This document shows, piece by piece, positions 1 through 32,000 of a stretch of 32,000 nucleotides of DNA; positions within the stretch are counted from its first letter, which is position 1; each line of letters opens with the position of its first letter. A model generated the notes under the pieces. It had not been told where the DNA came from. It saw nothing but the letters and a program-made list of their open reading frames with translations, and made no database searches. Source of the stretch: Bacteroidota bacterium (GTDB lineage: Bacteria; Bacteroidota; Bacteroidia; B-17B0; Aurantibacillaceae); assembly GCA_003153315.1 (NCBI GenBank), contig PLYA01000036.1, forward strand, positions 205,858 to 237,857. Reading direction: 5' to 3'. The position numbers and the translations under genes were made by a program.

Positions 1-1707
1 TACTTTGTTCTTTAAAACATCCTTCAACCATTTTTGTATAGGGGTTTCAAAGCCATGCTTTTTTCTATCAAGTATTTCTTTCGGCAATAAGTGTGCACAA
101 CTTTCTTTCACTATTTTCTTCTGGATATTAGCATCGATTTTATTTTTCACATCCAACGAAAAAGCAAAATCTACAATCCTGTAATCCAAAAACGGATTAC
201 GGACCTCAAGTGCATTAGCCATACTCATTCTATCAACTTTGGTGAGCATATCACTTGGTAAAACCAAATTTACATCTGCAAGCAAAGTACTGTTGTAATC
301 AGTGTTAACAATAGATGTATAAGTGCTTTTTATTTCACTAAAATATTTTCCTTCTTTCGGAGATAGGTCTATTAGTCTTTTTACCTTATTTTCTTCATAA
401 AAACAAACCCATTGCCAATACCGTTCTTGTGAAGATAATTTTGCCCCATTAGCAAATCTGTTTATCTGCCTTATTCTATTGGATAATTTACTATTACGTG
501 ACGAAGGAAACAAGTCCGTAATTGAAGAAGCGCCTTTTAATAAAGATGTTTTTAATTTCTGATTTCTTATTATCCATTCGGCACGGTGTTTATTATATCC
601 TGCAAAAAGCTCATCAGCCCCATCGCCGGATAATACAACCTTTACATGTTGTTTTGTTTTTTTAGAAAGTACATATACATTAAAAGCAGATGAATCTGCA
701 AAAGGTTCATCAATAGCATTCAAAAAACTTTCTAGTTCATTTTCTGCATCGGTTTCTCCTAAATGAAAGGTTTGATGATTTGTATGATACTTTTTAGCAA
801 CCATCTCTGCATAAACAGATTCATCAAAATAGCTGTTGTTTTTAAACCCAATGGAAAACGTTTGCAGGTTTTTATTTTGTTGCACCGCAATAGCTGTAAT
901 GACACTACTATCTATGCCCCCGCTTAAAAAACAGCCCACGGGTACATCAGAAGTTAAGCGTTCTTCAACAGCGCTTTCAAGAAGAGTAAGAAATGTCTTA
1001 TTGATGTCTTTTGATTCTTTATATTCTGAAGGGAGTTTTATAGAATAATATTTTTCTCTTCGAATCTTATTGCCTTCAATAGTCAAACATTCTCCGGGTT
1101 CGAGCTTATGAATATTTTCGAGTATGCTTAATTTTTCAGGAATATAGGTAAGTTGTAAATAAGTATATAAAGCCGTTTTATTAATGGTATTACAATCTGT
1201 AATATATTTTAAAGTTCGTAATTCTGAAGAACAGGTAAAGTAATTTTCATCCGCGTAGTAATAAAAAGGCTTTACTCCATACCTATCGCGGGCAGCAAAA
1301 AAGGATTGTGTTTGTTTATCATATAAAAGAAAAGAAAAGAACCCATTTATCCTGTTCAGACAATCTTTTCCGTGTTCTTTATACAGATTAATTAAAACCT
1401 CTACATCTCCTTCGGTATAGAAATTATGCCCGCATTGCTTTAATTCGCTTTTTAATTGCTTATAATTAAAAATCTCACCATTATAAACTATTGTAAAACG
1501 GTTATCGTGGGTGGTAAAGGGCTGATTGCTTGCTTCCGATAAATCAATAATGCTTAGGCGGGCATGAGCCATAGCATAGTTACTTTCAATGATATGTTTT
1601 TGATAATCGGGGCCGCGATGTTTAAGTAAATCGGTGCATTTTGCAATGCGACTAAATCGTTCCTTTCCCTTATCATTAAAACTTATTATAGCCGCTATGC
1701 CACACAT
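1..1707 (-). CDS. asnB: asparagine synthase (glutamine-hydrolysing); C-terminal end cut by the window edge
   Basis: Absent from the ORF track because it runs off the window. The reverse complement from 1707 reads ATG TGT GGC ATA = MCGIAAIISF (Ntn amidotransferase Cys2). The PP-loop motif SGGIDSS is encoded near 900-930. The last codons at 1-60 read KHGFETPIQKWLKDVLKNKV in frame. Confidence 0.9.
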   Translation of the reverse strand, partial: MCGIAAIISFNDKGKERFSRIAKCTDLLKHRGPDYQKHIIESNYAMAHARLSIIDLSEASNQPFTTHDNRFTIVYNGEIFNYKQLKSELKQCGHNFYTEGDVEVLINLYKEHGKDCLNRINGFFSFLLYDKQTQSFFAARDRYGVKPFYYYADENYFTCSSELRTLKYITDCNTINKTALYTYLQLTYIPEKLSILENIHKLEPGECLTIEGNKIRREKYYSIKLPSEYKESKDINKTFLTLLESAVEERLTSDVPVGCFLSGGIDSSVITAIAVQQNKNLQTFSIGFKNNSYFDESVYAEMVAKKYHTNHQTFHLGETDAENELESFLNAIDEPFADSSAFNVYVLSKKTKQHVKVVLSGDGADELFAGYNKHRAEWIIRNQKLKTSLLKGASSITDLFPSSRNSKLSNRIRQINRFANGAKLSSQERYWQWVCFYEENKVKRLIDLSPKEGKYFSEIKSTYTSIVNTDYNSTLLADVNLVLPSDMLTKVDRMSMANALEVRNPFLDYRIVDFAFSLDVKNKIDANIQKKIVKESCAHLLPKEILDRKKHGFETPIQKWLKDVLKNKV

Positions 1708-1773
1708 CTTACCTGCAAAGATGCTAAAAGGTTAGGGGGTAAAAAAGAATAAGAGAAGGTTTCGTTCAGAAAT

Positions 1774-2277
1774 CTACTGCCAAGCGCAAACGATGCCGCC
1801 CATAAAGGCAAGACATACTATCCAAAATCCGGCATTAATAGCAATATATTTAAAGCCCTTTCGCTCGAACAAAGCATTAATGGCAATAATAGGTAACACA
1901 AACATAAAACCACTTACGGTACCATGTAAAGCACCATGCTTAAAAGTGCGGAAGTTATTACCGTATTTCGCCATAAAATCTGCAAAATAAGCCCCAATAG
2001 GCGTGGTTGGGTCTGCCAAAGCTTTGGGGTCGGTAGCTAAGGACGAGAAAACACCCCATTGGTGTATGGTTATAAAATTCATAGTCATGGCAACAAAAAA
2101 GCTAAATACAAAAGTTAACCCAAATACAAGCCCCATGTTTGCACCTTTCATTTTCTCTATACTAACATCGGCGGCTTTCATCCAGGCGGTACCTAATACT
2201 TTTGGGTTATACCAAATAAAACCAATTATCATTGGGATTAATGCTGCTACTAAAACGGCTAAAAAATTAATGTTCAT
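1774..2277 (-). CDS. small integral membrane protein, DUF1761-like
   Basis: 167-aa ORF with several hydrophobic helices. The N-terminus MNINFLAVLVAALIPMIIGFIWYNPKVLGTAWM resembles the DUF1761 family as I remember it. Confidence 0.7.
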   Translation of the reverse strand: MNINFLAVLVAALIPMIIGFIWYNPKVLGTAWMKAADVSIEKMKGANMGLVFGLTFVFSFFVAMTMNFITIHQWGVFSSLATDPKALADPTTPIGAYFADFMAKYGNNFRTFKHGALHGTVSGFMFVLPIIAINALFERKGFKYIAINAGFWIVCLAFMGGIVCAWQ

Positions 2278-2317
2278 TTTATTTATTTTAAATCAAAGGT
2301 AAAAAATTAAGTGGAAT

Positions 2318-2352
2318 AAAAAAGCCTTACAAAATTTGTAAGGCTTTTTTTG
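2318..2352 (-). terminator. Rho-independent terminator after the OmpA-family gene (T/A runs on both sides, possibly bidirectional)
   Basis: Perfect stem gccttacaaa (2324-2333) / tttgtaaggc (2335-2344), flanked by an A-run on the left and a T-run on the right. It lies 18 nt past the stop at 2362. Confidence 0.65.
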
Positions 2353-2361
2353 TGTTTTTTG

Positions 2362-4428
2362 TTATTTATCACTCGGCGCATCTTCAATTTTATCTGCGTC
2401 TTCTTCATTCAATACTTTAGGGTGATATTTAGGAATATCTGTTTTAGGCGCTTTAGGATCTACATAATCCCAACTGATAATTTTAAATACTGTACGACGG
2501 TTTAACTGGTGCAAAGCTTCTTTTTCTTCTTTTGTTTTTGCTTTTGTTATTTGAGCATCCGTAATTTTTAATTTTCTTTTGCCATAACCTTTTGCAACCA
2601 TACGTTCTACAGGTATTCCTTTAGAAACTAAATAATCAACACAAGATTGCGCACGTGCCTGAGATAATTTTTCGTTTAAAGCTGCATTACCACGACTATC
2701 TGTATGCGCACTTAACTCAATGATAATAGTTGGGTTATCTGTTAAGGTTTTAAATAAGAAATTAAGCGAGTCTTTTGATTCAGGCTTCAAATCTGCTTTA
2801 CCCAATTCGTACTGAACGGCAGGGAAACGAATTTCTCCTTCGGGTACCGGCTTTAATTCAAAATCTTTTTTAAAGTTGGTAGATTCCATAATATCAATCG
2901 TGCTGAATTTTCCTTTGTCTTCTGATGCAAAGAAACTTCTTGGCGCGGTTGGTGTTTTTAAATCTTTATTGGTTTGCGTGTAAATCTCATAAGAAACCTG
3001 TGGTTTTAAAGGAAGCGTATAGGCACCGTCTTTATCGGTAGTAACCTGTGCCAATGTTCCGTCAGAACCTTTAATGATAATAGGGCAATTAGGAATAACC
3101 GTTTTATCTTCCATGTTTGTAACAACACCCGACGCGTTGAACACTAATGGTGGAAGATAGAAAGACCAAATATCATCTTCTCCTTTGCCACCTTCTCTAT
3201 CAGAAGATAGATAACCGCGGTCTTTATTTCCATCATAAATAATTCCAAAATCATCATGCGGAGAATTCATCGGGTATTTTAAGTTCTCTGCCTGTCCGCT
3301 AAAACTACCGTCTTTAGCTGCCACAATTTTGTAGATATCCAATCCGCCCATACCAAGCATAGCATCGGAAGAGAAAAATAAGGTTTTGTTATCGGCATGC
3401 ATATAAGGGAAACCTTCGTTACCGGCTGTGTTAACTGATGCGCCTAAGTTAACAGGCTGACCCCAAGCTTTATCTTTTTTAGAGAATGTGCTTTTCCAGA
3501 TATCATAATGTCCTTTTCCACCGGTCATGTTAGATGAGAAATACAAAGTACCTCCATCAGGAGAAAGGGCCGGGTTGTTGAACTGAAAGCTATCAATATC
3601 AAAAGAGATAGGGGTTGGTTCTGCCCAACTTGGTCCTTGTTTGTTTGATATATAAAGCTGGCATTTCATTTGTTTCTTTTTGGCTTCTCCGCAACGGGTA
3701 AAAATCATAAAGGTTCCTTTTTTATCCACCACAGCGCAACCTTCGTTAACACCGCTGCTTATTGGAGGCCCAAGTGGTGCAGGTGTGCTCCACTTTCCGT
3801 CTTTACCAAGTTTTGTTTCAAAAATATCCGAGTGAAAATCGCCTGTTGTACCATCAGCCTTGCCATCGCCGGTAGCACCATCTCTGGTTGAAGTAAACCA
3901 TAAAGTAGAATTTTTCTTGTCGGAAAAAGCAGGAGAATAATCCGCTTCTTTGCTGTTTATCATGCCCATGTTGTCAATTTTATGACGGGTTGGGCTATCC
4001 ACCCATTTTTGAGCCAATTCGCAGGATTTAATCTCATCTTCTGCACGTTGGTCTGAGGGCACTTCTTTTTTGTAAGCTTCAAAAGATGCAATAGCTTCAT
4101 TATACAGTTTTTGCTCTTTTTTTATTTCTCCGATATAAAAATTACACTTAGGATCGGGGTATTTTGCAGCAATTGCCTTTTGATAAAAGGTTATAGCCTC
4201 ATTCAGGTCATTAATCTTGTGATAACAAACAGCTGTACGGAAAAGAATTTTTGCCTTTTTTTCGGCTTTTTTCTCTTTAACGTAGGCTTTTTTATACCAA
4301 TCGATGGCGGTAAAATATTCTTGTGCAATAAACGCATTATCAGCTTCTTTTAAAGTGTTTTTTTGGGCAAAACCATTCATAAAAACAGCTATCGTAAATA
4401 CAAGAGCCAGTGTAATTTTCTTCATCAT
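2362..4428 (-). CDS. OmpA-family outer-membrane/periplasmic protein with N-terminal TPR and PD40 (TolB-like beta-propeller) repeats
   Basis: Signal peptide MMKKITLALVFTIAVFMNGFAQ. TPR-like YFTAIDWYKKAY region. Repeated DYSPAFS / LYFSSN / LFFSSD PD40 motifs. C-terminal OmpA motif AHTDSRGNAALNEKLSQARAQSCVDYLVSKGI. Confidence 0.9.
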   Translation of the reverse strand: MMKKITLALVFTIAVFMNGFAQKNTLKEADNAFIAQEYFTAIDWYKKAYVKEKKAEKKAKILFRTAVCYHKINDLNEAITFYQKAIAAKYPDPKCNFYIGEIKKEQKLYNEAIASFEAYKKEVPSDQRAEDEIKSCELAQKWVDSPTRHKIDNMGMINSKEADYSPAFSDKKNSTLWFTSTRDGATGDGKADGTTGDFHSDIFETKLGKDGKWSTPAPLGPPISSGVNEGCAVVDKKGTFMIFTRCGEAKKKQMKCQLYISNKQGPSWAEPTPISFDIDSFQFNNPALSPDGGTLYFSSNMTGGKGHYDIWKSTFSKKDKAWGQPVNLGASVNTAGNEGFPYMHADNKTLFFSSDAMLGMGGLDIYKIVAAKDGSFSGQAENLKYPMNSPHDDFGIIYDGNKDRGYLSSDREGGKGEDDIWSFYLPPLVFNASGVVTNMEDKTVIPNCPIIIKGSDGTLAQVTTDKDGAYTLPLKPQVSYEIYTQTNKDLKTPTAPRSFFASEDKGKFSTIDIMESTNFKKDFELKPVPEGEIRFPAVQYELGKADLKPESKDSLNFLFKTLTDNPTIIIELSAHTDSRGNAALNEKLSQARAQSCVDYLVSKGIPVERMVAKGYGKRKLKITDAQITKAKTKEEKEALHQLNRRTVFKIISWDYVDPKAPKTDIPKYHPKVLNEEDADKIEDAPSDK

Positions 4429-4526
4429 AATTTAGATATTATTAAAAATAAACAGCCGCTAAAGTAACAATTAATGTTAATTCCAAAAACTTTTTTTATT
4501 TTTTATGGAAATTGCGTCAAATAAAA

Positions 4527-4552
4527 AGTCCCTCTCTTTTAAGAGAAGGACT
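4527..4552 (-). terminator. Rho-independent terminator of orphan gene 4575-5330
   Basis: Imperfect hairpin agtccctctctttt/aagagaaggact. On the minus strand it is followed by TTTTTATTT. It lies 23 nt after the TAA at 4575-4577. Confidence 0.6.
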
Positions 4553-4574
4553 TTTAGTTTATAGTTATAATTTA

Positions 4575-5330
4575 TTAAGAAATAACCACCCTAAACACTT
4601 TGGTGGGAGTACCCATCACGGCTTTTTTGCCTTTGCCTTTTTCTTGCATATAAAACAGGGCTGCCATGCCTTCTTCGGCTTCGGTAAAGTTGGCGGTAAG
4701 GGTGCCGCGTACCAAATCACCCAGGTAGGTATAGCCCGAAGTTTTTACCGCAGGGTCGGGTATGGTGGTTAGGTTGGCGGCCTGTATCAGTATAAATATC
4801 ATGGCTTCTTTTACGCCTTTGCGCTTGGCTTTGCTGGTGGTGCCGGGGTAGTTAATTTCAATTTCTATGCTTAGGTGTATTTGGTGTTTCATGCTAAGGT
4901 ACATGGGCAGCAGCTTGCCGGTTGCCTCGGTGCTTATGGTAGAGGTGGTACGCGTGCCACTTGGCACGGTAATGCGCATAGCTTTTTTTTGCGTAGCCGT
5001 TACCCGTTTATTATTGGCAATATAACTTTTTATAAACATACGGATACTGGTATCGGTACCAATTTTTACATTGCCGCTTTCATAGGCTTGGCGTGCTCCT
5101 TTTAGCTCGGTTTCATTACTGTGTTTAAATTCTTTGCTGCTTACTATTGCCCAAGCGGCTTGCCAACGGGCTTGTTTCACATTTCCGGTGCCTGTAAGGG
5201 TTGCCCAATCAGCAACGGCATCGCTGTTCCAGTTCCAACCGGCTTTAAAAGCGTTTACCTGATTTACAAAGTTAATTTCCCAAGCGGCAAACTCGGCGTT
5301 GGGGGCGGGGATAAAATCATGATCTGGCAT
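4575..5330 (-). CDS. orphan protein (helical N-terminal half, beta-rich C-terminal half); module-1 gene downstream of the 21-bp array
   Basis: 251-aa ORF, visibly more GC-rich than its neighbours, with an ATG start and its own terminator. No family recognised. In-frame TAA stops upstream of the ATG exclude an extension into the repeat array. Confidence 0.75.
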   Translation of the reverse strand: MPDHDFIPAPNAEFAAWEINFVNQVNAFKAGWNWNSDAVADWATLTGTGNVKQARWQAAWAIVSSKEFKHSNETELKGARQAYESGNVKIGTDTSIRMFIKSYIANNKRVTATQKKAMRITVPSGTRTTSTISTEATGKLLPMYLSMKHQIHLSIEIEINYPGTTSKAKRKGVKEAMIFILIQAANLTTIPDPAVKTSGYTYLGDLVRGTLTANFTEAEEGMAALFYMQEKGKGKKAVMGTPTKVFRVVIS

Positions 5331-5368
5331 GGCTATTTGGTTTTAGAGGTTAACGGATTAGTTTTAAG

Positions 5369-5578
5369 GACGTTCCCTGAAACTTTGCAGACACGTCCTG
5401 AAGATAATTGGGCATGTCCTGAAGGTAACTGGACACGTCCTGATAATACGAGGACACGTCCTGATGAAACGAGGGCATGTCCTGATGAAACGAGGGCATG
5501 TCCTGAAGGTAACCGGACACGTCCTGACGATAACTGGACACGCCCTGATGAAACAAGGACATATCCTGAAACTTGTTT
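5369..5578 (-). repeat. array 1: 10 head-to-tail direct repeats, exact 21-bp period
   Basis: Plus-strand units start at 5369, 5390, 5411, 5432, 5453, 5474, 5495, 5516, 5537 and 5558. Examples: gacacgtcctgatgaaacgag and ggcatgtcctgaaggtaactg. Consensus GRCAYGTCCTGA + 9 variable nt. No indels between units. Confidence 0.95.
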
Positions 5579-5807
5579 GCTAACCCCTACTATATAGTTC
5601 GGCAAGCTCACTAACAAGTGTGGGGTTTTAGGCATCTTCTCTATGTATGTGGTTGTTTTCATTTTGTTACAGTAAAATTAACGAAAAATAGTTGAAACTC
5701 TTTCATTAAGTTTTCAACCGTTGGCGGGGGTGCGGTTCGCATCTTTTTCAATGTTTTAGGGGCTTGTATCGGTATAATCTTATTTTATAGGGACGGCGCT
5801 TTTTGAG

Positions 5808-5815
5808 TATATTTG
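5808..5815 (+). promoter_or_regulatory. candidate Bacteroidota -7 promoter box (TAnnTTTG)
   Basis: TATATTTG matches the consensus exactly and ends 7 nt before the ATG at 5823. No convincing -33 TTG was checked. Confidence 0.3.
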
Positions 5816-5822
5816 CTTTGAA

Positions 5823-6455
5823 ATGAAATATTTCTTGCCTCTATTTCTGTTGTTTGTTTTAGCCTCTTGTTCTGTACAAAAAAGATTATACAACAAAGGT
5901 TTTTATGTAAGCAAAAGCCAGCCTACTAATAAGGCTGATATTATAAAAGATACTGCTAAACAAGCTTCTTTATTACACACCATAAAACAAAAGAAAGAAA
6001 CTAATGCTCCCTTGCTTGCTACAGCCGTTAAAGCAATTGCGGTTATTACTAAAAAACAAAATCTCTTACAAGACCCTTGCGATACTATTGTGATGAAAAC
6101 GGGAGAAAAGATTTTAGGTAAAGTAACTAAAGTAAAAGAAGATAAAGTGTTTTTTGAAAATTGTGATGGACAGGGCTATTCAAGCTCTTCTATTCATAAA
6201 GCAGATATTGGTCGTATATCTTATGCTAATGTAAAGCAAAAAACTCAAATTGATAATGGAAAGAAAAGTACTTTTTTCATCGTGAAACTTATTGTATTCC
6301 TTTTATTAATTCTCTGTTTAGTGACAATACTCTTTGTGCGCAATTCTTCATCATCATTTGGACTGGTAGTGTATTTGTTTTTTGCATCAATATTCCTTTT
6401 AATTGCATTAGCTATTATGTTACTTATTACCTTAATTCTGTGGATTACCAATTAA
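5823..6455 (+). CDS. hypothetical lipoprotein with C-terminal transmembrane helices
   Basis: Lipobox-like N-terminus MKYFLPLFLLFVLASCS. Two hydrophobic helices at the C-terminus (FFIVKLIVFLLLILCLVTILF and VVYLFFASIFLLIALAIMLLITLILWI). Confidence 0.7.
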   Translation: MKYFLPLFLLFVLASCSVQKRLYNKGFYVSKSQPTNKADIIKDTAKQASLLHTIKQKKETNAPLLATAVKAIAVITKKQNLLQDPCDTIVMKTGEKILGKVTKVKEDKVFFENCDGQGYSSSSIHKADIGRISYANVKQKTQIDNGKKSTFFIVKLIVFLLLILCLVTILFVRNSSSSFGLVVYLFFASIFLLIALAIMLLITLILWITN

Positions 6456-6506
6456 ATAGTTAAAGGCTGCGTTATGGGATTGCAACGAAAATTCTTTTGC
6501 GGTACA

Positions 6507-6562
6507 ACGTCATGCTGAACTCGTTTCAGCATCTGAGATTCCGAAACAAGTTCGGAATGACG
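6507..6562. repeat. REP-like compound palindromic element (two hairpins enclosed by an outer stem)
   Basis: Outer stem acgtcat (6507-6513) / atgacg (6557-6562). Inner hairpins tgctgaa-ctcgt-ttcagca and attccgaa-acaag-ttcggaat. It translates to the LNSFQHL / KQVRND-type strings typical of Bacteroidota intergenic repeats. Confidence 0.6.
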
Positions 6563-6580
6563 AATGCAAGGGAACGCCCA

Positions 6581-7945
6581 CTACCCGAATAAGTGCGTAA
6601 ACACCTCTTCCATTTTAGAAACGCTGATAAGCTTTATTTTAAATTTATTTAAATCAACCCCCTTGCTGTTGTAGGATGAAATAAACATGCGCTTAAAGCC
6701 CAGTTTTTCGGCTTCGGCAATGCGCTGCTCTATGCGGTTCACGGGGCGTATCTCTCCGGTAAGGCCCACCTCAGCGGCAAAGCAGGTATCCTGCGGTATG
6801 CACAAATCTTCGTTAGAAGAAAGCACAGCACAAACCACCGCCAGGTCTATACCCGGGTCTTCTACCTTAATGCCACCTGCAATGTTTAAGAACACATCTT
6901 TTACGCCCAACCTAAAGCCGCAGCGTTTTTCAAGCACGGCAAGCAACATATTTAAGCGGCGCAAATCAAATCCTGTAGAGGCACGTTGCGGGGTGCCATA
7001 CGCAGCACTGCTTACAAGCGATTGTATTTCTATCAGCATAGGGCGCAAACCCTCCATACTGGCAGCAATGGCAACACCACTGGTGGGCTCGTCTCTATGC
7101 GTAATTAATATTTCTGATGGGTTGCTAACAGCACGTAAACCTGTGCCACGCATTTCATAAATGCCTAATTCGTTGGTGCTTCCAAAACGGTTTTTGGTGG
7201 TGCGCAGTAAACGGTATACATAGTTCCTGTCGCCCTCAAACTGAAGCACGGTATCAACCATGTGCTCCAATACCTTTGGTCCGGCAAGACTACCATCTTT
7301 AGTAATATGTCCTATAATAAAGACAGGCGTACCACTTTCTTTGGCAAAGCGCATCAACTCGGCGGCGCACTCGCGCACCTGACTAACACTGCCCGGACTA
7401 GATTCTATAAAAGCACTGTGCAGTGTTTGGATAGAATCTATAATAACCAGATTGGGTTCGTTCTGTTCTATTTGTTTAAATATATTTTGGGTGTTGGTCT
7501 CTGCCAAGATAAAACAGGTGTCGTTTTGTATACCTACGCGCTCAGCGCGCATGCGTATTTGTTGCTCGCTCTCCTCACCCGACACATATAGTATTTTAAT
7601 TCCTTTTGCCTGAAGGGCTACCTGCAACATCAGGGTAGATTTACCAATGCCGGGCTCTCCGCCAAACAACACTAATGAACCAGGCACAATACCGCCGCCT
7701 AAGATTCTGTCCAGCTCTGCATCATTGGTAGAAAAGCGTTGTTCGTTCTCAACAGTAATTTCATTTATTAATAAGGGCTTGCGCGCCTTACCCAAAGAAG
7801 TAGAACCACTGTTGTTTTTGGTTTCCTTAACGGTAATTTCTTCTATAAAAGAATTCCAGGTATCACAAGAGGGGCATTTACCAAGCCATTTAACCGATTG
7901 GTAACCGCAACTTTGACAAAAAAAGGAAGATTTGGTTTTAGCCAT
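6581..7945 (-). CDS. radA: DNA repair protein RadA/Sms
   Basis: Zn-ribbon CQSCGYQSVKWLGKCPSCDTW, Walker A GGEPGIGKST, RadA signature KNRFG, Lon-like C-terminal domain. The start is set at ATG 7945 (MAKTKSSFFC) rather than the track start at 7978. Confidence 0.93.
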   Translation of the reverse strand: MAKTKSSFFCQSCGYQSVKWLGKCPSCDTWNSFIEEITVKETKNNSGSTSLGKARKPLLINEITVENEQRFSTNDAELDRILGGGIVPGSLVLFGGEPGIGKSTLMLQVALQAKGIKILYVSGEESEQQIRMRAERVGIQNDTCFILAETNTQNIFKQIEQNEPNLVIIDSIQTLHSAFIESSPGSVSQVRECAAELMRFAKESGTPVFIIGHITKDGSLAGPKVLEHMVDTVLQFEGDRNYVYRLLRTTKNRFGSTNELGIYEMRGTGLRAVSNPSEILITHRDEPTSGVAIAASMEGLRPMLIEIQSLVSSAAYGTPQRASTGFDLRRLNMLLAVLEKRCGFRLGVKDVFLNIAGGIKVEDPGIDLAVVCAVLSSNEDLCIPQDTCFAAEVGLTGEIRPVNRIEQRIAEAEKLGFKRMFISSYNSKGVDLNKFKIKLISVSKMEEVFTHLFG

Positions 7946-7986
7946 TAGGGCAGTAAAAGTAACTAAAAGAAACCCCAAATTCTAAT

Positions 7987-7994
7987 TACTTTTG
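7987..7994 (+). promoter_or_regulatory. candidate -7 promoter box (TAnnTTTG) for trmB
   Basis: TACTTTTG matches exactly and ends 8 nt before the ATG at 8003. Confidence 0.35.
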
Positions 7995-8002
7995 TCGCCG
8001 TT

Positions 8003-8671
8003 ATGCCAAATAAGCTTGAAAAATTTGCCGAGTTTGATACCTTCCAAAACTGTAGCTATCTCCCGTTTGAAGAGATAAAGAATGGGCATCCTTTAAAGGG
8101 CAAATGGCACAAAGAGTACTTTGAAAACCAAAACCCCATCATTCTTGAATTAGGCTGTGGCAAAGGAGAGTACACGGTTGGTATGGCACAGAATAACCTC
8201 AAGAAAAACTATATTGGTGTTGATATAAAGGGCAATCGTATTTGGACGGGTGCCAAGTATGCCAGTATGAATAATATGGTAAACGTGGCTTTTGTGCGCA
8301 CCCGGATTGATTTTATAGAATACTGCTTTGCCGAAAACGAAATAGATGAGATATGGATTACTTTTCCTGACCCTCAACTACAAAAAACACGTACGCGTAA
8401 ACGATTAACAAACCCTTTGTTTTTGAACCGATACAAGAAGTTTCTCAAAAAAGATGGACTCATTCATTTAAAAACAGACAGCACTACTTTTTATGAATAT
8501 ACACTGGAAGTGATTGCAGATAATAAGTTGCCCTTGCTATATTCTACGAATGATTTGTATGAAAATAACCCTTCGGGTAAAGAGGAGCTAACCAATATTA
8601 AAACCCATTACGAGCAGCTTTTTTCAGCCAGAGGAGCTAAGATAAAATACTGTTGCTTTAAATTACATTAA
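8003..8671 (+). CDS. trmB: tRNA (guanine46-N7)-methyltransferase
   Basis: LELGCGKGEYTVGMA SAM motif and IWITFPDPQLQK motif characteristic of TrmB. The 222-aa length is typical. Confidence 0.9.
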   Translation: MPNKLEKFAEFDTFQNCSYLPFEEIKNGHPLKGKWHKEYFENQNPIILELGCGKGEYTVGMAQNNLKKNYIGVDIKGNRIWTGAKYASMNNMVNVAFVRTRIDFIEYCFAENEIDEIWITFPDPQLQKTRTRKRLTNPLFLNRYKKFLKKDGLIHLKTDSTTFYEYTLEVIADNKLPLLYSTNDLYENNPSGKEELTNIKTHYEQLFSARGAKIKYCCFKLH

Positions 8672-8680
8672 ATTTACACG

Positions 8681-9556
8681 ATGGAATTACTTAGTCCGGA
8701 AAACTGGAAAGATTACGAATTGTTTGATGTTGGAGATTTTGAAAAGCTGGAACGCTTTGGGCAGTATATTACCATCCGTCCCGAACCACAGGCTGTTTGG
8801 CCCAAAACATGGAGCAACGCCGATTGGGAGAAACAAGCGCACGTTAAATTTATTCCCCGCTCAAGCTCCGCCGGAGATTGGAAGAAATTCAAACAAATGC
8901 CCGACCAGTGGAAGATTGGTTATGAGTTTAAAACCCAAAAGTCTGCCATACAATTTAGGTTAGGCCTAACATCGTTTAAACATGTTGGTGTTTTTCCCGA
9001 ACAAGCTGTTAATTGGGACGCTATTGTTTCCTTTCTAAAAGATATTGAGAAGCCCAAGTTCTTGAATCTCTTTGCTTACACCGGCGGCGCTTCTTTGGCA
9101 GCAAGAGCAGCGGGTGCTGATGTTACCCATGTAGACAGTATAAAACAAGTGGTTACCTGGGCTAATGAAAACATGCAATTATCTAACTTAGATAACATCC
9201 GCTGGATGGTAGATGATGCGATGAAGTTTGTAAAAAAAGAATCGCGTAGAGGGAATTTATATCACGGTATTATTTTAGATCCCCCCGCTTATGGGCATGG
9301 TCCTAATGGCGAGAAATGGAAACTGGAAGACAACATAGCTGAAATGATGGGGGAGGTTCTTAAAGTTTTAAACCCTGAAAAACACTTACTTATATTAAAT
9401 GCATACTCATTAGGCTTTAGCAGTATAATAATTGAGAACTTTTTGCGTTCCTATGCTAAACAACACAAGTCTGCTTTACAAACCGGAGAATTGTTTTTAC
9501 AAGCCAAGAGCGGTGTAAAGCTTCCGTTGGGTGTTTGGGGTCGGCTTACCAAATAA
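8681..9556 (+). CDS. class I SAM-dependent methyltransferase (RlmI/RlmK-like catalytic domain)
   Basis: FAYTGGASLAARAAGA SAM-binding motif and ILDPPAYG catalytic motif. It lies 9 nt after trmB, so it is probably co-transcribed. Confidence 0.82.
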   Translation: MELLSPENWKDYELFDVGDFEKLERFGQYITIRPEPQAVWPKTWSNADWEKQAHVKFIPRSSSAGDWKKFKQMPDQWKIGYEFKTQKSAIQFRLGLTSFKHVGVFPEQAVNWDAIVSFLKDIEKPKFLNLFAYTGGASLAARAAGADVTHVDSIKQVVTWANENMQLSNLDNIRWMVDDAMKFVKKESRRGNLYHGIILDPPAYGHGPNGEKWKLEDNIAEMMGEVLKVLNPEKHLLILNAYSLGFSSIIIENFLRSYAKQHKSALQTGELFLQAKSGVKLPLGVWGRLTK

Positions 9557-9562
9557 CAACAC

Positions 9563-11122
9563 ATGCAGTTAAAAGGTTACCTAACGCATAAAAATGTTTT
9601 TCTTTTTGGCTTAATCCTTATTGCGGTCGGTATGCCGCTATCCCGCTTTTTAGTTAGTGTTTCTTATTTTGTTTTACTTGGCAACTGGGTAATAGAAAGA
9701 AACTTTGTAAGCAAATGGAACGCGATAAAAAAATCTAAAGCTTTTTGGGCTTTTGTTGCCATTTATCTTTTTTATGTAATAGGTTTATTATGGACCAGTG
9801 ATTATGCTTATGGCCTAAAAGATTTGAAAACCAAGCTTCCTATGCTTTGGTTGCCCCTTTTGTTTTTTACCTCTCCTCCCCTCATAAAGAAAGATTATCA
9901 TTTGGTGATGCACTTTTTTGTTTTGGCCTGTATAATAGCTTCGTTTTGTAGCACGGCTGCTTATTTCGGAATTCTGCACAAGAAGGTTCATAACGTAAGG
10001 GATATCTCTCTTTTCGAATCACATATACGGTTCTCATTAATGATAGTCCTTTCCATCGTTTATATGTTTTTCTGTTTCTTAAAGCCTTTATTACTTAAAC
10101 AGAAGCCTATTTATTTAATAGTTATTGGGTGGCTTCTTTTCTTTTTAATATTCCTGCAATCCTTTACAGGGCTTATTATACTAAGCATTTTAGCAATAGT
10201 TGGAATTATTATTTTCCTGTTTTCAAAACAATCCGTCGTTTTTAAAACAATATTCTTGATTTTGGTTGGCGGAGCTTTTCTTTACACCGTTTATTTGATA
10301 AGAGATGAGTATCAAAAGTTATATCTTATAAATGAAATAGATTTTAAAACATTGCCTGATTATACTAAGCAGGGGCACGCATATTATCACGAAAAAAATT
10401 ACAGGCTCACCGAAAATGGCAACTACATCTATATTTTGATGTGTGAAGAAGAATTAAAAAAAGGATGGGTCAAAAGGAGTAATTTAAATTATGATAGTTT
10501 AGATGCAAAAAAAAACCCTCTGCGATATACACTTATGAGATATCTGACTTCAAAAGGTCTTACAAAAGATTCTGCCGGATTTTCAAAATTGACCGATACA
10601 GATATTAGATGTATAGAAAACGGCTATCCTAATTATTTGTATACCAACCCAACCAATATACGTACGCGCATACATGAAATATTATGGGAAATAGATCGCT
10701 ATAGATGTAAACATGAAACAAACGGGCATTCTCTTACCATGCGCCTTGAGTTTTGGAAAACAGCCTATCATATCATAAAGCAAAATCCATGGTTTGGTGT
10801 TGGAACTGGAGATGTTGAAATGGCCTTTAAAGATCAATATAAAAAAGAGAACACCCGTTTACAAAAAGAGTGGCAACTGCGTTCGCATAACCAATACTTA
10901 GCGGTCACAGTCGCTTTAGGCCTTGTTGGTTTGTTGGTTTTTTTAATTCATTTGTTCGCGCCTTTTTTCTCGAAAAAGAAATTATCGGTTTTTTTTATTT
11001 TCTTTTTGTTGATTGAACTGTTGTCATTTATTAATGAAGATACGCTTGAAACACAGGCGGGTTTAACCTTTTGTGTGTTTTTTACTCAGTTACTATTTCA
11101 CAACGACGAGTATAATGTGTAG
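9563..11122 (+). CDS. O-antigen ligase (Wzy_C)-like polytopic membrane protein
   Basis: At least 10 hydrophobic helices. A soluble loop is followed by HNQYLAVTVALGLVGLLVFL, typical of the Wzy_C/O-antigen ligase family. Adjacent to a glycosyltransferase. Confidence 0.78.
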   Translation: MQLKGYLTHKNVFLFGLILIAVGMPLSRFLVSVSYFVLLGNWVIERNFVSKWNAIKKSKAFWAFVAIYLFYVIGLLWTSDYAYGLKDLKTKLPMLWLPLLFFTSPPLIKKDYHLVMHFFVLACIIASFCSTAAYFGILHKKVHNVRDISLFESHIRFSLMIVLSIVYMFFCFLKPLLLKQKPIYLIVIGWLLFFLIFLQSFTGLIILSILAIVGIIIFLFSKQSVVFKTIFLILVGGAFLYTVYLIRDEYQKLYLINEIDFKTLPDYTKQGHAYYHEKNYRLTENGNYIYILMCEEELKKGWVKRSNLNYDSLDAKKNPLRYTLMRYLTSKGLTKDSAGFSKLTDTDIRCIENGYPNYLYTNPTNIRTRIHEILWEIDRYRCKHETNGHSLTMRLEFWKTAYHIIKQNPWFGVGTGDVEMAFKDQYKKENTRLQKEWQLRSHNQYLAVTVALGLVGLLVFLIHLFAPFFSKKKLSVFFIFFLLIELLSFINEDTLETQAGLTFCVFFTQLLFHNDEYNV

Positions 11123-11131
11123 TTTTGTCCC

Positions 11132-12175
11132 GTGAAAATCATAGAGGTTAATACTGAAAAAACATGGCGCGGTGGTGAGCGACAAACACTTTACAATATT
11201 CAAGGGTTTATACAACAGGGACACGAAGTAGAATTAATTTGTCGAAAAAATTTTCCTTTGCATCAAAAAACTAAAGACCTAGGTATCCCTATTTATGCTG
11301 TCAATAATGGGCTACAAGCTATTTGGTGCTTAATAAAACGAGCCCGCCATATCAGTATCATACACGCACAAACATCTTCCGGACAAATGTATGGTGTTAT
11401 ATCTTCATTCTTTCATAAAGTGCCTACGGTTTATACACGCCGGGTAGATTTTGTTCCTTCCGGTTTTTTTACCAAACTAAAGTATAAACGCACGAATAAA
11501 ATAATAGCCATATCCATGGCTATAAAAAGTATTTTAGAAAACTTTGGGCTAAGTAATGTTTCTTTAGTTCCTGAAATTGCTATTGCTAAAAGCTTAAATG
11601 AAGAGCGTGCCAAAAAACTAATCCACTTTAAAGGTTGGCATAACAAAAAAATTGTTGCAACGGTTGCAGCGCTTGTTCAGCATAAAGACCCCATTACCAT
11701 GGTGCAGACTATTTATCACTTATCACAAATGCGTGATGATTTTATGTTTCTGCATTTTGGCGAAGGCGTTTTGCGGCATAATGTTAAAAAAGAAATTGCC
11801 CGATTAAATGTTAGCCGCTGGTATCATTTAATGGGGCACGTAGATGATGTGGAAGATTTCTTTTCTGTTTTTGATGTGTTTACTATGAGCTCGGAAGAAG
11901 AGGGGTTGGGCAGCAGTGTGCTGGATGCTTTTATATATAAAGTACCCGTAGTAACAACCAGTGCAGGCGGTTTAAAAGAAGTGGTAGAAGGCAACGGTTT
12001 GGTTTGCGATGTCAAAGATGCCAAAGCACTTGCGATTAGTATTAATGAGGTTTTAAATAATGCTAGTTTAAGAAAAGACATCACTAATTCTGCCTACGAA
12101 ACCGTTATTACAAAATATTCTGTCGAAACCATTACCAAAAAATACGAAGAGGTTTTTAAAGAAGTGCTAAAATAA
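11132..12175 (+). CDS. glycosyltransferase family 4 (GT-B fold)
   Basis: C-terminal EEEGLGSSVLDAFIYKVPVVTTSAGGLKEVV (E-x7-E region). GTG start. Confidence 0.87.
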   Translation: MKIIEVNTEKTWRGGERQTLYNIQGFIQQGHEVELICRKNFPLHQKTKDLGIPIYAVNNGLQAIWCLIKRARHISIIHAQTSSGQMYGVISSFFHKVPTVYTRRVDFVPSGFFTKLKYKRTNKIIAISMAIKSILENFGLSNVSLVPEIAIAKSLNEERAKKLIHFKGWHNKKIVATVAALVQHKDPITMVQTIYHLSQMRDDFMFLHFGEGVLRHNVKKEIARLNVSRWYHLMGHVDDVEDFFSVFDVFTMSSEEEGLGSSVLDAFIYKVPVVTTSAGGLKEVVEGNGLVCDVKDAKALAISINEVLNNASLRKDITNSAYETVITKYSVETITKKYEEVFKEVLK

Positions 12176-12321
12176 ACCCTCTTTTCATAAAGGGCATATA
12201 GTGTTTATTAAAACACCGAAACAATCTCTTTCCGTTAATCCTTTTTCATACATAATATAAAAAAACAATACGGTATATTAAAACAAGCTATATATTCGTT
12301 AAAAATTTACAAATACTTAAC

Positions 12322-14337
12322 ATGAAGAACGTACTTATTAAAACAACAATTGTAGCACTTACTATTATGAATGTAACCGCGCAAAACCCCGGCATTAAAC
12401 TTGCCGATATGGATAAAAGCATTGACCCCTGTGATGATTTTTATCAATATGCCAACGGCACTTGGTTAAAAAACACGCAAATTCCTGCGCAAGAATCCCG
12501 TTGGGGCAGCTTTAACGAGCTTGTTGACCGTAATTATGATAACCTTAAAAAGATATTAGAAGAATGTGCCAATGATAAGTTTGCAAAGCCCGGAAGCAAC
12601 AGACAAAAAATAGGTGATTTTTATCGCATAAGCATGGATACTTTAAAGCTTGAAAAAGAAGGTTTCTCTCCTATTGCAACTTATATTGTAAGTATTAATA
12701 AAATTGTCAATAAAAATGATTTGTTTAAGACAGTTGCAGAATTCCACAATAAAGGTATATCGGGTTTATTTGGTTTTGCAGTTGAAGCCGATATGAAAAA
12801 CAGTAATGCAAACGCCGTTTATTTTACACAACCTCGTTTGGGCTTACCTGATAAGATGTATTATACCGATGCTAAATATGAAAGCATACGTGTAGCTTAT
12901 AAAAAACATATTGAAAATATGTTTTCTTTACTGGGTGATAAAGCGGATGTGGCTGTAAAAAATGCTGAAACAGTTTTTAACATCGAAAGTCAAATGGCTG
13001 ATGCATCCATGGGACGTATAGAATTACGTGATGACGAAAAACAATATAACAAGTTTACCAAAGTCGATTTCTTTAAAAAACAAAGCAATCTAAATTTCAA
13101 TTTATATATAACAACTGCGGCAGTTGTTAACCCGTTTATAGATGTAGTTGTTAGGCAGCCTCTTTATTTTGATAAACTAAATCAAATGGTAACCAGTGTT
13201 TCTGTTGCCGATTGGAAAACCTATTTCAGGTGGTGTTTGATTCATGAAACTGCTTCTTTTTTAAGCGCTCATTTCGTTAAAGAAAATTTCTCTTTTTATG
13301 GAACTACCTTACAAGGTGCTAAAGAAATGAAACCTCGCTGGAAACGATCTTTGGCTACTATAGACCATAGCATAGGCGAAGCTCTGGGGCAACTGTTTGT
13401 TGACAAATACTTTGATGCAGAATCTAAAAAGAAAGTAAACGAAATGGTAGATAACCTCACCACTTCCTTTAGAGAGCGCATTAAAACACGTGTATGGATG
13501 GGTGATGTAACGAAGCAAAAAGCTATGGAAAAACTTGATAAAATAATGCGTAAATTAGGTTATCCCGATAAATGGAAAGACTATACTACGCTAACAATTA
13601 CCAACGATTCGTATGTTGCCAACGTATTACGTTCGGGGCATTATACATATAAAGAAATGATTGATAAAATAGGCAAACCTGTTGATAAAACTGAATGGGG
13701 AATGACTCCACCTACTGTAAATGCTTATTATAATCCCAGCTATAACGAGATTGTTTTTCCTGCGGGCATTATGCAACCACCCTTTTTTGATGTGAAGGCG
13801 GATGATGCGGCAAACTACGGTGTAATGGGTTCTATTATTGGGCATGAACTTACACACGGTTTTGACGACCAAGGTGCGAAATATGATGCGGACGGGAACC
13901 TAAAAGATTGGTGGACAGAAGAAGATATGAAAAACTTTAACGCTCGAACGGGCGTTATTCGCGACCAGTTTAATGGGTATATAGCTATTGATACGCTTCA
14001 TGTAAATGGACAATTAACTCTCGGCGAAAACATTGCCGATTTAGGCGGTTTAACCATGAGCTATTATGCGTATGAGCTTTCTTTAAAAGGAAAAAAATCT
14101 CCGGTAATAAATGGCTTTACGGGTGAGCAGCGTTTCTTTATTGCCTGGGCTCAGGGTTGGAAAACTTTATCGCGTCCCGAAGCTTTAAAACAACAAATTG
14201 CTACCAACCCACACAGTCCGGGTAATTTTAGGGCAAATGGGCCAATGAGCAACATGAAAGAGTTTTATGACGCTTTTAATGTAAAGGAAACCAACAAAAT
14301 GTTCCGTCCAACAAACATACATGCAGAGGTTTGGTAA
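12322..14337 (+). CDS. pepO: M13 family zinc metallopeptidase (PepO / endothelin-converting-enzyme-like)
   Basis: Signal peptide, HExxH in IGHELTHGFDDQG, second zinc-ligand motif GENIADLGG, C-terminal HAEVW. Confidence 0.92.
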   Translation: MKNVLIKTTIVALTIMNVTAQNPGIKLADMDKSIDPCDDFYQYANGTWLKNTQIPAQESRWGSFNELVDRNYDNLKKILEECANDKFAKPGSNRQKIGDFYRISMDTLKLEKEGFSPIATYIVSINKIVNKNDLFKTVAEFHNKGISGLFGFAVEADMKNSNANAVYFTQPRLGLPDKMYYTDAKYESIRVAYKKHIENMFSLLGDKADVAVKNAETVFNIESQMADASMGRIELRDDEKQYNKFTKVDFFKKQSNLNFNLYITTAAVVNPFIDVVVRQPLYFDKLNQMVTSVSVADWKTYFRWCLIHETASFLSAHFVKENFSFYGTTLQGAKEMKPRWKRSLATIDHSIGEALGQLFVDKYFDAESKKKVNEMVDNLTTSFRERIKTRVWMGDVTKQKAMEKLDKIMRKLGYPDKWKDYTTLTITNDSYVANVLRSGHYTYKEMIDKIGKPVDKTEWGMTPPTVNAYYNPSYNEIVFPAGIMQPPFFDVKADDAANYGVMGSIIGHELTHGFDDQGAKYDADGNLKDWWTEEDMKNFNARTGVIRDQFNGYIAIDTLHVNGQLTLGENIADLGGLTMSYYAYELSLKGKKSPVINGFTGEQRFFIAWAQGWKTLSRPEALKQQIATNPHSPGNFRANGPMSNMKEFYDAFNVKETNKMFRPTNIHAEVW

Positions 14338-14377
14338 AATTTTGACATTTTTAACCGCGCACAATTCAATAATTAAC

Positions 14378-14385
14378 TACATTTG
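14378..14385 (+). promoter_or_regulatory. candidate -7 promoter box (TAnnTTTG)
   Basis: TACATTTG matches exactly, 26 nt upstream of the ATG at 14412. Confidence 0.3.
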
Positions 14386-14411
14386 TTCTAAATAATTAAA
14401 AAAACAAAACC

Positions 14412-14603
14412 ATGAAAAAAATCTTTTTAACCTTAGCATTAGCTTCTTTTGTTGGAGCAACTACCGTGTCAGCTTCAACTTTTGGCGATGACAAAAAAGG
14501 TGATGACAAAAACAAAAAAGAATGTAAGAAAGATTGCAAAAAAGACGGTAAATCTTGCTGCAAAAAATCTGGAACTGCAACTACTACATCAGATAAAAAA
14601 TAA
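14412..14603 (+). CDS. small secreted Lys/Cys-rich protein
   Basis: 63-aa ORF with signal peptide MKKIFLTLALASFVGATTVSAS. The mature part is KKECKKDCKKDGKSCCKK. A strong terminator follows. Confidence 0.55.
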   Translation: MKKIFLTLALASFVGATTVSASTFGDDKKGDDKNKKECKKDCKKDGKSCCKKSGTATTTSDKK

Positions 14604-14625
14604 TTTTTAGATTTTGTCTTTTAAT

Positions 14626-14660
14626 AAAAACCGCTACGAATTTGGTAGCGGTTTTTTTAT
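14626..14660 (+). terminator. Rho-independent terminator
   Basis: Stem aaaaaccgctac / gtagcggttttt with a trailing T-run, 23 nt after the stop at 14603. Confidence 0.75.
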
Positions 14661-14846
14661 TGTCAATGCCCTCTCCTTAAAAACCCCATAAGATTCTTTT
14701 TAGGAAACAGCAGATTAAAAACAACTTGTAAAAGTTTTAATTTTACTCATCAAGATTAAATGTTAATCCACAAAAAACATATATCTGGCTAATTATTATT
14801 TGTTGATAAAAAAATTTGTGTACTTTAAACCTCTCATTTTTGGTTA

Positions 14847-15926
14847 GTGATAAAGTTTATTCTTAAAAAAGTGTTTTATGGGTTTGTGGTGTTGTTGGGT
14901 GTAATAACTACCATCTTCTTTTTATTTAATGTTCTTCCCGGAGACCCCGCAACAGTATTGCTTGGGCAACGCGCCAACAAAGATGCTGTAGAAGCTATTA
15001 ACAGAGATTTGGGCCGAGATAAGCCGGTACTTACTCAATACTTTATTTACCTGAACGACTTATCTGTTATTTCTTTTCACAACGAGAAAGATAAGAAGAG
15101 CGGTTTTTATTTAGACAAAGAAAAATACTCTTATAAATACTTGTGTTCTTTTGGGGAGGGCGGTTGTATGGTTGCAAAATATCCCTATTTCCGTCGTTCA
15201 TACATTACCAAAAGAAAGGTTTCGGAAATTATAATTGAAACCTTACCCGAAACAGCGGTATTAGCACTTAGCTCTATTATTCTGGCCACCATTGTGGGTA
15301 TATTTTTAGGCATTATTGCGGCTATAAAAAAAGATACTTTCTTTGATCGCTTCTCCCTTGTGCTTTCTGCACTCGGAATGTCTGCTCCTTCATTTTTTGT
15401 AGGAGTAATTATAGCTTGGTTGTTTGGATATATTCTTGCTGATTATACGGGACTTCGAACGATAGGTAGCTTGTATGAATACGATGATTATACAGGAGAG
15501 AAATACCTCAGTCTTAAAAACTTAATACTACCAACCATAACTTTAGGTATGCGTCCCTTAGCTATTGTAGTGCAGCTTATGCGAAGCTCATTATTGGATG
15601 TTCTTTCTCAGGATTATATACGTACTGCCAAAGCCAAAGGCTTAACCTTTTATAAAATTATTATCCGTCACGCACTTAAAAACGCACTAAACCCTGTTGT
15701 TACAGCTATATCAGGTTGGTTTGCGGGGTTGATGGCAGGCGCGGTATTTGTAGAAATTGTGTTTAGCTGGAAGGGTATTGGTTATGAGGTTTTCGATGCG
15801 CTGACTAAGAACGACCTCCCTGTAGTAATGGGTGCAACGCTTATATTTGCTACATTCTTTGTGGTTATTAATATTTTTGTAGACATCATTTACGGTATTC
15901 TCGATCCTCGCATCCGGGTTAAATAA
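14847..15926 (+). CDS. ABC transporter permease, DppB/OppB-type (peptide/nickel family)
   Basis: N-terminal IKFILKKVFYGFVVLLGVITTIFFL..LPGDP. EAA-like loop DYIRTAKAKGLTFYKIIIRHALKNAL. GTG start. Confidence 0.87.
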   Translation: MIKFILKKVFYGFVVLLGVITTIFFLFNVLPGDPATVLLGQRANKDAVEAINRDLGRDKPVLTQYFIYLNDLSVISFHNEKDKKSGFYLDKEKYSYKYLCSFGEGGCMVAKYPYFRRSYITKRKVSEIIIETLPETAVLALSSIILATIVGIFLGIIAAIKKDTFFDRFSLVLSALGMSAPSFFVGVIIAWLFGYILADYTGLRTIGSLYEYDDYTGEKYLSLKNLILPTITLGMRPLAIVVQLMRSSLLDVLSQDYIRTAKAKGLTFYKIIIRHALKNALNPVVTAISGWFAGLMAGAVFVEIVFSWKGIGYEVFDALTKNDLPVVMGATLIFATFFVVINIFVDIIYGILDPRIRVK

Positions 15927-15934
15927 AACTATTT

Positions 15935-16690
15935 ATGCGCAAGAAAATTGTTGCTGCCAACTGGAAAATGAACAAGACTTTACAAGAAGCCCAAGCTCTT
16001 GTAAAAACTATTCTTTCTGGTTCGGGCAGTAATAACGAGGTTACTAAAATAATCATACCCCCTGCCCTGTTCATTACCGAACTTACTCACTTAACAAAGG
16101 AAAATCCTTCCTTTTCTATCGGCGCACAAAACTGTTATCATGCAGAAAGTGGTGCCTTCACAGGAGAGTTAAGCGCCTCTGCCATAGCTTCTTGTGGAGC
16201 TAAGTACCTCATTATTGGTCATTCCGAGCGCCGCCAATATTTTAACGAAACAGCCGATCAACTAAAACAAAAAATAAACCTCGCACTCAAACACAAACTA
16301 ATTCCTATTTATTGTGTGGGCGAAAAACTAAACGAACGCCAAACCAACCATTATTTTACGGCCGTAAAAAACCAGATACAGGAAGTTCTTTTTCATTTAC
16401 CCGAAACAGATATTGAAAACATTATCATTGCCTACGAACCCGTTTGGGCAATAGGCACCGGCTTAAACGCTACTCCCGAACAGGCTCAGGAAATGCATTC
16501 CTTTATTCGGTTTGCAATTATGGAAAAATATGGGGCCGATGTTTCCAATAAAATTAGTATCTTGTATGGCGGTAGTTGCAATGCCAAAAACGCTAAAGAG
16601 TTATTTGCTTGTGCTGATGTAGATGGCGGCTTAATTGGCGGGGCATCCTTAGTTGCTGAAGAGTTTTTACAAATCACTAATTCATTTTAA
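15935..16690 (+). CDS. tpiA: triosephosphate isomerase
   Basis: AANWKMN, IGHSERR and AYEPVWAIGTG signature motifs. Confidence 0.95.
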   Translation: MRKKIVAANWKMNKTLQEAQALVKTILSGSGSNNEVTKIIIPPALFITELTHLTKENPSFSIGAQNCYHAESGAFTGELSASAIASCGAKYLIIGHSERRQYFNETADQLKQKINLALKHKLIPIYCVGEKLNERQTNHYFTAVKNQIQEVLFHLPETDIENIIIAYEPVWAIGTGLNATPEQAQEMHSFIRFAIMEKYGADVSNKISILYGGSCNAKNAKELFACADVDGGLIGGASLVAEEFLQITNSF

Positions 16691-16691
16691 A

Positions 16692-17525
16692 ATGGAATAT
16701 GTTTGTGTCTCTTTTACCGTAAATCCTCCCGAACCCGGCAGTGAGATTTTAGCCTCTGCTCTATCCGAAGAAAACTTTGAAAGTTTTGTACATAACGATA
16801 CCGGCTTCGAGGCATTCATTCAACAACCTTTGTTTAACGAAACTATTCTGCAAAATCTTTCACAGCAATATCCCCGAATAAAGTTTACCCACAGCGTAAA
16901 AAAAATAAAAAACCAAAACTGGAACGAGGTTTGGGAAAAAAGCTTCTCTCCTGTTATTATAGAAAACTTCTGTACCATACGCGCCCCTTTTCACCCCGCT
17001 CCTACCCCACCTCTTTTAGATATTATTATAGAACCTAAAATGTCCTTTGGCACGGGGCATCACCAAACAACTTGGCTCATGTCAAAAGCTTTGTTTGGTT
17101 TAAACCTGCCCAACAAATCTGTTTTAGATGTGGGTTGCGGCACAGGCATCCTTTCCATCATTGCAAAAAAGTTGGGCGCCCAACACGTAATAGGCATTGA
17201 TATAGACGAGTGGAGCATAGAAAACTCACGCGAAAACCGCAAAGCAAATGGTTACCGCAAAGAGGCTATTGATTTTTACCAAGGCACCATTAATAGTATC
17301 GAGAACGATACTTTTGATGTAATGCTGGCAAACATCAACAAAAACATATTGCTTAAAGAAATAAGTAAATACGCGGCTCACCTAAACCCGGGTGGCATAC
17401 TGCTAATCAGTGGTTTTTTTGATAATGATGGCCCCGAGCTTATTGCCGCAGCAGAAAAAACTGCACTAAAAAACACGGGCAAAGAACTTAAAAACGAGTG
17501 GGCAATGCTCTCCTTCCAAAAATAA
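16692..17525 (+). CDS. prmA: ribosomal protein L11 methyltransferase
   Basis: SFGTGHHQTT, DVGCGTGILSI and FDVMLANI motifs. The start is moved to ATG 16692 (MEYVCVSF), directly after the tpiA stop, instead of the overlapping track start at 16653. Confidence 0.9.
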   Translation: MEYVCVSFTVNPPEPGSEILASALSEENFESFVHNDTGFEAFIQQPLFNETILQNLSQQYPRIKFTHSVKKIKNQNWNEVWEKSFSPVIIENFCTIRAPFHPAPTPPLLDIIIEPKMSFGTGHHQTTWLMSKALFGLNLPNKSVLDVGCGTGILSIIAKKLGAQHVIGIDIDEWSIENSRENRKANGYRKEAIDFYQGTINSIENDTFDVMLANINKNILLKEISKYAAHLNPGGILLISGFFDNDGPELIAAAEKTALKNTGKELKNEWAMLSFQK

Positions 17526-17530
17526 AATAT

Positions 17531-18427
17531 ATGGCGGTCTGCGTTAGGCTAAAGCTTTTATTCCTCCTTTTCATTCCCTTCAGCTTCTCTTTCGCTCAAC
17601 CCTATGTAGATATTATTAATACAAGCGCCCAGTCGGTAAACACAACGTATTATAAAGACACACTTAAAAGTAAAAACCAAACCAACAACTATTACCTAAA
17701 CCTTACCGTTCCTTTAGTAATAGATTCTCAAAACACCATTATTCTTCGCTTCTATGGCGAGCAACTGCAATCAACTATTAAAAACAACTTATACCCCGAA
17801 ACCAACAACCTCTATTCTACCCTTTTATTCTTAGGCTTGCAGCACGAAACAAAAAACAAAAAGTGGAAAACCCTCGGTCTTGTGATGCCCAAACTAAGTT
17901 CAGATTTTAAGAACCCCATCAGCACTTACGATATGCAGCTGGGCGGCTATGGCCTGGTTACTTACGTCCATAACCCCAAACTAAAAATAAAACTCGGGCT
18001 TTATTATAACCGCGATTGTTTTGGCAACTTTTTTGTGCCGCTTGCCGGGGTAGACTGGCGCATAAGCGACAGGTTTCAAATGTATGGGGTGCTGCCCACC
18101 TCCTATCGGTTGGAGTTTGCCCTCATCAAACAAAAACTATACGCGGGTTTTGCCTTCAAATCCTATACCCGCTCTTATAGAATTAGCGATGCCAACCACA
18201 ACTACGTAAAAAATGCCGAACTACAGGCCAAGCTCTTTGTAGATGTGTACATCAAAAAACGCTTTGTGCTTTTTGCCGAATTTGGCAGAACTATTAATTA
18301 CAGTCCGCAGGCTTATGAGTATGGCACCAAAACAGAATTATTAAGTTACCCCATCTACACCAAAATACAGGATGCCTTTTTAGTGCAAGCCGGTTTAGCT
18401 TATAGGATACGGACTGATTTTAAGTAA
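17531..18427 (+). CDS. hypothetical secreted / outer-membrane beta-barrel-like protein
   Basis: ATG 17531 gives signal peptide MAVCVRLKLLFLLFIPFSFSFAQ. The mature protein shows an alternating beta-strand-like pattern. No family recognised. Confidence 0.65.
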   Translation: MAVCVRLKLLFLLFIPFSFSFAQPYVDIINTSAQSVNTTYYKDTLKSKNQTNNYYLNLTVPLVIDSQNTIILRFYGEQLQSTIKNNLYPETNNLYSTLLFLGLQHETKNKKWKTLGLVMPKLSSDFKNPISTYDMQLGGYGLVTYVHNPKLKIKLGLYYNRDCFGNFFVPLAGVDWRISDRFQMYGVLPTSYRLEFALIKQKLYAGFAFKSYTRSYRISDANHNYVKNAELQAKLFVDVYIKKRFVLFAEFGRTINYSPQAYEYGTKTELLSYPIYTKIQDAFLVQAGLAYRIRTDFK

Positions 18428-18522
18428 CCCCACTCCTAACAACCCTCTCTTAATTATATCTAAGTTTAAATTACCTGCCTTTTTATTTATTAATTTGGCT
18501 CATTACTTTGTGCTTATAAATT

Positions 18523-20109
18523 ATGGCATTGAAAAAAAAGATAAAAACTTCTTCTTCTGATTTTAAATCCGAATTAGAATTACATCTAAAAAAATTCTCC
18601 ACTAATCCATACTTATTTATTGGTTCAGGGTTATCGAGAAGGTATTTAAACTTACCGACTTGGCTTACTTTTCTTGAAAGCTTTTACTCTACATTAAACT
18701 TAGATAAGCAGTTTGAATATTATCAATCAAAGTCAAATGGCAGCCTTCCTTTATTAGCATCCATTATTGGAAACGAATTTCATGCAAAATGGTGGGAGCT
18801 TCCTGCTTTTAAGAATAGTAGGGAGTTATATAAAGATTTAGCCAAAGAAAACGAATTATCTCCTTTTAAGATTGAGATCGCAAATAATATAAGAAAGCAT
18901 TCCGTTCCAAATAAAGATTTTGAGGAAGAAATAAATCTATTGAAAAGCTCAGTAATAGATGGGATTATTACAACTAATTGGGATAATTTTTTAAATGAAT
19001 TATTTTCTGACTTCAAGCCTTATATCGGACAACAAGAACTTATGTTTGCTGATTCTTTTTCGGTAGGAGAATTATATAAAATACACGGTTGTTGTTCAAA
19101 GCCAAATAGCATAGTAGTAACAGAGGAGGATTATAAAAATTTCAATTCTAAAAACGCTTATTTAGCCGCAAAATTGCTTACCATTTTTGTGGAACACCCT
19201 ATTATTTTTATTGGCTATTCTATTTCTGATAAAAATATAACGGAATTTTTAAACTCAATTGTTGCGTGTGTAGATACAGAGAGCGTAAAAAAACTTAAAG
19301 ACCGTTTAATATTTGTTGAATGGTCGTCCAAAGCAACTAAAAATAAAATATCAGATAGTAATATTGTTCTTGCAAGCGGATCTGTCTTACCAATCAAGCA
19401 TATTGAAGCGCATAGTTTTAAAGAGTTATTCGAGGTTTTAGCAAGTTTAAAAAAGCGATTACCAGTTAAAATCCTAAGGCAATTAAGGGATGCGGTTTAT
19501 GATTTGGTAAAAACAAATAATTCGAGCAAAACAAAACTTGTTGGAGACTTATTAAATAATGAACATACTGAGGATATAGAATTTGTTATTGGTGTTGGCG
19601 CAACCTCTTTTACGGAACAGGGATATAAAGGAATAACCGCACTTGAAATATTAGAGGACGCAATATTAGAAAACAAGGATTTCGACTGTATAAAGCTGGT
19701 TGAACTTACAATTCCACAAATGATAAAAAGTTCTGTCTACTTACCTGTTTATAAACACTTAAGAAAGGCAAAACTTCTTGACGAAAAAGGAAATATTATT
19801 AAATCATATAACCATTCTGAAAAACTTATTGAGTTTTTAAAAACTAATAAGGTCGAAACCTATTATCCTTCGGATAGCTATGCAAGAAAAAGGTCTGAAA
19901 TTCGAAAAAAATATGGAACCGTTCAAAGCATAACTAGTTCATTCGATAAGGTACATGCATTATATTATATTCCTTTATTAGAAAAGGAAAACATAGATTT
20001 AAAGGATTTAAAGAAATTTTTAAAAGACTGTTTTAATGATGCTACAGTAAAAAAAGATACAACCTTTAAAAAGGTAGTTTGTCTTTATGACTATTTAAAA
20101 TACAATTAA
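18523..20109 (+). CDS. SIR2_2-type sirtuin-like protein with an unassigned C-terminal half (candidate NADase defence effector)
   Basis: Ordered SIR2_2 motifs: FIGSGLSRR (aa 32-40), ITTNWDNFL (Asn152), LYKIHGC (His188), IIFIGYSISD (aa 227-236). Residues from about 290 to 528 have no recognisable domain. The gene is visibly AT-richer than the flanking genes. Confidence 0.8.
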   Translation: MALKKKIKTSSSDFKSELELHLKKFSTNPYLFIGSGLSRRYLNLPTWLTFLESFYSTLNLDKQFEYYQSKSNGSLPLLASIIGNEFHAKWWELPAFKNSRELYKDLAKENELSPFKIEIANNIRKHSVPNKDFEEEINLLKSSVIDGIITTNWDNFLNELFSDFKPYIGQQELMFADSFSVGELYKIHGCCSKPNSIVVTEEDYKNFNSKNAYLAAKLLTIFVEHPIIFIGYSISDKNITEFLNSIVACVDTESVKKLKDRLIFVEWSSKATKNKISDSNIVLASGSVLPIKHIEAHSFKELFEVLASLKKRLPVKILRQLRDAVYDLVKTNNSSKTKLVGDLLNNEHTEDIEFVIGVGATSFTEQGYKGITALEILEDAILENKDFDCIKLVELTIPQMIKSSVYLPVYKHLRKAKLLDEKGNIIKSYNHSEKLIEFLKTNKVETYYPSDSYARKRSEIRKKYGTVQSITSSFDKVHALYYIPLLEKENIDLKDLKKFLKDCFNDATVKKDTTFKKVVCLYDYLKYN

Positions 20110-20110
20110 T

Positions 20111-20176
20111 GGGTTTGCAAACCCGCATACAAGATTACATCGATAATCCGCTTGCGCGGATTTGCAATCCGTGCGC
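20111..20176. repeat. REP-like hairpins centred on TTTGCAA
   Basis: gggTTTGCAAAccc (20111-20124). aatccgc-ttgc-gcggatt (20144-20161) overlaps gcgcggaTTTGCAAtccgtgcgc (20154-20176). Confidence 0.55.
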
Positions 20177-20189
20177 CTAAATAATAAAA

Positions 20190-21044
20190 ATGAAACAACA
20201 AAACGCCATACAACTATTCGAAGACAAAAAGGTAAGAACCCTTTGGGATGCCGAGCAAGAAAAATGGTACATATCCATTATTGATGTTATTGAAATATTA
20301 ACCAATACCGATAGACCCCGAAAATACTGGAGCGATTTAAAAACCAAACTTAAAAACGAAGGAAGCGAGTTGTCCGAAAAAATCGGACAACTGAAAATGC
20401 AATCTGCCGATGGAAAATACTACAAAACAGATGTAGCTGATACAGAGCAGCTTTTCAGGCTTATACAATCTATACCCTCGCCAAAAGCCGAGCCCTTTAA
20501 ACTATGGCTGGCGCAGGTTGCCAACGAGCGGTTAGACGAAATGCAAGACCCCGAACTTGGTATAGACCGCGCGCTGGAACAATACCTACTACTGGGCTAC
20601 TCCGAAAACTGGATAAACCAACGCCTTAAAAGTATTGAAATAAGAAAAGAACTTACCGACGAGTGGAAAAAACGGGGCTTAAAACAAGGGCAACAATTTG
20701 CCACCCTTACTGATATTATTACCAAAGCTTGGGCGGGCAAAACCACCAAAGAGTATAAGGTGTTGAAAGGTTTAAAAAAAGAAAACCTTAGAGATAACAT
20801 GACCAACACCGAACTTATTTTAAACATGCTTGCCGAAGCTTCTGCAAAAGATATTTCTCAAGCTGTAAACCCCAAGGGTTTTTCGGCAAGTAAAAAAGTT
20901 GCCGCACAGGGCGGCAATGTAGCCAAAGTAGCACGCAAAGAACTGGAAGCCAAAACAGGCAAAAAGGTGGTAACAGCCTTAAATGCAAAAGCCGTTTTGC
21001 AACAAAACAAAAGCGCGAAAAACCTGGGCACAAAAAAGAAATAA
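20190..21044 (+). CDS. Bro-N domain / DinD-like (DNA-damage-inducible protein D family) protein
   Basis: N-terminal Bro-N-like VRTLWDAEQEKWYISIIDVIEIL, then the conserved block DVADTEQLFRLIQSIPSPKAEPFKLWLAQVANERLDE. The C-terminal NMTNTELILNMLAEA region parallels E. coli DinD. Confidence 0.8.
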   Translation: MKQQNAIQLFEDKKVRTLWDAEQEKWYISIIDVIEILTNTDRPRKYWSDLKTKLKNEGSELSEKIGQLKMQSADGKYYKTDVADTEQLFRLIQSIPSPKAEPFKLWLAQVANERLDEMQDPELGIDRALEQYLLLGYSENWINQRLKSIEIRKELTDEWKKRGLKQGQQFATLTDIITKAWAGKTTKEYKVLKGLKKENLRDNMTNTELILNMLAEASAKDISQAVNPKGFSASKKVAAQGGNVAKVARKELEAKTGKKVVTALNAKAVLQQNKSAKNLGTKKK

Positions 21045-21048
21045 GTAA

Positions 21049-21098
21049 AACCTTAAACCCTCCTCACATAACTTTCGTTTATCATTCGCTCCACATCC
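21049..21098. repeat. left 50-bp direct repeat; detached copy of the 3' end of the HTH gene (21696-21956)
   Basis: aaccttaaaccctcctcacataactttcgtttatcattcgctccacatcc matches 21692-21741 at 47/50. Its reverse complement reads DVERMINESYVRRV*. Confidence 0.85.
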
Positions 21099-21123
21099 AA
21101 ACAACCAAACACAACTAATTATA

Positions 21124-21180
21124 CCCTTCGACAGGCTCAGGGTACGGAAGCCACTCGGTCGTTGAGCTTGTCGAAACGCC
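21124..21180 (+). repeat. REP-type long hairpin element (copy A)
   Basis: Stem ttcgacaggctca (21127-21139) / tgagcttgtcgaa (21163-21175) with one G-T position. A nearly identical copy lies at 21631-21686. Confidence 0.8.
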
Positions 21181-21218
21181 CGAAGCAAATAATAAAAAAT
21201 ATCCCTACTTTTATAATC

Positions 21219-21518
21219 ATGAAGGGCTATATGTATATATTACAATGCGCCAATGGGTTTTATTATACTGGCAGCACTATAGATTTAGGGCTTCGTATTA
21301 AACAACATCAGAATGGAGAGGGGGCTAATTTTACAAAAAAGCACTTACCCGTTGTTTTAGTTTATTTCGAAGAGTTTCAAAGAATTGATGAAGCATTTAA
21401 TAGAGAGAAACAAGTACAAGGCTGGAGCCGAAAAAAGAAAGAAGCATTAATTAATAGCGAGTACAACAAACTCCCCGAACTGTCTAAGAATTATACACAA
21501 TATAAAGCAGATGATTAA
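21219..21518 (+). CDS. GIY-YIG nuclease family protein (UPF0213/Slx1-like, about 100 aa)
   Basis: MKGYMYILQCANGFYYTGSTIDLGLRIKQHQNG...EAFNREKQVQGWSRKKKEALI contains the GIY..YTG, R, and E..K.W.R motifs. ATG 21219 is chosen because the track start at 21162 is a TTG inside the REP element. Confidence 0.85.
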   Translation: MKGYMYILQCANGFYYTGSTIDLGLRIKQHQNGEGANFTKKHLPVVLVYFEEFQRIDEAFNREKQVQGWSRKKKEALINSEYNKLPELSKNYTQYKADD

Positions 21519-21544
21519 TACTTTTGTCGTTAGTGTTAAGTTTC

Positions 21545-21686
21545 GGACGTTGAGCCCATTCAGTGGTCGTTGAGCTCTCGGTCATTGAGCTTGTCGAAAC
21601 GCCCGCTGTGAAAAACATGTTACAATTGTACCCTTCGACAGGCTCAGGGTACGGTTGCTCTCGGTCGTTGAGCTTGTCGAAACGCC
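21545..21686 (+). repeat. REP cluster: partial tandem copies (gtcgttgagc x3) plus full hairpin copy A' (21631-21686)
   Basis: acgttgagccc, gtcgttgagctc and gtcattgagcttgtcgaaacgcc, then cccttcgacaggctcagggtacggttgctctcggtcgttgagcttgtcgaaacgcc. Confidence 0.8.
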
Positions 21687-21691
21687 GAAAC

Positions 21692-21741
21692 AACCTTAAG
21701 CCCTTCTCACATAACTTTCGTTTATCATTCGTTCCACATCC
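21692..21741. repeat. right 50-bp direct repeat (functional 3' end of the HTH gene)
   Basis: 47/50 identical to 21049-21098. The reverse complement reads DVERMINESYVRRA*. Confidence 0.85.
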
Positions 21742-21956
21742 TCCACCTTATAATACACCTTTTTCCCAATCACAATATAAGCAACCTTCCCAAGCGTTCT
21801 CCAGCGCAATGCCGTTCGTTTAGATATGTTCATCAACATAATAAACTCCTGGTTATCAATAATTCCTTGTGGTCTGTTTTTGTTCACCACCTCCGGGTTC
21901 AAAATCTTTGCACCCCTGTACACTTCCTTTTTTACTAAAATCTGTTCCATCTGCAT
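21696..21956 (-). CDS. helix-turn-helix (HTH_17 / excisionase-MerR-like) DNA-binding protein
   Basis: NISKRTALRWRTLGKVAYIVIGKKVYYKVEDVERMI matches the HTH_17 pattern (TlyrWr..G.l....ig....y...dve) common in Bacteroidota mobile elements. Confidence 0.72.
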   Translation of the reverse strand: MQMEQILVKKEVYRGAKILNPEVVNKNRPQGIIDNQEFIMLMNISKRTALRWRTLGKVAYIVIGKKVYYKVEDVERMINESYVRRA

Positions 21957-22161
21957 TACATATTACAAACCTAAAACTACAAAATAATTAGCAACAAAAA
22001 GCTAAAAATTTTAGCAATTACCATAACCGCCTGATAATAATATTCTTAAAAAACAGGTTCAGCTAAAAGCCATATAGCGCCACATTGGGTCATCTCCCGC
22101 CAAAGGCAGCCGGCATGCGCCATACGCTACCAAGCCCTTGCAAAGCGCCTTGCTCCCACCC

Positions 22162-22169
22162 TACTTTTG
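22162..22169 (+). promoter_or_regulatory. candidate -7 promoter box (TAnnTTTG), with a possible -33 TTG at 22138-22140
   Basis: TACTTTTG matches exactly, with a TTG 21 nt upstream. If used, array 2 would be transcribed as a leader of roughly 0.46 kb for the 22641 gene. Confidence 0.3.
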
Positions 22170-22236
22170 CCAAGGGTTTTGATAATAAAAGCAAAACCGG
22201 AAAAAGAAATCTTACCAAAAAAACTTAAAAGTATGA

Positions 22237-22530
22237 CTGATTTTGCAAAACACCCACATGATTTAGCAAAAAGTGTAACCGGCTTAACAAATTGTACGGA
22301 CGATTTCTCAAAAAGTATGAGCGTGTTTAAAAATCATGTACCCAATTTTAAAAAACATCTGCATGATTTAGTAAAAGGTATAAACGATTTGATAAATCAG
22401 TTGAACGATTCATCAAATCTTCCGCACGACTTTGCAAAAAGCACGCAAGCGTTGCAAAAACATTCAACCGATTTGCGAAATCGTTTGCACGATTTACTAA
22501 AAAGTATGTACGTCTTTGCAAATCGTATAA
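22237..22530 (+). repeat. array 2: 14 head-to-tail direct repeats, exact 21-bp period
   Basis: Units start at 22237 + 21n. Examples: acgactttgcaaaaagcacgc, acgatttactaaaaagtatgt, ccgatttgcgaaatcgtttgc. Consensus aCGATTTgCAAAAAg + about 6 variable nt. No indels. Confidence 0.9.
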
Positions 22531-22640
22531 CAAAAAACATAAGAGCTGTTTTTTACAGGAATAAAAGTCCGCCGCGGCGCAAAAACGTAAACTTCATTTC
22601 TTATAACCTGATAATTATTAACTATAAAAAACCAAAAAAT

Positions 22641-23321
22641 ATGTCCAATCCAAAAGCAGCATTAAACATGCCCAATAAAATAGGCGATAAAATAATACGC
22701 GCCCAATCTATACAAACCAAGCTTACAGGAAACGCCAATTTCCCTGTTGGTAGTTGGCCTGCCAACATAGTAAGTTTAACCCAGTTTGGTACCGATGTTA
22801 CGACGCTAGTAACTACCGAAACGGCGGTTGTAAATAAAACAGGCACGGTGGCAGCACGAAACGCCGCTCTTACCGTAGTACTAACCGACCTGCGCGCATT
22901 AAAAACCATGGTGCAGGTAAAAGCCGATGCCAACCCGGCTAATGCAGCTAATATTATTATAAGCGCAGGGTTTATTGTAGTAACGCGCAGCAATCATAGT
23001 AAAAGGCAAAACCAGGCCTTAAACACCGAGGTACTTGGCACCGTATTGCTTACTGCCGATAAAGGAGGGCACCACGAGTGGCAAATGAGCAAAGATGGCG
23101 GAACCACCATTGTTAATCTGCCCGCTACCACTACCAGCATTACAAAAGTAACAGGCCTAAACCCGGGCGATGTATGGTATTTTAGGAACCGTAAAGTGAA
23201 CACTAAAAAAACCACTTATAACTGGAGTACCTGGCTTAAGTTAATTATAGGTCCGGGTGGAAAAACCACAGGAGGTGGAAACCAATCGGGTGTGGCTGGT
23301 AGTTTACCAAATACTTTATAA
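22641..23321 (+). CDS. orphan protein with helical N-terminal half and Fn3-like C-terminal beta-sandwich; module-2 gene
   Basis: ATG 22641 (MSNPKAALNMPNK). The C-terminal HEWQMSKDGGTTIVNLPATTTSITKVTGLNPGDVWYFRNRK...YNWSTW resembles an Fn3 signature. More GC-rich than the surroundings and has its own terminator. The track ORF extends upstream to 22167 through the repeat array (alternative ATG at 22233). Confidence 0.72.
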   Translation: MSNPKAALNMPNKIGDKIIRAQSIQTKLTGNANFPVGSWPANIVSLTQFGTDVTTLVTTETAVVNKTGTVAARNAALTVVLTDLRALKTMVQVKADANPANAANIIISAGFIVVTRSNHSKRQNQALNTEVLGTVLLTADKGGHHEWQMSKDGGTTIVNLPATTTSITKVTGLNPGDVWYFRNRKVNTKKTTYNWSTWLKLIIGPGGKTTGGGNQSGVAGSLPNTL

Positions 23322-23341
23322 ATACTATTTTGATATGTACT

Positions 23342-23375
23342 AAAAGCCCTGCAGTTCTTGCAGGGTTTTTATTTT
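23342..23375 (+). terminator. Rho-independent terminator
   Basis: Stem ccctgca (23347-23353) / tgcaggg (23359-23365), followed by TTTTTATTTT. Confidence 0.8.
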
Positions 23376-23394
23376 GCTCTTTGAAATATTGTGA

Positions 23395-23410
23395 TGTTTC
23401 ACGTGAAACT
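23395..23410. other. parS-like ParB-binding site 1
   Basis: TGTTTCACGTGAAACT matches 15/16 positions of the Bacillus-type consensus TGTTNCACGTGAAACA. The 14-bp core is a perfect palindrome. Intergenic. Confidence 0.6.
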
Positions 23411-23447
23411 ATTTAGATTAATCTCAAATTGAAACAGCGGGCAGCCC

Positions 23448-23522
23448 GACCAAACGCGGAGCAGTTTAGCCTCGTGTGTGGCAGATCGTTTGGTCTTGAC
23501 TTTTTGTTTCTTTTTCGTCAAG
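23448..23522. other. structured intergenic element (two hairpins)
   Basis: gaccaaacg (23448-23456) / cgtttggtc (23487-23495) and cttgac (23495-23500) / gtcaag (23517-23522). It translates to the LTFCFFFVKEK-type string seen in Bacteroidota repeat families. Confidence 0.35.
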
Positions 23523-23565
23523 GAAAAAGAAAAATGAATAAGGAAATAGTTTGGCTTATTTACTT

Positions 23566-23581
23566 TGTTCCACGTGGAACT
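23566..23581. other. parS-like ParB-binding site 2
   Basis: TGTTCCACGTGGAACT matches 14/16 to consensus. The GTTCCACGTGGAAC core is a perfect palindrome. It lies 2 nt from the stop codon of the methyltransferase gene (stop at 23584-23586). Confidence 0.55.
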
Positions 23582-23583
23582 AA

Positions 23584-24480
23584 TTAAACCTTTCTGAAAA
23601 TATAAATCTGGCTGGAGAATTCTTTGCCGGTTTTATTGGCCTTTATGTTGGATATTAAACCCCTCATAAAAGCACTTATTAGCTTATTAGAGCCTGTTTT
23701 ATACTTCTCGCTAAGCATACTCACATAAAAAGAATCGAACACCATGGGGAGAGTTTTTTCCAGCTTAAAGCCATTATCAGAAAATAGTTTGGTGACGGCC
23801 TTAGGTTCAAAGTGCCAAAGATGTCTTGGCAAATCGTAAGCCGCCCAAAACTCTTTGTAGTGTTTTGCATCATGACTCTCGGGGTTTGGAACCGCCACAA
23901 TAAATATACCTTTGGTCTTCAGGGCGTTCTTTAAGGTTAAAATAGTCTCCTTTAAATCGGGCACATGTTCCAATACATGCCAGGCAGTTACCACATCCAA
24001 ATTGGCAAACAAATGGCTGGTTTGCGCTTCCTCCAAAGAAGCTGATGCAGAAATACCAAACTTATCTGCCATCACCTTACGGGCAACCTCATCGGGCTCT
24101 ATGCCATAAGCTTCCCATTTATTGGTTTTGCAGGTGTTTAAAAAAGCGCCTGTTCCGGCACCATAATCTAATATCTTTCCGCTCTTTAATTTGCTATGTT
24201 GCATTACCAATTGCAGCTTCTTAATTAGGGTGTAAGATCTTACCCAATGGTATAGTTTATTAACCAACCCCTTCTTGGTATCTGAGTGAGAAATGTAATC
24301 CTCTGCCTTATAATATTTACCCAAATCAGCATCCTGGGGGCGGGGAGAAGTGAATTTAAAACCACAGTCTTTGCATTGCTTTATTTCAAAGTCTTGCTTA
24401 GAAACCGTGTAATCTTTACAAACTAAAAACGGCTCAATGTTAATTGAACCGCATATTAAACAAGTATTTATATTCTTCAT
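23584..24480 (-). CDS. class I SAM-dependent methyltransferase with N-terminal Cys4 zinc ribbon
   Basis: CLICGS...CKDCGF zinc ribbon and the ILDYGAGTGAFL SAM motif. The DVVTAWHVLEHV block is typical of Methyltransf_11/23-like enzymes. Confidence 0.85.
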   Translation of the reverse strand: MKNINTCLICGSINIEPFLVCKDYTVSKQDFEIKQCKDCGFKFTSPRPQDADLGKYYKAEDYISHSDTKKGLVNKLYHWVRSYTLIKKLQLVMQHSKLKSGKILDYGAGTGAFLNTCKTNKWEAYGIEPDEVARKVMADKFGISASASLEEAQTSHLFANLDVVTAWHVLEHVPDLKETILTLKNALKTKGIFIVAVPNPESHDAKHYKEFWAAYDLPRHLWHFEPKAVTKLFSDNGFKLEKTLPMVFDSFYVSMLSEKYKTGSNKLISAFMRGLISNIKANKTGKEFSSQIYIFRKV

Positions 24481-24489
24481 AATTCTAAT

Positions 24490-24505
24490 TGTTTCACGTG
24501 GAACT
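24490..24505. other. parS-like ParB-binding site 3
   Basis: TGTTTCACGTGGAACT matches 14/16 to consensus and is a hybrid of the half-sites of sites 1 and 2. It sits between the methyltransferase start and the mnmG stop, overlapping the stop codon by 2 nt. Confidence 0.55.
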
Positions 24506-26390
24506 ATCTGCCCATATAAACCATAAGTATAGAAACATCTGATGGGTTAATGCCCGAAATACGGGATGCCTGCCCAAGGGTTTGTGGTTTAATTTTCTTT
24601 AGTTTTTCTCTGGCTTCGGCAGATATACTTGACACCTCATCGTAGTTAAAATCGGGCCTTAGTTTTAATTCCTCCAGCCTTTTTAGCTTATCGGCATTCT
24701 CACTTTCGCGCTCGATATAGCCATCGTATTTCATCAAAATCTCAGCTTGTTCTATGGTCTCATTATTGTACATGGAAACATTTTTATCCAGCTCTTTACA
24801 GTACCTAAGCATATCCGGAATAGAAATATTAGGACGAGAAAGCACATTATAATACCTCATCTTTTGTGTGATAGGGGAGGAGTTTATACTTTCTAAAAAG
24901 GGATTTATCTCTGCCGGTTCAATACTATTGTTCTTAAAATAACTGATAATAGATTCTGCGTTCTTAATCTTTTCCTCAACTTTTTTCATTCGTTCTGCAG
25001 AAGCCAAACCAAGTTTATGAGAAATAGGGGTGAGGCGAGTATCGGCATTATCCTGTCTTAAAAGCAAACGATATTCAGAACGGCTGGTAAACATACGATA
25101 GGGTTCGTCGGTGCCTTTATTAACCAAATCATCAATTAAAACACCAATATAACCATCATACCTGTTAAGAATAAGGCTATCATTTTCGCTAATCTTTAAA
25201 TGGGCATTCATTCCTGCCATAAGTCCTTGACAAGCAGCCTCTTCGTAGCCTGTAGTGCCATTGATTTGTCCTGCAAAATACAGATTATCAATTAGTTGTG
25301 TCTCTAAAGTTAACCTTAACTGAGTAGGGGGGAAGTAGTCATACTCAATAGCATAGCCCGGGCGGAACATTTTAGCGTTCTCTAAGCCAGGTATTAATTG
25401 CAGCGCTTTGTGCTGAACGTCTTCCGGCAAGGAAGTAGAAAAGCCATTCAGGTAGATCTCAACTGTATCCCAACCTTCAGGTTCAATAAACAACTGGTGA
25501 CGCTCTCTTTCAGAGAAACGGGAAATCTTATCTTCTATAGAAGGGCAGTAGCGAGGTCCGCGACCCTGAATGCGTCCGGCAAACATGGGAGATTGCTCGA
25601 AGCCCGTTTTTAATATATCGTGTACCTGTTGGTTGGTATAAGTAATGTGGCAAGGCACTTGCTTTTTTGCGTTTGCACCCATAAAAGGAGAGGTTCCATC
25701 CAAATAAGAAAACTTATCGAGGTGTTCATCACCTTCCTGCAACTCTGTTTTAGAATAATCTATAGAACGACCATCCAAGCGAGGAGGTGTGCCTGTTTTC
25801 ATGCGTCCGCTTTCAAAACCAAGTGCAACTAATTGTTCGGTAATGCCGAAAGCAGCTTTCTCTCCGGTTCTTCCACCCGAGAAATTCTTTTCCCCTATGT
25901 GAATTAATCCATTTAAAAAAGTGCCATTGGTAAGTACAACCGCTTTAGCTTTGAACTGAATGCCCATTCCGGTAACAACACCTTCTACTCGTTTACCATC
26001 TTTGCTTATCAGTAAAGAGTTTACGGTATCCTGCCAAAAATCTACATTAGGTGTTTGCTCCAGCATTTTGCGCCATTCGTTAGCAAACATCATCCTGTCG
26101 TTTTGCGTACGCGGGCTCCACATAGCGGGGCCTTTGCTACGGTTAAGCATACGGAATTGTATGGCAGATTTATCGGATATAATACCCGAATAACCGCCCA
26201 TGGCATCAATCTCTCTTACAATTTGTCCTTTGGCAATGCCACCCATGGCGGGGTTGCAGCTCATTTGGGCAATGGTTTGCATGTTCATGGTTATTAATAA
26301 AACCTTTGAACCCATGTTGGCAGCAGAAGCGGCAGCTTCGCAACCGGCATGACCAGCACCAACAACAATTATATCGTAAGATGATTGCAT
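24504..26390 (-). CDS. mnmG: tRNA uridine 5-carboxymethylaminomethyl modification enzyme MnmG (GidA)
   Basis: YDIIVVGAGHAGCEAA FAD motif and GPRYCPSIEDK. Full-length similarity to GidA. ATG 26390 (MQSSYDII) is preferred over the TTG at 26405. Confidence 0.95.
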   Translation of the reverse strand: MQSSYDIIVVGAGHAGCEAAASAANMGSKVLLITMNMQTIAQMSCNPAMGGIAKGQIVREIDAMGGYSGIISDKSAIQFRMLNRSKGPAMWSPRTQNDRMMFANEWRKMLEQTPNVDFWQDTVNSLLISKDGKRVEGVVTGMGIQFKAKAVVLTNGTFLNGLIHIGEKNFSGGRTGEKAAFGITEQLVALGFESGRMKTGTPPRLDGRSIDYSKTELQEGDEHLDKFSYLDGTSPFMGANAKKQVPCHITYTNQQVHDILKTGFEQSPMFAGRIQGRGPRYCPSIEDKISRFSERERHQLFIEPEGWDTVEIYLNGFSTSLPEDVQHKALQLIPGLENAKMFRPGYAIEYDYFPPTQLRLTLETQLIDNLYFAGQINGTTGYEEAACQGLMAGMNAHLKISENDSLILNRYDGYIGVLIDDLVNKGTDEPYRMFTSRSEYRLLLRQDNADTRLTPISHKLGLASAERMKKVEEKIKNAESIISYFKNNSIEPAEINPFLESINSSPITQKMRYYNVLSRPNISIPDMLRYCKELDKNVSMYNNETIEQAEILMKYDGYIERESENADKLKRLEELKLRPDFNYDEVSSISAEAREKLKKIKPQTLGQASRISGINPSDVSILMVYMGR

Positions 26391-26402
26391 TTTTAAGAAG
26401 CG

Positions 26403-26410
26403 CAAAATTA
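26403..26410 (-). promoter_or_regulatory. candidate -7 promoter box (TAnnTTTG) for mnmG
   Basis: The minus strand reads TAATTTTG, ending 12 nt before the ATG at 26390. Confidence 0.3.
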
Positions 26411-26444
26411 CAACAAAATTGGTTGCGCTCTTACTAAGAAAAGA

Positions 26445-27200
26445 TTAAACCATGTTTAATCGCTGTAAAAGCTCGTCTTTATAAGACCCACCAATAGGAA
26501 TTGGTTTTTTATCTTTTTCTAAAATAAGGTTGTGATTCTCTATGGCAACAATTTTATCCACTCTAACAATAAACGAACGATGTACGCGCATAAACTCATT
26601 AGGCGCTACTTTCTTCTCAATATCCTTCATAGTTGAGTGAATAGTGTAACGCATAAGCTCAGTGTTTATGGTTACATAGTCTTTTAGTGCCTCAATAAAG
26701 AAAATATCTTTTGTATTGATTTTTACTAAACGACTGTTTGATTTTACAAATAGAACATCTTTTGCGCCTTCTTTATTTTCAACTATTGAATATAAAAAAT
26801 CTCTTTCTTTTCTTAGTTCGGTTAATTTTTTGTGGCGATGGATTGCCATTTCAATAGAGATATTTAAATCCTTTTCTTTAAACGGTTTTAAAATATAGCC
26901 ATAAGGTTCGGTTACTTTTGCTTTTGCAAGCGTAGCTTCATCAGCATAGGCTGTTAAAAATATAACAGGAATATTAAGCAGTTTTATTTTATCAGCCGCG
27001 TCGATACCGGTTAAGGTACCCTTAAGCATAATGTCCATTAAAACTACATCAGGGTGTAGCTCGGTTGCCAATTCAATTGCCTCTTCGGCGTTGTTGCAAG
27101 AACCAATTACGCTATAACCTATTTTTTTAAGGCTGTTTTGGATGTCTTTTGAAACGATGCTCTCGTCTTCAACAACAAGTATGTTAATGGTGTTTGACAT
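26445..27200 (-). CDS. LytTR-family two-component response regulator
   Basis: Receiver domain (ILVVEDE, DVVLMDIML, KPF) plus a C-terminal LytTR domain (IFFIEALKDYVTINT...RVHRSFIV). Confidence 0.9.
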   Translation of the reverse strand: MSNTINILVVEDESIVSKDIQNSLKKIGYSVIGSCNNAEEAIELATELHPDVVLMDIMLKGTLTGIDAADKIKLLNIPVIFLTAYADEATLAKAKVTEPYGYILKPFKEKDLNISIEMAIHRHKKLTELRKERDFLYSIVENKEGAKDVLFVKSNSRLVKINTKDIFFIEALKDYVTINTELMRYTIHSTMKDIEKKVAPNEFMRVHRSFIVRVDKIVAIENHNLILEKDKKPIPIGGSYKDELLQRLNMV

Positions 27201-27203
27201 AAA

Positions 27204-29798
27204 TTAAAATATTATTTCGAATGAAGTTCCGTTTGTTTTATCTAAGGTTATGGTTCCGTTTATTTGTTCTGTTAAAATATTTACAAGTTGTAATCCTAGC
27301 GATTCTGTGTTTCTAAAATCTATGTTAGCCGGCATTCCTTTTCCGTTATCGGCAACAAGCATTTTTATTTTATTATTTCCAATATTTTTTAATTTAACCG
27401 TGATGAAACCTTGCGAACCATCGGCGAATGCGTATTTAAAAGCGTTAGATACGAGTTCATTTACAATCAGTCCACAAGGAATTGAGGTATCTAAATTAAG
27501 AAATATTGTATCAACATCAAAATTTGCTTTAATTTTTTGTTGATTAGCATCATATGAGTAAAAAAGGTTCTTTACTAAATTGGTAATATACTCACTAAAA
27601 TTTATCTGCGAAAAGTCTTTTGTTTGGTATAATGACTCGTGTATAAAGGCCATTGTTTTAATACGGTTTTGGCACTCCCTTAAAATATTAGCAGTTTCCT
27701 TGTCTTTTACATACGAGGTTTGCAGGTTAAGTATACTTGAAATTACCTGTAGGTTGTTTTTTACGCGATGGTGTACCTCTTTTAATAGAATTTCCTTTTC
27801 TCTCAATGCTTCGCGCAGTTCTGTTTCAGATGCTATTTTTTCTGTTATATCTCGAGAAAATATAGCTATGCCAACCGTTTCGGAGCCTTGTTTAATAGGG
27901 TTGTAATTACTTTCAAAATATCGTTTTTTATTTCCGCCAACACTAAAAATTTCTACAGCCACCAAGCTTTTTCCCTCAGTAAAAACACGTTGGTAAATGT
28001 TCTTCATGTCGTCGTGATGACTGGCATCCATGGTTTCAAAAACAGACATACCCTCTTTTAATTCAACTCCGTTTCTACCTCTAACCATCCCAAACAATAG
28101 TTGGTTAAATTGTACAATGCTGTAGTTTTTATCGATAGAAACCACAATATCGGTTGTGTTATTAATAATAGCGGCAAGTTGTGTTTGGGTGTTTAATATT
28201 TTTTGCTGAATGTCTTTTTGTTCAGTAACGTCTTTAGAAAAAACTGATACGCCAACTATTTTGTTATTTATTACTATAGGGTTATAGTTTGCCTCGTAGC
28301 TACGTATTTTTTTTATTTTAGGATGAAAAAAGGTTTCTACAGCCACCACGTTTTCTCCTTTTAATGCTCTATCGTATGTTTTTTTTAATTCCTTATGCAT
28401 TTCCGGTGGGAGGAAATCAAAAAAATTCATACCGGGGTACATTTCTTTTCCCGTACGATATAACGCAATTTCTCGTAAGACTTCGTTACACTGAACTACA
28501 TTATAATTTTTATCCATCGAAAAAATAATGTCGTTCGTTGTGTTTATTATTGTTTTAAGCTGAGACTGTTTATCTAATACCTCTTGTTGAGCATTTTCTC
28601 TAACTGTTATATCTTTTGAAAAAACAGCTATTCCGGTTACCTTGCCTCCAATCTTAATTGGACTGTAGTGAGCCTCATAAACTCGCTCACGACCTTCCAT
28701 ATCAAATCTCTCAATTGCTAAAACACTTTCTCCGGCTAAAGCCCTATTATACTTGGTTCTTACATCTTCATGATATTGGGCCGGTAAAATATCAAAAACA
28801 AGTACGCCCGGTTTTATATCAACCCCATGCCTTATTTTTACAACGCGCTTTAGTACATTATTAAATTCGGAGATTCTATAATGTTTATCTACCGAAAAAA
28901 TAATATCATCGGTAGTGTTAATAATAGCTTCTAATTGCGATTGCTTATGGGTAATTTCTTTTTGGTCCTTTTTTTGCTGTGTTACATCATGAGCCTGCCC
29001 GGCAACTTCAACTATTTCTTTTTTATTATTACGTATTGGATGTAAAGTAACAAATCTATGTTTCTTTTCACCGCTTAGAGTAATTGTTTCAGTTTCAAAT
29101 TCGACTGTTTTTCCTAAAAAAGCTTCTGCATATTTTTCATCCCAAAAAGCATGATAGTCATCTGGAGCAAATTTTATTTTAGGCTTATTTAAATCTGTAT
29201 TTATTTGTGGATAAACGCCGTACGCGTTATAAATAGCTTCTCTATAATTTTCATTAAAAGATGTTAGAGAAATGTTTTTATTAACAGTCCACATTAATTG
29301 GGTGCCGCTTTCAAAAATTGCTCTTAGTTTTTGTTCCGATTGCGTTCTAAGATCTATTTCTTTTTTTAATTGCAAGTTTATTTTTTTAACCTCCTTTGTT
29401 CTTGTTTTTTCTTCTAACAATTGTCTATTAATCGCCGTATCTGAAAAAATAACTTGTATAGCGGGAGAATTTTTATATAAAATATACGATGATTTTATTT
29501 CTATAAAAACCGACTTACCCTTGTTGTTTTTTACTTCTATTTCAATAGGAGGAAGTTCTTTATCTAGTATTAAATTCTTTCGACGTTCGTTTAATTTGTT
29601 TATAAATTGCGGCTTAACAAAATCGTACGCATTTTTTAGATTAAACTCTTTCTTGGTTAGACCTGATAATTCGACAGCTTTTTTATTTGCAAAAAGAATT
29701 TTTCCCTCGAAAGAAATTATAGCTATTGGTAACGGCAAATTTTCTATTATGCTTTTATAGCCGTTGGTATCCGAAATATGTTTATCGGTTTTATTCAT
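27204..29798 (-). CDS. multi-PAS sensor histidine kinase (HisKA_2-type phosphoacceptor + HATPase_c)
   Basis: At least 5 PAS-like modules. H-box HHRVKNNLQVISSILNLQ. ATPase motifs LVSNAFKYAF, DNGKGMP and GLQLV. ATG 29798 is preferred over the TTG at 29801. Confidence 0.9.
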   Translation of the reverse strand: MNKTDKHISDTNGYKSIIENLPLPIAIISFEGKILFANKKAVELSGLTKKEFNLKNAYDFVKPQFINKLNERRKNLILDKELPPIEIEVKNNKGKSVFIEIKSSYILYKNSPAIQVIFSDTAINRQLLEEKTRTKEVKKINLQLKKEIDLRTQSEQKLRAIFESGTQLMWTVNKNISLTSFNENYREAIYNAYGVYPQINTDLNKPKIKFAPDDYHAFWDEKYAEAFLGKTVEFETETITLSGEKKHRFVTLHPIRNNKKEIVEVAGQAHDVTQQKKDQKEITHKQSQLEAIINTTDDIIFSVDKHYRISEFNNVLKRVVKIRHGVDIKPGVLVFDILPAQYHEDVRTKYNRALAGESVLAIERFDMEGRERVYEAHYSPIKIGGKVTGIAVFSKDITVRENAQQEVLDKQSQLKTIINTTNDIIFSMDKNYNVVQCNEVLREIALYRTGKEMYPGMNFFDFLPPEMHKELKKTYDRALKGENVVAVETFFHPKIKKIRSYEANYNPIVINNKIVGVSVFSKDVTEQKDIQQKILNTQTQLAAIINNTTDIVVSIDKNYSIVQFNQLLFGMVRGRNGVELKEGMSVFETMDASHHDDMKNIYQRVFTEGKSLVAVEIFSVGGNKKRYFESNYNPIKQGSETVGIAIFSRDITEKIASETELREALREKEILLKEVHHRVKNNLQVISSILNLQTSYVKDKETANILRECQNRIKTMAFIHESLYQTKDFSQINFSEYITNLVKNLFYSYDANQQKIKANFDVDTIFLNLDTSIPCGLIVNELVSNAFKYAFADGSQGFITVKLKNIGNNKIKMLVADNGKGMPANIDFRNTESLGLQLVNILTEQINGTITLDKTNGTSFEIIF

Positions 29799-31486
29799 CA
29801 ATCAACCGATTTTTCTTTTTTCGACTTATCCTTCTTAGTGTCTTCTTTTGGTTGATTCGTTTTCGTGTCTTGAAAAACTTTTAAATTATCTTCCAGTGCA
29901 GGCACATCTCTTCCGTCCCATTTCACTTCTTCTCCGTTTCTATATGTAATAGTTAGTACTAAAAAATTATTTTCATCAAAGTAATTCCAGTTACCATCTT
30001 TTTGTCCGCCCACATACTTACCGCTTGCTTGGGGTTTTCCGTTTTCATAATAGTATGTATGTTTTCCATCAGGTTCTCCATTTAAAAATCCACCCTCAAA
30101 CCTCAGTTTATTTTCCTTTACATAATAGGCTTTCCATACACTATCTGGCATGCCATTATGATACACACCATTTTCTTTATAATTTAATATTTGATAAAAC
30201 CACGGTCCTTCTTTATCACCATCTAAATACTCTCCTTTAGTAATTAGTTTTCCATCTTCTGTATATTCCTCATATTCTCCTTCTAATTTATCGTTCTGGT
30301 AGTTTTCTTTCATTAAAACGTTTCCATTATTATAGTACCAATTCCAGGGTCCTTGCAAACGGCCTTTTTTATCATACTTCCCTTTTTGTTCTATTTTTTG
30401 ATTTGGGTAAAAGAATTCCCAACTACCTATACGTTTATCATCAACATAAGTGCCTTTAGAACGAAACTCTCCGGTAATGTTATATTCTATCCACTCTTTT
30501 TGGCGACGACGTAAAGAATCAACCGGGCCACGTTCTATTAAATATCCTTCTTGAAAATTGAAAGCCGAATCGGCTACAGAAATATTAAAACAACGAAATT
30601 GTTTTTCATTTGCCTCTAATGAATCTATATAAACTAAAACGGTATCGCATCTGCGAGATAGATGATATTTATAATGTGTACCCATAGGAACACCGTTTAC
30701 ATAACCACCTTCATACTTTACATTACCATCATCAAAATACGCTTTAAAAACATCTAATTTAGCAAGCTCAGGAGCATCTTTTATTTCTTTACCAAATGCG
30801 TATTTTTTTATATCATCTAAATTTCCTTTTCTATCATACTCTTTTACATAACCATCAACAGCACCATCTTTATAACGCTCTTCTTTTTTTATAGCACCAT
30901 TACTGTAAAATTTCTTCCACATACCCTGCTTAACTCCATTTTCATCAGTTTGATTTATTTTTTCTTGTTTTTCTATATAACCCATTTTGTAGTGAATTAT
31001 ATTAGTTACAAGAGTATCTGGAGAATATATATATGATACACCATCAGCTTTACCGTTTTTAAACGGAATGTTTTGTTTTACCAACCCTGTTTTATAATAA
31101 ATGTATGATGTATCTTGTTTTAAATCGTTCACATAATTTTCTTTAGAAACAATTATTCCGGCAGAATCATACGTTGTGATGTACCCATTTTTTTTACCTT
31201 TTGAGTAATTAAATGTTTTTGTTAACTGTCCTTTTTCGTTATAAAACTTCCAAATACTATCTAAAAGAAATTCTTTACGATTACCTTCGTTTTTTAATAT
31301 TCCGGTTTTATAATAGTTTTTCCAATAACCATCAGCTTTACCATTTTTCATGGTTCCTTCTGATGATTTTTTTCCATTATCGAAATAAAAAATATTGTAT
31401 CCGTTTTTAGCAGTTGTAGAATCGCTTTTTTGAGCGTACCCTATAAAAAAATTAAAAACTAAAATTACTATTAAGGCCTTCTTCAT
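29798..31486 (-). CDS. MORN-repeat-variant (YwqK-like) secreted protein
   Basis: Signal peptide MKKALIVILVFNFFIGYAQ. About 20 repeats of the G.W..YY.NG / G..DG type. The TGA stop shares one base with the kinase ATG (TGATG). Confidence 0.85.
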   Translation of the reverse strand: MKKALIVILVFNFFIGYAQKSDSTTAKNGYNIFYFDNGKKSSEGTMKNGKADGYWKNYYKTGILKNEGNRKEFLLDSIWKFYNEKGQLTKTFNYSKGKKNGYITTYDSAGIIVSKENYVNDLKQDTSYIYYKTGLVKQNIPFKNGKADGVSYIYSPDTLVTNIIHYKMGYIEKQEKINQTDENGVKQGMWKKFYSNGAIKKEERYKDGAVDGYVKEYDRKGNLDDIKKYAFGKEIKDAPELAKLDVFKAYFDDGNVKYEGGYVNGVPMGTHYKYHLSRRCDTVLVYIDSLEANEKQFRCFNISVADSAFNFQEGYLIERGPVDSLRRRQKEWIEYNITGEFRSKGTYVDDKRIGSWEFFYPNQKIEQKGKYDKKGRLQGPWNWYYNNGNVLMKENYQNDKLEGEYEEYTEDGKLITKGEYLDGDKEGPWFYQILNYKENGVYHNGMPDSVWKAYYVKENKLRFEGGFLNGEPDGKHTYYYENGKPQASGKYVGGQKDGNWNYFDENNFLVLTITYRNGEEVKWDGRDVPALEDNLKVFQDTKTNQPKEDTKKDKSKKEKSVD

Positions 31487-31511
31487 CTACACTCCAAATT
31501 TAATTTTAATT

Positions 31512-32000
31512 TTAAGATAAAGACAACATTCGTAAAATTGGTTTTTTAGCCGCTTCTATTAAATGAACCGGTAGTAATAATTCGGGTTGCTCATATTTTA
31601 ATGTTAAGTAAATTTTTTCCAATGTATTTAACTTCATATGCGGACAATCGTTACAAGCACAACTGTTATTTGGTGGTGCCGGAATAAATGTTTTTTTAGG
31701 TGAGTTTTTTATCATTTGATGTAAAATACCCGTTTCGGTTGCTACTATAAATTCTTTACATGGATTTGTTTTAGTATAGTTTAAAATAGCCGTTGTACTA
31801 CCAATAAAATCAGCCTTATCTAATACAACGGCTTCACATTCGGGATGCGCGACTAATTGTGCTTGCGGATGTTGTATTTTCAGTTTAGTAATTTTTTCTA
31901 ACGAAAATATTTCGTGTACCATACAAGCACCATCCCATAACAACATGTTACGCTTTGTTATTTTATTTATATAAGCTCCCAGGTTTTTATCGGGTGCAAA
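31512..32000 (-). CDS. nadA: quinolinate synthase, N-terminal part lies outside the window
   Basis: WDGACMVHE, AHPEC, VATETGILH and CNDCPHMKLNTLEK (Fe-S cysteines). The frame stays open from 31946 to 32000 and reads FAPDKNLGAYINKITKRN. Confidence 0.9.
   Translation of the reverse strand, partial: FAPDKNLGAYINKITKRNMLLWDGACMVHEIFSLEKITKLKIQHPQAQLVAHPECEAVVLDKADFIGSTTAILNYTKTNPCKEFIVATETGILHQMIKNSPKKTFIPAPPNNSCACNDCPHMKLNTLEKIYLTLKYEQPELLLPVHLIEAAKKPILRMLSLS

Follow-up and report, generated by a model that had tools for sequence, protein, structure and literature searches.

The pairing of an array of 21-nt units with a small gene, whose product is predicted to combine a helical and an FN3 domain, is a recurrent, general module that matches no described system. 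Two copies lie in the window, the 32,000-nt stretch of a Bacteroidota contig analysed here, each consisting of an array and, downstream of it, a small gene closed by a strong terminator (Table 1). This anatomy, noted in a preliminary description of the same DNA, was confirmed at both loci, and the pair of array and orphan gene proposed there recurs far beyond them. We scanned 309,511 bases, consisting of the window and related loci, for arrays of period 21, 42 or 63 and counted those within 600 nt of a family gene. This zone covers 18% of the sequence and holds 48 of the 50 detected arrays (binomial P 3e-33); conversely, an array was detected within the same distance of 48 of the 53 family genes. 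The rest of the sample, roughly 250 kb, is essentially array-free, and control lags of 17-36 gave 0-1 arrays as compared with 37 at lag 21 alone. The association reaches distant relatives (P0212, P0181, P0341, P0249 and P0255) that share 15-40% identity with the window protein (alignment A4). Thus, the co-occurrence of two modules in one window is not a matter of chance. Coincidence had been the reading reserved for proteins with unrelated folds and for period-21 arrays without statistical association with these genes; the association turned out to be overwhelming and both proteins have the same predicted helical and FN3 architecture. Flanking genes vary by locus, leaving the protein family as the sole constant partner of the arrays. 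Across about 50 arrays with unrelated units the period is 21, or 42/63 in the form of higher-order repeats. This constancy over unrelated units and distant proteins indicates one common ruler.

Table 1. Coordinates of the two modules and of an adjacent gene in the window.
Feature	Position	Strand	Description
Terminator, module 1	4519-4556	minus	intrinsic; 14-bp hairpin, then T-run
fam1 gene, module 1	4575-5330	minus	251 aa; predicted type A helical N-domain and FN3-like C-domain
Trailer, module 1	5331-5367	minus	A-rich, 37 nt, between array 1 and ATG
Leader-initiated ORF, module 1	5333-5662	minus	109 codons, spans array 1
Array 1	5368-5577	minus	10 units of exactly 21 nt, read 5577 to 5368 (21-nt row stacking)
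Leader, module 1	5578-5760	minus	~90% identical to L022, L029 and L033 leaders (alignment A3)
HTH_17 gene, excisionase-like	21696-21956	minus	divergent from module 2; conserved in L001
Leader, module 2	22100-22233	plus	90% identical to ortholog L001
Array 2	22234-22527	plus	14 diverged units of exactly 21 nt, core GATTTnGCAAAA (21-nt row stacking)
Long ORF, module 2	22233-23321	plus	362 aa; array 2 fused in frame to fam2 gene
Trailer, module 2	22528-22640	plus	91% identical to L001
fam2 gene, module 2	22641-23321	plus	226 aa; predicted four-helix N-domain and FN3 C-domain
Terminator, module 2	23341-23381	plus	intrinsic; scores on minus strand too

Stacking in rows of 21 nt revealed no internal indel in either array, and a lag-autocorrelation scan of the window recovered both, at lags 21/42/63 only. 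The two indel-free, 21-bp-phased arrays of 10 and 14 units are therefore real. Array 1, reported by TRF with period 21 and 8.6 copies, has the unit core TCAGGACRTGYCC with a dyad core GGACRTGYCC and two alternating types of spacer. Array 2 is more diverged, with unit identity decayed to 55-60%, and was missed by TRF.

The products of the two genes belong to families termed fam1 and fam2. The size of 251 aa given earlier for module 1 stands, while the 227 aa for module 2 had to be changed to 226 aa. AlphaFold2 predicts a helical N-domain and a beta-sandwich C-domain for both window proteins (pLDDT 83 for fam2 and 66 for fam1), and Foldseek matches both C-domains to FN3. This bears out the helical and beta-rich halves, as well as the Fn3-like pattern of the module 2 protein, suspected from the sequence. 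In a profile-profile comparison with hhalign, a broad fam1 profile aligned marginally with fam2 (E 0.017) over the whole FN3 domain. Each family keeps a basic motif in this domain: SKAKRKGVK in the fam1 window protein and SRxKPxGVK across the family (SxAKPxGV in the alignment consensus), FRNRKVNTKK in the fam2 window protein and FRNxKVNTKK across the family. The fam2 window protein has, in addition, a disordered Gly-rich tail. Neither protein matched Pfam, NCBIfam, PADLOC or PDB sequences, PHROGs gave a single insignificant match, and the family was absent from the viral contigs searched. Family searches found no recognisable nucleic-acid-binding domain and none of the Rep, ParB/ParR or RHH signatures, in agreement with the initial impression. 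None of the 48 fam1 relatives is named; an exhaustive fam1 search yielded 180 clusters at 50% identity, and one MAG carries 11 fam2 copies. Both genes are more GC-rich than their surroundings, as had been noticed, with 0.45-0.46 over 4501-5500 against flanks of 0.32-0.36 at module 1 and a smaller excess (0.41-0.44) at module 2.

Every array-bearing locus of the fam1 superfamily follows the order leader, array, short A-rich trailer, gene and terminator. The gap of 37-90 nt between array and ATG in fam1 loci contains no promoter-like box. As it is short and box-free, the promoter is expected in the conserved leader. In module 1 the trailer is too short to fit a promoter plus 5′ UTR, and a terminator scan of it revealed no hairpin with T-run. 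Similarity of this leader to those of L022, L029 and L033 runs to ...TATATAGTAGGGGTTAGCAAACAAGTTTC and then stops (alignment A3). The module 2 leader carries a C-rich tract (CCCACCC) and a Bacteroidetes-type −7 box, TACTTTTG, at 22162-22169, 21 nt after CTTG. This box is promoter-like only; neither such boxes overall nor promoter-like boxes directed into arrays are enriched over background. The trailer of module 2 has no terminator-like site and no match to a Bacteroidetes-type promoter. At many fam2 loci array and gene are separate units in a tail-to-tail arrangement, with a shared terminator between them. In most of these loci the array extends from the leader to 10-30 nt off the terminator, the distance being 60-110 nt in L003 and L002. 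The orientation of the array relative to the fam2 gene is thus variable. As to the adjacent HTH_17 gene, we regard it as context, at most a candidate member of module 2.

Strong terminators follow both genes, as originally described, each a hairpin with a subsequent T-run. The RNA fold of 4518-4578 (minus) has a ΔG of −19.9 kcal/mol (z −6.1), and the hairpin in 23322-23385 (plus) one of −19.4 (z −4.0). The latter looks bidirectional, since it scores on the minus strand too. Both window arrays sit within open frames that had been overlooked. The frame across array 1 is kept open although its peptide is not conserved, and its stop falls 2 nt ahead of the fam1 ATG. Because such a leader-started ORF spans the array throughout the close fam1 clade, the term monocistronic needs qualification; the single genes and their terminators stand. 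A public record (P0049) lists the long ORF of module 2 as a 362-aa protein. This fusion is not conserved, as fam2 relatives start near 22641, and L050, a third ortholog of module 2, has stops in all sense frames.

Most units have a dyad-symmetric core, with 42-79% of symmetric positions Watson-Crick paired. Most arrays fold at z −3 to −9 on both strands, and folding energies show no strand bias. Mismatches at dyad positions on the sense strand do not favour G-U (106 of G-U type versus 132 of A-C type). Without G-U preference and strand bias, selection for RNA hairpins is unsupported. In L048, diverged units lose the dyad without compensating changes, and self-complementarity is absent in five fam2 arrays (L002, L003, L010, L012 and L019). 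Within an array the cores are conserved and the spacers variable; among the arrays of one family no shared motif was found. The arrays are non-coding and evolve fast. For instance, array 2 is 66% identical to the L001 array and differs from it by one whole unit, while the flanking leader and trailer are 90-91% identical. This divergence is close to the synonymous rate, identity at codon position 3 being 75%. Length changes comprise whole units or one 63-nt super-unit, the latter between L042 and L043, where an identical protein is accompanied by different array copy numbers in different samples. Small indels were noted in one array group only (L008, L005 and L021, with lag 62 in L008). As phase is kept and sequence diverges, spacing is constrained and sequence is not.

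The suggested co-variation of protein and cognate array, modelled on Rep/iteron, ParR/parC or omega systems, is not supported in view of this sequence turnover. Unit sequences are unrelated between loci, even at 91% protein identity. The module 1 protein shares 91% identity with its L022 ortholog and the leaders of about 185 nt are ~90% identical, whereas the two arrays have 2% of 9-mers in common (GGACRTGYCC versus GCGGCTATAGCCGC). No 9-mer is common to the arrays of L026/L027 (85% protein identity), L024/L028 (83%) or L006/L005 (79%). Residue differences in near-identical protein pairs are scattered and conservative.

We tentatively favour a reading that is possible rather than probable: the adjacent protein sets the 21-nt ruler by binding its own array once per unit through shape, not sequence. 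Each module would be a self-contained pair of a non-coding array and a small helical and FN3 protein. With a promoter in the leader, as the fam1-superfamily layout suggests, the mRNA would carry the array in its 5′ part. One protein unit would occupy each repeat, probably as a dimer on each dyad-symmetric core, and the protein might polymerise along the array. The FN3 domain, through its conserved basic loops, would read shape, symmetry and spacing rather than base sequence, and binding may feed back on expression of the module itself or sequester the protein. As for the bound form, the data lean slightly towards double-stranded DNA over RNA. The family as constant partner, with 48/53 genes and 48/50 arrays paired, speaks for this reading, as do the constant period, the constrained spacing at free sequence, the dyad cores, the basic motif kept by both families in the FN3 domain and the position of the arrays behind a leader. 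However, conservation of cores within an array is left unexplained by a shape-reading protein, and it is not obvious how a sequence-blind binder on duplex DNA could detect a palindrome. Also against it are the absence of a recognisable nucleic-acid-binding domain and of a motif common to the arrays of one family, the five fam2 arrays devoid of self-complementarity, the dyad loss in L048 and the promoter-like boxes at background frequency.

Three rival explanations turn on what the arrays encode or how they arise. It seems hard to credit that they code for hypervariable heptad-repeat peptides, whether these form a separate small protein upstream or extend the FN3 protein N-terminally as a coiled coil. 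In favour, 21 nt equal 7 codons, open frames occur in both window modules and throughout the close fam1 clade, some translations resemble a/d heptads (LAAVNLQ LATVSSQ in L014, HDLLKSM in array 2) and public gene callers report genes (P0049; L034 7720-7989). Yet all six frames are interrupted by stops in at least 13 arrays. A third-position bias is seen neither in identity between orthologs by codon position (74/67/71%) nor in entropy between units (0.83/0.77/0.79); the arrays are not conserved coding sequence. Moreover, fam2 relatives begin at the short ORF, peptides of different loci have no property in common, and dyad-symmetric cores are not expected in coding sequence. Unlikely, too, is a cis-acting leader that tunes transcription, translation or mRNA stability independently of the protein. 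This 5′ region, long and repetitive and either translated or structured, might prevent polarity and couple to the main ATG through translation of the leader ORF, or its length variation might serve as an expression knob; linkage to the family would result solely from duplicated genes carrying their own leader along. An ORF from a leader ATG crosses the whole array in 12/12 fam1-type loci (the close clade and L038) and stops 2-44 nt ahead of the main ATG, against a baseline openness of ~0.25 for other frames; module 2 and L001 behave likewise, with in-frame fusion. Its peptide lacks codon-position conservation, so translation may matter on this reading but the product does not. Strong leader conservation and the copy-number variation at identical protein (L042 versus L043) also agree. 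In contrast, stops occur in every sense frame of the arrays of distant members (L042/43, L044, L046/47) and L050, frame openness follows array GC content (0.41-0.61 in fam1, 0.26-0.42 in fam2), and the separate tail-to-tail fam2 arrays, the unit dyads and a constant 21 instead of another multiple of 3 are left unexplained. Finally, the arrays could be functionless satellite-like by-products, a palindromic 21-mer being amplified at a permissive spot by slippage or unequal recombination, decaying and being replaced. Higher-order 42- and 63-nt repeats, unit decay without compensating changes, wholesale replacement between close relatives and a near-neutral divergence rate are all in accordance with this. 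We nevertheless consider it quite unlikely, as neutral decay to the unit identity of array 2 predicts many small indels, of which array 2 has none and which were noted only in the L008/L005/L021 group. Furthermore, about 50 independent arrays have the same unit length, and 48/53 family genes kept an array over very deep divergence with essentially none in the remaining ~250 kb.

Two further explanations invoke known types of partner. Phased DNA operator clusters for sequence-specific regulators encoded elsewhere (HTH dimers on palindromes, LytTR on direct repeats) are rather unlikely. One site per two helical turns would allow cooperative binding on one face, and the resulting complex would serve as a roadblock, silencer or enhancer of the neighbouring gene, or else titrate the regulator as a decoy. 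Cores are indeed 6-14-bp palindromes at exact 21-bp spacing, conserved between variable spacers, and their mismatches lack wobble bias as predicted for a duplex-DNA feature. For LytTR regulators of the AgrA, ComE, PlnC and SilA type, binding to direct repeats of 9-10 bp separated by 11-12 bp is documented, a period of exactly 21 bp (PMC2766830); LytTR genes are present at 26445-27200 in the window and immediately upstream of the array in L048. Some modules have a small HTH gene next to them (XRE in L004/L006/L008, HTH_17 in the window and L001, GerE in L039). The arrays of L010, L012 and L014 occupy an enhancer position just upstream of a sigma-54-like TGGCAC-N5-TTGT box, and the variable orientation relative to fam2 is enhancer-like. 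However, each of the many unrelated arrays in a genome, with 11 fam2 copies in one MAG, would require its own regulator, and this regulator would have to change at each array replacement between near-identical loci. No regulator is consistently linked (3 LytTR genes in 303 kb, with diverse flanks), the XRE proteins of L006 and L008 share the recognition-helix segment GADRQYVW at different arrays, and a common period of 21 bp is not expected from different regulator families. Known LytTR operators consist of two repeats just upstream of the promoter; here 8-20 mostly palindromic units lie mostly downstream of the inferred promoter, as in fam1. A new type III toxin-antitoxin or abortive-infection family, in which a repeat RNA cut into units neutralises the adjacent protein, is very unlikely. 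Like ToxIN, CptIN and TenpIN, the modules are self-contained and two-part, with a promoter-like leader and an array of direct repeats that adjoins a small protein gene, in most cases from the upstream side of the same strand, and differs between loci. Both are chromosomal and sometimes within defence islands; fam2 surroundings include SIR2_2 (window), ThsB_TIR (L005), an OLD-like gene (L010) and DUF6932/HTH (L008). A reversed order of toxI and toxN has been recorded once, and undiscovered families were expected by the authors (PMC3401426). On the other hand, units of 21 nt in 8-20 copies differ from 31-62 nt in 2-6 (1.9-5.6) copies, no terminator separates array and gene, and the predicted helical and FN3 protein, without a PADLOC match, is not a ToxN/AbiQ-like endoribonuclease. 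Array-protein co-variation and a strand-specific RNA signature were not seen, nor was the family found in the viral contigs.

Among known systems, type III toxin-antitoxin, iteron/Rep, ParR/parC, LytTR operators and CRISPR were considered and rejected, as the array modules failed their defining tests. The arrays of ParR/parC (plasmids R1 and pSK41) and the omega heptads are bound cooperatively along one helix face, giving a nucleoprotein filament. They resemble the present arrays in having about ten phased direct repeats just upstream of genes, and by analogy of layout cooperative binding may occur here as well. Unlike them, the present loci are chromosomal with many copies, possess no ribbon-helix-helix adaptor and, except for L003, no partner NTPase, and show no match between array sequence and neighbouring protein. 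Iterons share direct repeats of ~17-22 bp at roughly two-helical-turn spacing beside a gene, but the modules lack a winged-helix Rep protein, origin features and Rep-iteron-type specificity and are flanked by housekeeping genes. REP/BIME and CRISPR likewise consist of short palindromic repeats in intergenic arrays. REP units, however, are uniform genome-wide and spread by RAYT transposases, whereas those described here are locus-unique, and CRISPR repeats are split by unique spacers, whereas the 21-nt units abut.

The two arrays of the window were recovered where the preliminary description had placed them, both by stacking the sequence in 21-nt rows, which revealed no internal indel in either array, and by a lag-autocorrelation scan of the whole window, which found both of them and only at lags 21, 42 and 63. 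TRF reported array 1 and missed array 2, the more diverged of the two. A strong terminator indeed follows each gene, consisting of a hairpin and a T-run with a ΔG of −19.9 kcal/mol and a z-score of −6.1 in module 1 (array 1, fam1 gene and terminator) and of −19.4 kcal/mol and −4.0 in module 2 (array 2, fam2 gene and terminator). Of the protein lengths proposed, 251 and 227 aa, the first stands and the second is corrected to 226 aa. The claim that both genes are richer in GC than their surroundings applies clearly to module 1, the excess in module 2 being slight. An open frame (5333-5662, minus strand) spans array 1 and stops 2 nt before the ATG of the fam1 gene; another (22233-23321, plus strand) fuses array 2 in frame to the fam2 gene and stands in the public record as the 362-aa protein P0049. 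Rfam 15 gave no match in the window at the gathering threshold.

Features of the two modules and of the adjoining low-GC island in the window, and cores of the repeat units at individual loci
Feature	Position	Strand	Description
Array 1	5577 down to 5368	minus	10 units, core TCAGGACRTGYCC
fam1 gene	4575-5330	minus	251 aa
Array 2	22234-22527	plus	14 units, core GATTTnGCAAAA
fam2 gene	22641-23321	plus	226 aa
SIR2_2-domain protein	18523-20109		low-GC island
Bro-N	20190-21044		low-GC island
GIY-YIG	21162-21518		low-GC island
HTH_17 excisionase-like gene	21696-21956	minus	low-GC island, divergent
Core, window module 1			GGACRTGYCC
Core, L022			GCGGCTATAGCCGC
Core, L029			GGAGTACTCC
Core, L027			CAGGGAnnTCCCTG
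Core, L025/L026			AAGACGTCTT
Core, L030/L031			ACGGTAACCGT
Core, L011			TTGCAAGCTTGCAA
Core, L042			CAGTAACG-CGATC-CGTTACTG
Core, L048			GCGCAGAA-n4-TTCTGCGC
Core, L044			GGGAAACTTTCCC

The window and 51 fetched related loci (L001-L051), together 309,511 bases, contain 50 detectable array regions with a period of 21, 42 or 63. All but two of them (48/50) lie no more than 600 nt from a family gene, in a zone that makes up 18% of the sequence (binomial P 3e-33, the loci having been picked via the protein and about 250 kb of their flanks serving as background), and 48 of the 53 family genes have an array within this distance. Lag 21 alone yielded 37 arrays, the control lags from 17 to 36 none or one each. 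Duplicate loci are present in the sample, and the association is independent of them. The reservation that period-21 arrays might be unassociated with these gene families is thereby dispelled. The pairing extends to the distant members P0212, P0181, P0341, P0249 and P0255, whose identity to the window protein is 15-40% in alignment A4. Another distant member, P0219 (L039 5319-5560; the same in L040 and L041), belongs to the small minority of family genes that lack a convincing array: there is no clear one directly upstream, and a weak stretch with a 63-nt period is found only past a divergent GerE/LuxR-type HTH gene. Near a distant member in L042 (4720-4894, 5237-5391 and 6721-6866; likewise in L043), intergenic tracts with a 7-nt period (also 14 and 21 nt) represent a repeat type distinct from the 21-nt arrays.

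Neither window protein has a significant match in Pfam, NCBIfam, PADLOC or the PDB sequences, and the one match in PHROGs was insignificant (E 0.019). AlphaFold2 predicts a helical N-terminal and a beta-sandwich C-terminal domain for both, with a mean pLDDT of 83 for the fam2 protein and of 66 for the fam1 protein, whose model is of moderate confidence only. Foldseek relates both C-terminal domains to generic FN3 domains, without any more specific match; the two folds are thus not unrelated, both being helical plus FN3. BLASTP and narrow profile comparison detected no similarity between fam1 and fam2. With a broad fam1 profile, fam2 could be aligned in register across the whole FN3 domain (E 0.017). 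The two families therefore have one architecture in common and may be remotely homologous. The proteins of fam1 are modular, combining a conserved FN3 domain, which carries the basic motif SKAKxKGVK, with either of two alternative N-terminal domains. The fam1 superfamily comprises at least 180 clusters at 50% identity, and fam2 has 145 detectable relatives, with up to 11 fam2 copies per MAG. The relatives are all from uncultured MAGs of Bacteroidia type and from metagenomes of peat, bog, palsa, groundwater and soil; none was found among IMG/VR viral contigs, and a phage origin was rejected on this ground. The MAGs titled 'Candidatus Saccharibacteria', CAJCJB01 (L002, L005, L010-L016, L021) and CAVXOV01 (L001, L006, L008, L019), contain T9SS-type cargo genes (Por_Secre_tail, SprB, CHU_C) and proteins that group with Bacteroidia MAGs, so that their label looks wrong. 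The fam2 protein of L008 (P0090, 3540-3687) has a C-terminus out of frame relative to all relatives, and the fam2 copy of L019 (2959-3697) is split into two ORFs; each is either a frameshifted pseudogene or an assembly error.

Every array-bearing locus of the fam1 superfamily consists of a leader, the array, an A-rich trailer of 37-90 nt, the gene and a terminator, the only exception in trailer length being L044 with a gap of about 280 nt. Because most fam1 trailers have neither a promoter box nor enough room for one, we infer that the conserved leader probably houses the promoter and that the array would be transcribed. Three layouts occur in fam2. The window and the loci orthologous to module 2, L001 and L050, have the head-to-tail order of fam1. 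In L010 (2712-2971), L012 (1145-1409) and L014 (2711-2974), a sigma-54-like box, TGGCAC-N5-TTGT, immediately 3′ of the array is followed by an ORF-less stretch of about 260 nt, conserved across these three loci, and the fam2 ATG; this stretch, which has no Rfam match, may be a structured leader RNA. The third and commonest layout comprises the gene, sometimes preceded by an XRE HTH gene, a bidirectional terminator and, on the opposite strand, an array starting from a C-rich leader, the orientation of stand-alone arrays having been assigned by leader similarity. An invertible gene cassette behind the two fam2 orientations is ruled out, as there are no flanking inverted repeats. Boxes of the Bacteroidetes sigma-A type (TTTG-N19-21-TAnnTTTG) are directed towards the array in the window (22162-22169), L001, L002, L006, L013 and L021; across all loci, they are not enriched above background. 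Sigma-54 boxes are confined to L010, L012, L014, L030 and, in weaker form, L019.

The arrays do not follow the divergence of their genes. Module 1 and its ortholog L022 encode proteins that are 91% identical, their leaders of about 185 nt are about 90% identical right up to the array boundary, and their arrays have 2% of 9-mers in common. No array 9-mers are common to L026 and L027 (85% protein identity), L024 and L028 (83%) or L006 and L005 (79%), and array homology can be recognised only where pairs are closest or related in some other way (L008/L005, L010/L014 and L030/L031). L042 and L043 have an identical protein and arrays one 63-nt super-unit apart. Such comparisons of orthologs and paralogs, with unrelated arrays at 79-91% protein identity, contradict the proposal that each protein co-varies with its own cognate array, and a hypervariable protein segment tracking the array was not found. 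Turnover of the arrays appears to be as fast as that of neutral DNA, with units unique to each locus. Given the replacement of arrays between near-identical loci and the change by a super-unit, the arrays behave like satellites that amplify, decay and give way to others, with their unit length strictly constrained.

A dyad-symmetric core is present in most units and varies locus by locus, and higher-order periods of 42 and 63 nt are common. At the best dyad axis, 42-79% of the symmetric positions form Watson-Crick pairs. Five fam2 arrays have no self-complementarity at all, and diverged units have lost the dyad without compensating changes. On the sense strand the dyad mismatches show no wobble bias (106 of G-U type, 132 of A-C type); moreover, folding energy is no different on the sense than on the antisense strand, and a base skew is absent. 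Strand-specific RNA structure was rejected for this lack of folding asymmetry, of skew and of an excess of G-U over A-C, and selection for RNA hairpins is thus unsupported. No k-mer or spaced motif common to the arrays of one family was found; GG-N6-CC, TnGCAA and phase-locked 4-mers were tried as family-wide motifs and are not general.

At least 13 arrays contain stops in all six frames. Comparison of module 2 with L001 gave identities of 90% for the leader, 91% for the trailer, 89% for the gene and 66% for the array; by codon position, the gene is 95/97/75% identical, and the array, which contains one whole-unit indel, shows no codon periodicity (74/67/71%). A third-position bias from unit to unit was likewise not seen in fam1 arrays (0.83/0.77/0.79 bits). 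In L050, whose protein is 80% identical to that of module 2, the upstream array has stops in every sense frame, and the fam2 relatives begin at the short ORF. On this comparative evidence, the arrays are not conserved coding sequence. Public gene calls on arrays, namely P0049 in the window, L034 7720-7989, L038 5556-5966 and L048 3664-3948, those outside the window encoding 89-136 aa, are probably annotation artefacts. All sequences analysed stem from MAGs and metagenomes, where assembly readily collapses tandem arrays, and many contigs stop in or beside the array (L050 1-330, L051 1-90 and many scaffolds of 1-1.6 kb). What had been presumed to be transcript-length contigs are metagenome scaffolds broken at the array. 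Thus, the arrays both break short-read assemblies and cause mis-annotated genes such as the P0049 fusion and the array 'genes' of 89-136 aa.

Any explanation has to account for a fixed 21-nt ruler, free sequence, dyad-symmetric founder units and an exclusive link to one protein superfamily. The ruler could be two turns of B-DNA or the conserved protein itself, and we favour the latter because it is the sole constant partner of the arrays. Tentatively, each unit of the adjacent array may be bound once by the protein, whose conserved basic FN3 loops would read spacing and shape and not the sequence; such binding would then either act back on expression or keep the protein sequestered. The fuller version, an undescribed protein-nucleic-acid module in which the helical plus FN3 protein polymerises on its own 21-nt-phased dyad array, is somewhat doubtful. 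There are several rival readings. Phased operators for regulators encoded elsewhere are unlikely. LytTR operators do consist of direct repeats with a 21-bp period (PMC2766830), and LytTR genes near two arrays provide a lead: at 3 kb from module 2, a response regulator accompanied by a PAS/HisKA_2 kinase (26445-29801, minus strand), and in L048 (3056-3487), a LytTR-only protein of 143 aa encoded some 160 nt upstream of the array. However, LytTR operators comprise two repeats immediately upstream of a promoter together with a linked regulator, whereas the arrays have 8-20 units and, in fam1, lie downstream of the conserved leader; 303 kb of loci contain only three LytTR genes, and linkage to LytTR or HTH regulators is sporadic. 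A translated or structured leader acting independently of the protein is distinctly unlikely. In all 12 fam1-type loci tested (the close clade and L038), an ORF from a leader ATG spans the array and has its stop 2-44 nt short of the main ATG, compared with an openness of only about 25% in other frames, and translation through the array may be important in the close fam1 clade. The peptide is not conserved, and frame openness tracks GC content. Functionless satellite expansion would match the rapid turnover and would have to accommodate the constant unit length; we regard it as improbable. Coding heptad repeats are scarcely credible and, as an account of the arrays, were rejected on the six-frame stops in many of them and the missing codon periodicity.

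Type III TA systems are nearest in layout, with the array on the same strand upstream of the gene as in both window modules and every array-bearing fam1-superfamily locus; most fam2 loci, in contrast, are tail-to-tail. Their repeats measure 31-62 nt in 1.9-5.6 copies (PMC3401426), compared with 21 nt and 8-20 copies here, array lengths in MAGs possibly being underestimated since scaffolds end inside or beside arrays. They carry a terminator hairpin between repeats and toxin gene, whereas neither window module has a terminator-like site between array and ATG, and their toxin is a ToxN/AbiQ/CptN-type endoribonuclease, in contrast to the predicted helical plus FN3 fold without PADLOC or Pfam match. 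As cognate specificity was tested and is also absent, a new type III TA family is highly improbable. The other known systems, including REP/BIME, have one or two features in common with the modules and fail in the rest. Iterons of about 17-22 bp at about two helical turns resemble the period of exactly 21 bp, but no Rep family or fold was found, arrays are unrelated between similar proteins, and an autonomous replicon does not fit the flanking RadA, MnmG, TIM and PrmA genes or the absence from the viral contigs searched. ParR/parC and omega systems pair an RHH-type adaptor with a ParM/ParA motor, whereas no RHH protein and a ParA-like gene in a single locus (L003) were found here. Unlike in CRISPR, units abut without unique spacers, and the window contains no cas genes. 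Full-text literature on 21-bp or 21-nt repeat arrays in bacteria or Bacteroidetes yielded nothing relevant. The statement that no described system has this layout therefore held across Pfam, NCBIfam, PADLOC, PDB, Rfam and the literature. Since the known systems failed and neither Rfam nor the literature offers a counterpart, we rate the array and helical/FN3 pair as what would be a categorically new kind of module, known to date from uncultured Bacteroidota alone.

If functional, the pairs would constitute a new class of genetic module with a unit length fixed across about 50 loci and a sequence free to change, tied to an uncharacterised superfamily of at least 180 clusters (50% identity) and 145 fam2 proteins. 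They would provide a testable case of shape- or phase-based nucleic acid recognition by a bacterial FN3-type fold and could add a Bacteroidota-specific regulatory or defence principle. As arrays are locus-unique, a cell with at least 10 modules would carry at least 10 mutually distinct scaffolds. Several fam2 modules adjoin SIR2, TIR and OLD-type genes, so that the modules might conceivably act in phage sensing or defence, for instance with incoming DNA-binding proteins drawn to the array as a bait or decoy.

The window itself is ordinary chromosome, with genes for OmpA/TPR, RadA, methyltransferases, Wzy, a glycosyltransferase, an M13 peptidase, TIM, PrmA, MnmG, a PAS kinase and a LytTR regulator. 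Directly upstream of module 2, a low-GC island (0.29-0.35; 18523-21956) next to mnmG looks like the remnant of a mobile or defence element; the ortholog L001 keeps the HTH_17 gene, the downstream methyltransferase and mnmG. Defence or mobile-element neighbourhoods are also found around other fam2 modules, which adjoin a ThsB-type TIR (ThsB_TIR) protein (L005 1295-1879), an OLD-like TOPRIM/AAA protein (L010 427-2304, minus strand) and a DUF6932 and HTH_3 pair (L008 4156-5177); in L003, a ParA-like ATPase (4359-5174) starts about 200 nt past the array. The fam1 loci are surrounded by unrelated housekeeping and T9SS-cargo genes. Flanks are diverse, and no third gene is consistently linked to the modules across the loci. 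The sole Rfam match over nine loci is a Flavo-1 RNA (RF01705, 53 bits; L014 394-472, minus strand), about 2 kb from the array and probably unrelated. A small gene of the XRE HTH family immediately precedes fam2 in L006 (2693-2959) and L008 (2721-2957) and the reverse-oriented array in L004 (3522-3746, minus strand). The XRE proteins of L006 and L008 have the same recognition-helix segment, GADRQYVW, and their arrays are different.

Follow-up and report, generated by a model that had tools for sequence, protein, structure and literature searches.

A strictly phased array of direct repeats lies just upstream of a gene in the window (the whole 32-kb stretch of DNA that was analysed here), and raises the question of whether such repeats act as DNA, as RNA or as coding sequence. 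The original prediction had described ten units in strict 21-bp phase and without indels, placed 38 bp upstream of and on the same strand as an orphan gene at 4575-5330, and had taken the array to be non-coding. The physical description proved accurate. Read directly, the region 5369..5578 (minus strand) consists of exactly ten 21-nt units of seven codons each, the same as those first listed; the heads stay in register when the sequence is printed as 21-nt rows, indicating that the array contains no indels, and TRF reports periods of 21, 63 and 84 across 5390-5571 with 0% indels in the 84-nt row. Strand and distance follow from the coordinates, with a gap of 38 nt between the array end at 5369 and the gene ATG at 5330 (minus strand), and the in-frame TAA that had been predicted to lie between the two is found four codons upstream of the ATG.

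Read along the gene strand, the units open with the head TCAGGAC(G/A)TG(T/C)CC, followed by a variable tail. The head GRCAYGTCCTGA has nine plus-strand matches at exact 21-nt spacing (seven exact and two with one mismatch), the first unit of the array being without a plus-strand match at two or fewer mismatches, and two minus-strand matches with two mismatches, one overlapping that first unit (5365-5376) and one outside the array (16486-16497). These 11 matches at up to two mismatches compare with 2.57 expected by chance, and 11 were reached in none of 100 shuffles. The repeat does not behave as a dispersed element of the REP/BIME type, since outside the array the head occurs in the 32-kb window only at 16486-16497, which is within chance expectation. 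A CRISPR array was likewise rejected, as the 21-mers directly abut one another, with variation in their 9-nt tails, and none of the flanking genes that were checked is a cas gene.

The gene downstream of the array (4575..5330, minus strand) encodes a protein of 251 aa with a helical N-terminal domain and an FN3-like beta-sandwich as the C-terminal domain. The AF2 model (pLDDT 68.5) shows both domains, Foldseek matches the sandwich to FN3 domains, and a basic loop, SKAKRKGVKE, is conserved within it. The gene can no longer be called an orphan: 48 close homologues were found, all of them unannotated Bacteroidia MAG or peat-metagenome proteins, together with 192 cluster representatives in a library of 1.84 billion proteins. 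Two N-terminal domain types occur in the family, joined to one common C-terminal domain. Pfam, PHROGs, PADLOC and NCBIfam hold no family for this partner protein or for the upstream reading frame described below (ORF1), a profile search of PDB sequences with the partner protein gave nothing meaningful, no relatives were found on viral contigs, and neither family searches nor AF2/Foldseek revealed a DNA-binding fold or family in the protein.

The original prediction had proposed to tabulate whether arrays always precede homologues of this protein, and the positional link is indeed strong. In a comparative set of 36 loci, a 21-nt-period array lies just 5' of the gene at nearly every family-1 locus for which upstream sequence is available; arrays precede nearly every homologue examined, including those of about 38% identity (L026/L027) and of about 20% identity (L029, from a Prevotellaceae MAG). 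The arrays typically comprise about 8-12 units, and the unit sequence is different in each: the head motif of the window was absent from the first 21 homologous loci compared, and an ortholog of the window's own array type was not found among the 36. One MAG carries four cassettes and another two, and the flanking genes vary from RadA-like and OmpA/TPR genes in the window to a release factor and T9SS cargo at other loci, which together indicate a self-contained, multi-copy cassette. Literature searches returned no description of it. On scaffold L036, runs of N fall exactly at the arrays (1069-1093 and 1322-1332), where two different arrays and their leader junctions are joined, indicating that the repeats break short-read assemblies and that the family is probably under-sampled. 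Six loci (L002-L007, from CAVXOV01 and CAJCJB01) carry the title 'Candidatus Saccharibacteria' and are probably mislabelled or mis-binned; the L002 and L006 contigs encode T9SS C-terminal sorting domains, Ig_7/CHU_C and PD40/TPR genes, and the L003 contig shares 78-93% nucleotide identity with this Bacteroidia-like window.

A period of 21 bp is also a period of seven codons, and the array accordingly encodes about ten Ser/Thr-rich heptads. It lies within an open reading frame, ORF1 (5333..5662, minus strand), whose 109 codons comprise a leader, the ten heptads and a short tail. ORF1 starts at an ATG at 5660-5662, with a second conserved in-frame ATG at 5633-5635, and stops at a TAG at 5333-5335, 2 nt ahead of the ATG of the partner gene; in its frame, the units read as heptads of the SGRVQLS, SGRVRLP and SGHALVS type. 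Homology of the leader fixes the frame independently of the array at 11 loci, and in 11 of 11 it is open from the conserved ATG through the array, with a stop 2-40 nt before the gene. At most other loci examined, ORF1 ends -4 to 45 nt from the gene ATG. The Prevotellaceae homologue (about 20% identity) has an AT-rich array within an open frame of 125 codons that stops 6 nt before the ATG, and at L023 ORF1 was called by a gene caller. A period that is a multiple of three without frame-breaking indels, as expected of a coding tandem repeat, was seen in the window and, with few exceptions, at the homologous loci examined.

To what extent this frame is open by chance was assessed in 19 arrays by permuting each alignment column among the units. 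The ORF1 frame is open in all 19, against 8.1 expected (joint P about 1e-12), and multiplying the per-locus values of the 11 homology-anchored loci alone gives about 6e-9. The two remaining sense frames behave as chance predicts, one being open in 4 arrays where 2.2 would be expected and the other in 6 where 6.7 would be. The view of the array as non-coding is therefore difficult to sustain, given that it sits inside an ORF with a conserved start and that stop codons are avoided in the frame of that ORF across 19 divergent arrays. The frame also has a compositional signature: Ser and Thr make up 23% of residues in the ORF1 frame but 14% when the others are read (a bias seen in 15 of 19 arrays; p=0.0005), Pro and Asp are scarce, and at one position of the 'GYS' heptads serine is encoded by AGC as well as by TCC/TCA. 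ORF1 has no signal peptide. Exceptions to the general layout are L022, which has lost the leader and the start codon and kept the array; L026/L027 and L029, which have no ATG upstream of the array; and L011, where a stop in the 11th unit closes the frame 127 nt short of the gene.

The amino acid sequence itself carries little sign of constraint. The synonymous fraction among units is 0.15, 0.15 and 0.13 in the three frames, so that no codon-type conservation was detected, and the three codon positions do not differ in column entropy (0.749, 0.775 and 0.747 bits for positions 1, 2 and 3; p=0.90). Between the orthologous arrays of L008 and L022, 44 of 224 nt differ, distributed 18/14/12 over the codon positions, whereas the differences in the adjacent gene fall 29/14/57; the divergence of the array is close to the fourfold-site divergence of 0.25 in that gene, indicating a roughly neutral rate. 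On this point, namely that variation in the array lacks a codon pattern, the original prediction was correct. A search with the ORF1 protein gave no matches among 5.8 billion proteins, its AF2 model is of low confidence (pLDDT 43.6) and uninformative, and the heptads are chemically so different between arrays (basic, acidic or hydrophobic) that a common fold is doubtful. In the leader, by comparison, conservation includes the synonymous sites, so that the constraint would seem to act on the nucleotides rather than on a peptide. At the junction of leader and array (TATATAGTAGGGGTTAGCAAACAAGTTTC, 5568..5596, minus strand), conservation at the nucleotide level extends to both leader types, and the 3' end is kept even in L022, in which the rest of the leader has been lost.

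A near-neutral rate of divergence, the absence of codon bias and a varying copy number would all be expected of a neutral minisatellite, that is, of hairpin-prone units that grow by slippage and template switching in a dispensable spacer and have no function. Template switching at quasipalindromes could moreover mimic compensatory changes. We nevertheless regard this explanation as the most improbable of those considered, because even homologues of about 20% identity still have an array upstream, its copy number stays within a narrow range of about 8-12 units, the avoidance of stop codons is confined to one frame, and the heads remain uniform within an array while the tails diverge.

The uniformity of the heads is part of a second layer of signal, at the level of the nucleotides. 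The heads are dyads with arms of 4-6 bp flanking a 2-bp spacer: AGGAC-GT-GTCCT in the window, and further AGGGA-GT-TCCCT, CAGGGA-TG-TCCCTG, GCGGCTATAGCCGC, AACCGGTTAA and GCAGCAAGCTTGCTGC. Across 20 arrays such dyads are enriched relative to column-permuted arrays (Fisher p 7e-9, Stouffer z 7.8); taken alone, the array of the window does not reach significance (z 0.47). At the two inner pairs of the head, the units of three related arrays covary, with 80% of cells paired against 72.8% in shuffles, a score that was reached by none of 500 shuffles and for which slid controls gave lower values. Arrays also fold better than dinucleotide shuffles, with a mean z of -4.2 for the sense and -4.1 for the antisense strand in 20 arrays, and with a z of -6.4 for the array region of the window. 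In L010 and L011 complementary heads alternate along the array, which fits pairing from unit to unit better than a single protein-binding site. The suggestion of a function at the DNA or RNA level thus stands as far as a nucleotide layer is concerned (dyads, covariation and folding), but the array is not purely non-coding.

The main rival to the interpretation that we favor is a purely regulatory translated leader, in which neighboring heads pair into a chain of hairpins and the peptide is functionless, ORF1 being translated only to melt the structure, to deliver ribosomes to the gene start or to protect the leader. It would accommodate arrays that fold far better than shuffles, dyad-symmetric heads with covariation, the alternation of complementary heads in L010 and L011, the avoidance of stop codons though the amino acid sequence is unconstrained, the conserved synonymous sites of the leader and the short distance between ORF1 stop and gene ATG at most loci examined. 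It sits less well with folding scores that are equal on both strands and do not single out the sense RNA, with an ORF1 frame that is consistently rich in Ser/Thr and poor in Pro and Asp, with a region at the gene's own start that on direct reading is A-rich and seemingly unstructured, and with L022, which has an array but no start codon; to our knowledge, there is also no precedent for a translated leader of ten hairpins. We consider this explanation possible but on balance doubtful. Of the options in the original prediction, the repeat-structured 5' leader comes closer to what was observed, provided it is added that this leader seems to be translated.

The same dyads could alternatively be read at the level of double-stranded DNA, as a protein-loading array (an operator, iteron or centromere-like site) with a dimeric protein on each head. 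A 21-bp period corresponds to two helical turns and places the heads on one face of the helix, the 4-6 bp arms around a 2-bp spacer are of a suitable form, and self-complementarity that is equal on both strands is what a duplex-level signal would produce. On the other side, no HTH, RHH, Rep or Par protein is encoded in the cassette and the partner protein is helical and FN3-like, so that no cognate binder was found for what the original prediction had called an iteron-, operator- or centromere-like array; the heads do not co-vary with the adjacent protein, proteins of 92% identity being preceded by unrelated heads; a separate binder would be needed for each of the two to four or more cassettes per genome; alternating complementary heads misfit a single dyad site; and the avoidance of stop codons is left unexplained. 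The context is also chromosomal, with flanking genes that vary between loci, rather than one of replicon maintenance. Taken together, these points make a DNA-loading array improbable.

The independence of repeat and protein is best illustrated by pairs of closely related loci. Between the window and L008 the upstream region is 87.5% identical and the gene 92% identical (fourfold-site divergence 0.22), yet the arrays cannot be aligned; the window protein and P0001 are 92% identical and stand beside unrelated heads. L003 is syntenic with the window (RadA and OmpA-like flanks, 78-93% identity), but its array is of a different sequence and its protein has the alternative N-terminal domain. Next to identical proteins, copy number shifts in whole units, standing at about 7 in L026 and about 10 in L027, and L018 and L019 carry mosaic arrays of two unit types. 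Two further candidates were rejected on such comparisons: a CsrA-type GGA motif (CAGGAC), because the heads of other arrays are unrelated, and attenuation by repeated regulatory codons, because cassettes with the same partner protein repeat different codons.

Conservation resumes outside the array. Between cassettes, nucleotide conservation covers about 170 nt upstream of ORF1, as a block at 5663..5830 (minus strand; 82-91% identity) that contains the invariant ACTATTTTTCGTTAATTTTACTGTA and the motif CGTCCCTATAAAATAAG and that we presume to be a control region. A possible ORF0 of 30 codons (MKKMRTAPPPTVENLMKEFQLFFVNFTVTK, 5659-5751, minus strand), whose TGA overlaps the ORF1 ATG as ATGA, is in frame in six of six type-A leaders; given that it includes a 25-nt block invariant at the nucleotide level, the region may instead be a promoter or operator. 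A divergent gene for a lipoprotein-like protein of 210 aa (5823..6455, plus strand) has its ATG inside the conserved block, as well as a TAnnTTTG-type box, TATATTTG, at about 5808-5815; in other cassettes, the same divergent ATG opens unrelated signal-peptide ORFs or stubs of 4-10 codons. A conserved terminator hairpin just upstream of ORF1 (GTTGAAAACT...AGTTTCAAC) was considered and rejected, the pairing not being kept in L008 and L021. At the other end, direct reading shows a hairpin followed by a T-run about 20 nt past the stop of the partner gene (4516..4555, minus strand), which is likely to be the terminator of the cassette. An Rfam scan of 4400-6000 gave only sub-threshold terminator-like matches, those of the terminator type lying at 4512-4611 on the minus strand.

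We suggest that the array is the repeat body of a translated, hypervariable and hairpin-prone heptad-repeat ORF, probably coupled to the FN3-like partner protein, and place the probability of this explanation at about one half. The original prediction as a whole would then be partly supported, in the positional linkage and the nucleotide-level layer but not in the non-coding claim or in the idea of an iteron or operator. The cassette would be bicistronic and self-contained, running from the conserved control block through ORF1 and the gene for the 251-aa protein to the terminator, and it recurs in several copies per genome of uncultured Bacteroidia. Ribosomes would begin at the conserved ORF1 ATG, read on through the ten repeats and terminate 2 nt ahead of the gene ATG (-4 to 45 nt in most other loci examined), and this termination would probably bring about translational coupling of the partner protein to ORF1. 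Selection would keep the frame open and the 12-nt heads uniform and self-complementary within one array, the amino acid sequence not being conserved. Self-complementary heads would allow the units to pair with one another as RNA or as single-stranded DNA, and we infer that such pairing leads to slippage, to gene conversion and to wholesale replacement of arrays between cassettes. The outcome would be an ORF1 that serves as the hypervariable partner of a conserved protein, with which its product may interact physically.

If this explanation is right, the cassette represents an undescribed two-gene module that recurs in uncultured Bacteroidia, with an upstream cistron that conserves only 'seven codons, no stops, self-complementary head' and whose sequence is swapped between near-identical loci. 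The combination of frame-only selection, nucleotide-level dyads and cassette-like hypervariability beside a conserved FN3-like protein is unusual, and would provide a concrete case of a sequence constrained at the RNA or DNA level and at the level of translation together. It also shows why annotation often misses such small ORFs and why such arrays break assemblies. A stronger version, which we advance tentatively and hold to be rather unlikely, is that the array is under selection in two capacities, as nucleic acid whose repeats pair with each other and as a heptad repeat that is translated, and forms a rapidly exchangeable 'specificity module' for the FN3-like protein. One possibility for the role of such a dual-layer element is intracellular recognition or defence, in which the partner protein would bind its own hairpin-array RNA or repeat peptide; a system of this kind could be parallel in function to type III toxin-antitoxin (TA) or other RNA-protein systems and yet be unrelated to described families.

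The window contains a second 21-nt-phased array (22221-22535, plus strand) of about 15 degenerate units with the head TT(T/A)GCAAA(A), of which the palindrome TTTGCAAA is a part. The array is open in one frame (heptads D-F/L-x-K-x-x-x), with no stop before the gene for a 226-aa protein at 22641-23321, and the gene caller fused array and gene into the 362-aa P0194. The 226-aa protein belongs to another unannotated Bacteroidia family; homology between it and the 251-aa protein was not detectable, and two more distant members of its family that were checked (about 60-66% identity) showed no clear array. Just upstream of this second cassette, at 20190-21518, lie genes for a BRO-N domain protein and a GIY-YIG nuclease, the source contig also having an HTH_17 gene there, which hints at a neighborhood that is mobile or phage-derived. 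A further lag-21 autocorrelation, at 30686-30862 (minus strand), falls inside a 562-aa ORF whose translation is by eye Gly/Tyr/Asn-rich and repetitive, and appears to be a coding repeat of the usual kind, with no connection to the cassette.

Several known systems resemble the cassette in part. Iteron and ParR-parC-type arrays consist of about ten helically phased direct repeats upstream of a gene, some with dyad heads; the cassette differs from them in having no cognate DNA-binding protein, in being chromosomal and multi-copy, and in carrying its array within open-frame, presumably transcribed sequence. Leader-peptide and attenuation uORFs are short upstream ORFs in the same transcript with a stop that abuts the downstream start, and here too ribosomes could melt structure in the leader RNA. 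ORF1, however, has 100-110 codons, far longer than classical leader peptides, and the cassette combines ten hairpin-forming units with no terminator/antiterminator pair and no link to amino acid biosynthesis.

In type III TA loci (toxIN, cptIN and tenpIN), a protein gene is immediately preceded by tandem repeats on its own strand, and a transcriptional terminator between repeats and gene is among the criteria for recognizing them (PMC3401426). The cassette shares the upstream same-strand array, the conserved architecture and the locus-specific repeat sequence, and could on these grounds be read as a relative, in which a repeat RNA cut into 21-nt units neutralizes the downstream protein. We judge this highly improbable: no hairpin with a T-run, and hence no terminator, is present between array and gene (5331-5368); the partner protein has an FN3-like fold with no match to ToxN, CptN, TenpN or PADLOC models, and thus is no ToxN-like endoribonuclease; the units are of 21 nt, against 36 nt in ToxI, and sit in a maintained, seemingly translated ORF; and repeats that do not track the protein sequence, being unrelated beside 92%-identical proteins, argue against a specific pairing of RNA and protein.

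At the level of the peptide, a similarity exists to the ice-binding heptad beta-roll of Lolium perenne (PDB 3ULT; PF21300), with whose ..VSGS.. 7-residue repeats the ORF1 of L023 (SGSSLQV) aligns in register (E 1.1e-5 against 3ULT; 28.8 bits against PF21300, with a cut-off of 30). The SGRVxLS heptads of the window are of the same general type, but window ORF1 reaches 13.3 bits against PF21300 at that cut-off and has no 3ULT match, and the cassette differs from the beta-roll in that the similarity is one of low complexity, other cassettes have chemically unrelated heptads and a secretion signal is lacking. The L023 ORF1 (2683-2994) also reaches Pfam DUF6944, with 32.6 bits against a cut-off of 32.

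Coding minisatellites and VNTRs of repeat proteins and contingency loci, finally, offer a comparison at the level of the repeat itself. The cassette departs from them in showing no codon-position signature of purifying selection, in the outright replacement of the repeat where the neighboring genes are about 90% identical, in its dyad heads and in being a small upstream cistron rather than a surface protein. What it has in common with them is a period that is a multiple of three within an ORF that is kept open, copy-number change by whole units (as between L026 and L027) and the concerted evolution of units within a locus.

Follow-up and report, generated by a model that had tools for sequence, protein, structure and literature searches.

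The gene at positions 18523..20109 (+ strand) of the window, by which we mean the whole 32-kb stretch of DNA that was analysed, is a complete open reading frame with an ATG start, and it encodes a protein of 528 residues in which an N-terminal SIR2 domain is followed by a C-terminal domain specific to its family. We consider it probable, at roughly 60%, that the product is a single-polypeptide antiphage NADase of the defence-associated-sirtuin type, which would abort infection when its C-terminal domain senses the invader. A search for literature reporting experiments on this family, or on stand-alone SIR2 proteins, found none, and for this reason we infer both the NADase activity and the role in defence.

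The protein is not new, because its full-length matches to the existing models PDC-S25 and PHROG 2695 include the C-terminal domain; the novelty that the initial annotation had thought possible has to be given up, since the whole protein is already modelled there. The PADLOC model PDC-S25 (PDLC04968) is matched with E=4.5e-169, residues 13-528 aligning with profile positions 9-515 of 517, so that both domains are covered. The PHROG model phrog_2695 is matched with E=5.9e-128 (residues 20-527 on profile positions 5-525 of 531), and the C-terminal domain by itself reaches E=2.9e-17 against it. PDC-S25 and phrog_2695 are the same family, annotated as of ‘unknown function’. PDC-S25 is one of 145 phage defence candidates, a single-gene one, nominated on the basis of ‘guilt-by-embedding’ in BREX, DISARM or type I restriction-modification (R-M) systems (Payne et al. 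2024, bioRxiv 10.1101/2024.01.29.577857). The parts of the supplements to that work that were covered here contain no mention of PDC-S25, PDC-S13, S25 or SIR2. The family counts more than 2,510 full-length homologues, and the nearest relative of the window protein in a collection of 5.8 billion proteins is 65% identical to it. The window protein is a diverged Bacteroidota member of PDC-S25 with no structural difference from the rest of the family.

The N-terminal part, residues ~13-310 (18559..19452, + strand), is a Rossmann-fold SIR2 domain of the SIR2_2 or ‘SIRim’ type and a putative NADase effector, as indicated by Pfam, AF2, Foldseek and PDB sequence matches. The earlier assignment to SIR2_2 is borne out by Pfam PF13289, which matches residues 147-270 with E=2.7e-23 and 83.1 bits against a gathering cutoff of 24.5; no other sirtuin-family Pfam model matches at E<=0.1. 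The AF2 model has a pLDDT of ~90 over this domain and extends the SIR2 fold to about residue 310. Its best Foldseek matches are the SIR2 domains of KomC, ThsA and DSR2 (E of about 1e-7 to 1e-8), and the same three proteins are found among PDB sequences, with DSR2 the best at E=8e-8 and the similarity confined to residues 147-246. The PADLOC HMM for ThsA1 also matches with E=3e-17, over residues 118-315, that is, the SIR2 part only. These closest relatives by sequence and structure are all antiphage NADases, and bacterial proteins of the SIRim clade have been published as showing a 12-fold enrichment near antiphage systems.

The translation places every motif named in the initial annotation exactly where, and in the order in which, it had been reported. 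The glycine-rich NAD-binding loop motif FIGSGLS occupies residues 32-38 (18616..18636), ITTNWD lies at 18967-18984 with the codon of the putative catalytic Asn152 at 18976..18978, and YKIHGC lies at 19075-19092 with the codon of the putative catalytic His188 at 19084..19086, all on the + strand; the translation also contains IFIGYSISD, VIGVGATSF, SVYLPVYKHLRKAKLLDEKGN and a Lys-rich tail. In an alignment of 34 homologues N152 and H188 are invariant, as are the loop residues F32, S35, G36 and S38, and G34 is conserved in at least 90%. In a phmmer alignment N152 and H188 fall opposite N133 and H171, the catalytic residues of DSR2, and H171A is the inactive DSR2 mutant in PDB entries among the Foldseek matches. 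The catalytic role earlier ascribed to Asn152 and His188 thus gains support, at the level of alignment, from their invariance and from their pairing with DSR2.

The remainder of the protein, described initially as one C-terminal domain of 240 residues, is better divided into two parts. A linker of about 50 residues (311-362; 19453..19608, + strand) consists of a conserved helix at 315-331 and a Gly-rich segment predicted by AF2 with low confidence (pLDDT 44-62 over residues 311-370); it carries an invariant GVG motif (G357, G359), and the low-confidence segment runs on to G367, which is likewise invariant in the 34 sequences. Residues 363-528 (19609..20106, + strand) form a basic, all-alpha domain of ~165 residues, which AF2 predicts with a pLDDT of 85-97. 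The lack of a recognisable SLOG-like motif noted earlier agrees with this all-alpha prediction. AlphaFold followed by Foldseek, a check suggested for this part of the protein, gave a confident all-alpha fold with no significant match in the PDB (best E=3.2). Foldseek against BFVD, a set of predicted viral structures, likewise gave nothing significant (best E=0.94), a profile of 41 C-terminal sequences found nothing significant among PDB sequences (best E=0.067), and a Pfam scan of 41 C-terminal domains of the family returned no match. The domain is basic throughout the family, with a median pI of 9.1 and a net charge of +6.5, and the SIR2 domain is acidic, with a pI of 5.3. Strictly conserved in the 34-sequence alignment are P398, P408, K411, Y453, L486, C520, Y522 and D523.

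We also looked for this domain in other proteins. When 1.84 billion representatives were searched exhaustively with phmmer, 227 matches came back, and all, bar a few exceptions, are either collinear with a SIR2 domain or fragments. The exceptions are rare N-terminal extensions of XRE HTH or weak EVE-like type, and one chimera in which the domain is joined to FolD, judged to be an artefact or a pseudogene. The idea of a promiscuous module was accordingly rejected: the domain is found only C-terminal to this type of SIR2. We propose, by analogy, that it is a sensor or regulatory module; the proposal rests on analogy because neither a known fold nor a ligand-binding motif can be recognised in the domain. 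Mean pairwise identity is 38% in this domain vs 58% in the SIR2 core, and such faster divergence is as expected for a recognition module. The conserved residues, for their part, could equally mark a small-molecule pocket or an oligomerisation interface as a surface for recognising a phage protein.

Among the known defence sirtuins, a close parallel is offered by DSR2 of Bacillus subtilis (PDB 8wkt and 8k98, among others), which likewise consists of one polypeptide chain. It begins with a SIR2 NADase domain, has equivalent catalytic Asn and His residues and a non-enzymatic helical region at the C-terminus, and needs no partner gene. DSR2 is, however, ~1,000 residues long, has a MID domain and binds the phage tail tube through an alpha-solenoid C-terminal domain, and it has no sequence similarity to the 528-residue protein beyond the SIR2 core; Foldseek of the C-terminal model gave no DSR2 match at E<=10, and no DSR model is among the PADLOC matches of the protein. 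Thoeris ThsA (SIR2-SLOG; PDB 6lhx, 8bto, 7uxt) resembles it in having a homologous SIR2 domain (Foldseek E of ~1e-7), a length of ~480-530 residues and a two-module layout. It differs in the second module: the window protein has neither a SLOG (STALD) nor a Macro domain, its all-alpha C-terminal domain has no Foldseek match in ThsA, and a ThsB/TIR gene is absent from the window and not conserved near homologues. A SLOG-containing Thoeris variant was therefore rejected, on the all-alpha C-terminal fold, the restriction of the ThsA HMM match to the SIR2 part and the lack of a TIR gene in the window. KomC of the Kongming (KomBC) system (PDB 8zsf, 9v0g) is the top structural match of the SIR2 domain (E=3.6e-8, target-normalised TM 0.55-0.70), but it is a SIR2-only protein of 264-278 residues that acts with partner proteins and the nucleotide signal dITP, whereas the window protein has a C-terminal domain of its own and no partners. 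SIR2-HerA would call for a HerA-type ATPase gene, and the window has none; the match to Aga_SIR2 of SPARSA (SIR2-APAZ/short pAgo) is marginal (E=0.011), and no pAgo gene is found in the window; Avs5 (SIR2-STAND) has an NTPase domain that neither Pfam nor PADLOC detects in the window protein, where there is no room for a STAND NTPase because the SIR2 and helical C-terminal domains fill the 528 residues.

The gene belongs to a small island of defence or mobile character. It lies in a variable segment of ~5.2 kb (18428..23583) between a DUF6268 outer-membrane gene and the Methyltransf_23 and mnmG genes. In two relatives (L088 and L089) the DUF6268 and methyltransferase genes are ~50 bp apart with no island between them, a third (L087) has a gap of ~1 kb at the same junction, and none of the island genes was detected in the three; the empty sites of L088 and L089 show that the island described in the initial annotation is a real variable insertion. 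The AT-richness remarked on there is equally evident, with a GC fraction of 0.30-0.31 across 18.5-20 kb and of ~0.40 on either side. Pfam recovers all three of the neighbours that had been named: a Bro-N protein (20190..21044, +; PF02498 E=1.3e-11), which is a separate PADLOC candidate, PDC-S13 (E=2.4e-135); a small GIY-YIG nuclease gene (21162..21518, +; PF01541 E=3.1e-16) with near-identical direct repeats on both sides (D2, D3, D5); and a small, excisionase-like HTH_17 protein (21696..21956, −; PF12728 E=2.2e-6; phrog_66 excisionase/regulator E=5e-5). An open reading frame with no assigned function follows at 22167..23321 (+; 362 residues according to the gene caller), with N-terminal tandem repeats (D1), no match above threshold in Pfam, PADLOC, NCBIfam or PHROG, and a strong terminator-like hairpin after it at 23341-23371. 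No convincing att repeats or tRNA were found at the island borders. A scan for sigma-70 promoters and for the Bacteroidota TAnnTTTG element showed no enrichment, with only near-matches upstream of the SIR2 gene, and the search for Rfam families across 17.0-24.6 kb gave just one sub-threshold chance match. The lack of the usual partners of SIR2 effectors, first noted for the adjacent genes, holds for the entire window: searches that included Pfam and PADLOC found no TIR/ThsB, HerA, pAgo or STAND gene in the 32 kb, and the window copy has no R-M neighbour.

We called open reading frames, crudely, within +/-10 kb of 78 homologues and clustered them. No conserved partner gene emerged, the largest neighbour cluster being present at 8 of the 78 loci; no TIR gene is among the top families at positions +/-1, and no HerA-type ATPase is conserved near related loci. 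With no common neighbour at these loci and a C-terminal domain fused only to SIR2, PDC-S25 behaves as a single-gene system. Genes that turn up repeatedly near the homologues encode HsdM, HsdS, HsdR, DNA methylases, integrases and serine recombinases. The type I R-M genes stand mostly at positions -1 to -4 (HsdM at 8 loci, HsdS at 7, and HsdR at 5, the last figure being that of its largest cluster, the one scanned with Pfam; two other neighbour clusters of ~1,040-residue proteins occur at 3 and 2 loci). The +/-1 genes include matches to PARIS AriA, MADS, NsnB and type IIG enzymes, but most of the 78 loci have no recognisable defence gene directly beside the homologue, a point against the defence reading. 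The survey of homologue neighbourhoods that had been called for thus finds a mobile gene that frequently has R-M, PARIS-like or recombinase genes as neighbours, and the alternative raised with it, conservation in a syntenic housekeeping context, is contradicted by the non-syntenic contexts of the 78 loci. The spread is patchy over at least 6 phyla, with 535 confirmed matches in a collection of one genome per species and more than 2,500 protein clusters. Copies occur in 249 plasmid records, including B. anthracis pXO2 (WP_000655827.1). The B. cereus prophage phBC6A51 carries one (BC1912), with the lysis module on one side and the lysogeny module on the other, and E. coli O157:H7 ECRC98 also has a PDC-S25 copy. 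IMG/VR holds 80 loci, where one third of the near-full-length copies are within ~2 kb of a contig end.

Taken as a defence protein, the product could work as follows. The acidic SIR2 domain would be an NAD+ glycohydrolase in a latent state, with Asn152 and His188 for catalysis, and the basic C-terminal domain, held on a flexible Gly-rich linker, would keep the enzyme off in uninfected cells. An infection cue sensed by the C-terminal domain would switch it on; the cue would most likely be a phage-derived macromolecule bound directly, as in DSR2, and activation would probably go with an altered oligomeric state. The resulting depletion of NAD+ would abort the infection.

Other readings put the same features together differently. 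Some SIR2 and SIRim proteins handle NAD otherwise than by bulk depletion, and the window protein might, for example, ADP-ribosylate a protein or nucleic acid to which the C-terminal domain directs it, or serve a mobile element as a competition or addiction gene. The charge difference between the two domains, the carriage of the family on plasmids and prophages and the rare members with an N-terminal XRE HTH or weak EVE-like domain would all suit such a role. We think it unlikely, given that the closest characterised relatives, DSR2, ThsA and KomC, all degrade NAD+ as antiphage effectors and that Foldseek, profile and Pfam searches found no nucleic-acid-binding fold in the C-terminal domain. 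It is similarly doubtful that this domain is a new infection sensor that directly binds phage nucleic acid or some other conserved non-protein cue, perhaps with a SIR2 domain that ADP-ribosylates. An effector activated by a Thoeris- or CBASS-like small-molecule second messenger, which a sensor from another part of the genome would make and the C-terminal domain would bind, is quite improbable. The SIR2 part does match ThsA1 models and the invariant C-terminal residues could line a pocket; against this, the all-alpha domain is neither a SLOG nor a Macro fold, the similarity to ThsA ends with the SIR2 domain, the window contains no TIR, cyclase or other gene that would generate a signal, nor is one conserved near the 78 homologues, and plasmids and prophages carry the gene by itself.

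Two further possibilities concern the neighbouring gene and the cell's own sirtuins. That the downstream Bro-N protein (PDC-S13) is the sensor or regulator of the SIR2 effector in a two-gene system seems very unlikely: none of the 78 other loci has a Bro-N homologue within 10 kb of its SIR2 gene, PADLOC models PDC-S25 and PDC-S13 as independent single-gene candidates, and two hairpins are found in the intergenic region, even if the genes are on the same strand and 80 bp apart, have no canonical T-tailed terminator between them and are both PADLOC candidates. Membership of the SIR2 superfamily would also fit a housekeeping, CobB-like NAD-dependent protein deacylase, which we regard as extremely improbable. 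PF13289 is the only sirtuin-family model matched, a canonical sirtuin match of the CobB/Sir2 kind being absent; the six cysteines of the protein (190, 191, 249, 389, 503 and 520) form no CxxC pairs and hence no Cys4 zinc-ribbon pattern; and the gene is missing at the same locus in close relatives, on top of its non-syntenic contexts and patchy distribution. The single-polypeptide antiphage NADase is the reading that we favour.

For the window itself, the gene was correctly recognised at the outset but had already been catalogued. If the reading is confirmed, PDC-S25 would become a validated single-protein sirtuin defence alongside DSR1 and DSR2, at half their size. Should the sensing of nucleic acid prove true, PDC-S25 would be a self-contained SIR2 immune protein that does so with neither Argonaute nor HerA as a partner, and would in effect make up a third class of defence-associated sirtuin, a compact one. 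What makes the protein scientifically valuable is the C-terminal domain, a compact helical fold that is confidently predicted and has no known relative. Its trigger, once found, would add a new sensor module to the repertoire of bacterial immunity, and could also show what holds so small a SIR2 enzyme inactive.

The SIR2 gene runs from 18523 to 20109 on the forward strand, starts with ATG and encodes 528 residues, and aa 147-270 of the product match the Pfam SIR2_2 domain (PF13289) at E=2.7e-23, scoring 83 bits where the gathering cutoff is 24.5; the reading frame and domain proposed in the initial annotation are both borne out. Translation likewise puts the motif series where it had been read, with FIGSGLS at 18616-18636, ITTNWD at 18967-18984 (Asn152 codon, 18976-18978) and YKIHGC at 19075-19092 (His188 codon, 19084-19086), all on the forward strand. 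Aligning 34 sequences of the family, with homologues 44-65% identical, shows no variation at N152, H188 or D154, at S35, G36 and S38 in the GSGLS loop, or in the GYSxxD motif. When DSR2 is aligned with the protein by phmmer, its N133 falls on N152 and its H171 on H188; several DSR2 cryo-EM entries carry H171A, a mutation that abolishes catalysis.

An AlphaFold2 model with a 34-sequence alignment as input reached a mean pLDDT of 83.8. It predicts an alpha/beta SIR2 fold over about aa 13-310, a conserved helix at aa 315-331, a low-confidence stretch (~aa 335-365) that holds an invariant GVG (G357, G359) and is followed by an invariant G367, and a compact all-alpha domain at aa 363-528 (pLDDT 85-97), which is obtained likewise when modelled alone. 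Searched against the PDB with Foldseek, the full-length model matched only the SIR2 domains of antiphage NADases, namely KomC/KomBC, BcThsA, EcThsA, SeThsA and DSR2 (E 4e-8 to 1e-6). The C-terminal-domain model found no match in the PDB (best E=3.2, probability <=0.07) or among predicted viral structures (best E=0.94), a profile of 41 C-terminal domains from many phyla reached no better than E=0.067 when run against all PDB sequences, and Pfam scans of the 41 domains yielded scattered single matches only, all with E>0.009. SLOG domains are Rossmann-like. Because the C-terminal domain is predicted to be all-alpha and has no structure, profile or Pfam match, it is neither SLOG nor any recognisable sensor, in agreement with the earlier reading, which saw no SLOG-like glycine motif in this half. 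A Cys4 zinc module was also sought in the protein and is absent.

The two parts of the protein differ in charge and in divergence. A basic C-terminal domain (median pI 9.1, net charge +6.5) is joined to an acidic SIR2 part (pI 5.3, net -9), an asymmetry that fits electrostatic autoinhibition or nucleic-acid binding. Mean pairwise identity is 38% in the C-terminal domain, falling to 30% at aa 421-470, versus 58% in the more slowly evolving SIR2 core; P398, P408, K411, Y453, L486, C520, Y522 and D523 are nevertheless invariant across the 34 sequences.

With aa 363-528 as the query, phmmer run exhaustively over 1.84 billion representative proteins gave 227 matches at E<=1e-3, and the domain lies at the extreme C-terminus in each of the best 150. 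Retrieval of 147 of them gave 63 full-length proteins collinear with the query, 79 shorter fragments that are likewise collinear and 5 proteins with extra or unaligned N-terminal sequence. With nearly all retrieved matches collinear, SIR2 and the C-terminal domain constitute one evolutionary unit, and the latter is not a portable module. The five exceptions differ at their N-termini. P0349 (598 aa) has an XRE-type HTH ahead of SIR2 and the C-terminal domain, and P0363 (703 aa) has a weak EVE/PUA-like N-terminal match (E=5.8e-4) under the Pfam cutoff; such additions in rare members may point to a connection with nucleic-acid recognition or self-regulation. In P0334 (265 aa) and P0340 (176 aa), 71-77 N-terminal residues are unaligned, and Pfam gives a sub-cutoff DNA_pol3_alpha match alone for the former and no match for the latter. 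P0263, a chimera of FolD and the C-terminal domain, looks like a pseudogene or a product of misassembly.

A PADLOC search, which the initial annotation had proposed, matched the whole protein to PDLC04968, "PDC-S25" (E=4.5e-169, aa 13-528, profile positions 9-515 of 517); a second match, in PHROG, is to phrog_2695, of "unknown function" (E=5.9e-128). Since the C-terminal domain too lies inside the catalogued model, the question of novelty is settled in the negative: the protein is a fairly diverged new member of a catalogued, unvalidated family. The suggestion that the sensor module may be new holds insofar as the domain is uncharacterised and without a known fold, but PADLOC already lists the family among its defence candidates and PHROG among its phage protein families. 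PDC-S25 is among 145 candidates that their authors described as untested (Payne et al. 2024, bioRxiv 10.1101/2024.01.29.577857), a later paper leaves them out "because they are unvalidated", and in another PDC-S25 appears just as an entry for an E. coli O157:H7 strain; our literature search for experiments on the family found no study. Published phylogenomics has argued that SIR2 proteins of the whole SIRim clade are immune-related, and these are enriched 12-fold near antiphage systems.

The window comes from a 233-kb metagenome contig. In the related loci L088 and L089, the order is TIM, PrmA, DUF6268, about 50 bp, Methyltransf_23, MnmG and a LytTR regulator, which is that of the window's flanks with nothing between DUF6268 and Methyltransf_23 (DUF6268 protein about 70% and methyltransferase 77% identical to those of the window). 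In L087 the gap measures about 1 kb, and the downstream genes differ in L085; no island protein is detectable in these relatives. The segment 18428-23583 is therefore a 5.2-kb insertion that holds the SIR2 gene, Bro-N, GIY-YIG, HTH_17 and an ORF of unknown function, at which neither a tRNA nor convincing att repeats were found, and the remainder of the window is housekeeping. As had been noted, the SIR2 gene is AT-rich (GC 0.30-0.31, about 0.40 in both flanks), and Pfam supports the neighbours Bro-N (20190-21044, +), GIY-YIG (21162-21518, +; likely true start near 21219) and HTH_17 (21696-21956, -). Over its full length the Bro-N protein matches a different PADLOC candidate, PDC-S13 (E=2.4e-135), as well as phrog_15286 (E=8e-120), which makes two independent catalogued defence candidates next to each other in the island. 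Its last ORF (22167-23321, +; 362-384 aa) has no above-threshold match in Pfam, PADLOC, NCBIfam or PHROG, carries three N-terminal tandem repeats of the peptide pattern 'F.K..HDL.KS' (22240-22501, spacing 84-105 nt) and is followed by a strong terminator-like hairpin at 23341-23371.

Several smaller features were seen along the way. The small GIY-YIG gene is bracketed by near-identical GC-rich direct repeats within 21049-21741: 21117-21147/21624-21654 (97%), 21151-21180/21574-21603/21657-21686 (90-97%) and 21049-21098/21692-21741 (94%, the last copy overlapping the 3' end of the HTH_17 ORF). They look like a repeat element that accompanies small GIY-YIG genes and yields spurious ORFs (e.g. 'FDKLNDRE' and 'LSLSKG' peptides). 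A palindromic motif (TGTTTCACGTGAAACTAT-like, core GTTYCACGTGRAAC) occurs at 23395-23412, 23566-23583 and 24490-24507, flanking the Methyltransf_23 gene (23584-24480, -) at the right-hand border of the island; it may serve to bind a regulator or be an intergenic repeat. One housekeeping-region ORF (among 8003-8671, 11132-12175, 14847-17525, 23584-27200 and 31512-31946) gave a weak PADLOC match to SduA (Shedu, DUF4263; E=6.2e-8), probably a generic domain match.

The family is large, with >2,510 homologue protein clusters at E<1e-5, nearly all of about 520 aa and covered at 96-98%. A one-genome-per-species collection holds 535 stretches encoding a relative, and the family occurs in Bacteroidota, Planctomycetota, Alpha-, Beta- and Gammaproteobacteria, Actinomycetota, Chloroflexota, Myxococcota, Verrucomicrobiota and Bacillota. 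It is present in 249 plasmid records and at 80 IMG/VR loci, where a contig end is no more than about 2.2 kb away for 21 of 64 near-full-length copies. The copy on B. anthracis pXO2 (NZ_CP076145.1, 44994-46619) adjoins an integrase, and that of the Bacillus prophage phBC6A51 (BC1912) is flanked by the lysis cassette and the lysogeny module. The pXO2 and B. cereus prophage homologues are annotated merely as 'SIR2 family protein' or 'hypothetical protein', and tblastn similarity to the pXO2 copy ends at about aa 421, its distal C-terminal domain having diverged.

Neighbours were surveyed, as the initial annotation had also proposed, from crude ORF calls within +/-10 kb at 78 of the 535 loci. No conserved partner gene emerged, the commonest neighbour cluster being present at 8 of the 78, and the window itself has no TIR, HerA, pAgo or STAND gene, in line with the first reading, which saw none adjacent. 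Recurring clusters include the type I R-M subunits HsdM (8 loci), HsdS (7) and HsdR (5), two uncharacterised clusters of ~1,040 aa listed alongside HsdR (3 and 2), an N6/N4 DNA methylase, a tyrosine integrase and a serine recombinase (4 each); immediate neighbours match the PADLOC models MADS mad2/mad3, PARIS AriA, NsnB and type IIG enzymes. This is the pattern of a typical horizontally mobile accessory or defence gene and not that of a syntenic housekeeping one; that the protein is a housekeeping deacylase is the least credible reading of all. A two-gene system with the adjacent Bro-N is very improbable, for Bro-N never accompanies SIR2 homologues at the other surveyed loci. An effector activated by a second messenger is improbable as well, and NAD-dependent modification or mobile-element competition, though unlikely, deserves somewhat more weight.

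The protein is best regarded as a candidate DSR-like single-protein abortive-infection system, to which we give a probability of about 0.6. N152 and H188 would serve as the catalytic residues of a latent NADase, the SIR2 domain. A flexible Gly-rich linker would connect it to the family-specific C-terminal domain, the putative sensor or regulatory module, which on infection would release or assemble the enzyme. Alongside the observed architecture, conserved catalytic residues, lack of partners and mobile island setting, we infer enzymatic activity, a phenotype, the sensor role and oligomerisation. The earlier functional guess of an anti-phage NADase is thus a reasonable one, and this PDC-S25 gene is a good target for validating PADLOC candidates.

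Follow-up and report, generated by a model that had tools for sequence, protein, structure and literature searches.

In the window, i.e., the whole stretch of 32,000 nucleotides analysed here, a small gene for a GIY-YIG nuclease stands among hairpins between two copies of the same 50 bp, one of which is the 3' end of a neighbouring excisionase-like (HTH_17) gene. The locus thus raises the question of how the nuclease gene came to this place and how the end of its neighbour came to be present twice. An earlier note on this DNA, made from its letters, had proposed that a nuclease cassette was inserted by a repair process that copied flanking sequence, or was captured together with the flanks of its donor site.

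Structure of the locus

A repeat search of the window detected, as the earlier note had described, two 50-bp direct repeats, X-left and X-right, identical at 47 of 50 positions (94%), and BLAST against the 4.14-Mb genome retrieved just these two copies of the 50-mer. The nested order X-Y-(GIY-YIG)-Y'-X that it had proposed was borne out as well: the X repeats enclose a 593-bp cassette that runs from a hairpin doublet (Y-left) through the 99-aa GIY-YIG gene and hairpin remnants to a second doublet in direct orientation (Y-right). Its reading of the two X copies also agrees with the minus-strand translations, that of X-right ending in ...EDVERMINESYVRRA*, the true C-terminus of the 86-aa HTH_17 ORF, and that of X-left giving LDVERMINESYVRRV*, detached from the HTH gene (Table 1). 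An assembler artefact is unlikely, given the three mismatches between the X copies and a 6,288-bp stretch spanning the locus that is identical in an independent ENA assembly.

Table 1. Features of the cassette locus, with positions numbered along the window.
Feature	Position	Strand	Remarks
Bro-N domain gene, 284 aa	20190–21044	+	Pfam PF02498, 1.3e-11; convergent with the HTH gene
X-left	21049–21098	-	Detached non-functional copy: last 46 bp of the HTH gene and 4 bp past the stop
Filler AAACAACCAAACACAACT, 18 bp	21099–21116	not assigned	A/C-rich
Y-left hairpin doublet	21117–21180	+	Folding z = -3.3
GIY-YIG nuclease gene, 99 aa, single-domain	21219–21518	+	Pfam PF01541, 1.9e-16
Degenerate hairpin-half cluster	21519–21623	+	Third copy of a 30-nt unit at 21574–21603
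Y-right hairpin doublet	21624–21686	+	Repeats Y-left in direct orientation (64 nt, 92%); GAAAC follows at 21687–21691
X-right	21692–21741	-	Functional 3' end of the HTH gene
HTH_17 (excisionase-like) gene, 86 aa	21696–21956	-	Pfam PF12728, 2.2e-6; intact despite the duplication

Within Y-left, the loop motif TTCGACAGGCTCA lies at nt 21127–21139 and its complement TGAGCTTGTCGAA at nt 21163–21175. The host patch consists of 5 kb of accessory DNA with a SIR2_2 gene, the genes for Bro-N and HTH_17 to either side of the cassette, and an orphan gene that carries a 21-bp array. Its neighbours are core genes, with tpiA, prmA and a DUF6268 gene at one end and a methyltransferase gene and mnmG at the other. 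The ORFs scanned included no integrase or transposase, no Rfam family matched anywhere in the window, and neither Y nor the cassette GIY-YIG gene was found again elsewhere in the 4.14-Mb genome.

The GIY-YIG nuclease

The cassette nuclease matched the GIY-YIG family (PF01541) with 60.6 bits against a cut-off of 22.6, the domain covering residues 2–74. Y6, R26 and E63 are unchanged throughout 33 homologues, and Y16 and H30 in nearly all of them; the AlphaFold2 model (pLDDT 87) has a GIY-YIG fold with the expected beta-beta-alpha-alpha-beta-alpha secondary structure. At the level of sequence, the nuclease is an intact and conserved GIY-YIG protein. The nearest solved structures, by phmmer and Foldseek, are UPF0213 proteins, followed by Slx1; phmmer retrieved BH0048 (PDB 1ZG2) with E = 9e-15 and EF2693 (PDB 1YWL) with E = 2e-10, and the identity with UPF0213/COG2827 proteins is about 39% over 81–93 residues.

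Two other GIY-YIG paralogues, with 41–49% identity to the cassette nuclease, are encoded in the genome. When the flanks of all these copies were compared, as the earlier note had proposed, duplicated flanks were seen at the cassette copy, and no hairpins or flanking repeats were found at the two paralogues. About 700 bp from one of these hairpin-less paralogues, near 176.9 kb on contig C52 of the same genome, lies a 21-bp-phased array (L002:597–836), whose period is also that of arrays in the window.

Empty sites in two relatives

Relatives that carry the HTH gene and are free of the cassette, which the earlier note had suggested looking for, were found twice, namely in a congeneric genome (G014) and in a metagenome lineage (L153/L154), each about 86–90% identical to the window. 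Both retain the Bro-N and HTH_17 genes and a single X, and the cassette is absent. Contig C53 of G014 is collinear with window positions 20245–26392 at about 89% identity, the sole difference being 643 bp that it lacks at the junction, where the stop of Bro-N and the body of the HTH gene are separated by a single X. L153 (Ga0302280_1000010, a 308-kb contig) and L154, found by a protein-based scan of metagenome contigs, show the Bro-N/X/HTH junction with one X and no GIY-YIG gene; an exact pattern scan of metagenomes for the X core gave no match. At the empty sites the Bro-N stop is ~8 bp from the HTH stop and the flanks are collinear with the window at 86–91% identity; the Bro-N orthologues of G014 and L153 are 84–89% identical, and the HTH_17 orthologues 86%.

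Relative to these two empty sites the cassette is an insertion, and the locus is direct evidence that nuclease-hairpin cassettes of this kind move. The lineages of the window, G014 and L153 are roughly equidistant (88–91% identity over the methyltransferase-mnmG stretch). The polarity of the insertion is suggested, and not fully proven, by the X copies, which resemble each other more closely than the lineages do, the numbers of differences being small.

Origin of the second X copy and junctions

X-left and X-right differ from each other at 3 of 50 positions, and each of them differs from the X of the empty sites at 5–6 of 50 (88–90% identity). An extra T and two substitutions are common to both window copies and are present in neither empty site; where the two copies differ, X-left departs once from X-right and both empty sites, and X-right has two private changes, both synonymous. 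Since the window copies are closer to each other than to those of the relatives, the extra X was made from resident, at most conspecific, DNA and was not imported with a foreign donor. This orthologue-like distance from the relatives speaks against capture of the cassette with its donor-site flanks, the second origin that had been offered in the earlier note, and so does the fact that no other locus of the nuclease clade adjoins an HTH_17 gene. As no other clade locus has such a neighbour, a cassette specialised for the ends of HTH_17 genes was also rejected, as was a conversion tract from a divergent donor in the HTH gene, whose identity to G014 (87–93% per 100 bp) is at the background level.

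At the left junction, X ends with ...CCACATCC and is followed by the 18-bp filler. Nothing corresponding to this filler is present at the empty sites, nor in related cassettes, which are homologous to the window cassette only from the first hairpin onwards. Y-left is shared by related cassettes in other contexts, and X is not; in the related cassettes L126 and L127, Y-left stands at the same distance from the ATG as in the window. The right junction reads ...GTCGAAACGCCGAAAC/AACCTTAAG, and the first 8 bp of the filler, AAACAACC, recur across it. This 8-bp junction repeat is only suggestive, the sequence being A/C-rich and a match of this length having been reached in 525 of 20,000 shuffles (2.6%, p about 0.03).

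The nuclease clade and its hairpins

More than 5,000 proteins are close homologues of the nuclease at E ≤ 1e-20, with at least 554 loci in species-representative genomes (68–81% amino-acid identity). Their hosts belong to many Bacteroidota families and to Thermodesulfobacteriota (Smithella, Desulfobacterales), and the members from the latter phylum nest at three places in the protein tree; the clade is patchy and horizontally spread across phyla. Many of the loci are placed in type I restriction-modification operons, with hsdR or hsdM on one side and hsdS on the other, or adjoin RhuM or ORF6N genes. The order hsdM stop, hairpins, GIY-YIG, hairpins, hsdS start, or RhuM/ORF6N neighbours, can be seen at L126, L127, L048, L041, L056 and others, and the called GIY-YIG products of L126 and L127 are longer (122 and 115 aa) and extend into the downstream hairpins.

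The nuclease genes of the clade are associated with a family of hairpins having variable stems and a conserved loop, TTCGR-N4-6-CTCA. This loop motif occurs at 300 bp or less from the gene at 67 of the 70 loci, 46 of which have it on both sides; although it was derived from the same 70 loci, the contrast between its density near the gene (7.1/kb) and farther off (0.18/kb), i.e., a ~39-fold enrichment within 300 bp, is still valid. In most loci with adequate flanks, direct repeats are present on both sides of the gene. On the protein tree, three variants of the loop form clusters across host families, with 9 changes against 28 in shuffles, a statistic inflated by the relatedness of the loci. 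The exact motif has 30 copies in the genome of the window and as many as 142 in a congener; the reversed control gave none in the window genome and 0–1 across genomes. A genome-wide link between the number of exact motifs and the presence of a close nuclease gene proved imperfect, because two genomes (G001 and G040) have many motif copies and GIY-YIG genes that are only distant or absent. Ownership of the hairpins by a RAYT was rejected, as no match to the Y1/RAYT transposase (PF01797) was obtained in the 100%-complete genome and control genomes did give matches.

In Leeuwenhoekiella palythoae (L092:2900–3360), the outermost hairpin stems recruit flanking bases: the stem GTAG-loop-CTAC includes the stop codon of the neighbouring gene, and CCAAC-loop-TTTGG runs into the conserved TTGGCACAAT. 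Loop-motif copies in the window genome likewise carry differing stems. The spreading unit may be the loop of 13–15 nt rather than the whole hairpin. In Flavobacterium agrisoli (L049:2490–2550), the loop motif lies within the last codons of the upstream gene, so that insertion of the hairpin has remodelled the C-terminus of that protein. At L141 (G140:C1) and L101 (Cyclobacterium), the nuclease gene lies within a tandem array of at least nine hairpin-doublet units of ~94 bp each.

Long duplications in the clade

Most of the 70 loci lack a unique outer repeat; what flanks the gene there are hairpin-array units of 26–178 bp, and the gene itself is often embedded in a tandem hairpin array. Long duplications of unique sequence are uncommon in the clade, the one other clear case being L091, from a Crocinitomicaceae MAG, where a unique outer direct repeat of ~50 bp (2828–2876 and 3457–3506, 86% identical) encloses hairpins, gene and hairpins; the flanks of L091 were not found in the 40 relatives searched for an empty site. 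Weaker candidates for an outer repeat, of ~20 bp, are present at L081 and L100.

The comparison of filled and empty sites at L092 (Leeuwenhoekiella) showed that the cassette replaces an intergenic terminator, and no duplication was visible there, the intergenic DNA being too diverged. L051 and L068 have in common a cassette of ~830 bp (85–97% identity) in different contexts, with no unique outer repeat. As filled/empty pairs, L101 and L049 gave no clean junctions, with the gene in tandem hairpin arrays and variable regions, and L010 is a degenerate gene remnant adjoining other insertions. Beside its methyltransferase gene, G014 carries a gene-less hairpin doublet of 99 bp, which is a clean insertion with a repeat of at most 4 bp (CTTT) at its ends; a long duplication is thus not intrinsic to hairpin mobility.

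Comparison with known systems

Free-standing GIY-YIG homing endonuclease genes of phages (Seg proteins) spread by copying guided by homology on both sides, and their target is not duplicated. Presence and absence at one site between relatives and a plausible spread through break repair are common to these genes and the cassette. However, the window nuclease is chromosomal and consists entirely of the catalytic core, without a DNA-binding domain, and the filled and empty alleles that homing leads one to expect are accompanied by a duplicated target. The best matches of the nuclease in sequence and fold, the UPF0213/COG2827 proteins (BH0048, EF2693) and the nuclease domain of Slx1, are structural-genomics entries and a eukaryotic branched-DNA nuclease, respectively, neither of which is described with cognate hairpins or mobility.

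The closest published system is that of the Ssn nucleases and their NTS/SRM hairpins (SsnA of Neisseria meningitidis; Chenal et al., Nat Commun 2025, PMC11893778), GIY-YIG enzymes of 94 aa that cut single-stranded DNA beside the hairpin repeats flanking their own genes. Its authors remark that the layout resembles an insertion sequence, suggest domestication and raise the idea of present or past mobility; the paper documents neither an insertion nor an empty site nor a duplicated target, and does not use the word 'duplication' (PMC11893778). The statement of the earlier note that the mobility of such genes has not been worked out still holds, although the hairpin-gene-hairpin layout had already been published for Ssn (PMC11893778). 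Both systems have single-domain GIY-YIG proteins of ~94–99 aa and hairpins that lie on both sides of the gene and are dispersed elsewhere in the genome. They differ in the loop, here TTCGR-N4-6-CTCA, and in the nearest solved structures, here UPF0213 and Slx1, no Ssn structure being among the PDB search matches; the published SRM pattern HGTCWYN(0-2)YYVSBRHN(0-5)WNVSBRGN(0-2)RNCYNB is absent, with no occurrence in the window flanks or in any of the 70 loci and one in the whole genome. By protein size, single domain and hairpin layout, the nuclease-hairpin module may be regarded as Ssn-like.

In REP/REPIN-RAYT systems, a Y1 HUH transposase is paired with repetitive extragenic palindromes (cited in PMC11893778), and there too a gene is bracketed by hairpin doublets of one family that are dispersed in the genome. 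The cassette departs from these systems in that its genome has no Y1 transposase, its flanking copies are in direct orientation and its enzyme folds differently; in addition, some genomes are rich in the motif and have no close nuclease gene.

What is new here is the comparison of filled and empty sites together with a long duplication of resident DNA. The locus supplies a clean insertion event, in which one filled site can be set against two empty ones, the junctions are exact, 50 bp of resident DNA are duplicated and filler is present, and the spread of these abundant cassettes (thousands of homologues, often in restriction-modification operons) and of their hairpins becomes a testable question, for which the reconstructed empty site is a defined substrate for biochemistry. 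The clade represents a second nuclease-hairpin pair, distinct in sequence, which could serve as a tool for single-stranded DNA if it is Ssn-like.

How the duplication arose

It is firm that the cassette was inserted, that 50 bp of resident DNA were copied twice and that the HTH gene survived; the source of the breaks and the repair route we infer. The explanation that we prefer, and to which we give about an even chance, is that insertion of the cassette between Bro-N and HTH_17, two convergent genes, was accompanied by a doubling of 50 bp of resident DNA through repair synthesis, without a transposase. A horizontally spreading module of 593 bp (the 99-aa GIY-YIG gene and its cognate hairpins) would have entered between the two genes, with the 50 bp (the last 46 bp of the HTH gene and 4 bp past its stop) synthesised twice and one copy left on each side. 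This could have happened by either of two routes: the target strands may have been cut ~50 nt apart and the overhangs filled in once the cassette was joined, or a replicating end may have switched to the cassette as template and returned 50 nt behind its exit point, with an AACC overlap at the right junction. The left junction would have been sealed with the 18-bp filler. To judge by the analogy with Ssn and Slx1, the initiating break was probably made by the nuclease itself, which, if it behaves as the Ssn enzymes do, probably recognises its own hairpin loop on single-stranded DNA and makes the breaks that set off such insertions.

Repair synthesis is favoured by the filler DNA, by the rarity of long duplications in the clade and by the tiny or absent duplication at the gene-less hairpin insertion. 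A duplication of 50 bp does not fit an ordinary transposase, a view already expressed in the earlier note, and neither a transposase among the ORFs scanned nor a Y1/RAYT gene in the genome was found. Moreover, the usual features of an insertion sequence are lacking, as the sole ORF of the cassette is the nuclease, the end repeats are direct, and the duplication is 50 bp long and absent in most clade members. Of the repair-type, homing-like insertion which that note had advanced, repair gives the best fit, and classical homing would not have duplicated the target; the interpretation of that note as a whole is partly supported, the insertion being borne out and the capture of foreign donor flanks not.

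The ~50-bp outer repeat of L091, which counts against repair synthesis, could point to a stagger defined by the enzyme itself. The GIY-YIG nuclease would then nick the two strands ~50 nt apart, and joining and gap filling would leave a long target-site duplication characteristic of the element, as the sharp boundaries and resident sequence of the window duplication and the unique repeat at this second clade cassette would allow. GIY-YIG nucleases have one active site and nick sequentially. We consider this unlikely, since most of the 70 loci have hairpin-array units and no unique outer repeat, the filled and empty sites of L092 show no duplication, filler at the left junction would be unusual for transposition, and X, read by eye, has no match to the loop motif. 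It is quite improbable, in our opinion, that a 643-bp circle (the cassette and one X) from a conspecific locus recombined via X into a cassette-free chromosome, with the X repeats as attL/attR-like products of homologous recombination: the order X-insert-X is that of a single crossover, the X copies are resident-like and 50 bp of homology suffice for RecA, but the first X-cassette-X would still have to be made, which moves the problem one step back, no recombinase is found nearby, and HTH-like ends are present at no other clade locus.

A sequence of two steps, in which the 3' end of the HTH gene was duplicated in tandem and the cassette was then inserted between the copies with an 8-bp target duplication, would account for AAACAACC being the first 8 bp of the insert and standing again across the right junction. 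We hold it to be very improbable, as it requires an extra spacer of 4 bp between the tandem copies that is in neither empty site, the A/C-rich 8-mer is reached in 2.6% of shuffles, and the tandem intermediate was seen in no relative (empty sites of G014 and L153/L154). The least credible of these alternatives is that X-cassette-X is ancestral and that the relatives lost the cassette precisely by X-X recombination, the empty sites being secondary. Recombination between 50-bp direct repeats does restore a clean site, and G014 and L153 may be sisters, in which case a single precise loss could have given both empty sites; it is here, in the polarity, that repair synthesis of a newly inserted cassette is also open to objection. 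Against an ancestral structure stand the 3/50 differences between the X copies compared with 5–6/50 from the relatives, and the patchy, horizontally spread clade; moreover, it would alter only the date of the duplication and leave its nature unexplained.

Going beyond repair synthesis at this one locus, small GIY-YIG genes and their hairpins might be autonomous mobile elements of a new kind, in which the nuclease cuts hairpin or target DNA and replication-coupled repair copies the cassette in, leaving long target duplications of variable length. We regard this generalisation as doubtful; if true, it would amount to transposition without a transposase, with the target genes surviving through the duplication.

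Variable segments around the locus

Opposite window positions 18421–20179 (SIR2 gene region), L153 contains ~1.25 kb that could not be aligned with the window, and opposite 21949–23342 it contains ~290 bp in the place of the 21-bp array and the orphan gene. These non-aligning segments beside the conserved Bro-N and HTH_17 genes indicate that the small island is a mosaic between close relatives. In G014, the spacer that separates the orphan gene from the methyltransferase gene, opposite window positions 23409–23590 (L104, i.e., G014:C53, reverse strand, ~2590–2830), carries four hairpins with TTCGACARGCTCA-type loops, absent from the window; the cleanly inserted 99-bp doublet described above belongs to this spacer. 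Palindromes of the form GTTTCACGTGAAAC / GTTCCACGTGGAAC, at window positions 23395–23581, stand on either side of the variable spacer, and both G014 and L153 have kept them.

Follow-up and report, generated by a model that had tools for sequence, protein, structure and literature searches.

Tandem arrays of 21-bp units were found beside genes for basic proteins, a widespread pairing that is kept in no fewer than two protein families with a common predicted architecture. The association is well established and of a new kind, and we have little doubt that the array-gene module is real. No description of the module was found in full-text literature searches. The window, that is the whole stretch of 32,000 nucleotides analysed (Bacteroidota bacterium, contig PLYA01000036.1), has a GC content of 37% and resembles a Bacteroidota chromosome with ordinary housekeeping genes of the radA, mnmG, tpiA and prmA types. 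It holds two arrays, and the claim of a preliminary description of this DNA that they are the same kind of element was borne out, each being phased at 21 bp and located upstream of a family gene. The second of these modules comprises the following features.

22216..22530, no strand assigned: array 2, a partial unit followed by fourteen full 21-bp units, recognised by periodicity, register and the orthologue L001
22641..23321, plus strand: fam2 gene encoding a 226-aa basic protein, supported by 94 homologues, third-position divergence from L001 and an AlphaFold2 model
23341..23371, plus strand: stem of 14 pairs ahead of a T run, the rho-independent terminator of fam2

Repeat structure of array 2

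Fourteen units of exactly 21 bp had been placed head-to-tail between 22237 and 22530 in the phase 22237+21n, and these coordinates all proved correct, with the units quoted at that time located at 22426, 22489, 22300, 22468 and 22279. A partial fifteenth unit (approximately 22216-22236) precedes the first full one. Self-identity of the array was 0.549 at a lag of 21, 0.52 at 42, 0.567 at 63 and 0.557 at 84, against 0.36 at the best lag outside the multiples of 21; the highest value over lags 2-99 averaged 0.35 in 1000 dinucleotide shuffles, with a ceiling of 0.401. Units at least half the array apart were 0.57 identical at shift 0 versus at most 0.35 at other shifts. Since these distant units match best at shift 0, the array lacks internal indels and its strict phasing was confirmed. 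Tandem Repeats Finder at score 30 did not detect array 2 because its units are only about 56% alike, and autocorrelation replaced this program for array detection; array 1 was reported by it at 5390-5570 with a period of 21.

The conserved columns of the units (cGATTT...AAA) concur with the consensus given previously. The palindrome TTTGCAAA, noted earlier in the best units, was not above chance, with a perfect arm of 5 nt at most (P=0.3 in shuffles). The units are contiguous, without the intervening unique spacers of a CRISPR array, and the end of the array lies 110 bp upstream of ATG 22641 on the same strand, as originally described. Array 2 is a real, strictly phased, non-coding element upstream of the gene.

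Array 1 and the fam1 gene

The other array in the window is located on the opposite strand to the fam2 gene, together with a second gene and a conserved region.

5390..5570, minus strand: array 1, approximately nine units of 21 bp with the core CAGGACRTGYCC, upstream of the fam1 gene
4575..5330, minus strand: fam1 gene encoding a 251-aa basic protein with predicted N-terminal helices and a C-terminal FN3-like sandwich, 48 homologues
5571..5811, minus strand: conserved region ahead of array 1; it contains the inverted repeat GTTGAAAAC..GTTTCAAC, and a 109-aa ORF that crosses the array begins in it

Distant unit pairs of array 1 were 0.77 identical at shift 0. All seven of the homologous fam1 loci that were fetched had a 21-bp array directly upstream of the gene, with 40-60 bp between array end and start codon in fam1 loci. 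In L047-L049 identity to the region at 5571-5811 was about 95%, and its array-proximal part, beginning at the inverted repeat, was recognisably conserved in L044 as well; the arrays behind it differed completely. The fam1 protein of the window and P0096 were 92% identical with the array cores CAGGACATGTCCTG and CCGGCTATAGCCGG, respectively. The orthologue L047 carried the core CCGGCTATAGCCGG behind the 95% identical leader where array 1 has CAGGACATGTCCTG, with the terminal unit alone still alignable. Several fam1 arrays had palindromic cores of 8-14 bp, and variants within these palindromes, read by eye, were not compensatory. In L044-L048 and also in L025, the gene after the family gene often had a type IX secretion sorting domain (Por_Secre_tail).

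Distribution of arrays beside family genes

The genes downstream of the two arrays had been considered orphans, but both belong to families: a profile search of 1.84 billion representatives placed the 226-aa protein in a family of 2,499 clusters at 50% identity, and 48 homologues were found for fam1. Forty-two loci encoding homologues of the 226-aa protein were collected, followed by five loci of distant relatives (L050-L054), all with arrays, and two added loci without one, L056 and L055, the latter too short to tell. An array was present in 45 of 57 loci (264 kb), and all 49 detected arrays were within 450 bp of a family gene, where the bases within 700 bp of such a gene make up 26% of the 264 kb. 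Across the window and the first 42 loci the lags 21, 42, 63 and 84 stood out and no other. Array-bearing loci ranged from 34% to 71% GC and the arrays from approximately 8 to 28 units. Register was kept over at least half of the length in 33 of 37 arrays, with a slip of 1-2 bp in the other four. Loss of phasing or of the association in relatives had been set out beforehand as the result that would count against the element, and the outcome was strongly in its favour.

Three arrangements were observed. In the window and L001 the array is directly upstream of the gene with a spacer of about 110 bp. In a second class the array lies upstream of a promoter-like motif: a sigma-54-like sequence, TTGGCRCR-N4-TTTG, starts approximately 5-35 bp after the array in eight loci (L009, L011, L012, L025, L031, L034, L035 and L039) with a conserved leader of about 270 nt behind it, whereas L026 has an upstream array and no such motif. 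An array downstream of the gene was the commonest arrangement, including L053 and L054, and many loci of this class had a rho-independent terminator between the stop codon and the array. Arrays are found outside the transcript of the gene as often as inside it. The leader of about 270 nt (L009 2712-2975, L011 1145-1412, L012 2711-2978) precedes many family genes, may be a structured 5' UTR and contains a near-invariant AGCGCATGAT; partial matches occurred in L002, L003, L010, L021 and L024 and none was detectable in the window.

Coding potential of the arrays

An ORF of 384 aa (22167-23321) runs through array 2 into the fam2 gene, and the public annotation starts at ATG 22233 to give 362 aa. 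Two features are relevant here.

22167..22640, plus strand: spurious 5' ORF extension, an open frame, with the extension present only in the self-match P0001
22531..22640, plus strand: spacer from array 2 to the start codon, non-coding, nine differences in 108 nt relative to L001

As 21 bp corresponds to seven codons, the array could be a translated heptad repeat, whether it extends the protein N-terminally from ATG 22233 or belongs to a coupled upstream ORF. The window and L001 each have one open frame across array and spacer against an expectation of 0.14-0.23, and in this frame array 2 reads as xDLxKxx heptads with hydrophobic residues at heptad positions 3 and 7. In all fam1 loci an ORF starting upstream crosses the array and stops 2-16 nt before the ATG of the gene. 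Some long members of the family, for example P0219, P0238, P0233 and P0260, had N-terminal extensions with a periodicity of seven residues, which we take to be arrays translated as an ORF; the DNA for P0219, on a contig of 71% GC, has 20 units of GGCCTCGCGCCGCCCGAGGTT approximately 140 bp upstream of a Shine-Dalgarno sequence and ATG.

The comparison with homologues argued against translation under selection, and in particular against array 2 being the N-terminus of a protein of 363-384 aa, the alternative raised in the preliminary description. A search of 5.8 billion proteins gave 94 homologues, all of 203-237 aa, which start near ATG 22641 and aligned to the last 226 residues only; the sole entry of 362 aa (P0001) is this locus itself. 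In the closest orthologous locus, L001, the protein was 94% identical, the flanking genes were the same and the array had 15 units in the same open frame, one 21-bp unit apart from the window. Differences between the two loci at the first, second and third codon positions numbered 12, 6 and 56 in the gene (226 codons; 47 synonymous and 15 non-synonymous codon changes), 28, 34 and 29 in the array (100 codons; 12 synonymous and 53 non-synonymous) and 2, 4 and 3 in the spacer (36 codons), so that a codon-position bias was seen in the gene and in neither the array nor the spacer. Array 2 is under no protein-coding constraint. Divergence from L001 was 8% in the spacer and about 5% in the block upstream of the array, compared with about 25% at synonymous sites and about 30% in array 2. 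The spacer is probably a 5' UTR and/or promoter because it is more conserved than the synonymous sites.

In the upstream and downstream classes 23 of 30 arrays were stopped in all six frames, and open frames occurred on either strand at the rate seen in column-permuted controls. Translation therefore cannot explain the shared period. The peptide repeat was also not conserved between related arrays, and the DNA core common to the window and L044 was read in different frames. Taken together, a translated heptad repeat is very improbable and array 2 is, in all likelihood, non-coding.

Turnover of the repeat units

Paralogues within one genome mostly had their own unit sequence; in one MAG with nine copies, eight arrays represented six sequence types. 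Two loci with an identical protein (L045 and L046) had arrays that differed by 42 bp, and from this difference and the 21 bp between the window and L001 it follows that copy number varies in whole units. Conservation of the unit columns was strongly uneven in 27 of 37 arrays, with cores of approximately 8-14 bp and variable spacers, in a test partly confounded by 42-bp super-repeats. Between the window and L001, positional pairs of units were 70% identical versus 55% for non-positional pairs, and the same core position had changed from A to G in eight of fourteen unit pairs (CGATTT to CGGTTT), which argues against pure drift. The mean best arm of dyad symmetry was 5.2 nt compared to 4.2 nt in shuffles, a weak enrichment that was absent from many arrays. 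Unit sequences turn over fast while the period of 21 bp and the size of approximately 8-28 units are kept.

Such turnover, the variable copy number, the register shift of 1-2 bp in four arrays and the very degenerate arrays of L005, L016 and L018 could be expected of an inherited, slippage-prone minisatellite that serves as a neutral VNTR, a generic spacer or curved DNA without any further function. Under this explanation it is difficult to account for an array that stays beside its gene from 34% to 71% GC, in two families without detectable sequence similarity and through rearrangement from upstream to downstream, or for a period that never drifts from 21 even though the units are replaced. 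The conserved core columns and the parallel change of one core position also speak against it. Static curvature, calculated by a wedge model, was 14.2 versus 14.0 degrees per 21 bp with no consistent excess, and it was dropped as a general explanation. Bacterial VNTR or contingency repeats of promoters and leaders usually have units of 1-9 bp, exert their effect by altering frame or spacing, and show no link to a single protein family in different phyla. They share with the present arrays a variation in whole units between close strains and differ from them in unit length, mode of action and the tie of the 21-bp arrays to a protein family. A functionless or purely structural minisatellite is accordingly considered improbable.

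Predicted proteins and gene neighbourhood

The AlphaFold2 model of the fam2 protein (pLDDT 88.6) combined a four-helix bundle at the N-terminus with a C-terminal FN3 domain and a Gly-rich tail that is disordered, and that of the fam1 protein (pLDDT 69.8) combined N-terminal helices with an FN3-like sandwich. Foldseek searches with both models returned FN3 matches only, which are generic. Median pI was 9.8 for fam2 and 9.5 for fam1 with a net charge of about +10, and no hydrophobic signal-like stretch was seen by eye at either N-terminus; the fam2 protein is regarded as small, very basic and cytoplasmic. A Lys/Arg-rich loop of the FN3 domain was conserved (FRNRKVNTKK in fam2 and SKAKRKGVK in fam1), and the motifs HEWxxSxD and GDxWYFR were near-invariant while the arrays varied. 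Neither protein matched Pfam, PHROGs, NCBIfam, PADLOC or PDB sequences, and no member of either family turned up in viral contigs. Comparison of the fam1 and fam2 profiles detected no homology (probability 0.6%), and their similarity is one of predicted architecture only. Fusions in which a flagellar hook/rod FlgE/F/G D1 domain (Pfam PF22692) precedes the family domain occur in some of the distant relatives, a match supported at E 2e-7 for P0183, at E 3e-4 for P0274, which is below the Pfam cut-off, and by a similar N-terminus only for P0276.

No partner gene was common to three or more loci. Many neighbours of family genes were nevertheless defence genes, although the neighbours themselves are not conserved. 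Two candidate systems are located side by side just upstream of array 2.

18523-20109: PDC-S25, SIR2_2 domain, candidate single-gene defence system (PADLOC E 4.5e-169)
20190-21044: PDC-S13, Bro-N domain, candidate single-gene defence system (PADLOC E 2.4e-135)

In other loci genes for ThsB-TIR, a STAND NTPase, Cas9 and AbiJ were found downstream of the family gene, and the L009 array was preceded by a GajA/Old-like ATPase. On the minus strand at 21696-21956, divergent from array 2 and its surroundings, is an ORF of 86 aa with an excisionase/MerR-like helix-turn-helix (by eye); because it is confined to the window and L001, it does not qualify as a general array partner. Small ORFs with an XRE-type helix-turn-helix were located directly upstream of the family gene and co-directional with it in three loci only (L006 2693-2959, L037 98-334 and L038 2225-2461).

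Two further segments distinguish the window from L001. An insertion of about 600 bp at 21098-21697, absent from L001, is probably a small mobile element and includes a GIY-YIG ORF (21162-21518), a flanking duplication of about 40 bp and a short repeat (..TTCGACAGGCTCAGGGTAC.. / ..GAGCTTGTCGAAACGCC..) that recurs at 2580-2830 of L001. Past the fam2 gene, 14-bp perfect palindromes with a CACGTG core, GTTTCACGTGAAAC and GTTCCACGTGGAAC, were present at 23396-23409 and 23566-23579, and the 146-bp segment between them was not alignable with L001 while both flanks were.

Transcription of the arrays and possible RNA or enhancer roles

Upstream of array 2 a further conserved feature was identified.

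22060..22232, plus strand: conserved non-coding block with a -7 box and a predicted hairpin, conserved relative to L001

The aligned part of this block (22100-22232) was about 95% identical to L001. The Bacteroidota-type -7 box TACTTTTG is present at 22162-22169 as reported before, is conserved in L001 and is followed by a predicted hairpin (22175-22198), which is the first element of the predicted leader fold. No terminator was predicted between array 2 and the gene (22531-22640). The suggestion that the whole array is transcribed as a leader is possible for this locus on account of the conserved box and hairpin, and it does not hold as the general mode because the arrays of other members are upstream of the sigma-54-like promoter or behind the terminator of the gene. 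A -7 box reading into the array was found for 4 of 37 arrays. In the window and the fam1 loci the array is probably inside the transcript, and a role for the RNA may therefore be considered.

In an RNA-based explanation the transcribed array would bind the neighbouring basic protein as a multi-site sponge or antidote, comparable to ToxI or CsrB, or would form a structured 5' leader that tunes translation. The promoter box and hairpin ahead of the array in the window and L001, the short distance between the fam1 arrays and their start codons and the existence of multiple modules per genome, which differ in unit sequence and, like toxin-antitoxin modules, are often neighbours of defence genes, would fit such a role. 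Folding z-scores of the leader and both strands were between -2.6 and -4.3, which is moderate and symmetric; no strand-specific signal was seen, with the minus strand (z -4.3) at least as strong as the plus strand (z -2.9). The arrays of the upstream class are 5' of the promoter-like motif and those of the downstream class are behind a terminator with no promoter reading in, and the palindromic-core variants, as noted above, were not of a compensatory type. Rfam 15 at gathering score gave no match in the window or six related loci apart from an unrelated Flavo-1 RNA (RF01705, 53 bits) in L012 at 394-472 on the minus strand, approximately 2 kb from the module.

Type III toxin-antitoxin systems (ToxIN, CptIN and TenpIN) are the closest RNA-based likeness. 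Both they and the present modules have a repeat array directly upstream of the gene on the same strand that is often misannotated as an ORF, and both are multi-copy, fast-evolving and found in defence-island neighbourhoods. Known type III antitoxins have 34-45 nt units in 2-6 copies, in contrast to 21 nt units in 8-28 copies here. Their toxins are ToxN, AbiQ, CptN or TenpN, whereas the present proteins had no Pfam or PADLOC match and a predicted FN3 fold that is not ToxN-like. The layout of the window and the fam1 loci is compatible with such a system, in which array and toxin gene belong to one transcript with a terminator between them, yet there is no predicted terminator in 22531-22640, and the upstream-class and downstream-class loci, with many arrays outside the transcript, contradict it. 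The analogy fails for want of a ToxN-type toxin, and co-transcription with the array is doubtful for the modules as a whole. An RNA role for the repeats is unlikely on these results.

The array could instead be a set of binding sites for a trans factor encoded elsewhere, such as a nucleoid protein or a sigma-54 activator, for which it would be the enhancer or upstream activating sequence. The -24/-12-like motif directly after the array in the eight upstream-class loci points in this direction, enhancer-type sites can act from either side of a gene as known for NtrC, and the protein changes little as the array changes. Against this, one MAG can have up to nine copies with mostly distinct units and no linked activator gene, and we know of no activator site cluster nearly as large as 8-28 sites. 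A search of the window for the sigma-54 motif TGGCAC-N5-TTGC with at most one mismatch gave six matches, all far from arrays 1 and 2. A trans-acting binder of this type is considered a rather improbable explanation. A position weight matrix scan for extra copies of the units singled out only L038 (P=0.00) and the window (P=0.03), where the extra unit-like site is about 1.2 kb downstream of the start codon and past the end of the gene; neither site is near a promoter, and none was found near the promoters of downstream-class loci.

A proposed DNA lattice

The best explanation, which we hold at somewhat less than an even chance, is that the array is a DNA lattice whose binding sites share one face of the helix and probably serve the adjacent protein. 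A lattice at the DNA level was favoured because the arrays occur outside the transcript of the gene as often as inside it and because translation cannot explain the period of arrays closed in every frame. That the array acts as DNA appears to us evenly balanced, and the adjacent protein is put forward tentatively as its binder. As 21 bp is two turns of B-DNA, the conserved core of 8-14 bp in each unit would lie on the same face of the helix, and array 2 could present a lattice of about 14 sites to a protein that binds cooperatively. The most likely binder would be the product of the neighbouring gene, the most economical candidate because nothing else is conserved nearby, and the length of its two domains could set the repeat of 21 bp (about 7 nm). 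At array 2 the lattice would lie between a putative promoter (-7 box at 22162-22169) and the start codon, where the bound protein may be a roadblock, an autoregulator or a protein store.

The constant association of array and family gene, the non-coding nature of the arrays, the uneven unit columns (27 of 37 arrays), the palindromic cores of fam1 arrays, the basic proteins and an array position that is independent of the transcript were counted in favour of the lattice. Close orthologues with very different arrays and few scattered protein changes were counted against it, as were a dyad symmetry that is not general, a curvature that is not elevated, the lack of extra units near downstream-class promoters, the generic nature of the FN3 matches and the probable location of the array inside the transcript in the window and the fam1 loci. 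FN3 domains are, to our knowledge, not known as DNA binders. Because HEWxxSxD and GDxWYFR are near-invariant while the arrays vary, any read-out of the sequence would have to come from elsewhere on the protein.

A more specific and rather doubtful form of the lattice is a widespread, undescribed two-component system whose modules collect in defence islands and whose basic protein would polymerise along an array private to it and phased at 21 bp. With a protomer for every two helical turns, a locus-specific nucleoprotein filament would result, and the array of each paralogue would co-evolve rapidly with it. Such a filament might be a new type of addiction or defence module in which the array restrains the protein, or a bacterial chromatin-like element.

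Comparison with iterons and partition sites

Besides the type III toxin-antitoxin systems, the closest analogies are plasmid iterons and partition centromeres, and each of the three fails a defining feature that was tested. The iterons of P1 incC/incA, F incB/incC and R6K (22-bp) are tandem repeats of approximately 19-22 bp that flank a Rep gene. They resemble the present arrays in having direct repeats about two helical turns apart beside one gene with unit sequences that vary between relatives, and the repeat length here is within the iteron range of approximately 17-22 bp with a period of exactly 21 and a kept register. Iterons number 3-9 units compared with 8-28 here. The analogy fails on the fold and the location: Rep is a winged-helix protein borne on a plasmid, whereas a helical bundle and FN3 domain without a Pfam, NCBIfam or PDB match were predicted for the present proteins, whose genes are chromosomal, between housekeeping genes and in up to nine copies per genome.

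Partition centromeres (R1 parC, F sopC and the iterons of pSK41 and pB171) are bound by ParR or ParB, double as operators and are coated by filaments. They share with the present modules a phased repeat array next to the operon of a binding protein. A ParA, ParM or TubZ gene belongs to those systems, whereas a single ParA-like gene (L003) was seen among about 20 neighbours examined here, and there was no ribbon-helix-helix or helix-turn-helix fold and no plasmid setting. This analogy fails because there is no motor ATPase.

Implications

Public annotations that read the arrays as N-terminal extensions of 70-170 residues or as small heptad ORFs are probably wrong, and those of P0001, P0219, P0238 and the called ORFs in L044-L046 are probably among them. 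If the lattice is correct it would constitute a new class of protein-nucleic-acid pairing that is defined by a repeat length of two helical turns and not by sequence. A large family of about 2,500 clusters, uncharacterised so far and extending from AT-rich Bacteroidota to bacteria of 71% GC, would also gain a role, and FN3 domains in bacteria possibly a nucleic-acid-linked function. The modules are often located beside defence genes and may therefore point to a new mechanism of defence or addiction.
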